Part shown: positions 1 to 64,000 of the stretch, one piece after another
Layout of the letters: each line of letters begins with the position of its first letter
Numbering within the stretch: position 1 is the first letter of the stretch
Assembly: GCA_024704765.1 (NCBI GenBank)
Contig: JAKMXF010000347.1
Coordinates: 133,270 to 197,269, forward strand
Length of the DNA stretch: 64,000 bases
Origin: Oopsacas minuta
Taxonomy: Eukaryota > Animalia > Porifera
Reading direction: 5' to 3'
Position numbers and translations under genes: made by a program
Notes under the pieces: model-generated
What the model saw: only the letters and a program-made list of their open reading frames with translations
Told to the model about the DNA's origin: nothing
Database searches by the model: none

Positions 1-434
1 CCTATGCATAGAGTCTTCATGTTACGCAGTTAGGTATTCTAAGCGCGTCATTCAGTGGGGAAAGCGGGTTAATGGACCCGCTTAACGCGTTTTGGGGGAA
101 ACACTGCCTAAAAGTATCAGCAAAAAACTCCAATTAATTATTAAACATGACGCTATGCTAGAAGATTTGAAAGTAAAATACAAAATACGTACTCACCAAC
201 CCTTTATTAAATATTCGGGGATGTTTGCTAAATTTCTGTATTTTCGAAATATCACTCGATTTCCAAGTATTACTTCCATAAATAGCAATTTCTGCTCAGT
301 ATAACTAATATTTGGGAAAAAGCACATAAATTTGCAAATATCTCCCTGGATTTCTTGTAAATCCTTGGGGTAATCCAGGGATCCCGGAAGGGTTACAAAG
401 TATGAAAAAATGCCAATATGGGTTCCCTTTGGTT

Positions 435-686
435 CAGTGGTGTAGCCAGGTCTTTGTTTACGGTAGCGCGCAGGTGTGCGAGCAATGATGAACTGTATTA
501 CGTTATTATGTATTTTTGTCAGGGAACTCTAGAAAGTGAATAATTATATCATAGATAGTCTCAAATCTAAACAGTGCTGTCTGAAACCATTCAGATATTA
601 AATATATTTAATATCTGTTACCATTTTCAGCTTACATTAATTTGTCTGAACAAGTTCAGATGCGCATCACCTTGGCTACGCCTCTG
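435..686. mobile_element. hAT-type MITE (252 bp) with 8-bp target-site duplication
   Basis: TIRs CAGTGGTGTAGCCAGG (435-450) / CTTGGCTACGCCTCTG (671-686); identical 8-bp flanks CTTTGGTT at 427-434 and 687-694; no coding capacity. Confidence 0.88.
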
Positions 687-872
687 CTTTGGTTTGGTTA
701 CTAGCCTTGCACTAGAAATAATAAATATAGAAACAAAACCATTTAAGAAGAACTTACTCACAAAATCAAATAAGACATCAGAGCATGAGCAAAATTCACA
801 AAACAAATCCAATAAATATACACTAAACTAATCGAGCACTAGAAAATAATAAATAAAATATGAATCACACCC

Positions 873-3800
873 TCATAACATTCCACCTTTGTTACAGTGA
901 ATAGCGTATAACGTGTCTAGGAATGTAGCAATAGACCAAGCTTGTGTAGGACAAGATGACTCACAATTTATTCCATTCTCATTAGTGAGTTCAGGTAATC
1001 CCTTCCATTCTGAGTTAAGCAAACAATCATAAACTCTACTGAGTACTTCATAGACTGAACTAACAATATCTTCTCGGCTACAGAAAGTAAGCACTGCCTG
1101 TAGGTAAAAACCAGTCAACCACAACCATTCAGGTCCTTGATGGTAATTGAATCCGAAAGCAGTATTGTAATCATCTGAATCATTCATAAGGTAATTCCCT
1201 CTGTAAGCCCAGTCTTCTCTATCCAATGTACGCATGCCTAGAGGCCCCAGTAATGACTCGTTAGCTTGTTCTATTGCTAGCCTAGCATTGTCTGAGTCGA
1301 ATAGATCAGGAGCTACTACCATGGCGATAGGGAAATTAGGTCTTAACTGATAATCCGTCCATTTCTGACTAGCTCCCAGTGTGTCTTTGTAAATACCTGT
1401 TTTATGAATATAATCCTTATTTTCACCTTCTTTCTTCTTCGCTTCCTCTTTATCTTGCGGAATCCAGAATTTATCTTCAAAATTATTGCGAATCTTCTCA
1501 GCCCACACTTTGAAACTCATCGTGACTCTCTCTCCAGATAACCCTGCCCTCACTTCCACACCCTCGTAAGGATAGATGCCCTCTGCATACAAATAGCTTA
1601 ACCAAGAAACTACTGATCTACATAGAGCAACTAACTCTATTGCTGATCCATCTCTTGGTGTAGCAGGTTTCCCTTTATTCCCAGCTTGTTCAGAACTTCC
1701 CATCTTATCCATCCAAGTACCACAATTATATTCACTTCCTCCACACACAAAACCTGTATTTAAATCAACATAAGCTTCAATGTGAAACCCTTCATCTGTC
1801 ATATCCCTGTCTAACTCTACTCCAGCATTCCTCTCTTTGAAGTGAATGCCATCACAATGACGTGATAATATCTCCTGGATAATTTCAATCAAGGTTTCTT
1901 CCTTAGTTTCACCAAAAGCTTCAGAATCATCATCAACAAACACACGAGTAATCTTCTCCTTTAGAATATCATTATCACCAGTGTATTTAGTCAAATACCT
2001 TATGGACTCGATGAACCACCAAGGAGCATCTCTACAATTGTATCTAGACCTTTCTCCTGCACCTAACAGATTAGGAATCATACCATGTCGTATTGTACTA
2101 GCATAGGATAAGATATGCTGTCTAGCTTCTGCCACACGTCCTGTTACTATGAGGATACCTCTTAGTGATATGAAAGTGTCTCTACCCCAGCAACGCATAT
2201 TTCCGGTTGTGAAGTGAGGCAGACCAGCTGCTAAAGATCCAGTTGGAATCTCTGACGCATTCTTAGTGTTATGTATAGGGAGAGGAGCTGATTTGCAATC
2301 TGATACAAGTTGAACTGAGCATAGTGCTAGATTCCGCACTAAAGAATTTCCCTCTTGTACGAATGGTGAAAAGAGTTTCAAACAATGAGATATAATCATG
2401 CCATACAGCGAGGATATTATCAGATCGAAGTAAGAAGGTTTCAAACTACGAGGAATCTTATCTAACTGAATACAGCTATTCAGAAGAATTTTAGATATTG
2501 CTGCTAGAGAAGACCTTCTCTTTAACCTCTTAGCTATAAACTCTAGCATCCAATTACCATCTCTGATATTGTTACAGAGGGGATGTCCTAGCTCATTTGT
2601 CCGTCTGATATTATCTAGAATACTAACAACCCCCTGTAACCCTGCATACACGGTCTTACCGTAACCGGGGATTTCATACAAATCTCCTCCCAACTCCATC
2701 TCCTCAGCTTCTGAATGGTACAGTAAGAAGTTAAAATCTAACAGACTTAGCTTGCTAAGTTCACTATCAAACGTGTTTCTAGCATTCATGCCTTCCACAT
2801 ACTGTGCCCTAGCAACACGATTGAGTTGTTGGAATGCAGCTAGGCCTCTCAGCCCATTTGCTGCACTAATAGCCTCCTGTCTAGGTTTGATTGACATTAT
2901 TATGACAGCTCCAGGAGGGAAATCAACAAACTCAATCTTAACCTGAGGATCACCAAGCTTAGCTATTACTTTAACTAATTTGCTACGGTTTTGATTTATA
3001 TTAGATTGAATGAATGGAATATACCCACTCAATCCATTGATATTATCTTTATCTTTTTCGTAGCTAATACTCGTATCTTGCTTTATGAATGCTTCCAGAA
3101 CAATATCAGCTACCTGTCCTTCTAATGTTAGTGAGGGAATTGGGAATTGTTTGTGTTTATCTTGTTTAGTAGGTTTGTATTGAGCTTCAGGCTCTGAGAA
3201 ACAAGTATGTGTTATGAGTATGTAAGAGTCTAATGTATTAGGATTATGTCTGGTTACAGACAGTACTGTATCAGTTAAGGAATCTATGTACATCTCAGTG
3301 TAACCTTCTGACACCATGCTAGAATGGAGTCTATTTAACTCACGCTTAATTTTGAATATTCCAAAACTAAACTCATCCTCTTTATAATTTGAATAGAGTC
3401 TCTTCTCCCTGACAATATGGATATGATGTGGAATTAACTCGTCATAACCTCGACAGCTACCAGTAGGACATGTTGACATAGATATAATCGCGGTTGTTGG
3501 CACTACATCAAACACAGTATGTTTCTCTATTATATTCTCATTATCATGAGTGACGTCATAGAAAATTGCTAATGGAGTATCACCCTTAGAAGGTAATGTA
3601 ATCTGTTGGAGCATAGAACCAATAAATAATTCTCCACCAAATTTGTATATATGTGAACATAAGTCATACGGACGATATGTATGTATTGCTTCACGGATAA
3701 GCAGGTTAAGTCCCATACGGTTAATGAACAGACTATCTTTCTCTAGAGAATTGGTGAACAATTCAGCTATCACTAGCAAGTTAGGGTTAACTAACCTAGC

Positions 3801-5513
3801 TTCATCTAAGTAATATTCTGCTACATGGATAGGTGTATTGTGACAATTGTCAATACGAAACCCATCAAACATCCTAGCCATTAGGATAGTGTAGTGTCTC
3901 ATGTATTCCCATAACCATGGATTGTCTGCAGGTTTGTCTCCGTAATTCAGTTTACACGAATCTCCCCATACTTCAACATCTCTACGTAGATATACGTTGG
4001 ATTCAGGTCCTGCTATGTTTAAGACGGGATTCCAATCGATTACATAACCATTGTGGATTAACACTTTTTTAGCTTGCTCCTTATCTTCTATCTGCTCATC
4101 AGTTAGCCATATGTGTCCATCAAGATGAAAGAAGTACTCAGGAGTAATTGGTGTATCCTCAGATATATATGTTAGGCTAGGTCCTGATTTATCAAGAAAT
4201 CTCCAGTCAAATCTATTCATACTAGCAGTAATAGAATCATTTAAGTAATTCTCCATTGAGTGCTGAGATTCTGCATTCATTTGTAACAGAGATTTCTTGA
4301 AATTAGCTAAACAGCTCTCAATCTTCCCAGCAGATGAAGAATTGTCTAATCCCCCAAAGAATATCTGCAGAGCTAAATCTTCATCTATCCAGGCTGCATG
4401 TCTAACAAATGTCTTATTAATTGGGTATAGCTTATCTTTACTTTCTCCAATCTTACTATACTCTGTAGTCTGTAGCTTATCATATACTGATGTGTATACC
4501 TTGTCTACATCTACTTGTAAATACTCCTCCAGTTTAGTTCTCTCTGGTAGCAACTTAGTCAAGAGCTTTTCAAGACTGTTCTTGTATCCTTGCGCGTCAT
4601 CCTTCGATACCACTCTCGTCACCCCATATGTATCCTCATGTGATGCTATTCCTATCTCTTTGGACAAGTTGGCTAGCTCTCTATCAACTACATAAGCAGG
4701 GATTAGATGTAGAGAATTGCATAAGTTGTAACCAGCATCTGGATGATCTCGTAGCCAGACACAATCGTATGAGCAATGATTCCAAACTAAATCTGTAACT
4801 CGCATCAGTCCCCATTCAGAAGACACATTCCTAAGCGCCTCTTCCAGCACCATGTGTCCCTTATCAATTTCATACGAGAAATCACTACAAATAGTATTAT
4901 CTATTTTAATGTTAGCGCTACCAGACAATTTGGCCTGAACCTCAGGAGATATAATGTTTGGATGTAATTTCAAATGATCCTTGATTGAATAAGCTGAATC
5001 AGAGTTTCCTCTCTCCTGTACTGGTGTCAGGTGTATAGCATTGTAATTACAGTACTTAGACAAGCATAGTCGTGGTTTCCAGTCTTCTAACGTGCCGAGA
5101 CACCTGACTATATACGTCTGTAGTGTAATTGAATTGATGGGAATATTCGTTTTAGGTTCTACAATAAAGTAACCTTTCTTCTCGATAGAAATTCCCTCTA
5201 CACTTATCCATGTGTATAGAAAACAAAACGTTCCTGGCTTGTCAACATTTATTGATATACTCCTATCTGGATCAAATTCTTTGAAAGTTTTCTGAGTACT
5301 CATCCATGGTACATCATAGTACTTCTCTCTTGAGAATGTTGTAGAATCGGAATTTACAGGATAGTTAGTAGAAAAGTGTATCTGTCTAGCTATTAACAGA
5401 GGATGGAGTTTGAATATTAATTCACAGCCATATTTACAATTGTAAAAGTTAGATTCTAGGCTCTCTGAGGCTGGAGGTAATCGGATCTCTTTCTGGTATC
5501 TGATTTGTGACAT
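873..5513 (-). CDS. AGL: Glycogen debranching enzyme (4-alpha-glucanotransferase / amylo-1,6-glucosidase), single exon, 1546 aa
   Basis: Uninterrupted ORF with GCCACCATG start. Transferase motifs FDGFRIDNCH, AELF and DVTHDN; glucosidase motifs CWGRDTFISLRG, GTWMDKMG and GLPEL; GDE C-terminal QAWS motif. Confidence 0.97.
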   Translation of the reverse strand: MSQIRYQKEIRLPPASESLESNFYNCKYGCELIFKLHPLLIARQIHFSTNYPVNSDSTTFSREKYYDVPWMSTQKTFKEFDPDRSISINVDKPGTFCFLYTWISVEGISIEKKGYFIVEPKTNIPINSITLQTYIVRCLGTLEDWKPRLCLSKYCNYNAIHLTPVQERGNSDSAYSIKDHLKLHPNIISPEVQAKLSGSANIKIDNTICSDFSYEIDKGHMVLEEALRNVSSEWGLMRVTDLVWNHCSYDCVWLRDHPDAGYNLCNSLHLIPAYVVDRELANLSKEIGIASHEDTYGVTRVVSKDDAQGYKNSLEKLLTKLLPERTKLEEYLQVDVDKVYTSVYDKLQTTEYSKIGESKDKLYPINKTFVRHAAWIDEDLALQIFFGGLDNSSSAGKIESCLANFKKSLLQMNAESQHSMENYLNDSITASMNRFDWRFLDKSGPSLTYISEDTPITPEYFFHLDGHIWLTDEQIEDKEQAKKVLIHNGYVIDWNPVLNIAGPESNVYLRRDVEVWGDSCKLNYGDKPADNPWLWEYMRHYTILMARMFDGFRIDNCHNTPIHVAEYYLDEARLVNPNLLVIAELFTNSLEKDSLFINRMGLNLLIREAIHTYRPYDLCSHIYKFGGELFIGSMLQQITLPSKGDTPLAIFYDVTHDNENIIEKHTVFDVVPTTAIISMSTCPTGSCRGYDELIPHHIHIVREKRLYSNYKEDEFSFGIFKIKRELNRLHSSMVSEGYTEMYIDSLTDTVLSVTRHNPNTLDSYILITHTCFSEPEAQYKPTKQDKHKQFPIPSLTLEGQVADIVLEAFIKQDTSISYEKDKDNINGLSGYIPFIQSNINQNRSKLVKVIAKLGDPQVKIEFVDFPPGAVIIMSIKPRQEAISAANGLRGLAAFQQLNRVARAQYVEGMNARNTFDSELSKLSLLDFNFLLYHSEAEEMELGGDLYEIPGYGKTVYAGLQGVVSILDNIRRTNELGHPLCNNIRDGNWMLEFIAKRLKRRSSLAAISKILLNSCIQLDKIPRSLKPSYFDLIISSLYGMIISHCLKLFSPFVQEGNSLVRNLALCSVQLVSDCKSAPLPIHNTKNASEIPTGSLAAGLPHFTTGNMRCWGRDTFISLRGILIVTGRVAEARQHILSYASTIRHGMIPNLLGAGERSRYNCRDAPWWFIESIRYLTKYTGDNDILKEKITRVFVDDDSEAFGETKEETLIEIIQEILSRHCDGIHFKERNAGVELDRDMTDEGFHIEAYVDLNTGFVCGGSEYNCGTWMDKMGSSEQAGNKGKPATPRDGSAIELVALCRSVVSWLSYLYAEGIYPYEGVEVRAGLSGERVTMSFKVWAEKIRNNFEDKFWIPQDKEEAKKKEGENKDYIHKTGIYKDTLGASQKWTDYQLRPNFPIAMVVAPDLFDSDNARLAIEQANESLLGPLGMRTLDREDWAYRGNYLMNDSDDYNTAFGFNYHQGPEWLWLTGFYLQAVLTFCSREDIVSSVYEVLSRVYDCLLNSEWKGLPELTNENGINCESSCPTQAWSIATFLDTLYAIHCNKGGML

Positions 5514-5750
5514 GGTGGCAAAGCTCTATTGATTGTCTAGACTTATATTTGAACCAGGTAAAATATGATAAATAAAATACCTATGTATAATTCTTGTAAA
5601 AATTACCATTAATAATAGGAAGTAGAGAGAAATATTAAAATGTTATTAATAATCAAGGGCGTAGATCATAAGCGCAACTATCCTCCCAGTATGGGTAAGT
5701 TAATAATTCATAAATCGCATGGACATTTCTTCTGAGTTTTGAACCTGTTA

Positions 5751-7028
5751 TCAGAAAAATTGAACACAATGATCAGGATTTGTAGAAGCAACTACTATTC
5801 TTCCTTCTGAATCTAGTGCAATTCCACGCGGTGCAATAAACTTACCAGAGGATACGCCTTCCTCCCCGAATTTGTGAATTTCTCTCCCATCTTTGGTAAA
5901 TATGAGCACCTGACAAGTTTTGAAATCCGTAAGTAAAATGTTTGAGAGGATGTCTAGACAGAAATGGACTGGCTTACCAACTTGACTTCCTTCAATTCCA
6001 AATGATATAATCTCTCTTATCAGCTGATTATCGTAGTTATATACACGGAAACAAGGATTATGCCTATCAAGAATAAATATCTCTTTCTTGGATACTTTTA
6101 CATCTACAGGTTTGATTAATCCAGGAATAAACGAATTGAAAGATAGGTCAGAGTTCAATACTTGAACTCTGTCATTCTCTCTCTCACAAATATACAAAGT
6201 GTAATTGTCCTCTGAGTAACAAATTCCTAAAGGACTCCTGAATTGCAATTCATGATTCCCTTCCATTCCAAATGATTCAATAAATTTACCATCAGTATCC
6301 GTATACATAGTAATAACGTGACCAGTAAATTGTGTGACATACACTCGATTGTTATGAAAACATATACCAGCTGGGTAATTCATTTGATCTGACAAAGTAT
6401 ATAGGAATTTACAAGAGCTATTAAACACCTGAATACGGTTGTTAAGAGCATCGCTTATGTATATATTGCGTGTAAGGGGATATATTGCAACTGCAGTGGG
6501 GCTTTTGAACTTTCTAGGCTGAGTAGATGTATTTGGTTTGTATTTACATGCTACATGTACAGGTTTGCTTTTTTCGTGATAACCTAAGTTAGGTTTGGAC
6601 AGTACGATTAATTTCTCATCATCTTCTTGATATCGTGAGGGTATCGTGATGGTGCCAAGGACTTTTATCAAATATTCCAATTCTCTTTCATCACCCCAGC
6701 TGATTTTAATATATTCTTCTCTTTCTTCCAGTTCTGTCAGTTTAGCATCAAGAGGAGCTAGCATTGCAAATAGAATGTCCTTATTTTCATTTCCTTTAAT
6801 AGAGGCATTTAACTGATCTTTTGTAGTTAAAAGCTCTTTCCTCTGTTTGATCTCTCTAAGATATTGCGGTTTGCAAGTATCTTCAATCTCTCGCAGCTGA
6901 CGTAACAAAACTTCTTCCCTCTCCTGGAGAAGTATATGAGCTCGAGAGAACTTATCTCTCACTTCAATGCGAATAGATTCTACCTGGGAGAAAAGTCCGT
7001 ATGATTCTTGTTCTCTTACCTCGGCCAT
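5751..7028 (-). CDS. Coiled-coil + NHL-repeat beta-propeller protein (TRIM-NHL-like, lacking RING/B-box), ~425 aa
   Basis: N-terminal heptad-rich helix (FSRAHILLQEREEVLLRQL) followed by NHL repeats (FKSPTAVAI..IYISDALNNRIQVF, YPAGI, FRSPLGI..ERENDRVQVL, FIAPRGIALDSEGRIVV). ATG at 7028 (MAEVRE) preferred over the ORF-track start 7064. Confidence 0.88.
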   Translation of the reverse strand: MAEVREQESYGLFSQVESIRIEVRDKFSRAHILLQEREEVLLRQLREIEDTCKPQYLREIKQRKELLTTKDQLNASIKGNENKDILFAMLAPLDAKLTELEEREEYIKISWGDERELEYLIKVLGTITIPSRYQEDDEKLIVLSKPNLGYHEKSKPVHVACKYKPNTSTQPRKFKSPTAVAIYPLTRNIYISDALNNRIQVFNSSCKFLYTLSDQMNYPAGICFHNNRVYVTQFTGHVITMYTDTDGKFIESFGMEGNHELQFRSPLGICYSEDNYTLYICERENDRVQVLNSDLSFNSFIPGLIKPVDVKVSKKEIFILDRHNPCFRVYNYDNQLIREIISFGIEGSQVGKPVHFCLDILSNILLTDFKTCQVLIFTKDGREIHKFGEEGVSSGKFIAPRGIALDSEGRIVVASTNPDHCVQFF

Positions 7029-7206
7029 TGTACAAATAGTTTTAATTAAACTAGATACACACAATACTTATTTCATTTAATAATGTAAGTTAAGAACACT
7101 ATATCTACAGAATATATGTATCATATAGCTGTCATGCTTATGGGTTAATTGTTCTTATATCATTTAATATGGCATAAATAAACAATTTAATTGATCTGTA
7201 GAGTAC

Positions 7207-7686
7207 TAGTATTGTTGTATGACAGAATAACTGCCTTGTATTAGTATAACCATGGATATTTATCCATGACAGTTCAACTACTGTTTTATTATGACTTCCC
7301 AACAATTTCAGTTCTAATATCAAGATTAGGCTTAGATTCCTTATTTTAAAATTCGTAACCATACATACTACTGCACTTCTCATACAATTTCCAGTCCAGG
7401 TAATAATATTTTAATGGATGAGTTTGAGAGTTAAGGGAGAGATACTGTAGTACAGTGGAGTGTCCCAAAACGAACACTCTGAAAAGCAGACAACCCCTCC
7501 ACAACGGACAAAGTCTTGTCCCGAACGTGTCCGTAATTCGGAGATTAAATAAGGAATCTAAGCCTAATCTTGATATTGGAACTGAAATTGTTGGGAAGTC
7601 ATAATAAAACAGTAGTTGAACTGTCATGTATAAATATCCATGGTTATACTAATACAAGGTAGTTATTCTGTCATACAACAGTACTA
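7207..7686. repeat. Long inverted repeat (foldback): 140-bp arms 7207-7346 and 7547-7686, 200-bp spacer
   Basis: Right arm is the reverse complement of the left arm with 4 mismatches counted by eye (~97%). Confidence 0.92.
7451..7546 (+). mobile_element. 3'-truncated TACAGTGG-type (Tc1/pogo-derived) MITE inside the foldback spacer
   Basis: Begins TACAGTGGAGTGTCCC and ends ...TCGGAGATT where the matching CCACTGTA terminus is missing, exactly at the start of the right arm. Family assignment is by recalled resemblance. Confidence 0.55.
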
Positions 7687-8012
7687 ACCCAAAGTAGTAA
7701 TACCTGTGTATAACTGATATGATATATATATGCCAGCTGATGGATCCTGAGTATGTTTGAACCTAATCTCCCGCGTGTTTTGTCATCTCCTCGGGACCAT
7801 CATTCCACTAAGTTTGATAGTAATTTACGCCAGAAATATAAAGTTAACGATTAATATGTAATAAATAATAAAAACGACTTTACAATGTTAATGGCATAGT
7901 TTAAAGTACAAAATGAAGAGTTAGTGAGTATCAGGGAAAGAACAAGTATATACAAAAGGGAAATAATTGAGGTAGAGATGAGAAATAGAGAGAGAAAGGG
8001 TTAAAATTGAAG

Positions 8013-10400
8013 TCAAAGCCATCTTCCAAGAGTTGCATATCCAATTCGAGATTTATTGAGTTGATCACTTTTGTCTAACTTCTTAAAACCAATATTTAAG
8101 TAAAATTCAAATAACTCAAATTTCTCTTCATTAACATCTACGTGAATACCTTTTGACCCTTTTGCCTTTAAAACTGAAATGATACAACGTACCATTCTGG
8201 TTAGAATGCTCTTACCACGATCACGAGTTGTTAATTCAACATGGAAGTGAGATGGAAAATCCTTCAGAATAGATGACGTCATATCTATTTTAGTTTGATG
8301 GAGAGAACCAAGTAATTGTGATTCAGAATTGAGTTCAGTATCATCGTTAGGACAGGGATATTTCTTACGTATCCTAGGCAACCAAGTTTCCATTAGGAAT
8401 GTATAGAATTCAGTTGAATCACTGGTTGCCATGATATACCCACAAACTCCCCAATTATCCTCTGCTACGAAGCAGAGATTGGGAGAAAACTCGAGATATG
8501 AATTTACCCGGATATCAGTAATAATGTCTGGGAAGGTTTGGAAAGATTCTGTTTCATTTTGTTCTGACTTAAGACAAACGGAGAAGAGACTTGATTTATC
8601 TCCTTCCTGATAAGGCCGTATAGTTATAATCTCCATACAGCTGTGAGGTATATTCTTGTAAGAATATAGCTCTGTCGAGTGTTCCACGTGGGGTAGGAGT
8701 CTTTGTATGTCTCCGGTAAGACCGCCTCCGGATAGACAAGAAGGGTCCTTAGGAAGATAGCTAGAAGATTTAAGATCGTCTTTAGCTTGTGCTAACCACT
8801 TTAAAAATGAGTCAAACAATAATACAGCCTCCTTACAGTCCCACAAGTAAGGATGTATCTGTCTAAACAGCTCTCTATTAGGTATCTGTACTAGTCTAAT
8901 AGCTAGCTGAACAACACGCTCACTAATTCTATGAAAGTTTTCAACTCTCTCTAACCATATCTTATCCATTCCTAGCTCTTTATCTTCTGTATCTGTGTGA
9001 TGAGATTGATGCATCTTATAACCGTACTCTTTCAGCCATACAGCTTCTTGTAGTAAGTCTTCAGCTGCAGGACCGTGCTCACCCGGTAGATAGAATAAGT
9101 CACAGAGTAGAGATAGATCCTCTACACTCAATTTACCTTCGTATTTACGATACTTCTCAGAAACTGGTTTCAGAACTCTCTCACACTCCATCTCTACTTC
9201 TCCACTAGAAGTCGCTAACTCTGTGTCCATTGTATTCAGACCTGCCGTTAGCGGAGATTCGTAGAAGTAAGGTATCCAATCACTCAGTGCTGTCACCATT
9301 ACCTTACGTGGTTCATAGATTATACTAGATTTCGATTCGTCTACTGAAATAACCTCCATATCTTGTGGAGTATCAGCTTTCATGATATCAGCTGTTTTGG
9401 CAGTCACTGGTATTATTGTATCTTTCAAATCCAGGTCGCCAGGTGGCGTACCAATCTCCGTATCTTTCAAACCAAGGCTTGACAGGTCGACAGGTGACGT
9501 ATCAATCTCCATTGAATCAGCCTGTAGAGAAGCTTCATACACTTTCTGGTAATAACTACAATAAGCACCAAGTGTGTATAATGGTACATAGTTCATCTCA
9601 AACTCGTTGTTAGGGTTTGACAGTATCCCAGAGAGATGAGCTAGTAATCTGGTTGATCTACCCGTATACGGACCAAGATACAGTCTCCTCTGGTCATAGT
9701 CATTAGCATGTAGGTTGTCCCATATAACAGGCCGGCGTCTAATAACTTTAATTAATTTCTTTATAGATTTGGTGGAGATTCGATTAGAAATTACTCTATT
9801 GCCAGTCCACATAACTCGTATATTTGAGTGTAGTTTCTCTCCAATTACATTAAGATAGACACTCCCATTCAATTCTGGGCCGATATGAGAACCACAGTAC
9901 TCCGTAGGACAAAATAGAAATACTTTAGGTTCTCCTGTCTGTTGGTAAATCTCATTAGTTAGATCTGCCTGAGCTTCTGCAGGAGATGAGAATTTGAGGG
10001 AATCATCTTTACTCAGATTGGACTCAATATCATCGAATAGAATAGCAAAACTTTTTATGCCTACACTCTGTAGCTGTTGGAATTTGTCTAACAGAGATTT
10101 CCTATCAGTTAGTTTAGAGAACGATATATTGAGACCTGGCGAGATTGCGTATATGAAATCTACATTATTATTATTAGCAGCAATTCGTAGATCTTTGAAA
10201 TTATCCAATTCTAACTGAGTGTAGGGTTCTCTCCAATCTGCTCTGTGTTTTGTATCATCTTTTGGAGCATACATGTAGTACTGTAAATGCCAATGGTACA
10301 TTCTTTGGAACAGACAAATCCGCTCCTCCTTGGTCCATGGTATACCATAGAATCCCTCAACTACACCCCCTAGAAACTGGTGAGATATCTGATCGGCCAT
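8013..10400 (-). CDS. OGA: Protein O-GlcNAcase (GH84 catalytic domain + stalk + C-terminal pseudo-HAT/GNAT domain), single exon, ~795 aa
   Basis: GVVEGFYG, YMYAPKDD, catalytic ILFDDI, FCPTEY and IWDNLHANDYD motifs; C-terminal GNAT-like domain (CFVAEDNWGVCGY...FYLNIGF). ATG at 10400 (MADQ) preferred. Confidence 0.95.
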   Translation of the reverse strand: MADQISHQFLGGVVEGFYGIPWTKEERICLFQRMYHWHLQYYMYAPKDDTKHRADWREPYTQLELDNFKDLRIAANNNNVDFIYAISPGLNISFSKLTDRKSLLDKFQQLQSVGIKSFAILFDDIESNLSKDDSLKFSSPAEAQADLTNEIYQQTGEPKVFLFCPTEYCGSHIGPELNGSVYLNVIGEKLHSNIRVMWTGNRVISNRISTKSIKKLIKVIRRRPVIWDNLHANDYDQRRLYLGPYTGRSTRLLAHLSGILSNPNNEFEMNYVPLYTLGAYCSYYQKVYEASLQADSMEIDTSPVDLSSLGLKDTEIGTPPGDLDLKDTIIPVTAKTADIMKADTPQDMEVISVDESKSSIIYEPRKVMVTALSDWIPYFYESPLTAGLNTMDTELATSSGEVEMECERVLKPVSEKYRKYEGKLSVEDLSLLCDLFYLPGEHGPAAEDLLQEAVWLKEYGYKMHQSHHTDTEDKELGMDKIWLERVENFHRISERVVQLAIRLVQIPNRELFRQIHPYLWDCKEAVLLFDSFLKWLAQAKDDLKSSSYLPKDPSCLSGGGLTGDIQRLLPHVEHSTELYSYKNIPHSCMEIITIRPYQEGDKSSLFSVCLKSEQNETESFQTFPDIITDIRVNSYLEFSPNLCFVAEDNWGVCGYIMATSDSTEFYTFLMETWLPRIRKKYPCPNDDTELNSESQLLGSLHQTKIDMTSSILKDFPSHFHVELTTRDRGKSILTRMVRCIISVLKAKGSKGIHVDVNEEKFELFEFYLNIGFKKLDKSDQLNKSRIGYATLGRWL

Positions 10401-11104
10401 TCTACATAAGACTGTTCTCAAACTGTATTAGGATTCAATATTTTATGTGAATAAGTAATCCATTCTATGAACAAAATGTGTATTAATATTATACAAGAAA
10501 ACAGCTGTAACTGACTTTGTAGAACAGAAGCCTATTTTACATTATACGTAGATATCAGATTTACCTGAAAGCCATATAATTTCAAACTTATGGCAGGTTG
10601 CAACTGGTGCAAATTCTCTCACCAGGCCCGTAGGTAGCACTGTACTTATCAATCTAAAGTTGGTCCAGTTGATACCTGACCAACCGGACCGTATGCCATG
10701 CATTGCACAATCTCTGCTCAGCTCAGTATAACTGCAAAAACAGTTTGCAAAATCTAACGTATTTACTGTACAAGTAACTACTACTACTTCAGTATATAAT
10801 TAATATATGGTAACATATGGTTTACGTCAGTTTCAAAGAATATTGAAACAGATATCAGTCTGAATAATAACAGTTGATCATGTCTAGCTACCATACACAA
10901 TCTATGAATAATATACAATCAAATATAACAATACTGAATACAGATTACAGATTGCTAAAATAGTATAGTACATTCAAAGATAAAAAGAAATTAAGAAATC
11001 TGAGCAAAATAAAACAGGGCATCCGTCAATCAAGAAAATTCGTATCTAATACAAAAACGCAATCAAGCAAAAGCTACTAAAACAAACTTATAAACTAAAA
11101 AAAC

Positions 11105-14100
11105 TTAAGAAAGAAGGGGAGTATCATCCTTTGTATCCAGGATAAGTTCATCATCATCCTGATCACCACTCTCATAACGAGCAAACTCAGTACGTTGTGA
11201 CGTGTTAGAAGGATTAGATATCATTAAATTTTCAGCCTGTATCATAGGATCATCTAGCGTAACTTCTTCATCATCTGCATTGAAATGAGTCAGTGTAGCG
11301 TAACGTTGTTTCCTTAGCTTGTTAGAACGATACAGGAAGAAGCCTAAACAGAACATAAATATTGCAAACACAATATTGAGTAGTAGTGACATCATGAGTA
11401 TGACAACAAGAGAGAGTGGGGAATTAGATTGAGAAACAATATCAGTTGGTCGAACTGTAGGAGGATTAACAGCATCTCTTACTACGCTAACATCTACATA
11501 AGCTATAGAGCTGATTATAGATCCTTCATAAGAAAACCCATCTAGCTTAGCAGTAACAGAATCAACAGCACTATCAACAACTCTCTTTTGTTTGGAGCTA
11601 GATTTGAATAGAAAAGCAATAGAATTTTTAGAGAAACGTAGAGCAGAGATTACTTCACCTAGACCTGATAACTGTGTGTTGATACTCATTACAAGATATT
11701 CAAGGTCTTGAATAGTGAGAGTTGGAAAATATTCTGATTCTATATCAATAATGAACGGAATAAGATCTGAATTAGAAGGACTGATAATATCCAATGGGAG
11801 AGAAGACATACCATACCCTTGTGACGTATTAGCTCGTAGATAGAATGTGTATTGGAATCCAGGCCATAGATTATCTAGCTTAGCGTCTCCAGTTGGTAGA
11901 AACTGGTTAGCATACGAATTGAGAACAGCTACCTCTCCAATATACGATATAACCTGATAACCAAGTATTACTCCATTAGATTGGTCTGGAGGAGACCACG
12001 CTATTAGAACAGTATTATCAGGGGTGATACTGCTATCTATAATGTAAGGTGGACTAGGGACGCCCTCATCTGTTGTACCACGGTATGCAGCACTATGTGA
12101 ACAGTACGTATTATCACTGCCCTTAGCTATAACTACAATCTGATAGGTGTAAGCTCCATTCAAGTTAGATAGCTGAACTTCTTGCACGGCTAGTGACACA
12201 TTCCTGAGGACACGTGCAGCAGGACAACACATAAAACTATTGTCTGTATTACAACAAGAATCTACGTTTATATTAGAGCAATGACTGATGTCAATAATGT
12301 AGTAGAAATAAGCAGAGGTAGTAGTAGGAGGATTCCATTTTACTTGCAATGAAGAAGCGCTTAGACTAGTAATCAATACTGAGTGTGGTGCATTGGGAGA
12401 TGAGTATACTGTCTGTGCTGTTATAAGGGAGGAGTAGGGACCTGGTTTAAGAGTATCAGATCCTGCTCTTATCTGTAGAGAGTATAGAGAAGTAGTGAGG
12501 TTACAAAGAGTATCGGATTGTACATCTCCATCAATATGTTTACTTAATTTAGCTGTTACACTCTGATAGTATGATACCTCGTAATAGTCAGGGTTAACGG
12601 GAATGAAGTTAGGATAGAGGAGAGGTGTCCAGGTCAGCAGCAGGCACTCACTGTTGTAGGGACGTGCTGTGAATTGAGAGGGCGCGTCAATTGTCAGTTT
12701 ATTACCTGATAGTATACTGACAGGATCTGTGAGACTACCATACTTATCTGTGTCAGGCTCTATTTCAGCTGCTACTTGAAATGAATACAACACGCCATCA
12801 CTCGGTGGAGTTAGTGTATACATTAATTTGCTTAGTTTTTGTGTAGAAAGATGAGTGCTGTCAGATATAAAGAGCTCAAACCTGGAAGCAGTAGAACCAG
12901 ATGGAGCTGACCATGTAACAATAAGATTACCATTAGAATTAGCTACCTGTAAATCACGTGGTGGAGGATCGTGTGTTTTAGCTGTGTTAGACACAACACT
13001 ATCTGATATAGGTCCGTAATATGAGTCTGTGTATGCTCTAACTACAAATGTATACTCAGTAGAGGGTGACAAGTTAGGTACAATAAAGAAAGTAGTTTTT
13101 AGTAGTAAACCAGCTGACATGAAGCTACCTCCGTTCTCACTATACAGCACCTGGTAGCCTCTGATATTAACAGCTAACTGATCCCATTCTATTTGTACAT
13201 AATATACACCAGTGTATTGTACGGTTAAACCTGTCACTTTCAAATTAGGATATACCTCTATAGATGTACAGACCACTGGAGTGATACTAACCGCGTTTTG
13301 GACATGCCAACACACATGCTTGGGGCCTGTATCAGAGAAGGTGTAACTAGCTGCAGGAGACAGAGAAACAATAGAACCACCAGTTCCGAATAACCAAGTG
13401 TATGTTAGTGACCCGTAGTTATCTGAATTGCCCGGCTGGACAATAGAGTATTGCGTAGCTACATCAACAAACGTATAGGAAGGTGATACAATCGAGAATT
13501 CTGCAGAAGCAATAGAGTCTAATACAGTTATCCGAGTAGAGTTAGTGCTTGTGAACATAAAGCTACTGACAGTAATATCTACTATATATGAGCTAGCTGT
13601 AGTGAATGTGTAGTTTAAGGAGTTCTGGAATGAATGACTTATTGTATTGTCTATTCTCCATAAGAAAGTATGGTTAGTTTGATTTATCATTAATTCATCA
13701 TAGAAGTGTGCGGTTAATAACACCTTCTGTCGAGTAGCTACAGTATACCAGATGGAATCAGCTACCACTCCCTGTCCATTAACACTAACAGAGAAACCTG
13801 TATTCTGTCCGGGACACGGGATTTCTACAGGAACGAACGGATCGTTAACTACATCTGTACATTTATCTCCTGCAATCTTCCTATACCCTCTCGTATGGAA
13901 ATAAGAAGAACCGGGATAACAATCTAATGGCACGAGAGAACCTGTACCCTCTCCGGTAAGCAGACACGTCTCATCATATTCATCAAGTGCGAAACCGAAA
14001 TCACACTCATAGTCAATACGTGTACACGGACAGAGATGACTTGTAATACGTCTAGAGTAGTCAATGCCTTGATTACAGTGACTCGTCACCTTCTTACGTT

Positions 14101-16054
14101 CAAAATCATAATGAGTACCCAGCAAGCATCCTCTATCTGGAATATCATCAGAGGGAGACCACTGATAGAAATCACTCCTTGTACATAAGGGCCCTAATAG
14201 ATCCTTCAAATCCAGCTTAACTATTACCCATTCTATTGGAGTAGTCAAGTTAACAGATCCGTATAGACTGACTACAGTTGTGTATTCTCCTGGCTCAGAA
14301 GTGATGCCCCATATTAAGAGACTCTGTTGCTCACTGAATATGTATCTCTGCCAATTCATTCCTTCATCCAAGCTGTAGTAGATAAAGTTAACATGTCCAT
14401 GGTAGTATTTGTGAGCAGCTAGCATGAAACCACCATGATCACCAAACGTATAGTACGTGAATCCAGGAAGTGCGCTTATCCATGTAGCACCAGCCGTGTT
14501 AGACACCATCAGGTCCCCGTAGAGGTATAAATTCTTTCCGACAGAACCTGTGGCCATGATGAGTCCAGGTGTAGAGGATGCAGATAGAATAGGTTCAGTT
14601 TGGTATGTACGATATATGCTGGAGAATTGAGAAGCTAAATTGAGATAGCAGTCTGGAGGTTGACATGTTATGTTAGTGTTATCATACTTCAATTCAGGGG
14701 GTGTTAGTCTGTTCCATTCTCCTCCTTTATCGTAGCTAATGAGGGTTGTTAGGTAGCGACCTCCTACAGGTCCTACTGTCAACTGCGTAGCTATGTATAT
14801 ACCGCGTAGACCAGCAGCCTTGTGGAAGTCTAACAGCTTTGTGTTTCTAACTCTATACACCCAAGCGCTGGACACATCTGTAAGGTTAGGATCATGATAT
14901 AATACTCTCTCTAGAGATAAGCTGAAACTAATACCTCGTGACTCTGATATGTAGAGATTAGTGAGGTTATACTCGTGGTTAACTGCAACAATCAGCTGAC
15001 CTTCACTCCCATCAGCTATGTAGTAGCTCCTCTCTAACAGGTTAGCCTGTCCCTCATACGGAGCAGAAGAGAACTCGGCTTCTAAGAACACACCCCCGTC
15101 AAATGATACCAGTAGAACCTTGGAATCAGGCGCATCATGTAATATCCTAACTGCATACATATACTCAGATGCTATATCGAACTCATAAACTAAGTATGGC
15201 AAGATAGGAGAGCTATATGATAGCTGTAGATCAGTACGTGATATGTTATACTGTCCAGCTTGTGATACAGCTACGTAGATGGTATCATTCAGCCCAAATT
15301 CTGCTCCCCAATACACTCCTCCTATCCTGCTGTCAGGAAATAGAGTAGAGAAACTCTTCCAATTCTCTCCAAAGTCAAGGGAGAGATAAGCTTGCTCATC
15401 AGTCTCATCATAAGCAACAAGGATATTTCCAATAGATGGGTGAGTGATGATATCAGAGGGAGTAAAGGTTAGAGGATGGTAATGAAATGTATTAGCTTCA
15501 TCTTGTGACGTAAATATAGCTCTATCCTCTTGTGACACGAATAAGTAATCTCTATAATCATCAGGGCTGTCTATAAAATAATCTAGTCTTACATTTTTAT
15601 GACTCTCACTGAGAAACAATTGTGCTTCATCAGTGAATGTAGTTCCATAATCATGAGAGACATACACAGCACTTGTACTATTGGTAGTTATAACGGAATC
15701 TCTGAATAACATCACCATGGTATCACTGTTAGATTTACCAGACCAGGAGATATACGCTAGATTGTGATTCTCTGAGAGCGTGACGTTTGTATTCTTTATC
15801 AAATTATTCTCTGTGACGTCATCGTCATTGATTGTACGACGTGTTCTTTCGTGACTATGTTCGGCTGGTACCTGGGGAACATGAGGTAAATCTTCTGGAT
15901 AAGAATTTATTTGTTGTTGTCTGTAAGATGGATGTTGTAGGTATTTATAGAGAGAAGAATCTACGATCAATATCTGATTCTGTTTATCAAATTGAATCCC
16001 AGTAGTGAGTGCAAATAGGAGAGACAAGTAGAAGACGTAGAGATTCGTCTTCAT
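11105..16054 (-). CDS. VPS10P-domain type-I sorting receptor (SP, propeptide with RTRR furin site, Vps10p propeller, 10CC, 2 PKD, 5 FN3, membrane-proximal domain, TM, acidic tail), single exon, 1649 aa
   Basis: Asp-box/BNR repeats (VSHDYGTTF, SLDFGENW, SYDKGGEW, SLDEGMNW); 10CC cysteines (GCLLG..CPCTRIDYECDFGF..GYRKIAGDKC); PKD cores (FLWRID, YTWLFG); FN3 W/Y motifs; TM LSLVVILMMSLLLNIVFAIFMFCLGFFLY; tail motifs YATL, DDDELI and terminal DDTPLLS. Confidence 0.92.
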   Translation of the reverse strand: MKTNLYVFYLSLLFALTTGIQFDKQNQILIVDSSLYKYLQHPSYRQQQINSYPEDLPHVPQVPAEHSHERTRRTINDDDVTENNLIKNTNVTLSENHNLAYISWSGKSNSDTMVMLFRDSVITTNSTSAVYVSHDYGTTFTDEAQLFLSESHKNVRLDYFIDSPDDYRDYLFVSQEDRAIFTSQDEANTFHYHPLTFTPSDIITHPSIGNILVAYDETDEQAYLSLDFGENWKSFSTLFPDSRIGGVYWGAEFGLNDTIYVAVSQAGQYNISRTDLQLSYSSPILPYLVYEFDIASEYMYAVRILHDAPDSKVLLVSFDGGVFLEAEFSSAPYEGQANLLERSYYIADGSEGQLIVAVNHEYNLTNLYISESRGISFSLSLERVLYHDPNLTDVSSAWVYRVRNTKLLDFHKAAGLRGIYIATQLTVGPVGGRYLTTLISYDKGGEWNRLTPPELKYDNTNITCQPPDCYLNLASQFSSIYRTYQTEPILSASSTPGLIMATGSVGKNLYLYGDLMVSNTAGATWISALPGFTYYTFGDHGGFMLAAHKYYHGHVNFIYYSLDEGMNWQRYIFSEQQSLLIWGITSEPGEYTTVVSLYGSVNLTTPIEWVIVKLDLKDLLGPLCTRSDFYQWSPSDDIPDRGCLLGTHYDFERKKVTSHCNQGIDYSRRITSHLCPCTRIDYECDFGFALDEYDETCLLTGEGTGSLVPLDCYPGSSYFHTRGYRKIAGDKCTDVVNDPFVPVEIPCPGQNTGFSVSVNGQGVVADSIWYTVATRQKVLLTAHFYDELMINQTNHTFLWRIDNTISHSFQNSLNYTFTTASSYIVDITVSSFMFTSTNSTRITVLDSIASAEFSIVSPSYTFVDVATQYSIVQPGNSDNYGSLTYTWLFGTGGSIVSLSPAASYTFSDTGPKHVCWHVQNAVSITPVVCTSIEVYPNLKVTGLTVQYTGVYYVQIEWDQLAVNIRGYQVLYSENGGSFMSAGLLLKTTFFIVPNLSPSTEYTFVVRAYTDSYYGPISDSVVSNTAKTHDPPPRDLQVANSNGNLIVTWSAPSGSTASRFELFISDSTHLSTQKLSKLMYTLTPPSDGVLYSFQVAAEIEPDTDKYGSLTDPVSILSGNKLTIDAPSQFTARPYNSECLLLTWTPLLYPNFIPVNPDYYEVSYYQSVTAKLSKHIDGDVQSDTLCNLTTSLYSLQIRAGSDTLKPGPYSSLITAQTVYSSPNAPHSVLITSLSASSLQVKWNPPTTTSAYFYYIIDISHCSNINVDSCCNTDNSFMCCPAARVLRNVSLAVQEVQLSNLNGAYTYQIVVIAKGSDNTYCSHSAAYRGTTDEGVPSPPYIIDSSITPDNTVLIAWSPPDQSNGVILGYQVISYIGEVAVLNSYANQFLPTGDAKLDNLWPGFQYTFYLRANTSQGYGMSSLPLDIISPSNSDLIPFIIDIESEYFPTLTIQDLEYLVMSINTQLSGLGEVISALRFSKNSIAFLFKSSSKQKRVVDSAVDSVTAKLDGFSYEGSIISSIAYVDVSVVRDAVNPPTVRPTDIVSQSNSPLSLVVILMMSLLLNIVFAIFMFCLGFFLYRSNKLRKQRYATLTHFNADDEEVTLDDPMIQAENLMISNPSNTSQRTEFARYESGDQDDDELILDTKDDTPLLS

Positions 16055-17576
16055 AGCTACACATATAGAATAAATAAGTTCCTAACCAGCAATCTGGTCA
16101 CTACAGAATAAAGGTAGTGTTTGTATTCTTGAAAAACATAATTTCATTATTTTGCTATGAAACAATAGGAACCTAATTAATGACATCATTCACGTCAAAC
16201 ATGCTGTAGGCGTAACCAAGGGGTTGCTGACAAGTGACAAATGCTAGCGATTTAGGGATCCAAGAGTCCCATAAACGGTAGCGATTTAGGGACGTGGATC
16301 CCCAAATCGCTCTTACACCGGTACAAGTGCTACTCCCAAAAGTATTAGCAAGTGAAATTCGTGCAAATATGACTCACGAAAAGGAACAGGCGAACTAACT
16401 TCACTATATACAATAATAATTGAAACTGAATACTGAAAGATTTTTATGAAAAACTGTCTGTCTGATTTCGAATACTACACTAACTTATAAATGCAAAATG
16501 TGTTAGTTTATATACCAAGAAGTTTGCATTAAGTAATGCTTATTGACCATCAATTAGTGTTTAATGGTAACTCTTCAAGGAATCTAGACCGATAACTAAT
16601 TAGAATGGTAAATGATTTTTAGCACAAAATTACTTTGACAGGATTATCTGTAAGAATTTCAAGGAAGTCTGGCCTGCAATCTATACATACTAGGCCTAGG
16701 AATAAATACAAAGCTATAGTTACTAACATAGCCTCAAATATTAGTGGATTGAAAATAACAATTATAAGAGATTGTAAGTATTTTTTATTTATGAGCTGGA
16801 GGGACCAATAAATTGAGCATACAGACTATTACTTAATCTGATCTCTTTTTGAGGTAATTACTTGAGTGAATATAATCTTTTAGAATAGTCCAGCAGTAGT
16901 AGCTTTATTAAAATGTAATAATTTATATAAATATATTCAATCTATCTGCTCAAAAGTGAGCAAGATTCTTCTACGATTGCCAGGCAACATTCATACACAT
17001 GTGGTGCATGGTGGTCTTAGCACAACTCCACAGTGTGGCAATATGGGGAAATAGGCATATTTTCAAAAACATATTTCAATTCATTTTTCGAATTTTCTCC
17101 ATAGTTCAATTAGTACGAAAATATCATTGCCAGCATTAGAAGCAGTTAGGAATCCTAACTACGCACAACTTGTTATGTGTTTCTAATAATAGATTTGTAC
17201 TTTTTTTTGGGTGTCTAGTTTGGCCCTCCCAAAGTTATATTTTTGAATTTTTTTTCATTGATTGCAGTGTAGCATCTCATATTTGACAAAATTTGACAAA
17301 ATGTTATTAATATAACGTAATGTCAATATTTAGCCAACTGAGTTAACTTGTCCTTGTTTTTGCAATATCTTTTACTGTGAATATCATTAGGTATAACAGA
17401 AACTATAAGACAGTTACATTATTCTTCAGTAAATCCAATTTACTATTTGATACATTTAATAATTGTAAACCTTTATAGTTTCTGCTCACTAAAATTGATG
17501 AGTAAATACCAAATTCATTATGTTGCTATAATTAAGTTAATATTAATTTTTTCTGTCTAGGTTCTACGTTGTGGTA

Positions 17577-20500
17577 ATGAGTATTAACGATATTAACGAG
17601 TGGTGTAGAAATGGAAATATTCAGCAGCTTAAACGCATGCATGAGAGAGGGGCATTAATCAGAAACCTAAACAACAGCACTGGCGTATACGGTTATAAGC
17701 CTCTACACGTGGCAGCTGCTAAGAATCAAAGAGATGTAATAGAATACCTATTGAGTATTGATGATCCAAGGAACCATATTGAAGGTAGAGCAAGCAGTAA
17801 CTACACGCCTCTACACCTGGCAGTATCTTTTGTGAATATTAATTGTGTAGAAGTATTATTAAGCCACAATTCAGACACAGAAGCTAAAGATATTTATGGG
17901 AAAACTCCGCTAAACATTGCAATAGAGAATGATAGCAAAAAGATTATTATCATATTGAAGAAAGAGAGTAAGTCACATATTTATATCCTAGCAAGCCCTC
18001 GGCTGGTAGTTTTGTACCTCGAGGATATCATTTAACCGATATTTTCTGATTTATCTATTTATATGACATTTCGGAATTGCGAAATTCGAATTCAAAAAGC
18101 ACAACCTTTCTTAACAAAACAAAGAGAACTAACAAGCAAGCAAACAAACAAACAAACAAACAAATATACACAGAAGAAATAAGAGTTAATGAATTATGTT
18201 AATACTCGCGGATTTCGTCTGCTCGCGAAAATTGGAATCAGCATACTCGATTACCCGAGTATAATTGTTTACTTTTCCTATATCGTCAGCAGAAAGATAT
18301 GTACACAGATCGTCTTCCTCTATTATTATAATACAAATTATATAAACAAAAAAACAAAAAACAAACAAACACACCTACACACAATAATTGAGTTTTAATA
18401 ATATTAATATAATCTCTTAATAAACTAAGCCTTATTTTTTGAATATTCTTCTCCTTTTAGGGTTAAATCGTACAATTTTAATCTACATTGATATTCCACC
18501 AGAAGATACAGCTGGGAAAGATGGGATACACAAACAAATCCGTGAATTAATGGACGATATTCGCACTAACCACAAGAAGGATATGGAAGCAGCATTCAAG
18601 AAGGCAATCGAAATTACTCTTTCGAAACTAAAGAAAATGGAGAACCCACGTATTACAAACGGAATTGACATTTTGGGGATGATCATAATTACAAACCGCA
18701 TGGTCGTCTATCTGGACAACATAGAATTCTGTTCAGATGCTAAGAATCTTTACATATTTGGTTGGTATCTAACACTCATAAGAGCAATTAACTATGACGC
18801 GAAAGAGGTAATTCACTGCCTTTTAAATATGAAAACTATTACCCTTCAAAATTCACATATCCATCCAGAATTCTTTCCTCATATAAGAAAGAGCAAAATT
18901 AACGACATGATTGAATATATCAAGCCAAATTGGGAGAGTATCAAAATTTCGCTCAAATTTCCGATTCGAATCGCGAATGCTTATAACTCTCACAACGTAT
19001 CACAATATTTGGAATGGATACTACCACAACACGGCATTTCAACATGGTGTGTAAAGCACCAATGTAATCCAGCTCAATTCATTCCAGAAGAACGTGATCA
19101 TTCATGTGATATCATTACTTTTGTCAACTGGTCTCATTTGAAAGTAGCTAAGTTGCCTCCTAAAGTCTTTGAAGGTCCTTTACCAAATGTTGAAAAACTA
19201 AGTCTTTCAAATAATGTTCTTAGGTGTGTCCCTCGTCAGTTAATTCACTTTAAGTCCATGCAATACTTAAATTTATCATATAATAATATAACTACCATGA
19301 TTCCTTGTCAGCTTCTAGCGCTAGATTCCTTGAAAAAATTAGATTTCTCGCATAACCAGATAACAAATATCTCACCGAACCAAAATGAAGGCAGTTTACT
19401 TTGCCAAAGTTTGGAAAAACTCATTCTATCGCACAATAATTTTAGGGAAATACGAAACGACTTTTCAATGCCAAATTTATCCCTCATTGATCTGTCAAAC
19501 AACCAACTAAAGAATTTTCCGGTATTCCTTTCGAATTCTATCACATTATGTGAGTTAAAACTTACAAAAAATCCTAATCTTAAGAGTTTGCCAGGATTCC
19601 TGGGAGATTTTGAACACCTTAATGACATCGAAATCGATCTCAAAAATTTCTCTCCTGCACTCTCAGTTAATACAAACAGGGATAATATTGCGAGAGATAT
19701 AAAGAAATGCTTGACAGGTGGTCGTCACATAAACGCATTAAAAGTGTTCTGTATAGGTGATAATGAGAGCATCAAGGTAGATTTCTTGAGAAGGTTGATG
19801 AATGAGAGAGATTTCCCTAGGTGTGACCTGGATATACCACTGCACACTTTCAATTGGGAAAACGCAAGTATTAATGGAGGAAACATTACAATTTGGAATG
19901 TACGAAATAAAAATATCGAAGTCACGTCTAAAGTGCTAAAGAATATTAGCGAACTAAGATCTGTAATATATCTGGTAGTTGATGCCGAAAAAGGTCCAGG
20001 AGAACATGTGAAAAAGTGGGTTACAGAGATAATTAAAATCAACGATTCATACTGGAAGTACGATTGGATAAGCTGTGTTAATGTTGTCACACTCGGATCT
20101 GCAGAAAAAAGCATTACTAAAAGCATGAAAATCTGCGAATATGATTTCACGTTATACACAGAAAGCCAAATTCGACAGGTTAGAGAAGAAATTTGCTACA
20201 ATAAATATAAATCCATCGTCTCTTTCAGGGAAAACAGGATTAATATCACTATTGAAGAAGAAATGATATGCTCTGATTACAATCAAATTTATCAAAGTTT
20301 TCTTGGACTAATATCAAAGAATAAGCTCAGTGAATTACGTGACCCCATTGTAGATAAAGAAAAATTTATAGGATATTTTAAAGAAACACCAGAATACGAA
20401 ACTGTTCAGTTGTTAGAAACCACAGGTCGTATTGTGGAGCTGCTAAAATTGTTAGAACGATTCGGTCTCATTGTGTATCTTGATGAGATACGGGACACAC

Positions 20501-23500
20501 CGATTGTACTCAAGCCCTGCGCCCTTTACAACAGCCTTATCAAAATAGTAACAGAAGATTTGTCCTATCAAAAACTTGGACTATTCTCAATGCAAAAATT
20601 CATTACTTACATAAAAACTGAGCCACCATCAATAATTATATTCCAAAACACTTATAGCTATATGCTACTTCTAAGGAAGTTGAATCTAATAATGGTATTG
20701 TCGAAGCAATATTTTATTGTACCTTCTAAACTCCCGAGTATTCAAAAGGAAATTAATATTGACCATGAATTTAGACCATCTTGGAAAACAACTCCAGTTG
20801 AAGAAGATGGTATAGATTATAATCATCGAATATTTCTTTTAAAACATATGTCTCGTGAATATTGCAATGAATTAATTGCTGATATTCTCTATGAAACTCC
20901 AATTCTCAGTGCTATAGTAACTAACAAACCTATGCAACCAAATGACCTTATATTTAATAACAAGCCTTCGGAGAAGATTAATCCAACAATTTTCTCTGGT
21001 ATCGAGCCAGCAAGAAGCCGGGCACATTCTTCAGATGATTTTGAATTGGTATCTAATGACAATAGCAGAACTGTTCAAGTTTGGAAAAACAATCTCTTAT
21101 ATGTTGATTCCAAAAATGCAATTAAACTACTAGTCAGAGAATATTCTGGTGGAAACGGAAAGGGCATTGAAATCGTTACAGCTAGAGATCCTTTAAAATT
21201 AGGAGATTCATTTCTTTTTAGGGTAAAAACGAGTATTTATCAGACATTTCTTGGTTTAGATGTTGTCGACCTTCTGGCTGTTCCTTACAAGCAGTTGAGA
21301 GATGAGAAAAATCCATATTTAATCGATTCATTTTACAAATATGCAAATTTGAGAAGTAATGTTAGATGTTGCGTAAGTTCTGGCTCCATTAGTAAAGAGG
21401 CTCTAATGACCTTTGCACCGGAACTCTCCATTGATCACAGTTACAATGGAATGAAGTTTCAGAATATACCTTATCAACCGAACGATCTGAGTACCAAACT
21501 TGGAGGTAAAAATAGTTGTGTGTACAGAGGTAGGTTTCAGAACGAATTAGTGGCGGTGAAAGAGTTCAGGTATGATCTTGGCAATTCAAAATTGCGTGTT
21601 CGTCATGAAATGCTAAAAGAAGCTAAATTGTTATCAGAGTATAGACATTCTTGTCTGATTAACATTATTGGAGTTTCCTCTGCCTCTTTATCTAGATGTT
21701 TTATAGTGTTAAAACTGGCACCATTTGGAGAGTTAGGGTCTTTTCTCAAGAAAAACAATCCTCTTAAGCCTCGTATCCTCTACTTCCGGTTTACTCAACA
21801 AATTGCAGCAGGACTTGATTTCCTACACACACATATAAAAGACGTTCCATTAATTCATCACGATTTGAAGCCGGAGAATATACTGGTGATTTCTGATCAA
21901 GTTGATGCTTACGTCAATGTTAAAATAGCAGATTTAAACATGTCAAAAAACAGAGCTGGTGTAGATGGGACTACAGGGTACCGAGCCCCTGAAATAGTGT
22001 CACATCATGCAATGGTTACTCATGACTATAAACTTGATGTGTATTCATTCGCATTAGTGTTGGTTAATCTAATATCCCATAGAATTCCATTTATTCATAT
22101 GAATGTAGCAGATACCAGCCTAACAGTAAGAAAGCTACGCCCAGTGTTAAATTGGCAATACTACTTCGAGAATGGCATGGTCTCTCTTCTCCCAATCATA
22201 CAAGCCTGTTGGAACCATCAGCCACAGGATCGACCGGATATGAAACCGGTATTAAACGCAGTATCCTCGCCTTCTCTACAATTCCTGTTTTCAAACAGAT
22301 CTCTCCCGACTAATTCTAGCTACAACCCGATGGCATCATGTGCTATACGAATTACAGAAAAAAAAGAACATCTATGCTATGCTTTCTCGACAACATACGA
22401 AGGATCAGCATTCTATACCAAGATATGTCTTTATGACGTAGCCAATAATCAAATTACAGAGAGATCATTTGAAGAATTTTACAGAAATAAAGTACTCATG
22501 CAAATGCACTCTCATAAGTACAATGTTGTTCTAACTCTACAAGGAACGAACCAAAAGGATGAACTAGTATGTTATATGGTACAATATAGTAATTTTATCG
22601 GGTCTGAGATGAATTTAGTTAATAGGGTGGAACTTCCAAGATATATATTCCTAGTCCAAGCCATGTGTATAGACGATAACAGGATCTATTTAGCATTGAG
22701 CACCAGCATTTATATTTTCAAAATAGATACTCTTGAGGAGGAGGCAGAAATTATTGTTGAGAATGACATACAGTGTATGCTATCATTAGGTAACGAATTG
22801 TGGGTATCAACACAGCCTTACCTCATTGAAAAAATTCCGTCTCTCAAGATTAGAATTTTTGATAAAGGAGAATTAAAGCAAAGTTTTGCAATTAAAGAAG
22901 ACATGGACAATCTGACGTGTATAGGCCAGATGGTACCGACAAACCAAGAAAAACGAGATGTACATCAAGCACAACAACAGGTCTGGTGTCTGGACTCATC
23001 CAAGCCAATAGTATTTATCTTCGATTCAGGAGAGAATAAATTTTCTGTTGGAGCTATTGATTTGAACAAATACCTGCCAGATGAAGCTAAATATTCTCAC
23101 GAGCTAGGAGAGAAGTACAACTATAAGAACACAAAGATTTGTCCATCAACCAATACAATGTGGATCTCTACACAGCATGGCTATATATTCATTTTCTCCA
23201 CAGGTACACAGACACAGGAATTAATCGTGACATTAAATGTGTTTCTTGGTCCGATCGTGTTCCTAACTCCGATCGAGATTGCCAGAGGCAGCATGGTGGC
23301 TTGTTGTGGAGAGGTAATTAGATAAGAGTTTTTATTATTAATAATGCGTACGTAAATATTATACGACATTGTAGCAACATATTACAAAGAGGTTGCTACA
23401 TTTTCGTAGAAACATATGGTGCTATAAAATTGATATGTACATATAACAAATTGAATAATATTTTTTGCAAACCAAAATTTGAAATATATAATTCTGTGTA

Positions 23501-23886
23501 TTTCTTAGGATTTCGTACATCCATTCTATAACTGTGAAGAGAAAAATTTCTATGAAATATTATCCTCTCAATCCAGAGATGGTAATTTTAATCGCAGTGA
23601 AGAAATTAAAAAACTAATATCTAATCAGAGACATAATGATAGGATATGTGAGGCACCCAAGAAGCATAATTTACCCAAGAAACATGACATAGTATTATGG
23701 GAAGCTTATAATGAAAATATCTACAGATTAGTTGAAATGACAAAGGAGGGTAAATTTTGGAAAACTGAGGAAGCGTTTAGTTATTCGTTATCAAAGGAAA
23801 TGTTGGAGGCTATCAATCTATCAGATAAAGATAATTACTTCTTGAGTGAAACTTACAGATCTCATGAAAATGCCATCACACTATGA
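17577..23886 (+). CDS. LRRK/ROCO-family protein: ANK - LRR - degenerate Roc - COR - Ser/Thr/TKL kinase - WD40-like; 3 coding exons 17577-17967, 18461-23313, 23509-23886 (~1873 aa)
   Basis: Ankyrin repeats (YKPLHVAA, YTPLHLAV, KTPLNIAI); donor GTAAGT 17968 (phase 1) and acceptor TTTTAG 18460; LxxLxLxxN LRRs; Roc-like KVFCIGDNESIK; COR motifs (YFIVPSKLP, QVWKNNLLY); kinase VAVK, HHDLKPEN, GYRAPE; donor 23314 and acceptor 23508 (phase 0) open a 125-aa last exon missing from the ORF track, TGA 23884-23886, AATAAA 23908. Summed exon length 5622 nt is divisible by 3. Confidence 0.88.
18141..18164 (+). repeat. (CAAA)6 microsatellite in ROCO intron 1
   Basis: Direct reading. Confidence 0.85.
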
Positions 23887-24868
23887 ATGTTGTACAATTT
23901 CAAATCTAATAAATAATTTTTAATCTTGCTCAATTTGTAACTTTGTATGTATGAGCTCTATTGCTGTATGAATCTATCAGAATAAACAATTAACACATTC
24001 AACGCATTCTAGTTAGTAAATAATAGATCCGATACAAATTAAACATTTTCTTCGAGCCTATAAGTCTAACACTAATACTAGGATTGAGTTGTAGATGACA
24101 GTATAAATAGATTTACAATTTGTGTATATATACCTTTATGGTTTATACTCTTATATAATCGTGAGCTTCTTTCCAACATTGAATTCTTAATGTATTATTA
24201 TGGGCTTTGTAACTTTCACACTGTCAAATATTGAGTCCTGTAGTGGAAACAGTTGGGAACACTGGAATATATTCGGAGTTGCAAATGGGTCACAGAAAGT
24301 GACTCATGATCCATGAGTCATCACACATTCATATTATCCTATCTTTTCAAGTAAATGGAATTCGTTAATCATTTGCAAATTTGTGTAATTACTCGTACTA
24401 GCTAGAAATTCGTGCAAAATATGAATCGCTTATATCTGAACTCCACTTTTCAATTATACCTTATTCATTCTATTAACAGTGGGCACTTTATATAGTTATA
24501 TGCCATCTCCTATTTCTTATAAATTCTCTTACCGTTAGTATGAATACGTGGCTTATATTTGAGGTATATCAAGTAACATTGGTATAATATCATTAATATG
24601 CCTCGGACAATTGGGTATATTAGTATAGAGGATGTATCAGTAGAGGGTTTTAATACTCAATAGATCATTCCCTTTAAGTTACTTTCAAACAAATAGTGGC
24701 AGATAAGTATTATATTTAATGTATTGCATTCTATAATTATTATTCGAGTAATGTATACAGTAGTGACTATGACTGAACCTTATGAGCAGCGTACTACAGA
24801 ATAATAATTCGACAGGATAGTTGATCTTTAAGAGATGGTCCTAACTTATCATGATTCTTGCTCTAGGG

Positions 24869-25014
24869 CAGTTGTCCCCAACCTGGGGTCCATTAGTGGT
24901 CTAAGCAGAGAATGTAAGGGGGTCCACAGGACCTGGAACCTTGTATTATGGTCAATGGGAGGGGTAGCCAATCTATTATAGGGATCTATGGCTGAAAAAG
25001 GTTGGGAAACACTG
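24869..25014. mobile_element. hAT (Charlie-like) MITE, 146 bp
   Basis: TIRs CAGTTGTCCCCAACCT / AGGTTGGGAAACACTG; 8-bp flanks CTCTAGGG (24861-24868) and CTCTAGGA (25015-25022), 7/8 identical and close to the NTCTAGAN hAT target preference. Confidence 0.85.
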
Positions 25015-25024
25015 CTCTAGGAAA

Positions 25025-25115
25025 TAGGACCGGACCGGACCAGACCGACCGGTTTCAGTTCGGCCCGGTCCGCTTTTTCTCAAGTGCGGTCTGGACTGGT
25101 ATGTTGGTCTGGACC
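25025..25115. repeat. GGACC/GGTCC-rich degenerate repeat (transposon subterminal-like)
   Basis: Multiple GGACC(G/A) units followed by inverted GGTCC/GGTCT units; a similar motif occurs at ~10670-10692. Confidence 0.5.
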
Positions 25116-26035
25116 GATTCATAATCCTCGATCGGACAAACGAGCACATACGTAAATTATAGGAAGCTAGAATAGATAAAAATATCAAATCACCGCCTGT
25201 GCCGACGAAATTTCATTAAACTTATTATAGTGGGTTTTGAATCTATAATTTTCCACTAAAATAATTAAATTAGCAAAGAAATGTTTGATTGTATGTAAAT
25301 AATCGAGTTAGACATTTCAAAGTGTCAGATTCGAATAACTCCCCTGTTTACCACAAATTTAATGGTGGAAGTAAATGTCTAGGACAATTATGAAATTTTC
25401 CCAAAGGTGTGAAAATATGTTTAAAGCCTGTGTTAAAATGTGTGAATATAAAAAACTATAAATCTATATACATATACATAGGGGAGACACTTATATACTG
25501 TTTATACTATAAGTCAACCATTTAATACTGAGCCAATATAGAAAAGTCCCGCTTTTCGGACATGTATGAGGCTAATGGTCGCCAAAACTTGCCAAAAGCC
25601 TTAGTGCGACTGAACACGAATTGACCAGGTTGATGCTATCCGTCTGGAACGGTCCAAGATTTTGATCGTGCGGTCCGGACCTCCAGGTGATCCATGAAAT
25701 TCCCGAACCGTTGCAACACTGCTATACACACAATCCATATCGTCAAAAATTTTCAGGACGAAATACCGTAACCAGATTGCTTTTTAGGTAATTATATTTC
25801 CAAAAATGCCCAATTTGGAAGCTCTGTAAAGAGACGATTATTGTATATATACGTTAGCAAAATTGTGACCATGGGCTCTGAGGATGTTTTCTTACAAAAT
25901 AACAAAATTTTGTCATGATAAAAATTAGCACGTTCCAGAGTTATAGTAGTGATCATGGATGACTCATTTTTGTCAATATTCACCATAACTTGACAACAAT
26001 TTATATTATGACCAAATCAGCCTACAAACATATAG

Positions 26036-26203
26036 TATATACCTGACTTCCCATACCCTGATAATACAATTTGATATGATATCGCCAAAGGAAATTAAGT
26101 AGTCATCAATAATGCTAAATGGGGTAATATTCAGGATTGCGTCATAGTCGTAGGAGATATCAAATCGAAATGTATTATAAGGGTATGGGAAATCGGGTAT
26201 ATA
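26036..26203. mobile_element. TA-flanked MITE with ~40-bp imperfect TIRs
   Basis: TATATACCTGACTTCCCATACCCTGATAATAC... / ...GTATTATAAGGGTATGGGAAATCGGGTATATA; a second family member is at ~50887-51012. Confidence 0.75.
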
Positions 26204-26544
26204 CTAACATCGGCAATAGTGAGTTTGTTATATCATTGAGGGTTTTCGATTTATAAATAGGCATTGACGAAAAATTGCCACCCATGGCCACTACTGTAAC
26301 TCAAGGACCTGCAGACTTTAGCATTACAAATTTTTCATATGTTTACAAAGTATCGTTAGATCATTTCCTACATTAACTTTGAAATCAAAGATGCGATATT
26401 TAAGGTTCTACATGTCTTCAAAGATAGAGCAGGTTTTGAGGCATCATAATCTACATATCTGTATAATACATTTACTTGGGAATATAAGTACTGTTTGCGT
26501 AATAAAAACAATTATGTATACTCTACCATACACTACCATATCCC

Positions 26545-26725
26545 AGGTCAAAAATTCGAGGATGCGATAAGTACTAAAGTACAGGGAAGGGAAGTGAATA
26601 TGCGTTCGAGCTAATTGTCATTCGAGATAGCGAACGGTTTTCTATATAAACCGAATAGTAAATGAAGGGGAAATGAATTCGTTCGAGATAAGGCATGTTC
26701 GAAGTAAACGGGCATTCGAGTTAGA
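26545..26725 (+). mobile_element. Degenerate TTCGAG-repeat MITE remnant immediately upstream of RNF213 copy 1
   Basis: Repeated TTCGAG(A/T)TA motifs; the segment GGATGCGATAAGTA..AAAGTACA..GAAGTGA recurs at ~49495-49565. Confidence 0.5.
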
Positions 26726-29700
26726 AATCTTAGCAAGAACCTTCATTAGATAATATTTTTCAAATTAGCTTGTCATCAGTCTAGTCAGGATTTGAGAAGG
26801 ATTTGTTTATCCACCATGTCTAATCATTGTCCTGATGTTGGGTGTATGTTCAGGACTGCCATACCAGCTGGGCTACCAGTAAGTGCCACAACATGCCCCT
26901 TTTGCCAAAAAAGTTTGGAATTAGTAGCAATTTTACCGATACCTGAAGATGATCTGGGAAAAGAAGATAACAAAGCACATGAAGATGATAAAGTGCAAGA
27001 ATATGTCAGAGCACAGGAAAATAATAGGGCACAAGAAGAGCCTGTGCTTGGAGAGAATAATCCTACTTCTGATCAACATGATTTCATTGCTTCTGAACCA
27101 ACACATAGGAAACTTAAACTCGTTATGTCTAATATCGAGTCAGATGCCTCTCTATCTCTACCATCTACACCATTCATTTCACCGGTACACACATTTGATC
27201 ATAATGCTGAGTATCATGGTGAACAGCCCAGAGGAGAGAATGTTTCTAATGTTAAAAAAAGGATCAAAAGTCTTTTTCGAAGAAAATCAGAATTACATTA
27301 TAATAACCGTACAAGGATGAAGCAACGACACGGACACAAGAGGCAATCTGTATTTGCGATTCATTTAGAATTACGAAGTCAAATGATAGGGAATAAGGAT
27401 ATACGTATTCAATTCAATACACTAATTCTCAGGGAATACTGTGAGCTGATAGATGAAATCAGTCTCCAGATTTACGATGACTGCCCAATTAAGAATTTTC
27501 AGACTACCTTTAAGAACTTTCAAGAATCAAATGTTGTGGAGATAAGTGGTTTTGAGTTCAATATTTTTCACGTTATCTTGAAATTTCCTCCAAAATATAT
27601 TTCTGATTTTCCGTACAAATATTGCTTGCAATTAAGATCAGGTGTTGATATCGATGAACATCTACAACATCCTTCAGACACCCAACTTTAACCGCTATTT
27701 TATCTGGGATGCTGCTGTAAGCCAAATTCATGATAATAAATATCAAAAATTTGATATGATGATACTACCGCAAATTCAGAGAGAGGGACCTATGGCCATA
27801 TCACGGAGTAATAAATTGTTTCAATTTACAAATGTCAAAAATAGACTAGTAGCATCATATCAAGCATTATTACCATCCAATTTTGGCTGTGGGTGCTCTC
27901 CAGAATGCCCCAACTTAGAGGATTACATAGAAAAATTCATGCATCGTGCAAAATCACTTTCTAATTTGTATCTACATGATCCGGATTTTGATGAATTGGA
28001 ACAATGGACAGATTCAAGTATCATAAAACTAGTTAAAGCTTGGATAATTAAATGTTATTCTCCTGAATATAATGCTACCTTAGATGACCAATCAATTATT
28101 GCTAAGTTCTATCTAGCATGTTGTCTGATAAATACTTACAGCATTCATAGTAATAGTTTGAATAAGCTAGTGATAGATATGATTGGGAATTCAATTCTAA
28201 CCATTTTTAGGAACGAAAGTTATACATTGAATGAAGCTATTTCTACAAATCCTGAGTTTAGAAACAAAATACAAACCGCACTCCATGAGTTTGTTTTAAT
28301 AGTGTGATGCTAAGCAAATATCCTAAAAAGCTATTACTACTAATTCCCATCTATCACATGATTACTAACCTCAAAGCTAGTGCTGTTTCATTACATGAAA
28401 AGTGTAGATACACAGAAAACGAATATTGGGGATTCCCTACTGATGTACAATTTTCTTGCCTAGAAAATATATCTTTTGATTCTGAAGAACTCCAATTAGC
28501 CCTTACCTTAGTCAAGTATGATGAACTTCTTTCGTATTCCATTGCTATATACACACTTAATGAAGGAAATGCGAAAAAATTTGTGAGCACTTTATCCACT
28601 CACAAGAATGTCCATTCCCATTGTCAGCTCTCATTAGTGTTTTATTATTCCGATTGAAGGTATCCAGGTCTAGTTCTAACCAAGACATCATTACTAAAAA
28701 ATATGATAAATTGACATCAGAAGTTATAAGGTCATTAAGTATTGCTTTCCAGGACGATTCTAAATTTCTTTTCGATGATATCTTTCGACTCATTCAGCTG
28801 ACTATCATTCTAGCAGTGCGGCTATCTACATACTTCGATCAAGAACAATTCGAGATCTGTTTAACATTAATTTCTGAAGCATATCAATACTGTTACCTTA
28901 AATCTCAACCTACAACTATCGTCCTCTCTGAAGAGATTTCAGAATTATTCACAGAATTTGTTATAAAGTGGTATAAGAATCAATTTAGAAAACGCGAAAA
29001 TCATATAAGGATGTTATAAAAGAAATTGAATTTTGGGAAAATATAATATCAAAATATTTCTCTCAGTCTACTGAATGGAAAGATAACTTCAGAAATTTCT
29101 TGAAAGATCGATTTACAGATACAAAAATAACAACAGAATACATAATCAAAGTCCTAACTCTTCAACCTAAACAAGACATATTGCAGGAACTTTTTATCCA
29201 TGAATTATATTCAAGATTAGCAAATTTAAAGTCTAAACAAGAAAAAGTGTCTATAGTCAAGCGTTTATATGAATATTTTTCTGAGATCAAACAACTAGGA
29301 AAATTGACTATAATATTTAGTCAGATATTACTTGATGAAAAGAAGACTTTTTGCCAAAACATTCACTGGCATTTTGTTACCTGGCCTTTATGGAGAATAT
29401 ATTTTTCCTTTCTCTCTTTAGAAAATATTGAACAAATTCTCTCTGAAGAAGCTATGGCTATGCTTGAAGATGCTAGTGTTCACTTTCTGTCTTTCTTAGA
29501 AACAATAAAACTTCAATCTATTAATGTAGGTAAGCTACAGCATATTGCTAAGAATAAAGGTTACTTCTCTGACATTATAACTCATTTCATACAGTTGAAG
29601 TGTTTATCCGGTAATGGATCTAAGGAAACTCTCGAAGAACTAGATGTATGTTTGAAAATGTTACATTGGTTCTTTGAGCAGATGCGCATGCTGAAAATAC

Positions 29701-32700
29701 TTTATACATTTACTGGAAAATTCGATGAGATTAATGATGAAAATATCGATGAATTTATAGGCAAGGAATTCGATGGTTACGAGATAGGAATGATCTGTTG
29801 TTCTACTGGAGAGAAGTTACAATTATCAATTGAATCAGATGCCGACATTAATAATATTGTGAATTTTACACATTTTGAATCATTATGCAAGATATGTGGG
29901 TCAATAGAAAAATCTTTCGTAATTACTGAAGTTTTTAAGGTTGTCATAAAGACTAAGTCCCTCCAAATGGATGAGTTTGATATATCAGTATTCTATGAGG
30001 CTCTTTGGTTACCTGCCTGGGATATTTGTGTTTTGCTTCTTAAAAATATTTCTAATGAATCCATACAAATATCAGTAATGTGTAAATATTTCGAAGTTAC
30101 TGCAAACGATGGAGAAATCGAAAACGAACTGATTTTACTCAATTTAGGATGTGAACAGTATCAAAAGATACAAAAAGCATTCAAAAAATCATTCAAGACT
30201 AGCGCACATAAGATTCACCTCTACTTCACACTTAAACTGCGTTCTCAAGCTGCAATTCTTATCTGTGATTTAAAAGAAAAGCTCTCAATTAAAACAAACT
30301 TTGAGAGCATAGAAAGGATGAAAAATGCTACTGATGTGTACTACGATAAGAAGATATCAGTAATGGATGATAAAGTAGGTGATGTTGCAAAGAATCTTGG
30401 GAAACTCTCTTCTTTTAATCTTGACGTAATTCAAGTCGTTATTGACAATATTGCTTTCATCAGATGGGTAAAGGAGAATATGATCGACTTAAATGAAGTG
30501 AAAGCTTTTGTCGATATATCCCTAACAGCCTGTGGAGGTAATCCAATGGAAACAGACAGAATTACGTGTTTCAGCTCTGTTTGTACAAACTTTTCTCCTC
30601 TCATATTCGGAATTGTTGAAAATACAAGTTACGAGACGCTCACTGCTAGATGCGAGCAAATCATTGAGAATGTTGGAAACAATAAAGAACTAACTAAGCT
30701 GCTCAAGCAAGTCGGAAAAAATGTAACATTTTGGGAAGAAATGAAACGATCTCATGGTGCAGTTGAAGAGACTACATTGATAGAGTTGGATAATTTGATG
30801 AAATCTGGAGTTTTTTATTTTGAAGGTTAGAGATTCATCCAATCTTTGTGATATAGTAAGGTTAAGAGTTGAGAGAGAAAACGAAAACGAAAAATTTTAC
30901 AGTCTAGAGCAGTTGAAAGAGTTTCGAAGTAAACTCATGCTAGTAGTAAGCAAAAATGAACAATCAGGAGGCCCAACAAACTCAGATAGTTATGAAAAAT
31001 CTCAACTATTTACACTCAAATTAGACAAAATAATTGAGATAGCAAAAATAATAACCCAGTTAGCGGAGAGTGATCATCAGGGATATCTGAAATATCTCAT
31101 TAACTTAACTGAAGCTGAAACAAGGTTAGAAGAAATCCACTCAAAACTGAATTCAATACTTCAAGTTTGGAGAAACATTATTGAAGAAGCACGAAATTCT
31201 CACTACTACTTGAACTACTATACTATATCTCAGATAGCTTTACTCCAAAAAGGTATCAAATCAGTTATTGAGGGTAGAAAAGATTCAGATCGAGAACAGC
31301 TATATCATCTACTCCGCTTGTTGAATAATGAAATTACTAAAAAAGATGTACAGCAGGCATTAAGAAAATCTGACATTATTTCTGAATATCTCAATCAATC
31401 AAGTTGTTCTGAATCCAACACCACACTAAGCACTAAGGAAATGCAGCTTGCTGAAGTAGTAAGAAGGGAAACTGGGATAACTATGGATGATATTAAGGCT
31501 GTTATTCTGGAACTGAAAGAATATCAAAGTAGTTATGTCATCTCACAGAAATCAATTATATATTGGTGTAAAAGACGGCTAGCACATGCAACAGAAAGTT
31601 GCGAGTGTAAAGAACTTCCAGATACAGGATCAGTATTTCTTCCAATCGAAATATCTCTTACAAAAGGAGTTCCAATTGAACCACATTTAGATATCAATAA
31701 ACTCGGAGATTTTCTAAAAGAAATACACAATTCATGCACATCCAAAATCACAGGAGAACGAACGTTGCCTTACGATTTGATCTATGGAACACCAAATCTA
31801 GTTGTGATGCCATCAAGTGAGATTTTAGAATTTCTCCTCTCTCTCTACCTGAGTGATAATGATAAATTTCCTTTACCATTTTACCATGAAGTATTGTTTT
31901 GTACTGATCAAACAACGAATGAAAATGTTGAAATCTTTTTTCGACGAGTATTGGATCAAGAAGAAAGCGTCTCTTATCTATTTTGCATGATTAATATAGA
32001 AAACTTGAAATACGAAGTTGCAGTTGAAACATTTTCAAATTTCAAGAACATATCACAGGAGTATGAAAATAGAGAGAACGAGAAACCTGGAAAATCTAGA
32101 TACAAACTTGTATTGATCTGTTCAGAAGAAAAGGAAGGATTCTCGTATTTGGCAACTGCCTTTGAAGACTACAAGAGGTCAATTCTTGTACACAATGAAC
32201 AAGAAGAATTAAAAAGACATTTAAACAAGAGAATTTCTCCAGTGTATCGACGCGCCATTTACAAGAACAGACAATCTGCTTGGGTTATTGACAAGGAAAA
32301 GTCTAAAGTTAGAATTGTAGCGTCAAATAGTTCGGGTGCAGGTAAATCTCTATATATTCAGAATCTCAGGTCAGACATGTTAAGTCAAGGAGTTGTTCGT
32401 GAGGATGAGATAGAACAAGCAGTTGTAACTGTAGCTATTCATGGGAATCAAGCATCAGAGGACTATCTAGTTGATCAGCTGCTGAGTAGAAATGTAAGCA
32501 TTGTGAAGCATGGAGTTATGTTCCATTTGGATATTGCATCTACGGTTCAGTTAGGTCTAGAATCTATACTCTTCAAGCTGCTTATATTAGGCGGAGTTTG
32601 TAATAGATCAGGAATGTTATGGCACAGTAGACATAAAGATTATTATGTAATAGAAATAACACTAAGCTCTGATCAAAATCAATTCTCCAAGTTCACCAGT

Positions 32701-35700
32701 CTTTTCCCAGTTGTACGCTGTATTCAACCCACTGACGCTCTGGAAGCAACGGCGGATATTAACACACATACAGTCCATTTGCTTACATTAAGAAATGACC
32801 AATATCAGAGAGTGGATGCATACTTGAAGACACTAGATATAGGTCAGAACTTAGATAGTTTTGTATTTAAAAAAACACGAAAATTTAAATTCGACCATAT
32901 TGAGAGATTAAATAGGACTCTAGAGAATTGTGGTATTGCTCAACCATCTTGGGCTGAAGTAAGAAATTTTACAAATTTTCTTGATAAACAGCTTTTGGAT
33001 TGTGACAAATCTGTTTATTGCAAATCTAAGATAATGGGACAGGAGTGGAATGGTTTCAAATCTTTTGTTGTAAAGTTCATGCTTAACATGTCTAAAGACT
33101 TTGCTACACCCGCTCTTGGGTCATGTTCCGAACTAGCCCGTAATAATTTGGCCAAGTTTGAGATTTTGGATGAGCGCAGGTGGGAGAATAACTCACATCC
33201 ATATATATTCTTTAATCCAGATGGACATACAATGACTTTCTTGGGGTTCAATATATCAAAGCAAGGGCATCTACTCGACTCAGATAATCCATCTAAAATA
33301 ATTAAAGAAAACATAATGGATCCTCAGCTTTACACAACATTGAATGCGAATAGAGTCTTACTTCAGGAAGATTATAACCTACTTAGCAAAGTCGAAAAGA
33401 TCGCGAAAATTGCTGGAGTTATGGGTATTGATTTTGGTCTTAATCCAATAGACCCAGATCCATGTTATGTCTTAACACCTGACAACATTAGAAAGATTCT
33501 GGCTATTCTGATGCGATTCCGTTGCAACATACCAGTAGTGATAATGGGAGAGACAGGCTGTGGAAAGACACGTCTCATCCAGTTCATGTGTTCATTGCAA
33601 GCTCTACAGACAGGAGCTACTAACATGTTAATATTGAAAGTACATGGTGGTACTACTGAGAAAGATGTAAAGACTAAAGTAGAAGAAGCTGAGGTGCTAG
33701 CTATGAAGAATTTCCGTGACCACGATATTGATACAGTATTGTTTTTTGATGAAGCTAACACTAGTCCAGCCATTGGTCTAATCAAAGAGATTATGTGTGA
33801 CAGGAGAATGTATGGTAGACATATCAGTAGCGACATTAGACTACAGTTCATTGCAGCTTGTAATCCTTATCGTAGACATACAAAGGAGATGTTGAACAAG
33901 CTGAGTACTGCTGGTCTTGGATTCTTCACCAAAGCAAGTGAGACCACGGATAGACTGGGAGATATTCCTCTCCGTGAGTTAGTGTACAGGGTAATTGAGC
34001 TTCCTGCTAGTATGCTTCCATTGGTATGGGATTTCGGTAAATTGAGCAACGATGTAGAGAAGGCTTACACGCGTGAGATAGTAGCAAAACACCTCCGAGA
34101 TCGCAACAGTCCAATACAAGCACGTGATAAGATAATAGTTGTCATAAGTAATGTACTTGCTGGTGCACAGAACTACATGAGAGAGAGGAAGGATGAGTGC
34201 AGCTTTGTGAGTTTAAGGGATGTAGAGAGAGCTATGCGAGTCATGTTATGGTTCTATAAAATACTCGATTATTTTCAACCACATAATACATCGTCACATC
34301 ACGAACAACTAAGCCTTGTGAATTTGGACGATGATGTTATTAATCTTAATGAGATGTTATTCATTCAGGGTCTTCTTAACGTAGGTGACTTCCTGCCGAA
34401 ATCTATAAGAGTTTCAAAAAGTGACACACACATAAAGTCAATCAATCAGATTGACTACATAACATACAGTCTTATTCTGTCGTTAGCTGTTTGCTACAGA
34501 GCCAAACTTCAAGAAAGAGATGATTTTGATATTAATATCGTTCGACGTTTCCAACATCCTCTCACGACAATTAGAGATCACAAGGTTATTCATAATGAAG
34601 TTGACAGATGTCAACAGCTGATTCTAGATGAGATGACCGTGGGAGCTAATATCGCTAAGAATAATGCTCTGAAAGAGAATGTATTTATGATGTTTGTGTG
34701 TATTGAACTTAAGATTCCTCTTTTCGTCATTGGTAAGCCAGGTAGCTCCAAATCTCTGGCAAAGTCTATCATTTCTAATTCAATGCAAGGTAGGCGGTGT
34801 CCAGATGGAAGTATTCTACAGAACTTTAAGCAAATCCAGATTATGTCATATCAGTGTAGTCAGCTGTCCACTGCAGATGGAATAATTGGAGTTTTTAATA
34901 ATTGTAGAAACTTACAAAACAAGACGGGATCTGATGCATTCACAGCTTGTGTAGTCCTAGAAGAAGTAGGCTTGGCAGAAGATTCACCTCTGCTTCCTCT
35001 TAAAGTATTACATCCTCTTCTAGAAGATAGCAATTATGGTTCTGAGGAGGTTGAGACGGGCATTGGTCAAACGAAGCGAAGTGGTAGAGACGATCCAGAT
35101 GATGAAATGAAGAATCGTGTGGCATTTATAGGAATTTCTAACTGGGCCCTTGATCCTGCCAAAATGAACAGAGGACTAATGTTGTCTCGAGGAGATCCAG
35201 ATCTTAACGAATTAATCATTAGTGCAAAAGGAATTTGCGAATCCGTAGGTGTTCATCCAGAAATTCATAAGAGCATTTCTGAAAAAATCCCATCTTTGGC
35301 TAAAGCATATCACTACCTTACTTCAAATCAAGTTAAACGACAAGATAAAGAAGAAAGGACAGATTATTTTGGGCTGAGAGATTTTTACAGTTTAATAAAG
35401 ATGCTTGTTTTCATTTGTAACGACAAAGATTCTAATCTGAATAGAGCGATCTTAGAGCATGCTGTTAAACGGAACTTTGGTGGAATATCAGGTGTAGATC
35501 CTGTTAGTGTATTTAATGAACTCGTGGAATTGCCAAAAGACAGTAAGAAAGTTCTAGATTCTTCTCCATTAGGGTTAATAACAGCGAACTTAACAAATCT
35601 TTCTCGCTCTTTCCACGGAGAGACTCGTTATCTCCTGTTATTCACTGAGAACTATGCTGCTCTCACTATTTTGCTGCGTTCACCAGAAATGTGGCCTAAA

Positions 35701-38700
35701 CATCAAGATGTCAATACACGTGTCATATTTGGATCTAGCTTTCCATGTGACCAGGAGTACTCTGCAGTTTGTCTTAACATCAATAGGATAAAGATGTACA
35801 TGGAATCTGGTAAAACTATCATTTTGTTGAATCTTGAGAATCTCTATGAATCTCTGTATGATGCTTTGAATCAGTACTACATGGTATTGAATAATCAAAG
35901 ATATGTAGATCTGGGGTTAGGTACCCATCGAATGAAGTGTCGTATTCACCAAGATTTCAAACTGATTGTAGTGGCCGACAAGGAAACTGTACAGGAAAGA
36001 TTTCCTACCCCTCTCATTAATCGTCTTGAGAAACATTTCCTAACAATGTCAACAGTATTGTCTAAAGACACGGACAATGTCAAAATTTCTGAGCAACTAA
36101 CTGAATGGGCAAAGAATTTTTCTACAATTGATAATGATCATTCTAGATTAGAGGAGAGAGATTGCTTTATTGGCTATCAAAGTGATACTCCATCGTGCAT
36201 TGTATTTCATGTCATAAAGGAGTACGAAAATGGCACGGCTTTGGATGGACAATATCATTGTAGATCAGTGTTGGAGAGAAGTCAGACTCTATTTCTAAAA
36301 ATGGCTACTACAGATGCTGTATTACGTGTGAAGAACAGTCTCCTCTCTGAAAAATCTGATGAACTAATAGACGAGTATTTTAAACTGGGGCTAGGCAGTC
36401 TTGAGGAGTATTTGCTAAAGGTGATGGATGATAAATGTAATAATACATTAGGGGCACATCTTACACTCACTACAACACACTCAAGAATTATGACAGACAA
36501 AGATGTGGATGAGTTGAATAGACGACTATATTCAAGTGCAAATACAAATACAATTGAGATAACAAACCTTTCTCTTCACCAATTCCAGACAGAGCAACAG
36601 TACTCTCGTGAGATTCAGAAGTTCTTGAGAGGAAGAGGGTTAGTGATGAAAGGGGACTGTTACAAAAAGATACTCCTGGTTCAGTGTGAAAGAGGAGCAG
36701 ATAATGCTAAGCTGATAACTTGTGCTCGTCTTAAGACTGTAGATGAGTTAAAGGACTGGATAGAAAGAGATGGAGAGTGTCAAGATGAAATATTTATTGT
36801 ATTCTTGATTCTACTGAAAAGAGAAACACATGGAAGTAAGTTTGCAAGTTTTTGTGGAGGTGATTGGAACACAGTTCATATTGATGACATCCATTCCCTG
36901 GATTATACTGAATTACCCCTCATCTCTCTTCTATATGGAAAACCAAATTGGCAGCTGTTTGATGAATATGATAAGGTAAACTTTGTGTTGTTGTAAATTT
37001 AATTGATTTGATTGCTCAAAAGCAAGGTAGAAAACAATTCGAACCGAATATCAGTATGCATGAAAAACTGCCTTACCGAACACTGAACACTGATACTGAA
37101 AATATTCGGTAAACTCAACTGAATGCTTCTGATAATAGTCGGTTTTGGTCAATTGATTCCGGATACTGCTATTCGGTTATTAACCGATTATCAACTACAG
37201 CAGATCTCGGATATAACGTACTCGGCTTAAGAAGTACTTTTTTCAATAATGGATCATTAATTTTGTACTAATTGTATAAGAAAAATATTTAGATAAGATG
37301 TACAGTACGCACTATTTTTTGTTTCCTGAGGGGTATACATTATATCCGATCTCTACTGTATTAATCAGATATTTCTCTGTTGAACTGAAAATTCAAACAT
37401 TCTGTTACAACCTTGCTACATTTCTTTACCAATCTTTAGATAACACCGCAACATATATCCCATAATAGAAGATTTAATGATTGTATTCAGCAAGCAGCTT
37501 CAAGATTAGACGATATTCATAGCAGTGGAATGCGTACTGTTGAAAGAATTCGAGATTTGAATATTCTCCTGACAAAAGACAAGTATCGTAGTAAGGAATT
37601 GTACTTAGTCGTTATGTAGCACTTCTAGTGTTTGGGGGGTAGAAATATACCCATCGCCTGGTTCAGACTCTCCCTGAATTACACAACAGAAATTTCTTAA
37701 AATGTTACGTCAATTTCCTGTTGCTGTATTTTAACCGATAACGGAAGGGAAAATATTTGCAATTTTTGAGGCAAAAACGGCGTATTTTTGCGGAAATTTG
37801 GGAAATGTTCTTACGATCGCAATATGTAGACCGTAATCGGTTAATTAATCGCGTCAAAATTAACATCATGACCACATGTATATTATTAACTTCTTTCAAA
37901 CTTGAGTTAAGGAGTGTTAGGAATGATTCTGTACAAGAGGAGGTAGTTTTATGCAATTATGTAATATGGAAGCAAGACAGGCATTCTAATTTCAGGAATT
38001 TTTCGATTAATACACTATGAAAACAAATTTCATGAATAATGTTTACCTTTTTCGAAATGCGTTTATTTATATATTCCTTTTCATAGTTGAGTTCATCAAG
38101 ACATTATGTCAAAGATTGACTAATCTGTTGAGAGATCAATCTAATTCTTCAATTGATACCAACACTAATTGGTTACAACAGACAGCTAATTGTGTAGAAG
38201 ACATACAATCATCTGGGACTTTCCGTAAAGCTGTAAATCTCCGTATTAACAGTGCTATTACTCCTCTAATAGCAGAGTTGATTGCTTGTATAGATAGAAA
38301 TGGAAATCTAGAGCTAGCTCTCTATAATGAAAAAGTACCAGAATGTTTATTCAATCTCTGGTATGATATATTCAGAGATGAGCGTCTGCTTATGTTACAA
38401 TACAAAGACACAATCTCTCCAAACACACTACTACCTAGAAGGAGAGTTCCTGTATTAAGTGATGGAGGTGGTGGAGAGTATTTCAAAGCTCAATTTCCTT
38501 TCTCTTGGTTGATTAATCAGCGTCTAGCTCAGCTTTCATCGGAAACAAAAATTTTATCAGGTGAAATACATCTTTTTACTGCTCGACACTTAGCATGTGA
38601 TTGATTTCTTCGGGTATTTCGGCCCAGTGTTAAAATGCGATTTACTGTACCAAACTATGCTATCGTATACAGTGGAATCTCGTAGTATAGTGGTATAGTG

Positions 38701-38988
38701 GCCATAGTGTGAAGTTATATACAATATAAGATGGTTCTAATATGCTTTAAAGAAACTTTGCATATAGTTGACTGATAAAAGAATTATCAACACAATTGAC
38801 ACAATTTAGGTGACGTCATCAACCAGGTAGAATTTGAAACGCGAATAACTTCATAACGATAGCAGCTAAGCTGATACTTCCAATTGATGAAGTATAATAG
38901 ATGTTATGACGTACACATTGGCCACATAATGGAAGTAGTGATGACAGATTAAAAATTTCAAAAATTCAGATTTCGCAATTGTAAAATA

Positions 38989-39031
38989 AAATTGTATACA
39001 AATTGTATACAAATTGTATACAAATTGTATA
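38989..39031 (+). repeat. 11-bp tandem repeat (AAATTGTATAC) x~4 in RNF213 intron 3
   Basis: Direct reading. Confidence 0.85.
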
Positions 39032-41828
39032 TCCTCCTAATGGCAAACCATAAATTCAATTCATGGTTAAGTTCAGATTGAGAAGCATGAAATTTCAATC
39101 TGTACCGACAGTAAGATCAATTGAAATTCTTCAAAGTTGCACTATTTAATTGGAGGCAATAGAAGAGTTAAATTTACCTGAAACACAGTTCTTCCAATTA
39201 ATTACGTCACTATAAATATGTTTCAATACATTTACTTACTATACAGTATTACCTATTAGTATAGTACGCTCAGCAAAGAAATTGATTGATGAGAACAAGA
39301 GGCAATTCGTTGCTTTCAGCTGCATACAATTATCCAGTTACTACTAGCCTTTCTAAAACTAGAGTATATTAGTGGAATAATTTGGAAATTTTGAGTGGAA
39401 ATTTGTGTAATACTTGACTGATTATAGAAAGAATAATTTCTCTTTAATTAACCTTTTATTAGTGTAGAGTCGAATTGAATTTCTCTATTTATAGTCGATC
39501 ATTCTGATGACTTTTGCAGACGTCTTGAAGTTGTTTTCGTGAAAACTCCCCTTGGGGAGAAAATAATGAAGTATATAATGGAAAAGGATGAGAGTCTTCA
39601 GCTAGTACAATTGTATTTACATGATTTCATATATATGAATCTATTTCCAATTGACAATAACAAATATCAGGTAAGTTTATTTCAGTTATCCCACCTCATG
39701 AGATCATATGTATACAAGTCGGGCTGAATATATACATCCAGTGTTCCCTCTAAGGATTCGAGTGGTATCCAGGAATTTTCTCATTTTCGAGGTTAGCCTC
39801 CGGGAATTTTCCTGAAAAATGCTCGAATCTCTAGCAAGATTTTGAATACATATCAAGAGTTGTATGTAATAAAGATTTTGAAAATAGTAATGTATATTCT
39901 CCATACCTGATAACCTAGCCATTGAAACAAAATCTCTAGCGTCATATGAAATATTATTAATTTGATGATTAATCTATGTATTTTGCTGTAACTTTCAGGC
40001 TCTGAAAATCCTAAACCGCTAAGCAACCAATTACCCCTAACAATATGTTAAAACCTTATCTCTAATGCTTTCGAATTTAAATTGAAGAGTATGAAAATAT
40101 GATTAAATCATCAGGCGTGAAATCAGAGAGAAATATTCAAATTCATATCCTAGGTACAAATCTCCGACCCAAATCTCTGTGTGTACCAACTTTGTGTTAA
40201 CCGGACTGCCAAACTTCGAACGGCCTCGCGGATGTACGGACGTCGCACATCGTCCATGCCATTTGGGCATCTCTCTATAGGAGCTGTACTAAAATGATTA
40301 ATTGTGTTTGTGAGTATTACGCATAGCACAGAAAATCATTTAGATTTCTGTATTTTGAATAGGTCTATAAAACCGTCCTTCAGAACTATATCAATACCTC
40401 ATTACCCGATGAAGATGAAGAGCAGAGAGATATAATGACTATTCCAAGAATTCATTGTGCTTTTGAGAACTCAAAGCAGTTATTAGAATTATTTCAACAA
40501 GCATTTCAATTGGATAATGGTTTAGCTGGACAATTTAATAAGATTATCTCAAAGTTGGAGAAAGTTGATGATGAAAAAATGAATTGTTTAGAACTAGTCT
40601 TGATAGAAGTAATAATTAATCTGTGTGGCCACAAGAAAGAACGTACAGCTAGCAAGAAGCTAGCTGAGCAGTATGTGAGTGAGGTTAATCAATGGCAAGC
40701 TATAGTGGAGAAGGGATTGAGTTTTAACCAAAATTCATCTGATGAAAATGAAAAATTCAAACTAGAATTGAGGTACAATTTATTTTGGCTCGGACAAGTT
40801 CGAGTCTTGGAGGAAATTCGCTTTTTTGGCATTTTGGTTTTGAGAAGTTGGCATCCCTGTCAAAACCCGGAATTCAAGGGACATGTAATTGCCATACTTG
40901 TAGAAATACATATCCTTATTGCATACGGACTGAACATTTGTAGGAAAATATGACAATAATTTCGCATTATAGGCAATGATTTCGCATATTTCCATATATT
41001 ATTTATATGTAATTATTTATATCTTTAGATGCAGGTGGACTCGTATTATTGCAGTTCAATTATTTATTGGTAATTGCGCCCTTGGTGTTTGGTACAGTGA
41101 AATTGAATCTAAGATACACAAACTATTTACGGTAAGTTGATTATGAAATAGTAAAACTTACTATTTCTTTTTAATACAGTCAATATCGAACACAGATATA
41201 TTGAAATACCAGCTTATATTTGAGTCTGAAATTATACTAAAATGGTCTCCATTGTATTTCTTAGAGATTTAATTGAGGAGCCCTACCAAAATTGAGATAT
41301 TCCTGATGAAAAAGAGGGCCTAATAAACCACTGATTTCTCAAACCGTCAAAGAAATATTATAGTACCGGGTATACCGAAATAATTATCGCGGACACATTA
41401 ACTTCGTTATAACGGAGTTATTTGTTATCTAACAATATTAACATTTGATCTATCCAATTGGCAAGAATGATAGCTAGTAAATTTTATTACTATCTTATCA
41501 GGTTTATGAATTCATGTTACTGTTTCACTATCTAGCTCCTTGGAGAAACTCCAGATTTCACTTCTGTAGAACTAATCAAAGAAGTCATTCAAATACTAAC
41601 AAACTGTATGAAGAAAATGAAAAAAGGTTCAGGGTAAGGGATGACCCGATGTTCCTAATAATATTGAATGGATGATCAATAATTAACTTTCTCCTAAATA
41701 TATATTTATCATCTGTGTTCCCTCCAATTTACTTGTAACAAGGCATCTGATGGGGAATATAGGCAATAATCCGGGGCGTATTTATAGACAGTTAGACACA
41801 CTTACTCTCAAATTTTGTGGGGTATCAG

Positions 41829-42249
41829 TAGGGCATTAGTCGATCGTGTTAAACAAGATTACGATCCCGATCCCGTTCAAGATCCTTATTTCAAAAACGA
41901 TCGCGATCCCGATCATTTTTCTGATCGTTTGTGAATATTCAAGATGTGTATTATTGATTGTTCCATAATTTCTTATGCCAAAAGAAACATAGGTGGAAAA
42001 TCAACACATTCTACGAACGAATATTACTGATCATTGGACACAAATTTGGAACAGTTACCTAAGTATACAAAACGCTAATGATAGTAGCATTCAAAGTATA
42101 CAAAAATGATCCAAATTTTTGTGCAAAAAAGGATCGCGATCTTACATCCGATCTTTCATAATACAATGATCGCCGATCGTCGCCAGATCGTCAAAGAAGT
42201 ATCGCGATCGTGATGGAGCGATCAATGATCGTACGATCCTAATGCCCTA
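41829..42249. mobile_element. hAT-type MITE (421 bp) with perfect 8-bp TSD and GATC-rich subterminal repeats, in RNF213 copy 1 intron 7
   Basis: TIRs TAGGGCATTAG(TC)GATCGT / ACGATCCTAATGCCCTA; GGTATCAG at 41821-41828 and 42250-42257; many GATCGCGATC/GATCCCGATC units near both ends. Confidence 0.9.
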
Positions 42250-44835
42250 GGTATCAGGTATGCGCTCTGAATTCCTAAATGAGGCACTCAAAGTGTTACA
42301 AATCCCGGTGTGGGTGTTTGGTTTAATAAAGACAAAATTCTAGGGGAATACCTCCAGATTGAAGTAATAAAATCGACTTTGCGCATACACCGAATTTATA
42401 ACCACTATTACATTAGAAGTACCTGAGAAAACATAAACCTTGAAGTGAGGATAACATTATTATTTGATGAAGAATATAAAGTACTGTAGACCTCGAATAG
42501 CGTGTTAAATACACTGAACAATATCCAAGGTATATTCACTTGACAACTACTAAAATAGTGTTAAAATACACTGGAACAACATGGAAGCACAATTGCTGTT
42601 CTGTCTGTACACAAATGTTGCAGAATCTTTTACACAGTACCACCACGTTATGTACTATTTAATATATGCCCAATGGACATGCACACTGTAATATATGCAT
42701 TCTCAGATTCTTGTAATATAATTAAGACGCATGCACATTGTAGATTTTAAAATATGTACGGATTCTATAAGGGAAATACTGTATATCATAACTCGCATAT
42801 ATCTAGATTAACTGCACTTGACATACAAGAATTCCAGATTAAAGCTACAAGATTCTTCATTAGTATCCTAACCAATCTAACATTCAAATCTATACGATTA
42901 GAAGATAGAAATAATGAACTGAACAATCTGATAATGGGGTTTGTGAAATCCAATGAGAAGAATGTAGGCAAAATGTTCTCTGACAAAGGACAAATTATTA
43001 TATTTACAAAAGATGGAGTTGATCCTTCTCCAACTTTCAGAGCCTATTTACTACAGATGCTGATTAGATATAGGTAACCTTCTTTATTATTTTAGAAGAA
43101 ACTTCCCCAAAAGGTTATCATGTCATATCGTAATTTTATCTCATTTTTCTAGGCAAGATGTCTTTAAAGATTATATTTCTGACTATTTGACAAATGTTGT
43201 GAATAATTTGAAGAATAATCTGATGAAGAGCGAATTATATCTACTGATATCTCAATCAATTGAGGTAATATTAATGTAAATATTTGGCCATATATTGTAC
43301 ATGCGAGAGCACTGCAGCGCCAGACAAATTTCAGGACATAAACTGGAAAGTTTTGGTAATTTACTGAATTAATTATTTAGGATTCTCTCCATCAACTAAT
43401 TAAAAGTGGAAAACCTGATCAAGAAACTGAGTTTGTCAAATTCCACATTAACAATGTAACTCGAGATCAACCAGATATATCATATCAATTGCTGGAAAAG
43501 ATAGCTAGACTGAGGTTTATCAGTGTGTACATATCTAAATGGGTTGTTGAATGCTATAACCTTCTTAAAACACAATCAAACACACAACTACCTGATCATA
43601 TACTAGGAGAGAGAATGAGATTGATTACCAGCTTTCAGGAAATCTGTTTAATGAAAGGACACGAAGATATCCATTCACTTCTCTTCAAGAGTATATACCA
43701 TAAGCTGGGAAGTGATACACTTAATCGTCTTAAATCAAATATCTCCTGTTCCTGGATTATACCAGAATGTGTTTCAGACAATATTGAGGTACCAGTTACA
43801 AATACTAATGCCAAATATATTCTGAAATAATTATAATTATTATTACTCTAAGATCTCTCTCAAATTGAAGTTTATAAATACCATATTTCTCTGAATAAGC
43901 GCCCTGTACTTATTCATATGTAGACTAATCACTTGTTTCTATATACACTCAGTGTCCATAATCTTACTAATACTTGACTTTAATAGTTATTTCTTATTTG
44001 CCATGTAAAATTATGCTTAATTACTTGTGTGAGAATACTCCGGTGCGAATTCAGAAATACATTAATTTATTTGAATCAAATACTTGTAGATTCCTGATTA
44101 TTTTCTAATATACAAAGCAGAATATACAATAATGAAAATTGCAATTGAACAAATAATTAGGATACAGACTAAAGAACCTCTCTTGCGGTTATTCAATCCT
44201 GGAAATGTGAGTATTGTACTTCTTAGTGAGTTTAATTTCCTTATGAAAATCTTTCAATCAACTAAATACTCCGCTGTAGAAACCTGAACCAGCAGAGTAC
44301 TTCATATACTGCCTTTTTCAACTAATCGTATCTTCTATACAACAAAATGGAGAACCTCAGATATTTACAATTGAGGTTTGTAATATTATTTCTTAAACAT
44401 AAATTTAACTCAAATATTTATTGCTTGATTTTATGGATATTATGATTATGTAATCCTAAATAATGATAATCAAAAAGTATTTGATGTGTTTTTAGAAATT
44501 TGATAGTCTGAAAGACTTTGTGAATTCTGACCTGAAGAAAATCAATCCAGTACTATACAATTTAGCTATTCAGATAGCAACAAACAACTTTGGAAATGGA
44601 AATCTACCAAATCTTAAACTTACAGATACTTCCAGTAATCATGAATTATTCCTAATCAGACTAATATACCATGTAGCTGTTATGTTATCTTGTAAGAAAT
44701 ATCACAAGCTGTTCCTACCTATTGCTTTGATATACGAGGACCCTCAGACTCTACAGGATAAGTTATTTCCTACTATGATGGATGATCCACTAATATCTGC
44801 TAAAGTTGCTATGATTGGAGAATCTGGAAAATGGT

Positions 44836-45349
44836 ACCAATGTCCTAAAGGTCATCCTTACTTCATTGGAAATGTAAGTGCTAATGACATCCAATCATAT
44901 AGGTGTACAGTATACTGTAAATTTTTACAGGACCATCACGTGAATTAGCCTCCAATCCATCATCTGAGTCAGGTGCAGCACAACCTGTGCAGTCTGACGT
45001 ACGCCGGACCTCTATATCCTCTCAGACTGGTAATTTTCCTGTCTTTGAATGAAAAGAAATAGAGCCTTTGGGTATTATATCATATTCAGGTATATAAATA
45101 TGGTCCAATGTCCTACACATGACTAGGTATAATATCGGAAATCCGCCGCTGGACCACATATTGAAACGATGCGTCGCCACCGCAAGTACACCTACATGAT
45201 TTCGGCGTCCCTCTTAGGTTAAATACGCTGTCCAAGGCTAATTACATTCCTATCATAAATTTGTTTTGATTATCTATTTGTAGTGTGGCGGTGCAGTAAC
45301 CACTTACGTTTGTGCTGATTGTGGGTGTAAAATAGGAGGAACAGATTAC
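44836..45349 (+). other. RZ finger of RNF213 copy 1, split by a phase-0 intron (44874-45283)
   Basis: Spliced peptide WYQCPKGHPYFIGN|CGGAVTTYVCADCGCKIGGTDY matches human CPNGHPCSVGECGRPMEQSICIDCHAPIGGIDH residue-for-residue in spacing. Confidence 0.9.
44931..45029 (+). other. Exon-like 99-nt segment (AG...GT flanked) inside the RZ-finger intron
   Basis: Acceptor AAATTTTTACAG (44930) and donor CTG|GTAATT (45030); GC-richer than its flanks; open as a phase-1/1 exon (PSRELASNPSSESGAAQPVQSDVRRTSISSQT) but gives DHHVN* in the host phase 0. Confidence 0.45.
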
Positions 45350-48300
45350 AAGTTAAAACGTCGGAATGTACTACTGGATCAAACTAAAGATGGTACTAAA
45401 ACTGGGTATCTGTTAGGACCTGTTAATCATGTTAGAGGTTTGCAAACTAGTGACAGGTATGTATCGCTTGAATTACTTAACATCTATCAGTACATTAAAT
45501 ACCATTATATTAACATTGCAGGTTGCTATCCCTTGCTTCTGTTAAGATAATTCGTATCCTGATGGACATCACTTTCATCTGGGCAGCTGGTTCAAGCGCT
45601 AAAAACAGGAATCGAATACTTCTCTCTCTAATGAAAGAAGGATTAAATAATTCAAAAGATATACCTAACTTCTTTACAGAACATTTAGAAAGAGACTTAA
45701 CAGATTTATCTGGTCTGACAGGGAAAAGCTTTGAAGAAATTGTTTTCTTTCTCCATTTGATTACAAAATCAATAATGGAGAATGCGAGGGAGCTCTGTTA
45801 GTCATTAGTATTTAAGGCATTTCAGTGTATATCAATGTATTACTATTCAACGGTTTATTACAGGTACGATTCCTACTGAGTTAACACAAAAGGAGTTGAG
45901 AGAGCAGTGGGAGAGAGAATTTAATAATAAATTCATTCAACCTATACTCAACTCTCTAAACACAGATGTACAGAGACAGATGGAGCAGGTGCTGAGTGAG
46001 AAGAGGATAGCTAACAATCCCTTCCTCAGGTTAATTAATTAATACAGAGATATTTGTTAAAATATCTATGAATTGTCTTAAATGATTCACGCCTAAATCT
46101 TTAGAATGGTATACGAGAAAGATGATTCAGAACCAAACAACCCGTTACCTCATCTATGGCGTTACAGAACTATTGTGAGTCTGGAGCATTTCTCTCAGAG
46201 CTTCAGTACAGCCGATTTAAATACCAAAAACAAGTGTCCGTTAGTAGACAAGTTCTTGAAAGAAGAAAACAAATTGTTTGTGACTCGTTACTTACCAGAC
46301 ATTGTACAGCTACAGAGACGAGTAGGAGATAAGTTCCTACACAGATTGGATAGGAGAGAAGCTGCTAATACTTCTATTAAAGATTTCTTAAATAGAATGA
46401 AAACTGGTAAAATATAATATCAATATTTACCTGATTGATTCAGTGATAATCATCACAATTATATTTCTTTTAGAGAACAAACAAGAATCAGAAGAATTAG
46501 CTAGACTAGTGGAGAGTCTTGCTACAGCATGGAGTATGATTGGAGAAGATGTGAAGAAGAATGGACGTCTCACAATGGAAGAATCTCTAGAACAACAAGA
46601 AATAACTCCTGCTACTTCTCTCGCTTACCTGCTCCCTTCTTCAACAGGAGAGGGAGTGCTGATCACCTCACTCACTGACTATCTATTGCTGATACACAAC
46701 TCATTTGTACATGCCTACAGAGACAGAGTGAAGTGGTATGTATCATTCTATTGAATGATATCCCTATAGGCATGTCTCATTTTATTCACATTGTATTAGG
46801 TCCCGTAGTGACAAGATACCACTCCGTGAATTGAATATGAGTCATGTGATTGAGTACGAGGAACATCTGCAGCCTCTACTGTTGTCACATGCTCACTACT
46901 CACTAGCTCTCGGACAAGGAAGTCAAGTGACTTATGATTTTGAGGGAGTAGAACAGCAATTAATGGAACAATTCATTCAGAACAAACCTCTTATTCTAGC
47001 AGAACATTCCCGCTTTGAATATATTCGTGAGGCTTACAATCTGGAAGTGTTCGAACAGGTGCGACACAAAGTTCAACAGGTCAGTAACTTTTGATATTTT
47101 ATTATTGCATTCATACACTCATTTGTACTTGTGTGTTCTGTATTAATCTCATAACTGTTTCTTCCAGACTGAAGTGAGAGTGATAGTATGGAAAGCTATA
47201 CAAGAAGATTTAGACTCACTTGAAGCAGTTAGTGATGTTCTCCTAATACTAGATGTAGTGATTAGATTCTTATCATCAGCAGGAGGAGATCCAGAACAAA
47301 AATTGTCTTCTTATCTTACTGATGTTTACAGTATTCTCATGATTCTCATGGAGCTGGTACTCTACAGAGCAGAAGGGTATATATTGCTGATTTCCTTTTC
47401 TTGATGTTAAATATCTTAATAATTACATAAATTATTTACAGGCAAATGTAGAGTTATGTCTGAAACATGTAATCAGCTTCAGAACTCATCTATCTATAGA
47501 GAAAGCTCGGAAGCTCTCTCTCCAAGGACAGGTATGTATCATATGATTTTGACAAGTACGCTTTGCTTGCTTGCAATGTGCAGCTTTTGTACCATATTGT
47601 ATGCAAATACAAATTGGATACAATATTGTAGCCTCTACCGATTCTTCAATTAACCATACACAAACAAAAAATCTCTTAGATTACTTGTAATATCTACATT
47701 CACTTTCAACATCACTCTTCTAATTTTCTTTAATTTCTTTATAGATTCCTTTTTCATCTCTGAAAAATGAGTTTCAGGAAGTTGTAAGTGAGGAAGAGAG
47801 AAAACTGATACAGGAAAGCTGCAAACACTTTCCAGTGGACAAGATCATGGCATATCTCCATGAATATATAATCTTCTTTTTGCAAGATAGAGATAGTGAA
47901 GAGAAAGCTTATGGGTATGTATTACTACCCTGGATCTTTATGTACTATCTATTGATTCTATTTCTTATAGACTGAGAGAATGTGTAGAAATATACGCTAA
48001 TGAGAATGATTGGGAACTCCCTGAAGGATTCAATCAGTTCCCTCAACAAATACAGCAATCACAATGTGCCTCTGCTTGGGCTGTATTAGCTCTACAAGAG
48101 AATACAAATCTAAATATCAACAAATAAGTTGACTTATTGTTTTGATAGAATAATTATTTGAACAATAAAAAGCAAGAATTCATTTGAATGTTTGCAGATA
48201 ATACGCGTGTTTGTATTTTATATATTTTGAATTATTTTGGCTATTTTATTGATTTCAATTGTACTTTGACCCTAATATCGATTTCAATTTCTGTTAATAA

Positions 48301-48729
48301 TTATATATGTACGAGTTAAGAGGATGTATTTTGCATGTATAATGTAATATACTGTGGGTACAACTGATCGTCAGACACTGCGAGCGCCGTAGGCTAGTTT
48401 ATGGTTAAAATGAAATTAAGTCAGGTTTTGGGTATTTTAACAACATTTTATTTATGGAGGAGTGAATTAATTTCATTGTTTAACAGAGCATGGCATTATT
48501 CCAATCTTTTTTTATTGAATATCTTTGCAATCCTATTTTACTATAGTATTAAACTCATAGGTTAGATATCTTAGAAACAATGCTGTACACATAGTCGTAG
48601 GAGACGGTACGGTTGGTTAGGCTTCAACCGTATCAATATTTGGGCTGCTAATAAAAATAGTATTAGTCAACAAGACTAATTAGCCACTATTAGCATATAC
48701 GTATACGTGGTAGAACAATATGTATACAT

Positions 48730-49067
48730 TATGAGCAAAGATTAAAAGCATTTATTTGTAATTGTATATTCATAGTGTGATGACGTTTTCATGAAATCTG
48801 TAAGTTTCACTCAAGAAGTAATCATCATTAACTGATTGATTGATTGATTGATAGCCTCCAACATTTCCTTAGATAATGAGTAACTAAATGCTTCCTCAGT
48901 TTTCCGAATTTTGTTCTCCTTTGTCATTTCAACTAATCTGTAGATATTTTCCTCGTAAGATCCATAATAATATGTTGTGCTTCTTGGGTGCCTCGCTTAT
49001 CCTACCATTTTGTTTTTGATCTTATATTTCTTCACACTGCGATTAAAGTTACTATCTCTGAATTGAA
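48730..49067 (-). pseudogene. Inverted, decayed copy of the ROCO terminal exon plus start of its 3' UTR
   Basis: Reverse complement aligns with ~23568-23930 (e.g. GAGGCACCCAAGAAGCA, GAAAATATCTACAGATTAGTTGAAATGACAAAGGAG, AAGGAAATGTTGGAGGCTATCAATC, TTACTTCTTGAGTGAAACTTACAGAT, CATCACACTATGAAT); stop TGA at 48772-48770; contains indels. Confidence 0.92.
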
Positions 49068-49167
49068 ACCGGGGCCGCTGAATATTTATTAGTCGGGTTC
49101 AGGGGCGCCGAACTTTCTAGCTTTCATGAATGATCAAGGGGGATCGAGCCTGCCTATGATCGGGTTT

Positions 49168-49212
49168 CCTTTCACATCTGAAAATTTCCACCAAAATTTC
49201 AGATGTGAAAGG
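49168..49212. repeat. Short near-perfect hairpin (16-bp perfect stem extending to ~20 bp, 5-nt loop)
   Basis: CCTTTCACATCTGAAA ... TTTCAGATGTGAAAGG. Confidence 0.8.
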
Positions 49213-50088
49213 TGGTCTGGTTGAAACCGGACCAAACGGGCTGATTACTACGGCTATGGTACATAGTGAATGGTTTCTAAATCTCAATAGCCTTGCATTT
49301 TGCCGAAGTGAATTATTACAGAAATATAAAATTTCATGTCTTCAATCCATAAAAGCAAAAGAAAATCTCAAATGTTCCAATTTGTTTTGCCTAGTAAGTA
49401 ATAATTATTTGGCCAAAATTACTCAATCATTAATGACATCCATGTAGAACGTTTAATACTCATATTTGATAACCATCTGGAGAAATCAAAATCTGTTCGA
49501 GTTAATGGATGCGATAAGTATAAAAGTACAACGGAGAGAAGTGATTATTCGTACGAGATAATGAATGTTTAAGTTACATGATGTTGACTATCATACGCAA
49601 TCATCTAATGAAGTAATAAATTTGGCACGTTTTGAGTTAGAGTAGCGACCATAGATAGGAAATGGCAGTTCTTTGTCATTATCCACCACCTATCAGTCGA
49701 AAACCATCAATGATATTACAAAAATCATTATTACCAATCATTTGCATACACCAGACGTATACACCCGACATATGTTATACATTTCAAATCATAGTTTTCT
49801 AAATATAGAAATATTCAAATATTTATTTCCTCTGAAATTTACTATTATGCAGACATTTAATAATTACTAAGATAATAGAATATCCATTTTGGAAAATATA
49901 ATATAGAGAATGTGACCTAACTTGATAACAATCTATTCTCCTCAGCCCTTATCCTCACCTGAATTGAAGATTAACACTATTGACTTAGTTAGATCTGAAA
50001 CCTACTGTTCCAACCTCACAATATTTTTATAGTATACACTTTAGATAATTATGTCATCTCTTATTATTAATAATTTCAGTTATCCTAT

Positions 50089-50240
50089 ATGATTATATGT
50101 CATCTCTTATTTCTTTTAACGTTATTAAATGATTATATGTCATCTCTTATTTCTCTTAACGGTATTATATGATTATATGTCATCTCTTATTTCTTTTAAT
50201 ATTATTAAAAGATTATTTGTCATCTCCTATTTCTTGTTAA
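50089..50240 (+). repeat. 40-bp-period AT-rich minisatellite, ~4 copies (plus a degenerate copy at ~50045)
   Basis: GATTATATGTCATCTCTTATTTC starts at 50091, 50131, 50171 and (variant) 50211. Confidence 0.9.
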
Positions 50241-50886
50241 ATTTCTAACCATTATCATCAAAAAGTAGATTGTTTTTGTATATAAAGTAACTTTGGTGTA
50301 ATATGCTTGTTAGAATATTTTGGTATATTATTCACATAGGGATGTCTCAATACAGCATGTTATACACTATATGAATTAATGGCTTGACGTTACTTGCAGA
50401 CGAATGGTTGTAGAGATAAGTATTTTATGTATAATAGATTAATAGCTTACAATTAACTGTGTAAATAAAATCACAGAGCGAGGAGGCAAGTATGAGCATT
50501 AGCCTCAGTAAAAGTATCAGTGATATGCAATATTAGCTGTAAGGATATGCATATATGATTTCCTTATTTCAGAAATAGTGCATTTTACCTGAAAATCTGT
50601 ATTACATATTTGGAAAGCATCAATTTTTATACCAAAATATGGTCTAGTAGGCACTTATTTAGTAAAATATGTCATCATTGATGCCTTGTAGAGCGTAAAT
50701 AGTTTTCACCTCAAAGTGAATAAGTGAACTGAACTATATTACTATATTATAAATGCTTTTATACAAAATGTAAAATTTGTAATACAAAAGTTGTCCTTGA
50801 GGTGGATGACAACTTTCTGAATATTCAATTATAACTCGAGAATCTTTAGAGATTCACGAGGCGAAATCAGAATAGCCAATTCATAC

Positions 50887-51012
50887 TATATACCCGACTT
50901 CCCATACCCCTTGTAATATCTTTTGTCTGAATATCTCGTTCCAATATAACGACGCCCATATAGGGTAGTTTTCAAGATTACAAATATTCTATGTCAAAAT
51001 GTATTACAAAGG
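50887..51012. mobile_element. Second copy of the 26036 MITE family, right TIR truncated by another repeat
   Basis: Starts TATATACCCGACTTCCCATACCCC; ends ...AAAATGTATTACAAAGG, then switches to CAGACCTGTGAGAGGGG. Confidence 0.6.
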
Positions 51013-51668
51013 TCAGACCTGTGAGAGGGGGCTACTTGGGTTAGAACCAGGGGCTCGGAGGCAGTGGGAGCGCGAAGCAGAGGGCCAGTAATAGCAAAGA
51101 TAAAGAAATTTATTCGTACTGCACAATAGCAAATTATGCATATAAAAGACATCTTTGTTGGTGAACACATTATATCAATATATATTGCTACGATATTGTG
51201 ATTATATTACCAATTCCTCAGTTCCCCTGATTACGTCACTAAAAGTCTCGGGCTCTTTTTGTAAACTCGGGATCCAGGGATTTGCAAAAAATTATTGTAA
51301 TTATAAAATGAATGTTATTTGATTGATTAACCTTCTTGCAATTACGACAAGATGTAGAATGTTTTGTAATACATTAAACATTGGTTTTAACTACTATTTG
51401 CTTATATTGACCTATTTTTCTTGCTCAAAATCCATCAGCTATCAACTACGTAGGATTAAGCCACATATCATATATATCAACATTTTAGCTTGTTCAAATG
51501 AGTCTAATGTTTACTGTAATGAACTTGCTCAGAAAGTGAAGATTTTGTTTGTTCCGACCGATTTCGTTGGTATTGTAAGCAACGTGATGTGAACTTTCTC
51601 TAAATAGTTGAAGTAATTACATTTACAGGGTGCAGAGTAAAGCATTTGCGGTATATGTAGGTCAAGGC

Positions 51669-51959
51669 CATAGGCGTAGCCAGGGTTTTGGATTGAGGGG
51701 GTCCTGAGCGAGCGAACCGAGTCAATAAAGGGGTCTGGGGGCATTACCACAGCGATTTTTAAAAAATTACTTCAACAAAAGACCGATTTGCGGTATGGGA
51801 AACTCTATTGCCGTAATCTCTACCCATTAACAAACAAAACCTATGTATGTTTTGAGGTACTTTTGAAACAAGAGTAGTCCTCTGTTTTTTATTGCTAATG
51901 AAAAAATAATCAGTCTGACAGATTGGGGGGTCCTAGGACCGCCTCTCCCTACGTCACTG
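51669..51959. mobile_element. hAT-type MITE (291 bp), termini related to the 435-686 element
   Basis: Termini CATAGGCGTAGCCAGGG / CCCTACGTCACTG; flanks GTCAAGGC (51661-51668) and GTCAAGAC (51960-51967), 7/8 identical. Confidence 0.75.
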
Positions 51960-52109
51960 GTCAAGACTCTCACAAGACATGTTAATTTTAGGTTGAACTT
52001 TGTGCAGTTCACTTTTGCGAAATGTATCATAACGCTGTAATGACTGTTATCGATGGTTCTAACTTATCAAGATTCTTGCTATAGGGGATATCTCAATATG
52101 AGATAATTT

Positions 52110-52660
52110 GGGAGATTCCCATCACTTTCCTCAGAGTTATATATAATGACGTCACATTGCCCCTCCATATTTGGTGACGTAATCTTAATTTTTTTATTCC
52201 TCAGATTATATTCTAACTAGCCTACTTATGATTTGCAAACAAATGGCAATGCTGCCAAAATTTTCTGAGTTTCGTTTACATAAATTTACATTATTCTATA
52301 ATTTCTATTACTTATTACCTCTGACGAATTGTTTGAGATTTTCCAATATTAGACCCCTAACTTTTAGGCTTGGACTCATACAGTTGACGAATATGGTAAT
52401 ACTGGAGCTCTTACGTGGCTTTTGGTTTGTAATCTGGGCCCTTTATGCCTCAGGTATTTAGAAATTCTAGAATTTGAAATTTTGTAAAGCCATGATGACG
52501 TAATAATTCCATGATGAGTTAGTATTTGGTCAAAATCATGTCAAAACATGTGGCATATTGAGTGGTGCTGTGATTCCAATTTAAAACTTCTATCATGTAT
52601 ATTGGCTGAGCAGTGGTTAATATTGTGATTTTGGAATTCAAAAAGGTGACAATGACGTCA
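52110..52660 (+). promoter_or_regulatory. Cluster of candidate inducible-promoter motifs upstream of RNF213 copy 2
   Basis: kappaB consensus GGGAGATTCC 52110-52119; CRE TGACGTCA 52147-52154 and 52653-52660; CArG CCATATTTGG 52165-52174; TGACGTAA half-sites at 52175 and ~52496. Motif matches only. Confidence 0.35.
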
Positions 52661-53194
52661 TAATTTCGTATTAAGTGGGAGTTTTCGGTCAAGACTTTAA
52701 TTGTGTTTTAAAGTATGGATAGTATCTAAAGATTCCCAGTTCCAGATCTCGTAAACCAGGGAGGGTACTTTTGGCAATCCTCAAATGTGCCCGTTTGGGT
52801 GTATGATATATTATTAAGTGTCCCTATTATTGAATCATTGCTTAGCACGTACATTATTTTGCATTGGGAATATTTAATTACTATTAAAGATATTTTGATA
52901 TCCGCATTTATTATCAGGATATCGAATAATTGTGATACGTGTACTAATATCCGAATTCTATGGAATAGCAGCTTGCGCTTAAATAATAAATTTACCTCAG
53001 GTTACGAATCCTAAAGTTTTACTGTAGTATACTCCAAGCGATTCTCTGACCTATTTCATACTGTTTTAAGCATATTTACACCTTACTGTCAACTGTCTAA
53101 CTTTCTGACATTACCTGAGTACCCTATTTGAAAACCTATTCTATCAAATTAGCTTGTCATCTGTATAGTCAGATTTGGGAGGTTTTGTTACCAC

Positions 53195-56100
53195 ATGTCT
53201 AATATGTCTAATTATTGTCCTGATAAAGGGTGTTCGTTCAAGACTGCCATACCAGCTGGCCTGCCAGTAAATGCCACCATATGTCCATTTTGCCAAAAAA
53301 GTTTGGAACTAGCACCAATTTCACCTGTACAAGAAGATAATCTGGTAATTGACCCTCAACAAGGAGTAGAAATATTTGAAGGTGCAAAAAGTGAGGACAT
53401 TTCTAAATCTATCTCTGAAAGTGAGGAAAGTTTTGTAATTAATGAGCAACCACATTTACATGTACCTACTTCTACAACGCCGTCTGAAACACAATTGCTA
53501 AAAGATAACCTCTTACAGAATGATAACTCATCTCTCATATCAAAACCCGCATTAAGCGGTGAAGGCAGCCTTCCTGAAAAGTATAGTGAAAACAATTCTC
53601 CAATTCCTTCATCCGGTAATCAAGGAAAGCCTTCAGACATAGAAAATACATTTATTATTGAGTCACAAAGAGATAACAAGGCACAAGAGCGTAACCTGGC
53701 CCTAGAAGAGAACAAAGCTACTCCTGCTAAAAATGATTCTAGGGGTTCTGAATCTTCAGATGAAAATCCAATACCGCTATCATCGGATCAACAAAAGAAT
53801 CTGGTACTGGAATATAGAAATACACAAGAGAATCACCTGGCCCTTGATTCTGATGACGAGAATCAGATAGATCAACTTGCTAAACAGGCCAAAGGAGAAT
53901 CTGTTAAAAGCAAGTTCAAAAATTTTATTCTAAGAAAACCTGTGCCCTTATTTACCAACCGCAAAAAAAAGAAGGGACGAAGCAGACAGAAGAGGCATCC
54001 GGTAAATCAGATTCATTTTGGATTACGAAGTTTAATGGAGGGAAAAACGGATATACGTATTCAATTCAATACACTAATTCTTAGGGAATACTATGAGCAG
54101 ATAGGTGAAATCAGTCTTGAGATTATCGATAAGAACTTTGTCAATTTTCCATCTTATTTTAACAGCTATGACCAACCAAAAGAAGTGGAAATAAATGGTT
54201 ATGAGTTCAATATTTTTCACGGTGTCCTGATGTTTCCTACCAAATGTATATCCGATTTTCCATACAAATATTGCTTACATTTTAAATCAGGTCATGAGAT
54301 CTATGAACACTTACACCATGATTCAGACATCAACTTCAACCGGTATTTTAAATGGGATGATGATGCTGTAAACCAAATTTGTGATAATAAATATCAAAAA
54401 TTTGATATGATGATACTCCCGGAAATTAGGAAACAGGGAAACTCGATACTTTTTGGGCCTGATAATATAGTAGCTAGTAGTGATAGAGAGATTCAATTTT
54501 CCAATATCGATGATAGACTATTATCATCATTTCAAGCATTGCTACAATCCTATTTTCTCTCCGACTACTTTAAACATCGCACCAACTTAGAAAATCTTTT
54601 AGAACAATTTATATATTGTGTGAAATCACTCTCGAATTTCTATCTACATGATCCAGATGTTAATGATTTGCAACGATGGGATGAGTCAAATCTAACAACT
54701 AAACTAGTTAAAGCTTGGATAATGGAATATTATTCTTCTAAAACAAATGCTACCTTAGATGACCAATCAATTATTGCTAAGTTCTATCTAGCATGTTGCC
54801 TGATAAATACTTACAGCATTCATAGTAATAGTTTGAATAAGCTAGTGATAGATATGATTGGGAATTCAATTCTAACCATTTTTAGGAACGAAAGTTATAC
54901 ATTGAATGAAGCTATTTCTACAAATCCTGAGTTTAGAAACAAAATACAAACTGCACTCCATGAGTTTGTCTTTAAAAGTGTGATGTTAGGCAAATATCCT
55001 GAAAAGCTATTACTAGTAATTCCCATCTATCACATGATTACTAACCTCAAAGCTAATGCTGTTTCATTACATGAAAAGTGTAGATACATGGAAAACGAAT
55101 ATTGGGGATTCCCTGTTGATGTACAATTATATTCCCTAGAATATATTTCTTTTCATTCTGAAGAACTCCAATTAGCCTTTACCTTAGTGAAGTACGATAA
55201 ATTTCTTCCATATACTATTGCTATATACACACTCAATGAAGGGAATGCAATAGATATGTGTGAATACTTTATCCAATCACACGAATGTCCATTATCAGCC
55301 CTTATGAGTGCTTTATTGTTTCGATTGATGGTATCCAGGTCTAGACCCAATCCAGATATCAGTGTTAAAAAAGATGACAAATTGATAACAGAAGTTCTTA
55401 AATCATTAAGTATGGCTTTCAAGGGCGAACCTGAATTTCTTGTAGATGATATTTATCGACTCAACAATCTGACTATCAATCTTGCACTGAAACTTTCAAC
55501 AGACTTCAATCGAAAACAATTCGAACTATGTTTAACACTAATTTCTGAAGCATATGAATATTGTTACACTGAATCAGGAGCTAACGCTACTATTTCCTCT
55601 GAAAATATTTCAGAATTATTCAATGAGTTTGTTATAAAGTGGTATGAGTTTCATATTAGAAAACAGGAAATGTCATATGAAGATTTACTATTTGAATTGG
55701 ATTTTTGGGAAAATTTATTATCAGTATATTCCTTCTCTCAATCTATTGAATGGAAAATTAATTTAAGAAATTTCCTGAAGAAACGATTTACAGACACAAA
55801 TATATTGTTAGAATACTTAATCAAAATCCTAACTCTTCAACCTACAGATAACTTAATGCAAGAAATACTCATCAACGAACTTTTTTCAAGAATAGTAGAT
55901 TTATACTCTAAAGATAGAATACCAATAGTGAAGCGTTTATTTCACTATTTTTCGGAGAATAATCAACTGCAAAAATTAAACATAATATTTAGTCAAATAT
56001 TACTTGATGAAGAGAAGACTTTTTACCAAAATATTAACTGGCATTTTGTTAGCTGGGACTTATGGGATATATATTTTTCCTTTCTCTCTTTAGTAAATAT

Positions 56101-59100
56101 TGATCAAATTCTCTCTAAAGATGCAAAAATTATGCTGGAAAATGCTCGAGGACAATTTTCATTATTCCTAGATGCAATTACTGGCCATTCTATAACTGTT
56201 GGAAATCTAAAACAAATTGATAAGAATAAAGATAGCTTCTCAGTGCTTATATCTATTTTCATACAGTCAGTAGCATTATCTAAAAATTTGGACAAACTAA
56301 CTCACATGGAACTAGATGTATGTTTGGAAATGCTAAAATGGTTCTTAGAGCAGATGGACATGCTTAGAACACTTTATAGATTTACTGAAAAATTCGATGA
56401 GATTAATGATGAAAATATCTCAAAATTTTTACCTTTGACTTTCGATGGTCACGAAATAAGAATGCTCTGTTCTAGCGGAGAGAAATTACAATTATCTATT
56501 ATATCACATCCCGATATAACAAAAATCGTAAACTTTGAACATTTCAAATCATTATGCACGATAAGTGAATCAATACAAGAATCCTCCGTAATTACTGAAG
56601 TTTTTAAGGATGTCAGCAATGGAAGGGGTATACAAATGGATGAGTTTGATATATCAGATTTCTATAATCACGTTTGGTTACCTGCTTGGGATATTTGTAT
56701 TCTTCTTGTTAAAAATATTTCCAATGAATCCATACTATTATCAGAATTGTCCAAATATTTCAAAGTCACTGAAAAATATGAAGAAATAGAAAACGAACTA
56801 ATCTTACTGGATTCTGAGTGTGAACATTATCAAAATACTCCAAATCAAGTGAAAAAATCTTTCAAATCTAGCGCTAATAAAATTCATATCTATTTCACTC
56901 TTCTACGGCGTTCTCAAGTTGCAACTCTTATCTGTGAGCTAAAAGAAAAGTTCTCAATTAAAACCAACTTTGAGAGCATAGAAAAATTAAAAAACGCTAG
57001 CGATATGTATTATAATAAAAAACTATCAGTAATGGATGCTAAAGTAGGTGAATTAGCAAATGATCTTGGAATACTCTCTTACAATCTCGAAGTAATACAG
57101 GCTGTTATTGAGAATATTGCTTTCATAAGATGGGTAAAGGAGAATATGATTGACTTAAATGAAGTGAAAGCTTTTGTCGATATATCTCTAACAGCCTGTG
57201 AAGGTAATCCAGTGGAAACAGACAGAATTACATGTTTCAGTTCTGTTTGTAGTAACTTTTCTCCTTTCATATTTGGAATTAACGAAAATACAAGTTATGA
57301 AACTCTCATCACAAGATGTAAACAAGTAATTGAGACTGTTGGAAAGAATGAAAAATTAACTGTGCTGCTCGGGCAGGTCGGAAAAAATGTAACATTTTGG
57401 GATGAAATGAAACGATCTCATGGTGCAATAGAAGAGACTACATTGGTAGAGCTGGATAACTTGATGAAATCTGGAGTTTTCATTTTGAAGGTTGGAGATT
57501 CATCCAATCTTTGTGATATAGTGAGTCTAAGAGTTGAGAGAGAAAACGAAAATGAAAAATTTTACAGTCTAGAACAGTTGAAAGAGTTTCGAAGTAAACT
57601 TATGCTAGTAGTAAGCAAGAATGAACAATCAGGGAATAGACCTGGCCCAAATAGTTATGAGAAATCTCAACTATTTACACTAAAATTTGACAAAATAATA
57701 GAGATAGCAAAAATAGTTATCCAATTAACAGAGAGTGATCATCAGGGATATCTGAAATACCTCATTAACTTAACTGAAGCTGAAACAAGGTTAGAAGAAA
57801 TCCACTCAAAACTCAGTTCAATACTTCAGGTTTGGAGGAATTCAATTGAAGAAGCTCGTAATGCACATTATTACTTGAACTACTATACTATATCTCAGAT
57901 AGCATTACTCCAAAAAGGTATCAAATCATTTATTGATGGGGGAAAAGATTCAGATCGAGAACAGCTATATCATCTACTCAGCCTGTTGAATTTTGAAGTT
58001 ACTAAAAATGAGCTACAACAGGCATTTAGAAAATGTGACTACACCTCTGAATATCTCAATCAGCAGCCATGTCTTGCTGAATCCAGCAGCAACTTCAGTA
58101 AAACGGAAATCCAACTTGCAAAGTCGGTAAAAACGGATGCTGGTGTCGAATTGAACATTATAAAGGATGCCATGTTGGATATGAAGAGATATCAAAGTAG
58201 CAATATTCTCTCGAAAAAATCGATTCTATATTGGTATGAAAAACATAAAACACAACCCAATTCATCATGTAGACCATTTCCAGATACAGAATCAAAATTT
58301 CTCCAAATCAAAATATCCTGCACAAATGCGACTCAAATGAAAACAAGTGTGGATTTTAATAAATTGGGAAGTTTTCTAACAGAAATATTCAGATCACGTA
58401 CTTCCAAAATCTTAGCAAAAAGAAATTTACCCTCCGATTTGAAATATGGAACACCAAATCTAGTTGTCATACCATCAAGTGAGATTTTAGAATTTGTCCT
58501 CTCTCTCTACCTGTGTGATAATGATAAATTTCCTTTGCCATTTTGCCATGAAGTGTTGTTTTGTACTGATCAAACAACCAATGAAGAGGTAGAGATCTTT
58601 TTCCGACGAGCATTGACAGAACATGAAGCAAGCGTCTCGTATATATTTTGCATGGTTAATATAGAAAACTTGAAATACGATGTTGCGGTTGAAAGTTATA
58701 CAGAATTCGAAAGTTTAGGAAACAACAGACCCCGAGATTGTTCATACAAACTTGTATTGATATGTTCAGAAGAAAATGAAGGATTCTCTTATTTAGCAGC
58801 TGCGTTTGAAGGCTACAAGAGATCAGTTCTTGTACTCAATGAAACAAAAGAATTTACAGATACTTTAAACAGGAGAATTTCTAGTGCCTACAAAAACAGA
58901 CGGTCTTATTGGCTTGTTGACAAGGAGAAGTCTAGAGTCAGAATTGTGGCATCAAATAGTTCGGGTGCAGGTAAATCTCTATATATTCGGAATCTCAGGT
59001 CTGACATGTTAAGTCAGGGAGTAGTCCGTGTGGATGAGATAGAACAAGCAGCTGTCACTGTTGCTATTCACGGGAAGCAAGCTTCGGAGGAACATCTAGC

Positions 59101-62100
59101 TGAACAGCTACTGAGTAGGAACATATGTGGTGTGGAGCATGGAGTAATGTTCCATGTAGATATTGCTTCTACCGTTCAGTGGGGCCTAGAACCAATGCTC
59201 TTTAAGTTACTTGTATTAGGTGGTATCAGCAAGAGTACAGGTGAGTTCTGGCACTGTAGACACAAAGATTATTATGTTGTCGAAATAACATTAACCTCTG
59301 ATCAGAATGCTTTAGCGAGATTTTCTCAACTTTTTCCAAATGTACAATGTGTTCAGCCTTCTGATGCACTTGGAATCACTGCTAATATTGGAACACAGAC
59401 CATTGATTTAAATGAATTGAGAAGTGAACAATATCAGAGAGTTAATGCATACCTGAAGCTTCTTGAAAAAGGTGTGGACTTGGATACTTTTGTGTTTCAA
59501 CCATCAGTAACATATGATAGAGTTGATCACATTGACTGCTTGAATAGATCCTTAAAGCATTGTGGGATAGCCCAACCGTCTTGGTCTGAGGTACGAAATT
59601 TCACTAGTTTTCTTAATAAACAACTCACAGATTGTGACAATTCTGATTATTGTCAATCTGGAGTAATGGGGCAAGAATGGAAAGGTTTCAAATCATTTGT
59701 TGTAAGATTCATGCTTCACATGTCTAGGGATTTTGCAACGCCTTCTCTGATGTCATATTCCGAGCTAGATCCTAAAGATTTGACCAAGTTTCAGGTACTG
59801 AATGAACGCAGGTGGGAGAATAACACACATCCATATATATTCTTTAACCCGGATGGACATACTATGACTTTTCTTGGGTTTCATATTACAGAACAAGGAC
59901 ATTTACTAGATTCAGATAACCCATCATTCGTTATCGAAAACAACATAATGCATCCAAATCTTTTCCAAATCTTAACTCGCAACAGGGTTATGCTTCAGGA
60001 GAATTATCATCAATTTGATAAATTACAAAAGATTTCGAAACTAGTCAGTGTTATGAATTTAAGTTGTTTAGCAGATCCAGATCCTGAGTATGTTTTAACT
60101 CTCGACAATATGAGAAAGATTCTAGCTATTCTGATGCGATTCCATTGCAACATACCAGTAGTGATAATGGGAGAGACAGGTTGTGGAAAGACACGTCTCA
60201 TTCAGTTCATGTGTTCATTACAAGCTTTACAGACAGGAGCTACTAACATGTTAATACTGAAAGTACATGGTGGTACTACTGAGAAAGATGTAATGACTAA
60301 AGTAGAAGAAGCTGAGGCGCTAGCTATGAAGAATTTCCGTGAACACGATATTGATACAGTATTGTTTTTTGATGAAGCTAACACGAGTCCAGCCATTGGT
60401 CTAATCAAAGAGATTATGTGTGACAGGAGAATGTATGGTAGACATATCAGTAGCGACATTAGACTACAGTTCATTGCAGCTTGTAATCCTTATCGTAGAC
60501 ATACAAAGGAGATGTTGAACAAGCTGAGTACTGCTGGTCTTGGATTCTTCACCAAAGCAAGTGAGACCACGGATAGACTGGGAGATATTCCTCTCCGTGA
60601 GTTAGTGTACAGGGTAATTGAGCTTCCTGCTAGTATGCGTCCATTGGTGTGGGATTTCGGTCAACTGAGTAAAACTATAGAAGAGACTTATACACGTGAG
60701 ATAGTAGCAAAACACCTCCGAGATCGCAACAGTCCAATACAAGCACGTGATAAGATAATTAGTGTTGTAAGTAATGTGCTTGCTGGTGCACAGAACTACA
60801 TGAGAGAGAGAAAGGATGAGTGTAGCTTTGTGAGTTTAAGGGATGTAGAGAGAGCTATGCGAGTCATGCTATGGTTCTATCATAATTTGAAGCATTTTAA
60901 TCCTAAAAAGGACTTATTAAATGAAGTCGAGGGAATTGAAGTTGCAGCCGAGGATGTCCCAGTTGTGATGAAAATTGAAAGTATCAATGACATTGACTAC
61001 ATAACATACAGCCTTATTCTGTCATTAGCTGTTTGCTACAGAGCCAGACTTCAAGAAAGAGATGATTTTGATATTAATATTGTTCGACGTTTCCAACATC
61101 CTCTCACGCCAATTAGAGATCACAAGGTTATTCATAATGAAGTTGACAGATGTCAACAGCTGATACTAGATGAGATGACCGTGGAAGCTAATATCGCTAA
61201 GAATAATGCTCTGAAAGAGAATGTATTTATGATGTTTGTGTGTATTGAACTCAAGATTCCTCTTTTCGTCATTGGTAAGCCAGGTAGCTCCAAATCTCTT
61301 GCAAAATCTATCATTTCTAATTCAATGCAAGGTAGGCGGTGTCCAGACGGAAGTATTCTACAGAACTTTAAGCAAATCCAGATTATGTCATATCAGTGTA
61401 GTAAGCTGTCTACTGCAGATGGAATAATTGGAGTGTTCAAGAGTTGCAGAAACTTACAAAACAAGACGGGATCTGATGCATTTACAGCTTGTGTAGTTCT
61501 AGAAGAAGTAGGTTTGGCAGAAGATTCACCTCTGCTTCCGCTCAAAGTATTACATCCTCTTCTAGAAGATAGCAATTATGGTTATGATCAAATTGAAACG
61601 AAACAAACCGATAAAGACGATAATGTTGATGAACTTAAGAATAGTGTGGCATTTATTGGAATTTCTAACTGGGCCCTTGATCCTGCCAAAATGAATAGAG
61701 GAATAATGTTGTCTCGAGGAGAGCCAGATCTTAACGAATTAATCATCAGTGCTGAAGGAATCTGCGAATCCGCAAGCAATCAGCCAGAAATTCATCGTAG
61801 TATTGTTAATAGAATCCCATCTCTGGCTAAAGCATATCATTACCTTACTTCAAATCAAGTTAATCATCAAGATGAAGAAGAAAGAACAAATTATTTTGGG
61901 CTGAGAGATTTTTACAGTTTAATAAAGATGCTTGTTTTCATTTGTAACGAAAGAAAGTCTCGTTTAAATCGAGCTATCTTATGCCATGCTGTTAAACGGA
62001 ACTTTGGTGGAGTATCATGTATAGATACTGTTAGTGTATTTAATGAACAAGTGCAATTACCAGAAGACCATCGAGATGGTCCAGATTCTTCTCCTCTAGG

Positions 62101-63505
62101 ATTAATAACAGCTAACTTGGCCAATCTTTCTCGCTCTTTCCACGGAGAGACTCGTTATCTCCTGTTATTTACTGAGAATTATGCTGCTCTTAACATCTTG
62201 CTACTCTCACCAGACATGTGGCCGAAACAGCAAGACATTAGAAATATCCGTGTCATATTTGGATCTAGCTTTCCATGTGACCAGGAGTACTCTGCAGTTT
62301 GTCTTAACATCAATAGGATAAAGATGTATATGGAATCTGGTAAAACTATCATTTTGTTGAATCTTGAGAATCTCTATGAATCTCTGTATGATGCTCTGAA
62401 TCAGTACTACATGGTATTGAATAATCAAAGATATGTAGATCTGGGGTTAGGTACCCATCGAATGAAGTGTCGTATTCACCAAGATTTCAAACTGATTGTA
62501 GTGGCCGACAAGGAAACTGTACAGGAAAGATTTCCTACTCCTCTCATTAATCGACTTGAGAAACATATCCTTGCGATGTCTACGGTGTTATCTGAAAATG
62601 ATGTTAGGATTTTACAACAACTAGCTGGATGGGCAAAAAGATTCTCTACCATTGATAAGTGTCAATCTATAGGATTCAATAATAGGGACACCTTTACTGA
62701 GGGTGACTGTTTTATTGGCTTTCATCATGACACTCCTTCTTTCATTGTGTTCCACATGATGAAGGAGATGTATCCAACCACTTGTTCAAAGATTGATAAC
62801 GATGCAGTCTTCGAAAGATGTATAACTCTGTTGTTAAGAATGGCTACAACAGATGCTGTCTTACGTGTAAAGAACAGTCTTCTATCTAATCAGTCAGAAA
62901 GGATAATAGCAGAATATTTCAGACTTCACTTAGGTAGTCTCGAAGAGTACCTAAGACAAATACTAACTAGTATATGTAAGCATGAAATAGGAGCCCATCT
63001 CACACTCGCGACAACACATTCAAGAATATTGACAGGCAAGGATGTAGATCAATTAAAACAGCGTCTGTCCACAGATAGGGGTAAACTAGAAATAACAAGT
63101 CTCTCACTACAACAGATTCAGACAGAACAACAATACTCTCGTGAGATTCAAGAGTTCTTGAGAAGAGATACAGAGATTGAAATAGTTTCTCACAAAAAGA
63201 TATTGCTGATATTGTGTGAGAGAGGAGAAGCTAATACAAAGCTGATTGCTTGTGCTCGCCAAAAGGTAGTAGATGAGTTGAAAGACTGGAAAGAAGAGAG
63301 GGGCGAGAGTAAATGTGAAATATTTATAGTATTCTTGATTTTACTGAAAAGACATGTACACGGAAGTAAATTTGCAAGTTTTTGTGGAGGAAATTGGAAC
63401 ACAGTGCATATTGATGATATTCGTTCACTCTACTCTACAGAGTTACCGCCTATCTCTATTTTGTTTGGGAAACCAATATGGAAACTATTTGAGGAACATG
63501 ATCAG
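53195..63505 (+). CDS. RNF213: RNF213 (mysterin)-like AAA+ ATPase/E3 ligase, copy 2, first coding exon (3437 codons, intact); gene continues beyond the window
   Basis: Open frame with the same N-terminal Cys motif, CBM20-like domain and six-AAA core (SNSSGAGKS, GETGCGKT, LFFDEANT, GKPGSSKS, DPAKMNRG). Phase-0 donor CAG|GTTTGT at 63506 is at the position homologous to copy 1 intron 1 (36976). Start may be 53195 or 53204. Confidence 0.93.
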
Positions 63506-63790
63506 GTTTGTAATGTTATTATCTAAAATTTAGAACACGTAAATCATATGTCATCCAAACGGACGTCTCGTCTCCAGATGTTTCACCCCTCGGATGTTTC
63601 GTCCCCAACGAAATTGTATATATGATTTATACAGTAGATGGCGGATATATAAACACAGGTTATAAGAACAAGCCGGTTATAAGCACCTTAATTGATTTAC
63701 GGAATCATTTGTATTCTCCTCCATGGAATTTTTACTGGTTATAAGAACACTCTTAGAATAGTAGTGAAATTGGTTCTTATTACCGGTGTA

Positions 63791-63946
63791 GCAGCCTAGA
63801 TTAACCTCCCGCCAGAATATACCCGGGTATAATCTGGGCTAGCCCAGATTATACCTTCTGAGCCTAGATTAACCCCCAGGGTATAAACTAGCCTAGCCTA
63901 GATTAACCCCCTGGGTATAAACTAGCCTAGCCTAGTTTATACCCTG
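63791..63946. repeat. Palindrome-rich composite repeat in RNF213 copy 2 intron 1
   Basis: Three GCCTAGATTAACC units; perfect 30-bp palindrome 63826-63855; 13-bp IR GGGTATAAACTAG/CTAGTTTATACCC near 63913-63944. Confidence 0.8.
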
Positions 63947-64000
63947 TGTAAATATTTCCAATGAGATTATAGTGATTAATAGTTCTTTTAAATCATCTGC

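Follow-up and report, generated by a model that had tools for sequence, protein, structure and literature searches.

Introduction

In mammals, the LRRK and RNF213 families both act at damaged or pathogen-containing endolysosomes, and LRRK-type kinases and RNF213 are disease genes. The ubiquitylation of LPS in mammals is driven by the RZ finger of RNF213 and not by its RING. Pull-downs of TMEM55B, which serves the LRRK2 pathway as a lysosomal platform, were enriched in RNF213, although it was left there as an unvalidated candidate interactor (PMC12393467). Data from primates suggest that RNF213 itself may be a pattern sensor and that its N-terminal region has been under positive selection (PMC11549300). 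Moreover, lineage-specific expansions of RNF213 have been described in invertebrates, for instance in symbiotic bivalves (PMC9993606).

The genome of the glass sponge Oopsacas minuta (Hexactinellida) is available as a hybrid Illumina/PacBio draft polished with Pilon using Illumina reads, and it contains 16,413 genes (PMC10280926). The O. minuta genome paper mentions neither LRRK nor RNF213, and no paper linking both families genomically was found in a literature search. The DNA analysed here (the window) comprises the last 64 kb of contig C347, so that the end of the window is also the end of the contig. The original prediction proposed that a ROCO kinase gene and a tandem array of RNF213 genes were duplicated and rearranged together in this region, and that they may form a sensor-kinase/ligase module of cell-autonomous immunity. 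The analysis indicates that the locus is probably a case of inherited microsynteny, reshaped by local RNF213 duplication and rearrangement, rather than a proven co-evolving kinase-ligase module.

Organisation of the locus

The features of the locus are collected in Table 1. The conserved block that had been noted beside it is present on its left side and consists of genes for glycogen debranching enzyme, an NHL-repeat protein, O-GlcNAcase and a sortilin/VPS10-FN3 protein. A Fes/Fer-type tyrosine kinase (C347:13427-16435) was considered as a second linked kinase and rejected, since its SH2 and FCH domains set it apart from ROCO proteins. In the public annotation the genes of the locus are split or truncated; the spliced proteins used here are exclusively the public models P0003, P0002 and P0121.

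At the other side, the contig stops in a repeat 474 nt past the long exon of RNF213-2, and the palindromic units found there are the likely cause of the assembly break. Parts of the locus recur on small contigs, the ROCO 3' end on C207 and RNF213 pieces on C251, C254, C225 and C239.

Table 1. Features of the window (positions counted from its first nucleotide).
Feature	Position	Strand	Evidence
O-GlcNAcase (NAGidase) gene	8013..10421	-	Pfam PF07555, E 1e-83; syntenic anchor
Sortilin/VPS10-FN3 gene	11105..16054	-	Pfam Sortilin-Vps10, E 9e-74; syntenic anchor directly upstream of ROCO gene
ROCO/LRRK-like exon 1 (ankyrin repeats)	17577..17966	+	Pfam Ank_2, E 2e-17; P0121 residues 1-130
ROCO/LRRK-like main exon: LRR, putative degenerate Roc and COR, kinase, β-propeller	18463..23313	+	Pfam; GT donor after 23313
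ROCO/LRRK-like last exon (T)	23509..23883	+	P0121 residues 1749-1873; AG acceptor, TGA stop
High-copy foldback (MITE-like) element, ~700 nt, with hairpin 26033-26206	25723..26433	.	Dozens of genomic copies, both strands at same loci
RNF213-1 N-arm	26817..30815	+	ATG 26817 (start codon context); tblastn matches that switch between frames
RNF213-1 stalk end and AAA ring	30820..36996	+	Open 2058-aa ORF; E = 0 vs mouse, human RNF213
RNF213-1 E3 module and C-terminal domain, at least 15 small exons, no RING	37440..48124	+	P0003 maps, 96-100% identity
RZ-type zinc finger of RNF213-1, intron-split	44817..45367	+	PF20173, C347:178086-178142, 178553-178636
Inverted, degenerate copy (T') of the last ROCO exon with 3' flank	48732..49066	-	In-frame stops
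Interspersed-repeat cluster	50634..52696	.	Numerous copies in the genome, 73-94% identity
RNF213-2 long exon, 3443 aa: N-arm, stalk, AAA ring	53195..63526	+	100% identical to P0001
Palindromic ~30-nt repeat units	63783..64000	.	99-100% copies on C48, C341, many others; inverted repeats listed

The LRRK-like ROCO gene

The predicted ROCO-type gene is found on the plus strand (17577-23883), and it is the only LRRK-like ROCO gene at the locus. Its product shows the layout of the LRRK subfamily (ANK, LRR, a putative degenerate Roc and COR, kinase and β-propeller), in which Pfam recognises Ank, LRR_8, Pkinase and, weakly, Beta-prop_LRRK2 (E 1.8e-4). The public model P0121, named 'LRRK1-like [Oopsacas minuta]', gives the three exons of Table 1; the 195-nt intron before the last one takes out the stop codon of the ORF, and six relative loci keep this last exon 3' of their LRRK ORF, with 40-70% amino acid identity. 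The best PDB matches of the kinase domain are LRRK1 (E 1e-31) and LRRK2, and the full-length hhalign comparison with LRRK1 is collinear through Roc-COR (E 2e-41). The Roc-COR region compared alone with LRRK1 by hhalign gives no significant match (E 0.073), and the Pfam COR-A match lies below threshold (E 0.0064; 16.8 bits against a cut-off of 35.3). In Foldseek searches with residues 405-1000, the top 16 matches are all Roc-COR proteins (E 8e-6 to 9e-4), which are taken as qualitative support only, the query being a low-confidence AF2 model (pLDDT 43.6; Foldseek TM <0.2).

The motifs for GTP binding in Roc, G1 (GxxxxGK[S/T]), G3 (DxxG) and G4 (N/TKxD), were not found in the ROCO protein: the aligned positions read GDNESIKV at G1 and NVRN at G3, and there is no G4 motif. 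This loss is common to all eight hexactinellid orthologues. In the kinase, the catalytic residues Lys1041, Asp1142, Asn1147 and Asp1165 are invariant across the eight proteins, which also keep HHD for HRD and DLN for DFG, and the G-loop (GxGxxG) is degenerate, with its first glycine only. Orthologues were found only in hexactinellid assemblies. The gene is a divergent, probably fast-diverged, single-copy LRRK-like ROCO gene and, judging from these motifs, its product most likely acts as a GTP-independent scaffold or kinase.

The RNF213 paralogues and their turnover

Two RNF213 paralogues are encoded on the plus strand, as had been proposed; in phmmer searches both copies match the mouse and human RNF213 structures with E = 0 and 1152-1244 bits, and over 6TAX, 7OIK and 8S24 the scores span 1152-1542 bits. 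RNF213-1 spans 26817-48124 and consists of an N-arm with five single-base frame breaks, an intact AAA core and a multi-exon E3 module. Pairwise alignment to the second copy places the breaks near 27681, 28294, 28574, 28999 and 30811, and there is a 264-nt in-frame deletion near 27001. Several of the breaks sit in short homopolymers. Some or all of them could be assembly errors. The stretch 37440-48124 had been taken for intergenic DNA, which is wrong: the small exons of the E3 module (P0003) are there, including the RZ finger (PF20173, E 2.7e-18 in P0003), and the 3' half of RNF213-1 takes up about 11 kb of what had passed for a 16-kb gap. As for RNF213-2, its long exon matches the RNF213 structures (E = 0) up to about human residue 3487; the gene is cut by the contig end and continues past it, its 3' part, where an RZ finger would be expected, lying off the contig. 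A candidate for this continuation is C144 (about 782-795 kb, minus strand), on which an orphan E3 module is located.

The Walker A motifs of AAA3 and AAA4 and the Walker B of AAA3 are intact, with the sequences GETGCGKT, LFFDE and GKPGSSKS present. For the AAA4 Walker B, both window copies have VVLEE (D to E) and all the other copies VVLDE. No RING family match was detected in P0003 by Pfam, and the position of the RING is a clean gap of about 55 residues against Oscarella in three O. minuta paralogues. By analogy with mammalian RNF213, the paralogues are most likely RING-less AAA+/RZ-finger proteins working as RZ-dependent ubiquitin ligases, and they would have rapidly diverging N-arms within an expanded, turnover-prone family.

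A third copy lies on the same contig outside the window (C347:46915-75723). A genome search with a 1943-aa piece of RNF213 as query revealed a heavily broken copy on C303 and fragments on small contigs. In the tree, the two window copies are sisters, and the next clade is formed by the LRRK-adjacent RNF213s of L031 and L033. The tandem copies are spaced by about 26.5 kb. Their DNA identity is a mosaic of 55-98% with dS values of 0.18-1.26, a pattern indicating gene conversion between them. With an overall DNA difference of about 20% and numerous in-frame indels, they are true paralogues. The birth-and-death turnover previously proposed for RNF213 is supported by the sister relationship of the window copies, the frame breaks of the first copy, the broken copy on C303 and the small-contig fragments, and gene conversion is supported by the mosaic of identities.

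The inverted ROCO copy and the interspersed repeats

An inverted ROCO relic on the minus strand was also part of the original prediction. An inverted copy (T') does exist there, but it covers only about 335 nt and contains neither kinase nor LRR nor Roc-COR sequence. The similarity pairs 23568-23932 with 49066-48732 (76% identity over ~335-374 nt, with a 185-nt core at 89-91%), and the T/T' sequence has two copies only in the genome. T' was detected with the three-exon public model P0121 as query. A relic spanning the kinase, LRR or Roc-COR was rejected, since tblastn of the 1628-aa ROCO ORF against the window returned the ORF itself alone. T' lies 0.65 kb past the last RNF213-1 exon. A search for it in a head-to-tail relative (L037, L038) found none, so either it is confined to the O. 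minuta lineage or it has eroded elsewhere. T' is read here as a rearrangement scar.

High-copy foldback (MITE-like) repeats are abundant, in agreement with the density announced for the region (691 and 877 first-look candidates, two intergenic stretches). The hairpin of the ~700-nt element has arms of 79 nt that are 77% complementary. In the cluster before RNF213-2 there are a foldback type of ~400 nt, elements ~175 and ~230 nt long, and one of ~300 nt that lacks terminal inverted repeats; a search of 52300-52800 gave no inverted repeat.

Conservation and genomic context of the ROCO-RNF213 linkage

The adjacency of ROCO and RNF213 holds in related sponges, being present in all five closer hexactinellid assemblies, which represent two lineages. 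The gene order O-GlcNAcase, sortilin, ANK/LRRK-like and RNF213 is found in these five; the O-GlcNAcase gene flanks the locus in four of them, the flank of L039 having ended before reaching it. The sortilin gene adjoins the LRRK-like gene in six relative loci, and the sortilin-ROCO and O-GlcNAcase-sortilin pairs are conserved as well as the ROCO-RNF213 pair. RNF213 lies head-to-tail in L031 and L033 and tail-to-tail in L032, L034 and L039; with such orientation flips between lineages, the two genes have neither a promoter in common nor a constant transcriptional arrangement. The LRRK identities point to three roughly equidistant hexactinellid lineages. A more distant hexactinellid has two LRRK-like paralogues: around one of them there is no RNF213 within 10 kb, and the locus of the other is cut by a contig end.

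Genome-wide, the co-location is not repeated: none of the ~11 other COR-A-positive ROCO loci is near RNF213, and none of the other RNF213 loci (~10-12) is near a ROCO gene. The neighbours of these RNF213 copies are unrelated (Sas10, PDZ/L27, aminotransferase, BTB, TBC RabGAP, DnaJ). An ORF with weak LRR similarity upstream of the RNF213 on C299 was examined as a ROCO fragment and rejected, since nothing in it resembles the ROCO gene. The chance that a ROCO gene flanks an RNF213 locus is p ~0.02 before allowing for post-hoc selection, calculated from 12 ROCO genes, ~24 RNF213 flanks and 16,413 genes (PMC10280926). The idea that both genes were duplicated and rearranged together, and with it a co-duplication of RNF213 with ROCO, is not supported: of the ROCO gene, 6.3 kb long, only about 0.3 kb has been copied, the locus has one ROCO copy and the other loci are unlinked.

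Origin of the locus

In the ancestral state, a single-copy LRRK-like ROCO gene would already have been placed beside RNF213, downstream of O-GlcNAcase and sortilin, and at least three hexactinellid lineages would have inherited this neighbourhood from their common ancestor. On the way to O. minuta, the neighbouring RNF213 was duplicated in tandem, after which the copies swapped patches by gene conversion and the proximal one gained the five breaks of its N-arm. A rearrangement would have clipped the last ROCO exon and left the 0.3-kb inverted scar just 3' of RNF213-1.

It is very improbable that the tandem pair, the patches of near identity within it, the breaks in frame or the relic are artefacts of collapsed or chimeric paralogues or haplotigs. 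Such an origin would be consistent with the contig end in a repeat close to RNF213-2, with the small contigs that repeat parts of the locus, with the breaks within homopolymers and with patches of 93-98% identity that could be chimeric. Nevertheless, the divergence and in-frame indels of the copies are those of true paralogues, the relic differs from its source by 24% and is hence not a recent assembly duplicate, the same gene order appears in independently assembled relatives, and the draft was polished with Illumina reads (PMC10280926).

A different possibility is that the linkage is under selection, the LRRK-like protein being a sensor or regulator kinase for the adjoining RNF213 ligases in cell-autonomous defence. 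The adjacency has survived at least one inversion and persists in all five closer relatives despite the orientation flips, which is also expected under selection for linkage and, as an observation, counts against inherited microsynteny; the same applies to the nominal chance of ~0.02 and to the common site of action of both families at mammalian endolysosomes. RNF213 among the candidate TMEM55B interactors points in the same direction. This functional module is unlikely, however, considering that the equally conserved sortilin and O-GlcNAcase genes imply a high baseline of microsynteny, that RNF213 was not co-duplicated with ROCO and their other loci are unlinked, and that the distant hexactinellid has an LRRK-like gene without a close RNF213. 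Besides, Roc is a pseudo-GTPase, the G-loop of the kinase is degenerate and its DFG is replaced by DLN, the primate data suggest that the pattern sensor may be RNF213 itself, and the hypothesis was made after the locus had been seen. Nothing in the sequence points to a coupling of ROCO activity to RNF213. It is quite improbable that in glass sponges a GTPase-dead LRRK-like kinase and RING-less RNF213 ligases are an ancient defence pair held together by selection; if it were true, an LRRK-RNF213 axis at endolysosomes would be older than bilaterians. In the same way, a functional linkage would be a genetic hint of cooperation between LRRK-type kinases and RNF213. As matters stand, the locus chiefly illustrates, and cleanly so, how the RNF213 family changes in an early-branching animal, with tandem duplication, gene conversion, decay of the N-arm and loss of the RING while the RZ finger is kept; this last combination fits the RZ-driven ubiquitylation of LPS in mammals.

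Comparison with known systems

The O. minuta ROCO protein shares with LRRK1 and LRRK2 the N-terminal ANK and LRR and the C-terminal kinase and propeller, and probably the whole domain order ANK-LRR-Roc-COR-kinase-propeller, its full-length alignment with LRRK1 being collinear. It differs from them in a Roc without G1, G3 and G4, in a kinase with HHD, DLN and a single G-loop glycine, and in its COR-A and isolated Roc-COR similarities, which remain below the Pfam cut-off and not significant, respectively.

As in the invertebrate RNF213 expansions of symbiotic bivalves, several paralogues have arisen by local duplication, whereas the present case belongs to glass sponges and adds RING loss, gene conversion between tandem copies and a ROCO neighbour (PMC9993606). 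As in primates, where positive selection acts on it, the N-terminal region diverges fastest (PMC11549300). Compared with vertebrate RNF213 (mysterin; PDB 6TAX, 7OIK, 8S24), homology covers the stalk and the dynein-like AAA ring of six units at about 40-44% identity, and the AAA3/AAA4 Walker A and AAA3 Walker B motifs are kept, as is the RZ-finger E3 module in RNF213-1. Unlike the vertebrate protein, the alignable O. minuta paralogues have no RING and both window copies carry the D to E change in the AAA4 Walker B; the family occupies ~10-12 loci in a 61-Mb genome, and the N-terminal part is encoded by a single 10-kb exon while the E3 module is distributed over many small exons.

Gene content of the locus

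The window (C347:133270-197269) lies on a contig of 197,269 bp, so that its right edge is the contig end, in an Oopsacas minuta genome assembly of 365 contigs and 61.46 Mb. The published draft combines Illumina and PacBio reads and was polished with Pilon; its genes average 1.59 introns, interspersed repeats occupy 34% of the genome, and neither RNF213 nor LRRK is named in the paper (PMC10280926).

Features of the LRRK-like/RNF213 locus (window positions unless stated)
Feature	Position	Strand	Remarks
Glycogen debranching enzyme gene	873-5513	-	long open frame
NHL-repeat gene	5751-7064	-	long open frame
O-GlcNAcase gene	8013-10421	-	long open frame
Sortilin/VPS10-FN3 gene	11105-16054	-	long open frame
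ROCO exon 1	17577-17966	+	mapping of P0121 (1873 aa)
ROCO exon 2, long	18463-23313	+	mapping of P0121
ROCO exon 3, last	23509-23883	+	mapping of P0121
Source of relic	23568-23932		ROCO third exon and 3' flank
Foldback of ~700 nt, high-copy	25723-26433		genomic copies match both strands
RNF213-1 start	26817	+	ATG
RNF213-1 core	30820-36996	+	open frame, 2058 aa
AAA4 Walker B D->E, copy 1	~34834-34863	+	residue 1339 of P0003
RNF213-1 3' half	37440-48124	+	at least 15 small exons (P0003 mapping)
RNF213-1 RZ finger	44817-45367	+	
Inverted ROCO relic	48732-49066	-	
Tandem array	50046-50234		at least 4 copies of a 40-nt unit; spacer between relic and RNF213-2
Several high-copy elements	50.6-52.7 kb		
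Element of ~300 nt	52394-52696		
RNF213-2 long exon	53195-63526	+	single open exon, 3443 aa
AAA4 Walker B D->E, copy 2	~61376-61405	+	residue 2767 of P0001
Palindromic 30-nt units	contig end		

The NHL-repeat gene shares 26% identity across 269 aa with another one, located between the two tandem RNF213 copies of contig C177 (C177:549138-550469, minus strand); the presence of such a gene beside RNF213 arrays could be a coincidence or a recurring neighbourhood. Regarding the repeats, the MITE label given in the original prediction is fair for the foldback types, which are MITE-like; in the ~300-nt element a terminal inverted repeat was not found. DNA transposons make up 15% of the O. minuta genome (PMC10280926), so the repeat density at the locus is not unusual.

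The LRRK-like gene

In the ROCO gene (public model P0121, 'LRRK1-like') the stop codon of the long open frame is spliced out by a canonical GT..AG intron. Amino acid identities of 40-70%, found 3' of the LRRK frame in six relative loci, indicate that the third exon is a genuine coding exon conserved in relatives. Pfam recognises ANK, LRR and protein kinase domains and, weakly, an LRRK2-type beta-propeller, and the closest solved structures to the kinase domain are LRRK1 and LRRK2. A profile of eight hexactinellid orthologues is collinear with LRRK1 over the whole stretch of LRR, Roc-COR and kinase (E 2e-41); the Roc-COR part on its own is not significant against LRRK1 (E 0.073), and the Pfam COR-A match is sub-threshold. 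AlphaFold gives a poor model of residues 405-1000 (pLDDT 43.6), yet its top 16 Foldseek matches are all Roc-COR proteins; this middle region likely derives from Roc-COR. The Roc GTP-binding motifs have been lost (G1 is GDNESIKV, G3 is NVRN and G4 is absent), as in all eight orthologues. Of the kinase's catalytic residues, Lys, Asp, Asn and Asp are retained; the glycine loop is degenerate and the motifs read HHD and DLN, features invariant across orthologues. Besides, a short contig (C207:2-220) begins with the final 27 codons of the long exon at 100% identity and continues with the following 60 nt of the ROCO sequence at 95%; it probably represents a haplotig or redundancy in the assembly.

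Structure of the two RNF213 genes

RNF213-2 matches mouse and human RNF213 through the end of the AAA ring (E = 0). The contig ends 474 nt past its long exon, within a palindromic repeat, and the E3 module is consequently missing from it. An orphan RNF213 E3 module is found on C144 (~780.2-795.0 kb, minus strand). Its first exons (794840-794959 and 793804-794265) are 88% identical to copy 1, and its RZ finger is located at 787041-787136; as no AAA core was detected on C144, this module is a candidate continuation of RNF213-2. Beside the module, and oriented oppositely to it, is sequence 95% identical to the 3' flank of RNF213-1. The strongest RZ-finger match of the genome (74 bits; C302:284717-284851, minus strand) belongs to a single ORF of 2058 aa which is not an RNF213 locus and may encode a ZNFX1-like protein.

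The start codons of RNF213-1 and copy 2 share their context, and the N-arms of the two are collinear, except that the one of RNF213-1 has five single-base indels (near 27681, 28294, 28574, 28999 and 30811) and one in-frame deletion of 264 nt. The P0003 exons show that about 11 kb of the 16 kb originally read as inter-gene space after the core are the 3' half of this gene. No RING match to P0003 was obtained with Pfam. In P0002, P0003 and P0026, compared with Oscarella, there is a clean gap of ~55 residues at the RING position (window 41536-43073) whereas the RZ finger is kept, the RING being missing from all three O. minuta paralogues that can be aligned. Amphimedon models likewise lack a RING match in the precomputed Pfam list. 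Both window copies have VVLEE instead of VVLDE in the AAA4 Walker B motif, a change absent from the other O. minuta paralogues, Oscarella, Nematostella and Amphimedon.

Turnover of the RNF213 family

The genome contains ~10-12 RNF213 loci: C347 has three, C177 a tandem pair, and C299, C66, C144, C49 and C162 one each. In addition, C303 carries a copy that is broken at several places, and some small contigs hold fragments. In an AAA-core tree the window copies are sisters, and the nearest clade includes P0033 and P0046, the RNF213 genes adjoining the LRRK-like gene in two relatives. The identity between the window copies is mosaic (55-98%), with patches of 93-98% DNA identity within sequence of 67-80% (27.9-36.0 kb against 54.6-62.5 kb); dS ranges along the gene from 0.18 to 1.26, and dN/dS values are 0.5-0.8 for the N-arm and 0.2-0.6 for the core. 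At the sequence level, the mosaic identity and uneven dS indicate an old duplication followed by gene-conversion patches, with an N-arm that is relaxed or diversifying, and suggest that conversion between the tandem copies was repeated.

Conservation of the ROCO-RNF213 adjacency

The nearest orthologues of the LRRK-like gene belong to other hexactinellids with assemblies in ENA, with five loci in two lineages. Identity is 86% within group A and 80-84% within group B, and ~60-66% between the groups and between either group and O. minuta. As to synteny in related sponges, proposed as a check in the original prediction, the order sortilin, ANK/LRRK, RNF213 is kept in all five loci, with O-GlcNAcase upstream in four. 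This order, common to O. minuta and both groups, makes the adjacency ancestral for at least three lineages. RNF213 is arranged head-to-tail in the group A loci but tail-to-tail in those of group B, hence the adjacency outlived at least one inversion. The adjacency would thus represent a single ancestral event rather than repeated association, and it appears no better conserved than the housekeeping neighbours. A species further removed (46-48% identity) has two paralogues. One has retained sortilin upstream and is followed by a retrotransposon and the contig end; RNF213 is absent within 10 kb of the other. LTR-retrotransposon ORFs (RT/RNase H; gag aspartic protease) flank both paralogues in this assembly, ERZ20067936 (L035:18066-20975, L036:5-1222), and one of these elements occupies the site of RNF213 in other species.

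Within O. minuta, none of the ~11 other ROCO loci (COR-A detection) has RNF213 nearby. No second ROCO was found by tblastn of the ROCO protein in 30-70 kb around the C177, C299 and C66 RNF213 copies and in all of C347, the only extra match, to a Fes/Fer-type tyrosine kinase, reflecting similarity common to kinases in general. One or more adjacencies would be expected by chance with a probability of ~0.02 (12 ROCO genes, ~24 RNF213 flanks, 16,413 genes); this figure is not corrected for the fact that the locus itself prompted the hypothesis.

Origin of the relic and interpretation of the locus

The inverted relic is 76% identical to its source overall and 89-91% across 185 nt, and contains in-frame stops. 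Its sequence occurs twice genome-wide, leaving aside the redundant C207, and tblastn gave no further ROCO ORF matches in the window besides the ROCO ORF itself. It lies 0.65 kb past the last RNF213-1 exon, a spacing that mirrors the geometry of the three tail-to-tail relatives, where the last exons of LRRK and RNF213 face each other over 0.4-1.6 kb; in one head-to-tail relative the relic was not found. An ancestral tail-to-tail RNF213 inverted with staggered breaks, duplicating the breakpoint sequence, fits the relic. So does a tandem duplication unit starting in the last ROCO exon with a short inverted template switch at the junction; a point for the latter is that copy 1 and copy 2 are preceded by collinear low-copy segments (24496-24718 and 50213-50431; 69% identity). 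Under either origin the relic is a breakpoint by-product comprising 5% of the ROCO gene, a small rearrangement scar that would derive from the gene's 3' exon.

ROCO does stand beside two RNF213 genes as first described, but the relic, with the last exon and 3' flank alone copied, is not a second ROCO gene. The birth-and-death turnover of RNF213 is supported by the family loci, broken copies and sister pair, with concerted evolution to be added, whereas joint duplication of ROCO and RNF213 is not supported, as other RNF213 loci have no ROCO neighbour. The locus is quite probably inherited microsynteny in which RNF213 has undergone tandem duplication, gene conversion and partial decay within the O. 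minuta lineage. A functional kinase-ligase module of the LRRK-like protein and RNF213 is improbable. No report of an LRRK-RNF213 gene linkage or module was found in the literature. RNF213 does appear in a preprint, in a list of candidate but unvalidated interactors of TMEM55B, which serves the LRRK2 pathway as a lysosomal platform (PMC12393467). In primates, the N-terminus is the part of RNF213 under positive selection (PMC11549300), and RNF213 expansion is known from symbiotic bivalves (PMC9993606).

What the first reader, a model, noticed from the sequence alone, without database searches (positions are those of the whole stretch)
41536..43073. RING-less RNF213: the RING domain is missing exactly at intron 7
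Seen: exon 7 ends ...ILTNCMKKMKKGS-G and joins (phase 2/2) to LTALDIQEFQIKATRFFISIL. In human RNF213 the equivalent flanks (..SKTLSRFGIQP / ..EKHARFRQMCNSFFVDL) enclose the C3HC4 RING. I found no compatible RING exon in the 1.17-kb intron. Established: RNF213 LPS ubiquitylation is RING-independent and uses the RZ finger. Inference: this is a natural RZ-only E3, which bears on whether the RING was gained late or lost repeatedly.
Basis: partly seen in the sequence, partly recalled or inferred. Interest (0 to 1): 0.75.

Follow-up and report, generated by a model that had tools for sequence, protein, structure and literature searches.

The report
Sponge RNF213 missing its RING exon
This glass-sponge copy of the giant immune ubiquitin ligase RNF213 has cleanly lost the one small exon that encodes its RING finger but keeps its second catalytic zinc finger (RZ), a loss that recurs in other animals, so it is real but only moderately new.

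Summary
The window is from Oopsacas minuta, contig C347. Exon 7 (41536-41633) joins exon 8 (42807-43073) across a phase-2 GT-AG intron, as in NCBI's own model P0002. In alignments with 62 RING-bearing RNF213 proteins, the RING block is missing exactly at this junction. No RING is detectable in the intron or anywhere else in the 64-kb window.

The same genome has one RING-bearing paralogue, on C66. There the RING is a single 192-nt, phase-2/2 exon, and its flanking introns sit at exactly the positions of copy 1's exon-7 end and exon-8 start. A hemichordate gene has the same layout (183 nt). So the RING is an old, frame-neutral cassette exon, and this gene lost it.

The loss is shared by at least 6 Oopsacas paralogues, most with a 60-73 bp intron 7. 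Copy 1's 1173-bp intron is a later expansion that includes a ~430-bp dispersed repeat; it is not a decayed RING.

Trees show the RING is ancestral and was lost independently in glass sponges, Amphimedon and stony corals.

The RZ finger is intact. Activity and transcription were not tested. Copy 1 has five frameshifts upstream.

Earlier follow-ups in this scan reached the same reading on paralogues elsewhere in this genome.

The parts
26807..30815 (+). N-terminal arm of RNF213 copy 1, broken by five frame changes relative to copy 2's single ORF
   Evidence: tblastn of copy 2's ORF (P0001) gives abutting HSPs in frames 2,3,2,1,3,1. The NCBI model P0002 starts only at 30937.
30820..36996 (+). Large exon/ORF (2058 aa) of copy 1 encoding the dynein-like AAA core
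   Evidence: Uninterrupted ORF. It is 46-48% identical to RNF213 of corals, amphioxus and molluscs, and the homologues carry PF07728/PF12775.
41536..41633 (+). Exon 7, the last exon before the position where the RING should be; it ends in phase 2 (GG|GTAAGG)
   Evidence: It aligns without gaps to the exon that precedes the RING exon in the C66 paralogue.
41634..42806 (+). Intron 7 (1173 bp, GT-AG, phase 2). It stands where RING-bearing genes have intron + RING exon + intron
   Evidence: No RING in any frame. The homologous intron is 60-73 bp in four paralogues and 388 bp in one.
41827..42254 (.). Copy of a ~430-bp dispersed repeat (MITE-like) inserted in intron 7
   Evidence: At least 40 copies at 74-92% identity across the genome.
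42807..43073 (+). Exon 8, the first exon after the missing RING (G-LTALDIQEFQIKATRFF...)
   Evidence: Seven homologous exons in the genome. Its start aligns without gaps to the exon after the RING exon in C66 and in Glandiceps.
44832..44873 (+). RZ finger, first half (WYQCPKGHPYFIGN), followed by the donor GTAAGT
   Evidence: PF20173 at 29.4 bits, cut-off 27. Coordinates.
45284..45349 (+). RZ finger, second half (CGGAVTTYVCADCGCKIGGTDY)
   Evidence: All conserved Cys/His columns are kept in the alignment with 25 homologues. Coordinates.
53195..63526 (+). Copy 2 of the RNF213-like gene (3443-aa ORF). Its 3' part lies beyond the contig end
   Evidence: The end of contig C144 is the likely continuation and is RING-less with a 73-bp intron 7.

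Best explanation
Copy 1 is one of at least 6 glass-sponge RNF213 paralogues descended from an ancestor that lost the RING by precise loss of a single exon. In RING-bearing RNF213 genes the RING is one small exon of 183-192 nt, phase 2 at both ends and divisible by three. Removing it, by deletion or by permanent skipping and later deletion, joins exon 7 to exon 8 in frame and leaves one intron where there were two. The loss happened after duplication from a RING-bearing gene of the C66 type and before the family expanded. Copy 1's intron was later inflated from about 70 bp to 1173 bp by a dispersed repeat and other DNA. The protein keeps the AAA core, the E3 scaffold on both sides of the gap and an RZ finger with all zinc ligands. 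If it is made, it most likely transfers ubiquitin through the RZ finger, as RING-deleted mammalian RNF213 does in the laboratory. Shown here: the gene structure, the absence of a RING, the homology of the intron positions and the independence of the losses. Inferred: the deletion mechanism, the enzymatic activity, and the expression of this particular copy.
For: The junction matches the NCBI model. The RING block is missing exactly at the junction. No RING is found in the intron or the window. In C66 the RING exon is L006:6421-6612, 192 nt, phase 2/2, a C3HC4 RING by Pfam, and its flanking exon ends align without gaps to 41633 and 42807. The layout is the same in a second hexactinellid assembly (L014, 192 nt) and in the hemichordate Glandiceps (L015:45705-45887, 183 nt). 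Intron 7 is 60-73 bp in four paralogues, and copy 1's intron holds a repeat with at least 40 copies. In the AAA-core tree the hexactinellid clade (100) splits into a C66-type group that includes the RING-bearing C66 and the RING-less family (99). The coral RING-less clade (100) lies inside the cnidarians. The AU test rejects a single RING-less clade at p 2e-70. The RZ finger is intact. dN/dS is 0.44 over 933 E3-module codons against the C144 copy, with no stops. RING deletion is tolerated in mammalian RNF213 (PMC11549300, PMC7311170).
Against: No transcript spanning 41633/42807 was examined; the third word search found only genomic ORFs, and the look-up of encoding contigs closed. Copy 1 has five frame changes in its N-terminal arm, so this copy may be truncated or dying. 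A dN/dS of 0.44 is only moderate constraint, and a pairwise value cannot assign it to one copy. The coral and Amphimedon RING-less states rest on annotated protein models, not on DNA inspected here. The C303 paralogue is also RING-less but groups with C66 on a long branch, so there may have been one or two losses within this genome.
Confidence: 0.85

Rival explanations
1. Annotation or reading artefact: a RING exon exists in the 1.17-kb intron, or nearby, and is included in real transcripts.
For: The intron is unusually long for this genome, whose average intron is 341 bp (PMC10280926). No transcript data were inspected here.
Against: No stop-free piece in any of the six frames resembles a RING: the RNF213-RING HMM gives best E 1.1 in the intron and 0.58 in the window, there is no C3HC4 pattern, and Pfam is empty. 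Four paralogues have only 60-73 bp at this place, too short for a 183-192-nt exon plus two introns. About 430 bp of the intron is a dispersed repeat.
Confidence: 0.03
2. The RING exon decayed in place, so copy 1's long intron is the degraded remnant of intron + RING exon + intron. This is the reading of the scan's other first reader.
For: The length of 1173 bp would be enough to hold a former exon and two introns. In C66 the equivalent span (L006:6347-6741, intron + RING exon + intron) is about 395 bp.
Against: The closest paralogue (C144, 76% identical in exon 8) has a 73-bp intron, and three others have 60-70 bp. The short intron therefore predates copy 1 and the extra DNA is secondary. Part of it is a mobile repeat, and no residual RING similarity remains.
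Confidence: 0.05
3. Copy 1 is a pseudogene or non-expressed debris. The RING-less architecture is real for the family, but this copy makes no working ligase.
For: There are five frame changes in the N-terminal arm relative to copy 2. The NCBI model starts after the last of them. dN/dS of 0.44 is relaxed.
Against: A 2058-aa ORF and all downstream E3 exons are open with canonical splice sites. The RZ finger is intact. The frame changes could be assembly errors, and a shorter protein starting downstream remains possible.
Confidence: 0.3
4. RING-less is the ancestral state of RNF213 and the RING was gained later in some lineages.
For: Several early-branching animals (a glass sponge, Amphimedon, corals) carry RING-less forms.
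Against: RING-bearing genes occur in the same glass sponge (C66), in Oscarella, in cnidarians and in bilaterians, at the same position and with the same exon boundaries. The RING-less forms nest inside lineage-specific clades next to RING-bearing ones. A single RING-less clade is rejected.
Confidence: 0.02

Closest known systems
Vertebrate RNF213 / mysterin (mouse cryo-EM structure, PMC7311170)
   Same: It has the same giant architecture: N-arm, six-unit dynein-like AAA core, E3 module, RZ finger and C-terminal domain. The AAA core is 46-48% identical to animal RNF213 proteins, and both flanks of the RING are alignable.
   Different: The ~60-residue E3-RING, which sits at the edge of the mouse molecule (residues 3940-3999), is absent. 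The E3 module is far more diverged than the AAA core, at about 25% identity to any non-hexactinellid protein.
Engineered RING-deleted RNF213 (Otten 2021 and Ahel 2020, as cited in PMC11549300 and PMC7311170)
   Same: It is the same domain deletion with the RZ finger retained. In the laboratory such proteins still auto-ubiquitylate and ubiquitylate pathogens.
   Different: This one is natural, fixed in a gene family and produced by loss of one exon. Its activity is untested.
Oopsacas minuta RING-bearing paralogue on contig C66 (L006/L008/L009)
   Same: It is in the same genome and the same hexactinellid clade, with the same intron positions around the RING site and an RZ finger present.
   Different: It keeps the 192-nt RING exon (PF13920). 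It is only 48% identical in the AAA core and 28% in exon 8.
RING-less RNF213-like proteins already in public databases: stony corals (Acropora, Montipora, Stylophora, Oculina) and Amphimedon queenslandica
   Same: The flanks abut at the same boundaries, 3-10 residues apart. Each coral genus sampled also has a RING-bearing relative.
   Different: These are independent losses on the tree. They were seen only as annotated protein models, because the DNA could not be fetched.
ZNFX1 (the other known RZ-finger protein)
   Same: It carries an RZ finger and no RING (background knowledge; bioRxiv 10.1101/2025.10.14.682297 was listed but not read).
   Different: It has a helicase core, not a dynein-like AAA core, and it is not homologous outside the RZ finger.

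Membership tests
RNF213 / mysterin | Dynein-like core of AAA units in one polypeptide | tested here: met
   The 2058-aa ORF is 46-48% identical to annotated RNF213 of corals, amphioxus and molluscs. PF07728 and PF12775 are recorded on P0002.
RNF213 / mysterin | E3 module scaffold on both sides of the RING position | tested here: met
   Both flank HMMs match P0002 (2380-2481 and 2489-2610). Alignment.
RNF213 / mysterin | RZ-type zinc finger about 460 residues after the RING position | tested here: met
   PF20173 at 29.4 bits against a cut-off of 27. All conserved Cys/His columns are kept.
RNF213 / mysterin | C3HC4 RING finger inside the E3 module (the feature that names the family) | tested here: not met
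   No RING in P0002, in the intron or in the whole window. The positive control in C66 is detected.
RNF213 / mysterin | Ubiquitin ligase and ATPase activity | not testable with these tools
   This needs the expressed protein and biochemical assays.
RING-type E3 ligases | Cross-brace C3HC4/C3H2C3 zinc-binding domain that binds an E2 | tested here: not met
   As above, none is present in copy 1.
RZ-finger E3 ligases (RNF213/ZNFX1 type) | RZ finger with its zinc ligands and the Cys of the IGxCG motif | tested here: met
   The sequence WYQCPKGHPYFIGN|CGGAVTTYVCADCGCKIGG aligns column for column with RING-bearing RNF213 proteins.
RZ-finger E3 ligases (RNF213/ZNFX1 type) | RZ-dependent ubiquitin transfer | not testable with these tools
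   Known only for mammalian proteins (PMC11549300).

The most novel reading that the evidence does not exclude
The RING of RNF213 is an ancient, frame-neutral cassette exon that animals have discarded repeatedly. They keep one RING-bearing gene and expand families of RZ-only ligases. In the glass sponge these RING-less paralogues would be working RZ-dependent immune ligases whose fast-evolving E3 modules diversify target recognition. That would be a natural dissection of which RNF213 functions need the RING.
Probability: 0.35. Interest if true: 0.65.

Novelty: new variant of a known kind. Interest (0 to 1): 0.5.

Why it matters
No bona fide substrate of the RNF213 RING is known, and laboratory RING deletions leave pathogen ubiquitylation intact (PMC11549300). 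Independent natural losses of exactly this domain, each beside a retained RING-bearing paralogue where that could be checked (Oopsacas, corals), show two things. The RING is dispensable for some conserved role of the machine. It is still kept for another role. This gives comparative material for finding what the RING does. It also shows how gene structure, here a symmetric exon conserved from sponge to hemichordate, makes a domain easy to lose. The RING-less proteins are already in public databases under ordinary names, and two full-text searches found no paper describing them.

Tried and rejected
1. Hidden RING exon. This was rejected by six-frame stop-to-stop pieces, a C3HC4 pattern, an RNF213-specific RING HMM and Pfam.

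2. RING decayed in place. This was rejected because paralogues have 60-73-bp introns and copy 1's intron carries a dispersed repeat.

3. Downstream part of copy 2. It cannot be read on this contig, because the window ends at the contig end. The end of contig C144 fits as its continuation (orientation, nearest-paralogue identity, matching counts of 8 AAA cores and 8 exon-8 homologues), but there is no sequence overlap, so this stays an inference.

4. Transcript evidence. A word search with exon 8 alone returned only genomic ORFs from another hexactinellid-like assembly.

6. A RING-less family member in the other assembly (L013) showed no exon 8 or RZ finger within 10 kb downstream. This is unexplained.

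Exons were searched by reference one at a time, and NCBI's model P0002, returned by the tool, served as the spliced comparison.

8. No human sequence was used.

9. The large representative search, structure prediction and fold search were not run; the question did not need them.
Full report
**Source and layout.** The window is AT-rich eukaryotic DNA. It is G000:C347:133270-197269, the last 64 kb of a 197-kb contig in a 61-Mb, 365-contig assembly. That matches the published Oopsacas minuta genome (PMC10280926), and the best protein hits are NCBI proteins of that glass sponge. Two RNF213-like genes lie in tandem on the + strand:
- Copy 1 runs from about 26.8 kb to 48.1 kb. The NCBI model P0002 (3630 aa) covers it from 30937.
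- Copy 2 starts at 53195 as a 3443-aa ORF and runs off the contig end.

**Check of the observation.**
- Exon 7 (41536-41633) reads LLGETPDFTSVELIKEVIQILTNCMKKMKKGS plus two bases GG before GTAAGG.
- Exon 8 (42807-43073) follows tatctag. Its first base completes Gly, then it reads LTALDIQEFQIKATRFFISIL....
- The intron is 1173 bp and phase 2. P0002 uses exactly this junction.
- I aligned the 870 residues that end just past the RZ motif from 26 full-length homologues. The RING-bearing proteins (corals, Nematostella, Oscarella, amphioxus, Glandiceps, Lineus, bivalves) have a ~70-column C3HC4 block that falls precisely into the gap between ...KKMKKGS and GLTALD....
- With HMMs built from the two flanks and from the RING block, the flanks of P0002 lie 8 residues apart with no RING hit. 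In all but one of the 62 RING-bearing proteins they lie 64-77 residues apart (135 in the exception), with RING hits of 1e-9 to 1e-26.
- The RING normally sits about 507 residues before the RZ motif. The junction in P0002 is at the expected distance.

**Is a RING exon hidden?** No.
- No stop-free piece of the intron in any frame has a RING pattern.
- The RNF213-RING HMM gives best E 1.1 in the intron and 0.58 anywhere in the 64-kb window, and no C3HC4 pattern exists in any frame.
- Pfam finds nothing on the nine most Cys/His-rich intron ORFs. The control exon from the C66 paralogue passes PF13920 at 28.1 bits against a cut-off of 27.

**The in-genome comparison.** The genome holds seven clear homologues of exon 8, plus a weak eighth on C303, and eight AAA cores plus fragments. 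I fetched the DNA upstream of each exon-8 homologue. Only one paralogue, on C66, has a RING (E 8e-8). Its structure is:
- the exon-7 homologue ends ...GATATTAG|gtaagt, in phase 2;
- a 192-nt exon (L006:6421-6612) encodes CLKC-x11-CFHFRCRTC-x10-CPEC and ends ...TGTAG|gtaggt, in phase 2;
- the exon-8 homologue starts after ctgtag.

The end of the upstream exon and the start of the downstream exon align without gaps to copy 1's 41633 and 42807. So where C66 has intron + RING exon + intron, copy 1 has one intron. The C66 orthologue in a second hexactinellid-like assembly (ENA ERZ25072730, L014) has the same 192-nt, phase-2/2 RING exon. The RNF213 gene of the hemichordate Glandiceps talaboti (L015) has a 183-nt, phase-2/2 RING exon at the same two positions. 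The RING is therefore an old, symmetric cassette exon whose removal keeps the reading frame.

**Origin of the long intron.** Intron 7 lengths in the paralogues:

| Paralogue | Intron 7 |
|---|---|
| C144 (closest, 76% identical in exon 8) | 73 bp |
| P0003 gene on C347 | 67 bp |
| P0027 gene on C299 | about 67-70 bp |
| C177, one copy | 60 bp |
| C177, other copy | 388 bp |
| Copy 1 (this window) | 1173 bp |

None of these has a RING. The short intron is thus the older state, and copy 1's 1173 bp is a later expansion. Window 41827-42254 is one copy of a ~430-bp dispersed repeat with at least 40 copies at 74-92% identity. The rest of the intron is unique and shows no RING similarity. This argues against the reading that the RING decayed into this intron.

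**When and how often the RING was lost.** I built an IQ-TREE (LG+G4, quick search) of the AAA core from 57 proteins.
- The hexactinellid clade has support 100. It splits into a C66-type group, which includes the RING-bearing C66, and the RING-less family (support 99), which includes copies 1 and 2.
- Eight coral RING-less proteins from Acropora, Montipora and Stylophora form their own clade (100) inside the cnidarians, next to RING-bearing cnidarian proteins.
- Oculina P0081 and Amphimedon P0114 are separate.
- Holding all RING-less rows together costs 1111 log-likelihood units, with AU p 2e-70.

The RING is therefore ancestral for these animals and was lost at least three times, each time at the same boundaries (flanks 3-10 residues apart).

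Two caveats apply. The coral and Amphimedon states come from annotated models only. The divergent C303 paralogue is also RING-less, with about 190 bp between its exon-7-like and exon-8-like parts, but it sits with C66 on a long branch. Whether Oopsacas had one loss or two is open.

**What copy 1 retains.**
- The RZ finger is split over two exons (44832-44873 and 45284-45349). It passes Pfam PF20173 and keeps every conserved Cys/His column.
- The Tyr in IGGTDY, at a column where many homologues have His, also occurs in many RING-bearing homologues.
- Against the C144 copy, 933 E3-module codons give dN 0.126, dS 0.287 and a ratio of 0.44, with no stops. This is moderate constraint.
- Against function: the N-terminal arm shows five frame changes relative to copy 2's single ORF. 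The 2058-aa AAA exon and all later exons are open.

**Copy 2.** Its 3' part is not on this contig. The end of contig C144 carries, in the matching orientation, the exons that follow the large AAA exon. It is the closest relative of copy 1 in those exons and has no AAA core of its own. The counts of AAA cores and exon-8 homologues match at eight each if the two are joined. If this is right, copy 2 is RING-less with a 73-bp intron 7. There is no sequence overlap, so this remains an inference.

**Mechanism.** Published work shows that RNF213 ubiquitylates pathogens and itself through the RZ finger. Deleting the RING has no effect, and no bona fide RING substrate is known (PMC11549300). The RING is a ~60-residue unit at the edge of the mouse structure (PMC7311170). 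By analogy, the sponge RING-less proteins would act as RZ-dependent ligases. This step is inferred, not shown.

**Novelty.** Two full-text searches found no paper on natural RING-less RNF213 or on RNF213 in Oopsacas. The proteins themselves are already public. After my analysis I saw that earlier follow-ups in this scan had reached the same reading on paralogues elsewhere in this genome.

**Limits.**
- No transcript evidence was obtained.
Exons were searched one by one by reference, and P0002 was used as returned.
- No human sequence was used.

Noticed in passing
window 41827-42254: This is a copy of a ~430-bp dispersed repeat with at least 40 copies (74-92% identity) on many contigs. It is rich in GATCG motifs and looks like a non-autonomous element.
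   Followed up: partly
window 26807-30815: Copy 1's N-terminal arm has five abutting frame changes relative to copy 2's single ORF, while the next 6.2 kb are open. This is either early pseudogenisation, a shortened gene or assembly errors.
   Followed up: partly
window 46106-47534 versus L016 (G000:C144:782500-791300, minus strand): The last exons of copy 1 are 93-97% identical to the C144 copy (dS 0.05-0.1), whereas the exons just upstream have dS 0.18-2.5 (most 0.3-1.2). This suggests recent gene conversion of the C-terminal domain between paralogues.
   Followed up: no
window 63527-64000 and L001 (G000:C144:790700-796183): Copy 2 runs off the end of contig C347. The end of contig C144 carries the matching downstream exons in the right orientation, so the two contig ends probably join.
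   Followed up: partly
L007/L010 (G000:C303:225000-244600): This is a very divergent RNF213 paralogue (43% identity in the AAA core, ORF in several pieces). It also lacks the RING, and no RZ motif was found within 9.9 kb downstream of its AAA core. It may be degenerating.
   Followed up: partly
L013, L014 (ENA ERZ25072730): A second hexactinellid-like assembly holds 50 or more AAA-core paralogues of the RING-less family (59-74% identical to copy 2), a much larger expansion than in Oopsacas. One member showed no exon 8 or RZ finger within 10 kb downstream.
   Followed up: partly
window 45335-45349 (IGGTDY): The Tyr at an RZ-finger column where many homologues have His is not special to this gene. 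Several RING-bearing coral, Oscarella, Lineus and Mercenaria proteins have it too.
   Followed up: partly
L014 21973-24838: In the C66-type gene of the second assembly, the intron after the RING exon is about 2.9 kb and contains three called ORFs (132-152 aa). This may be an inserted element.
   Followed up: no
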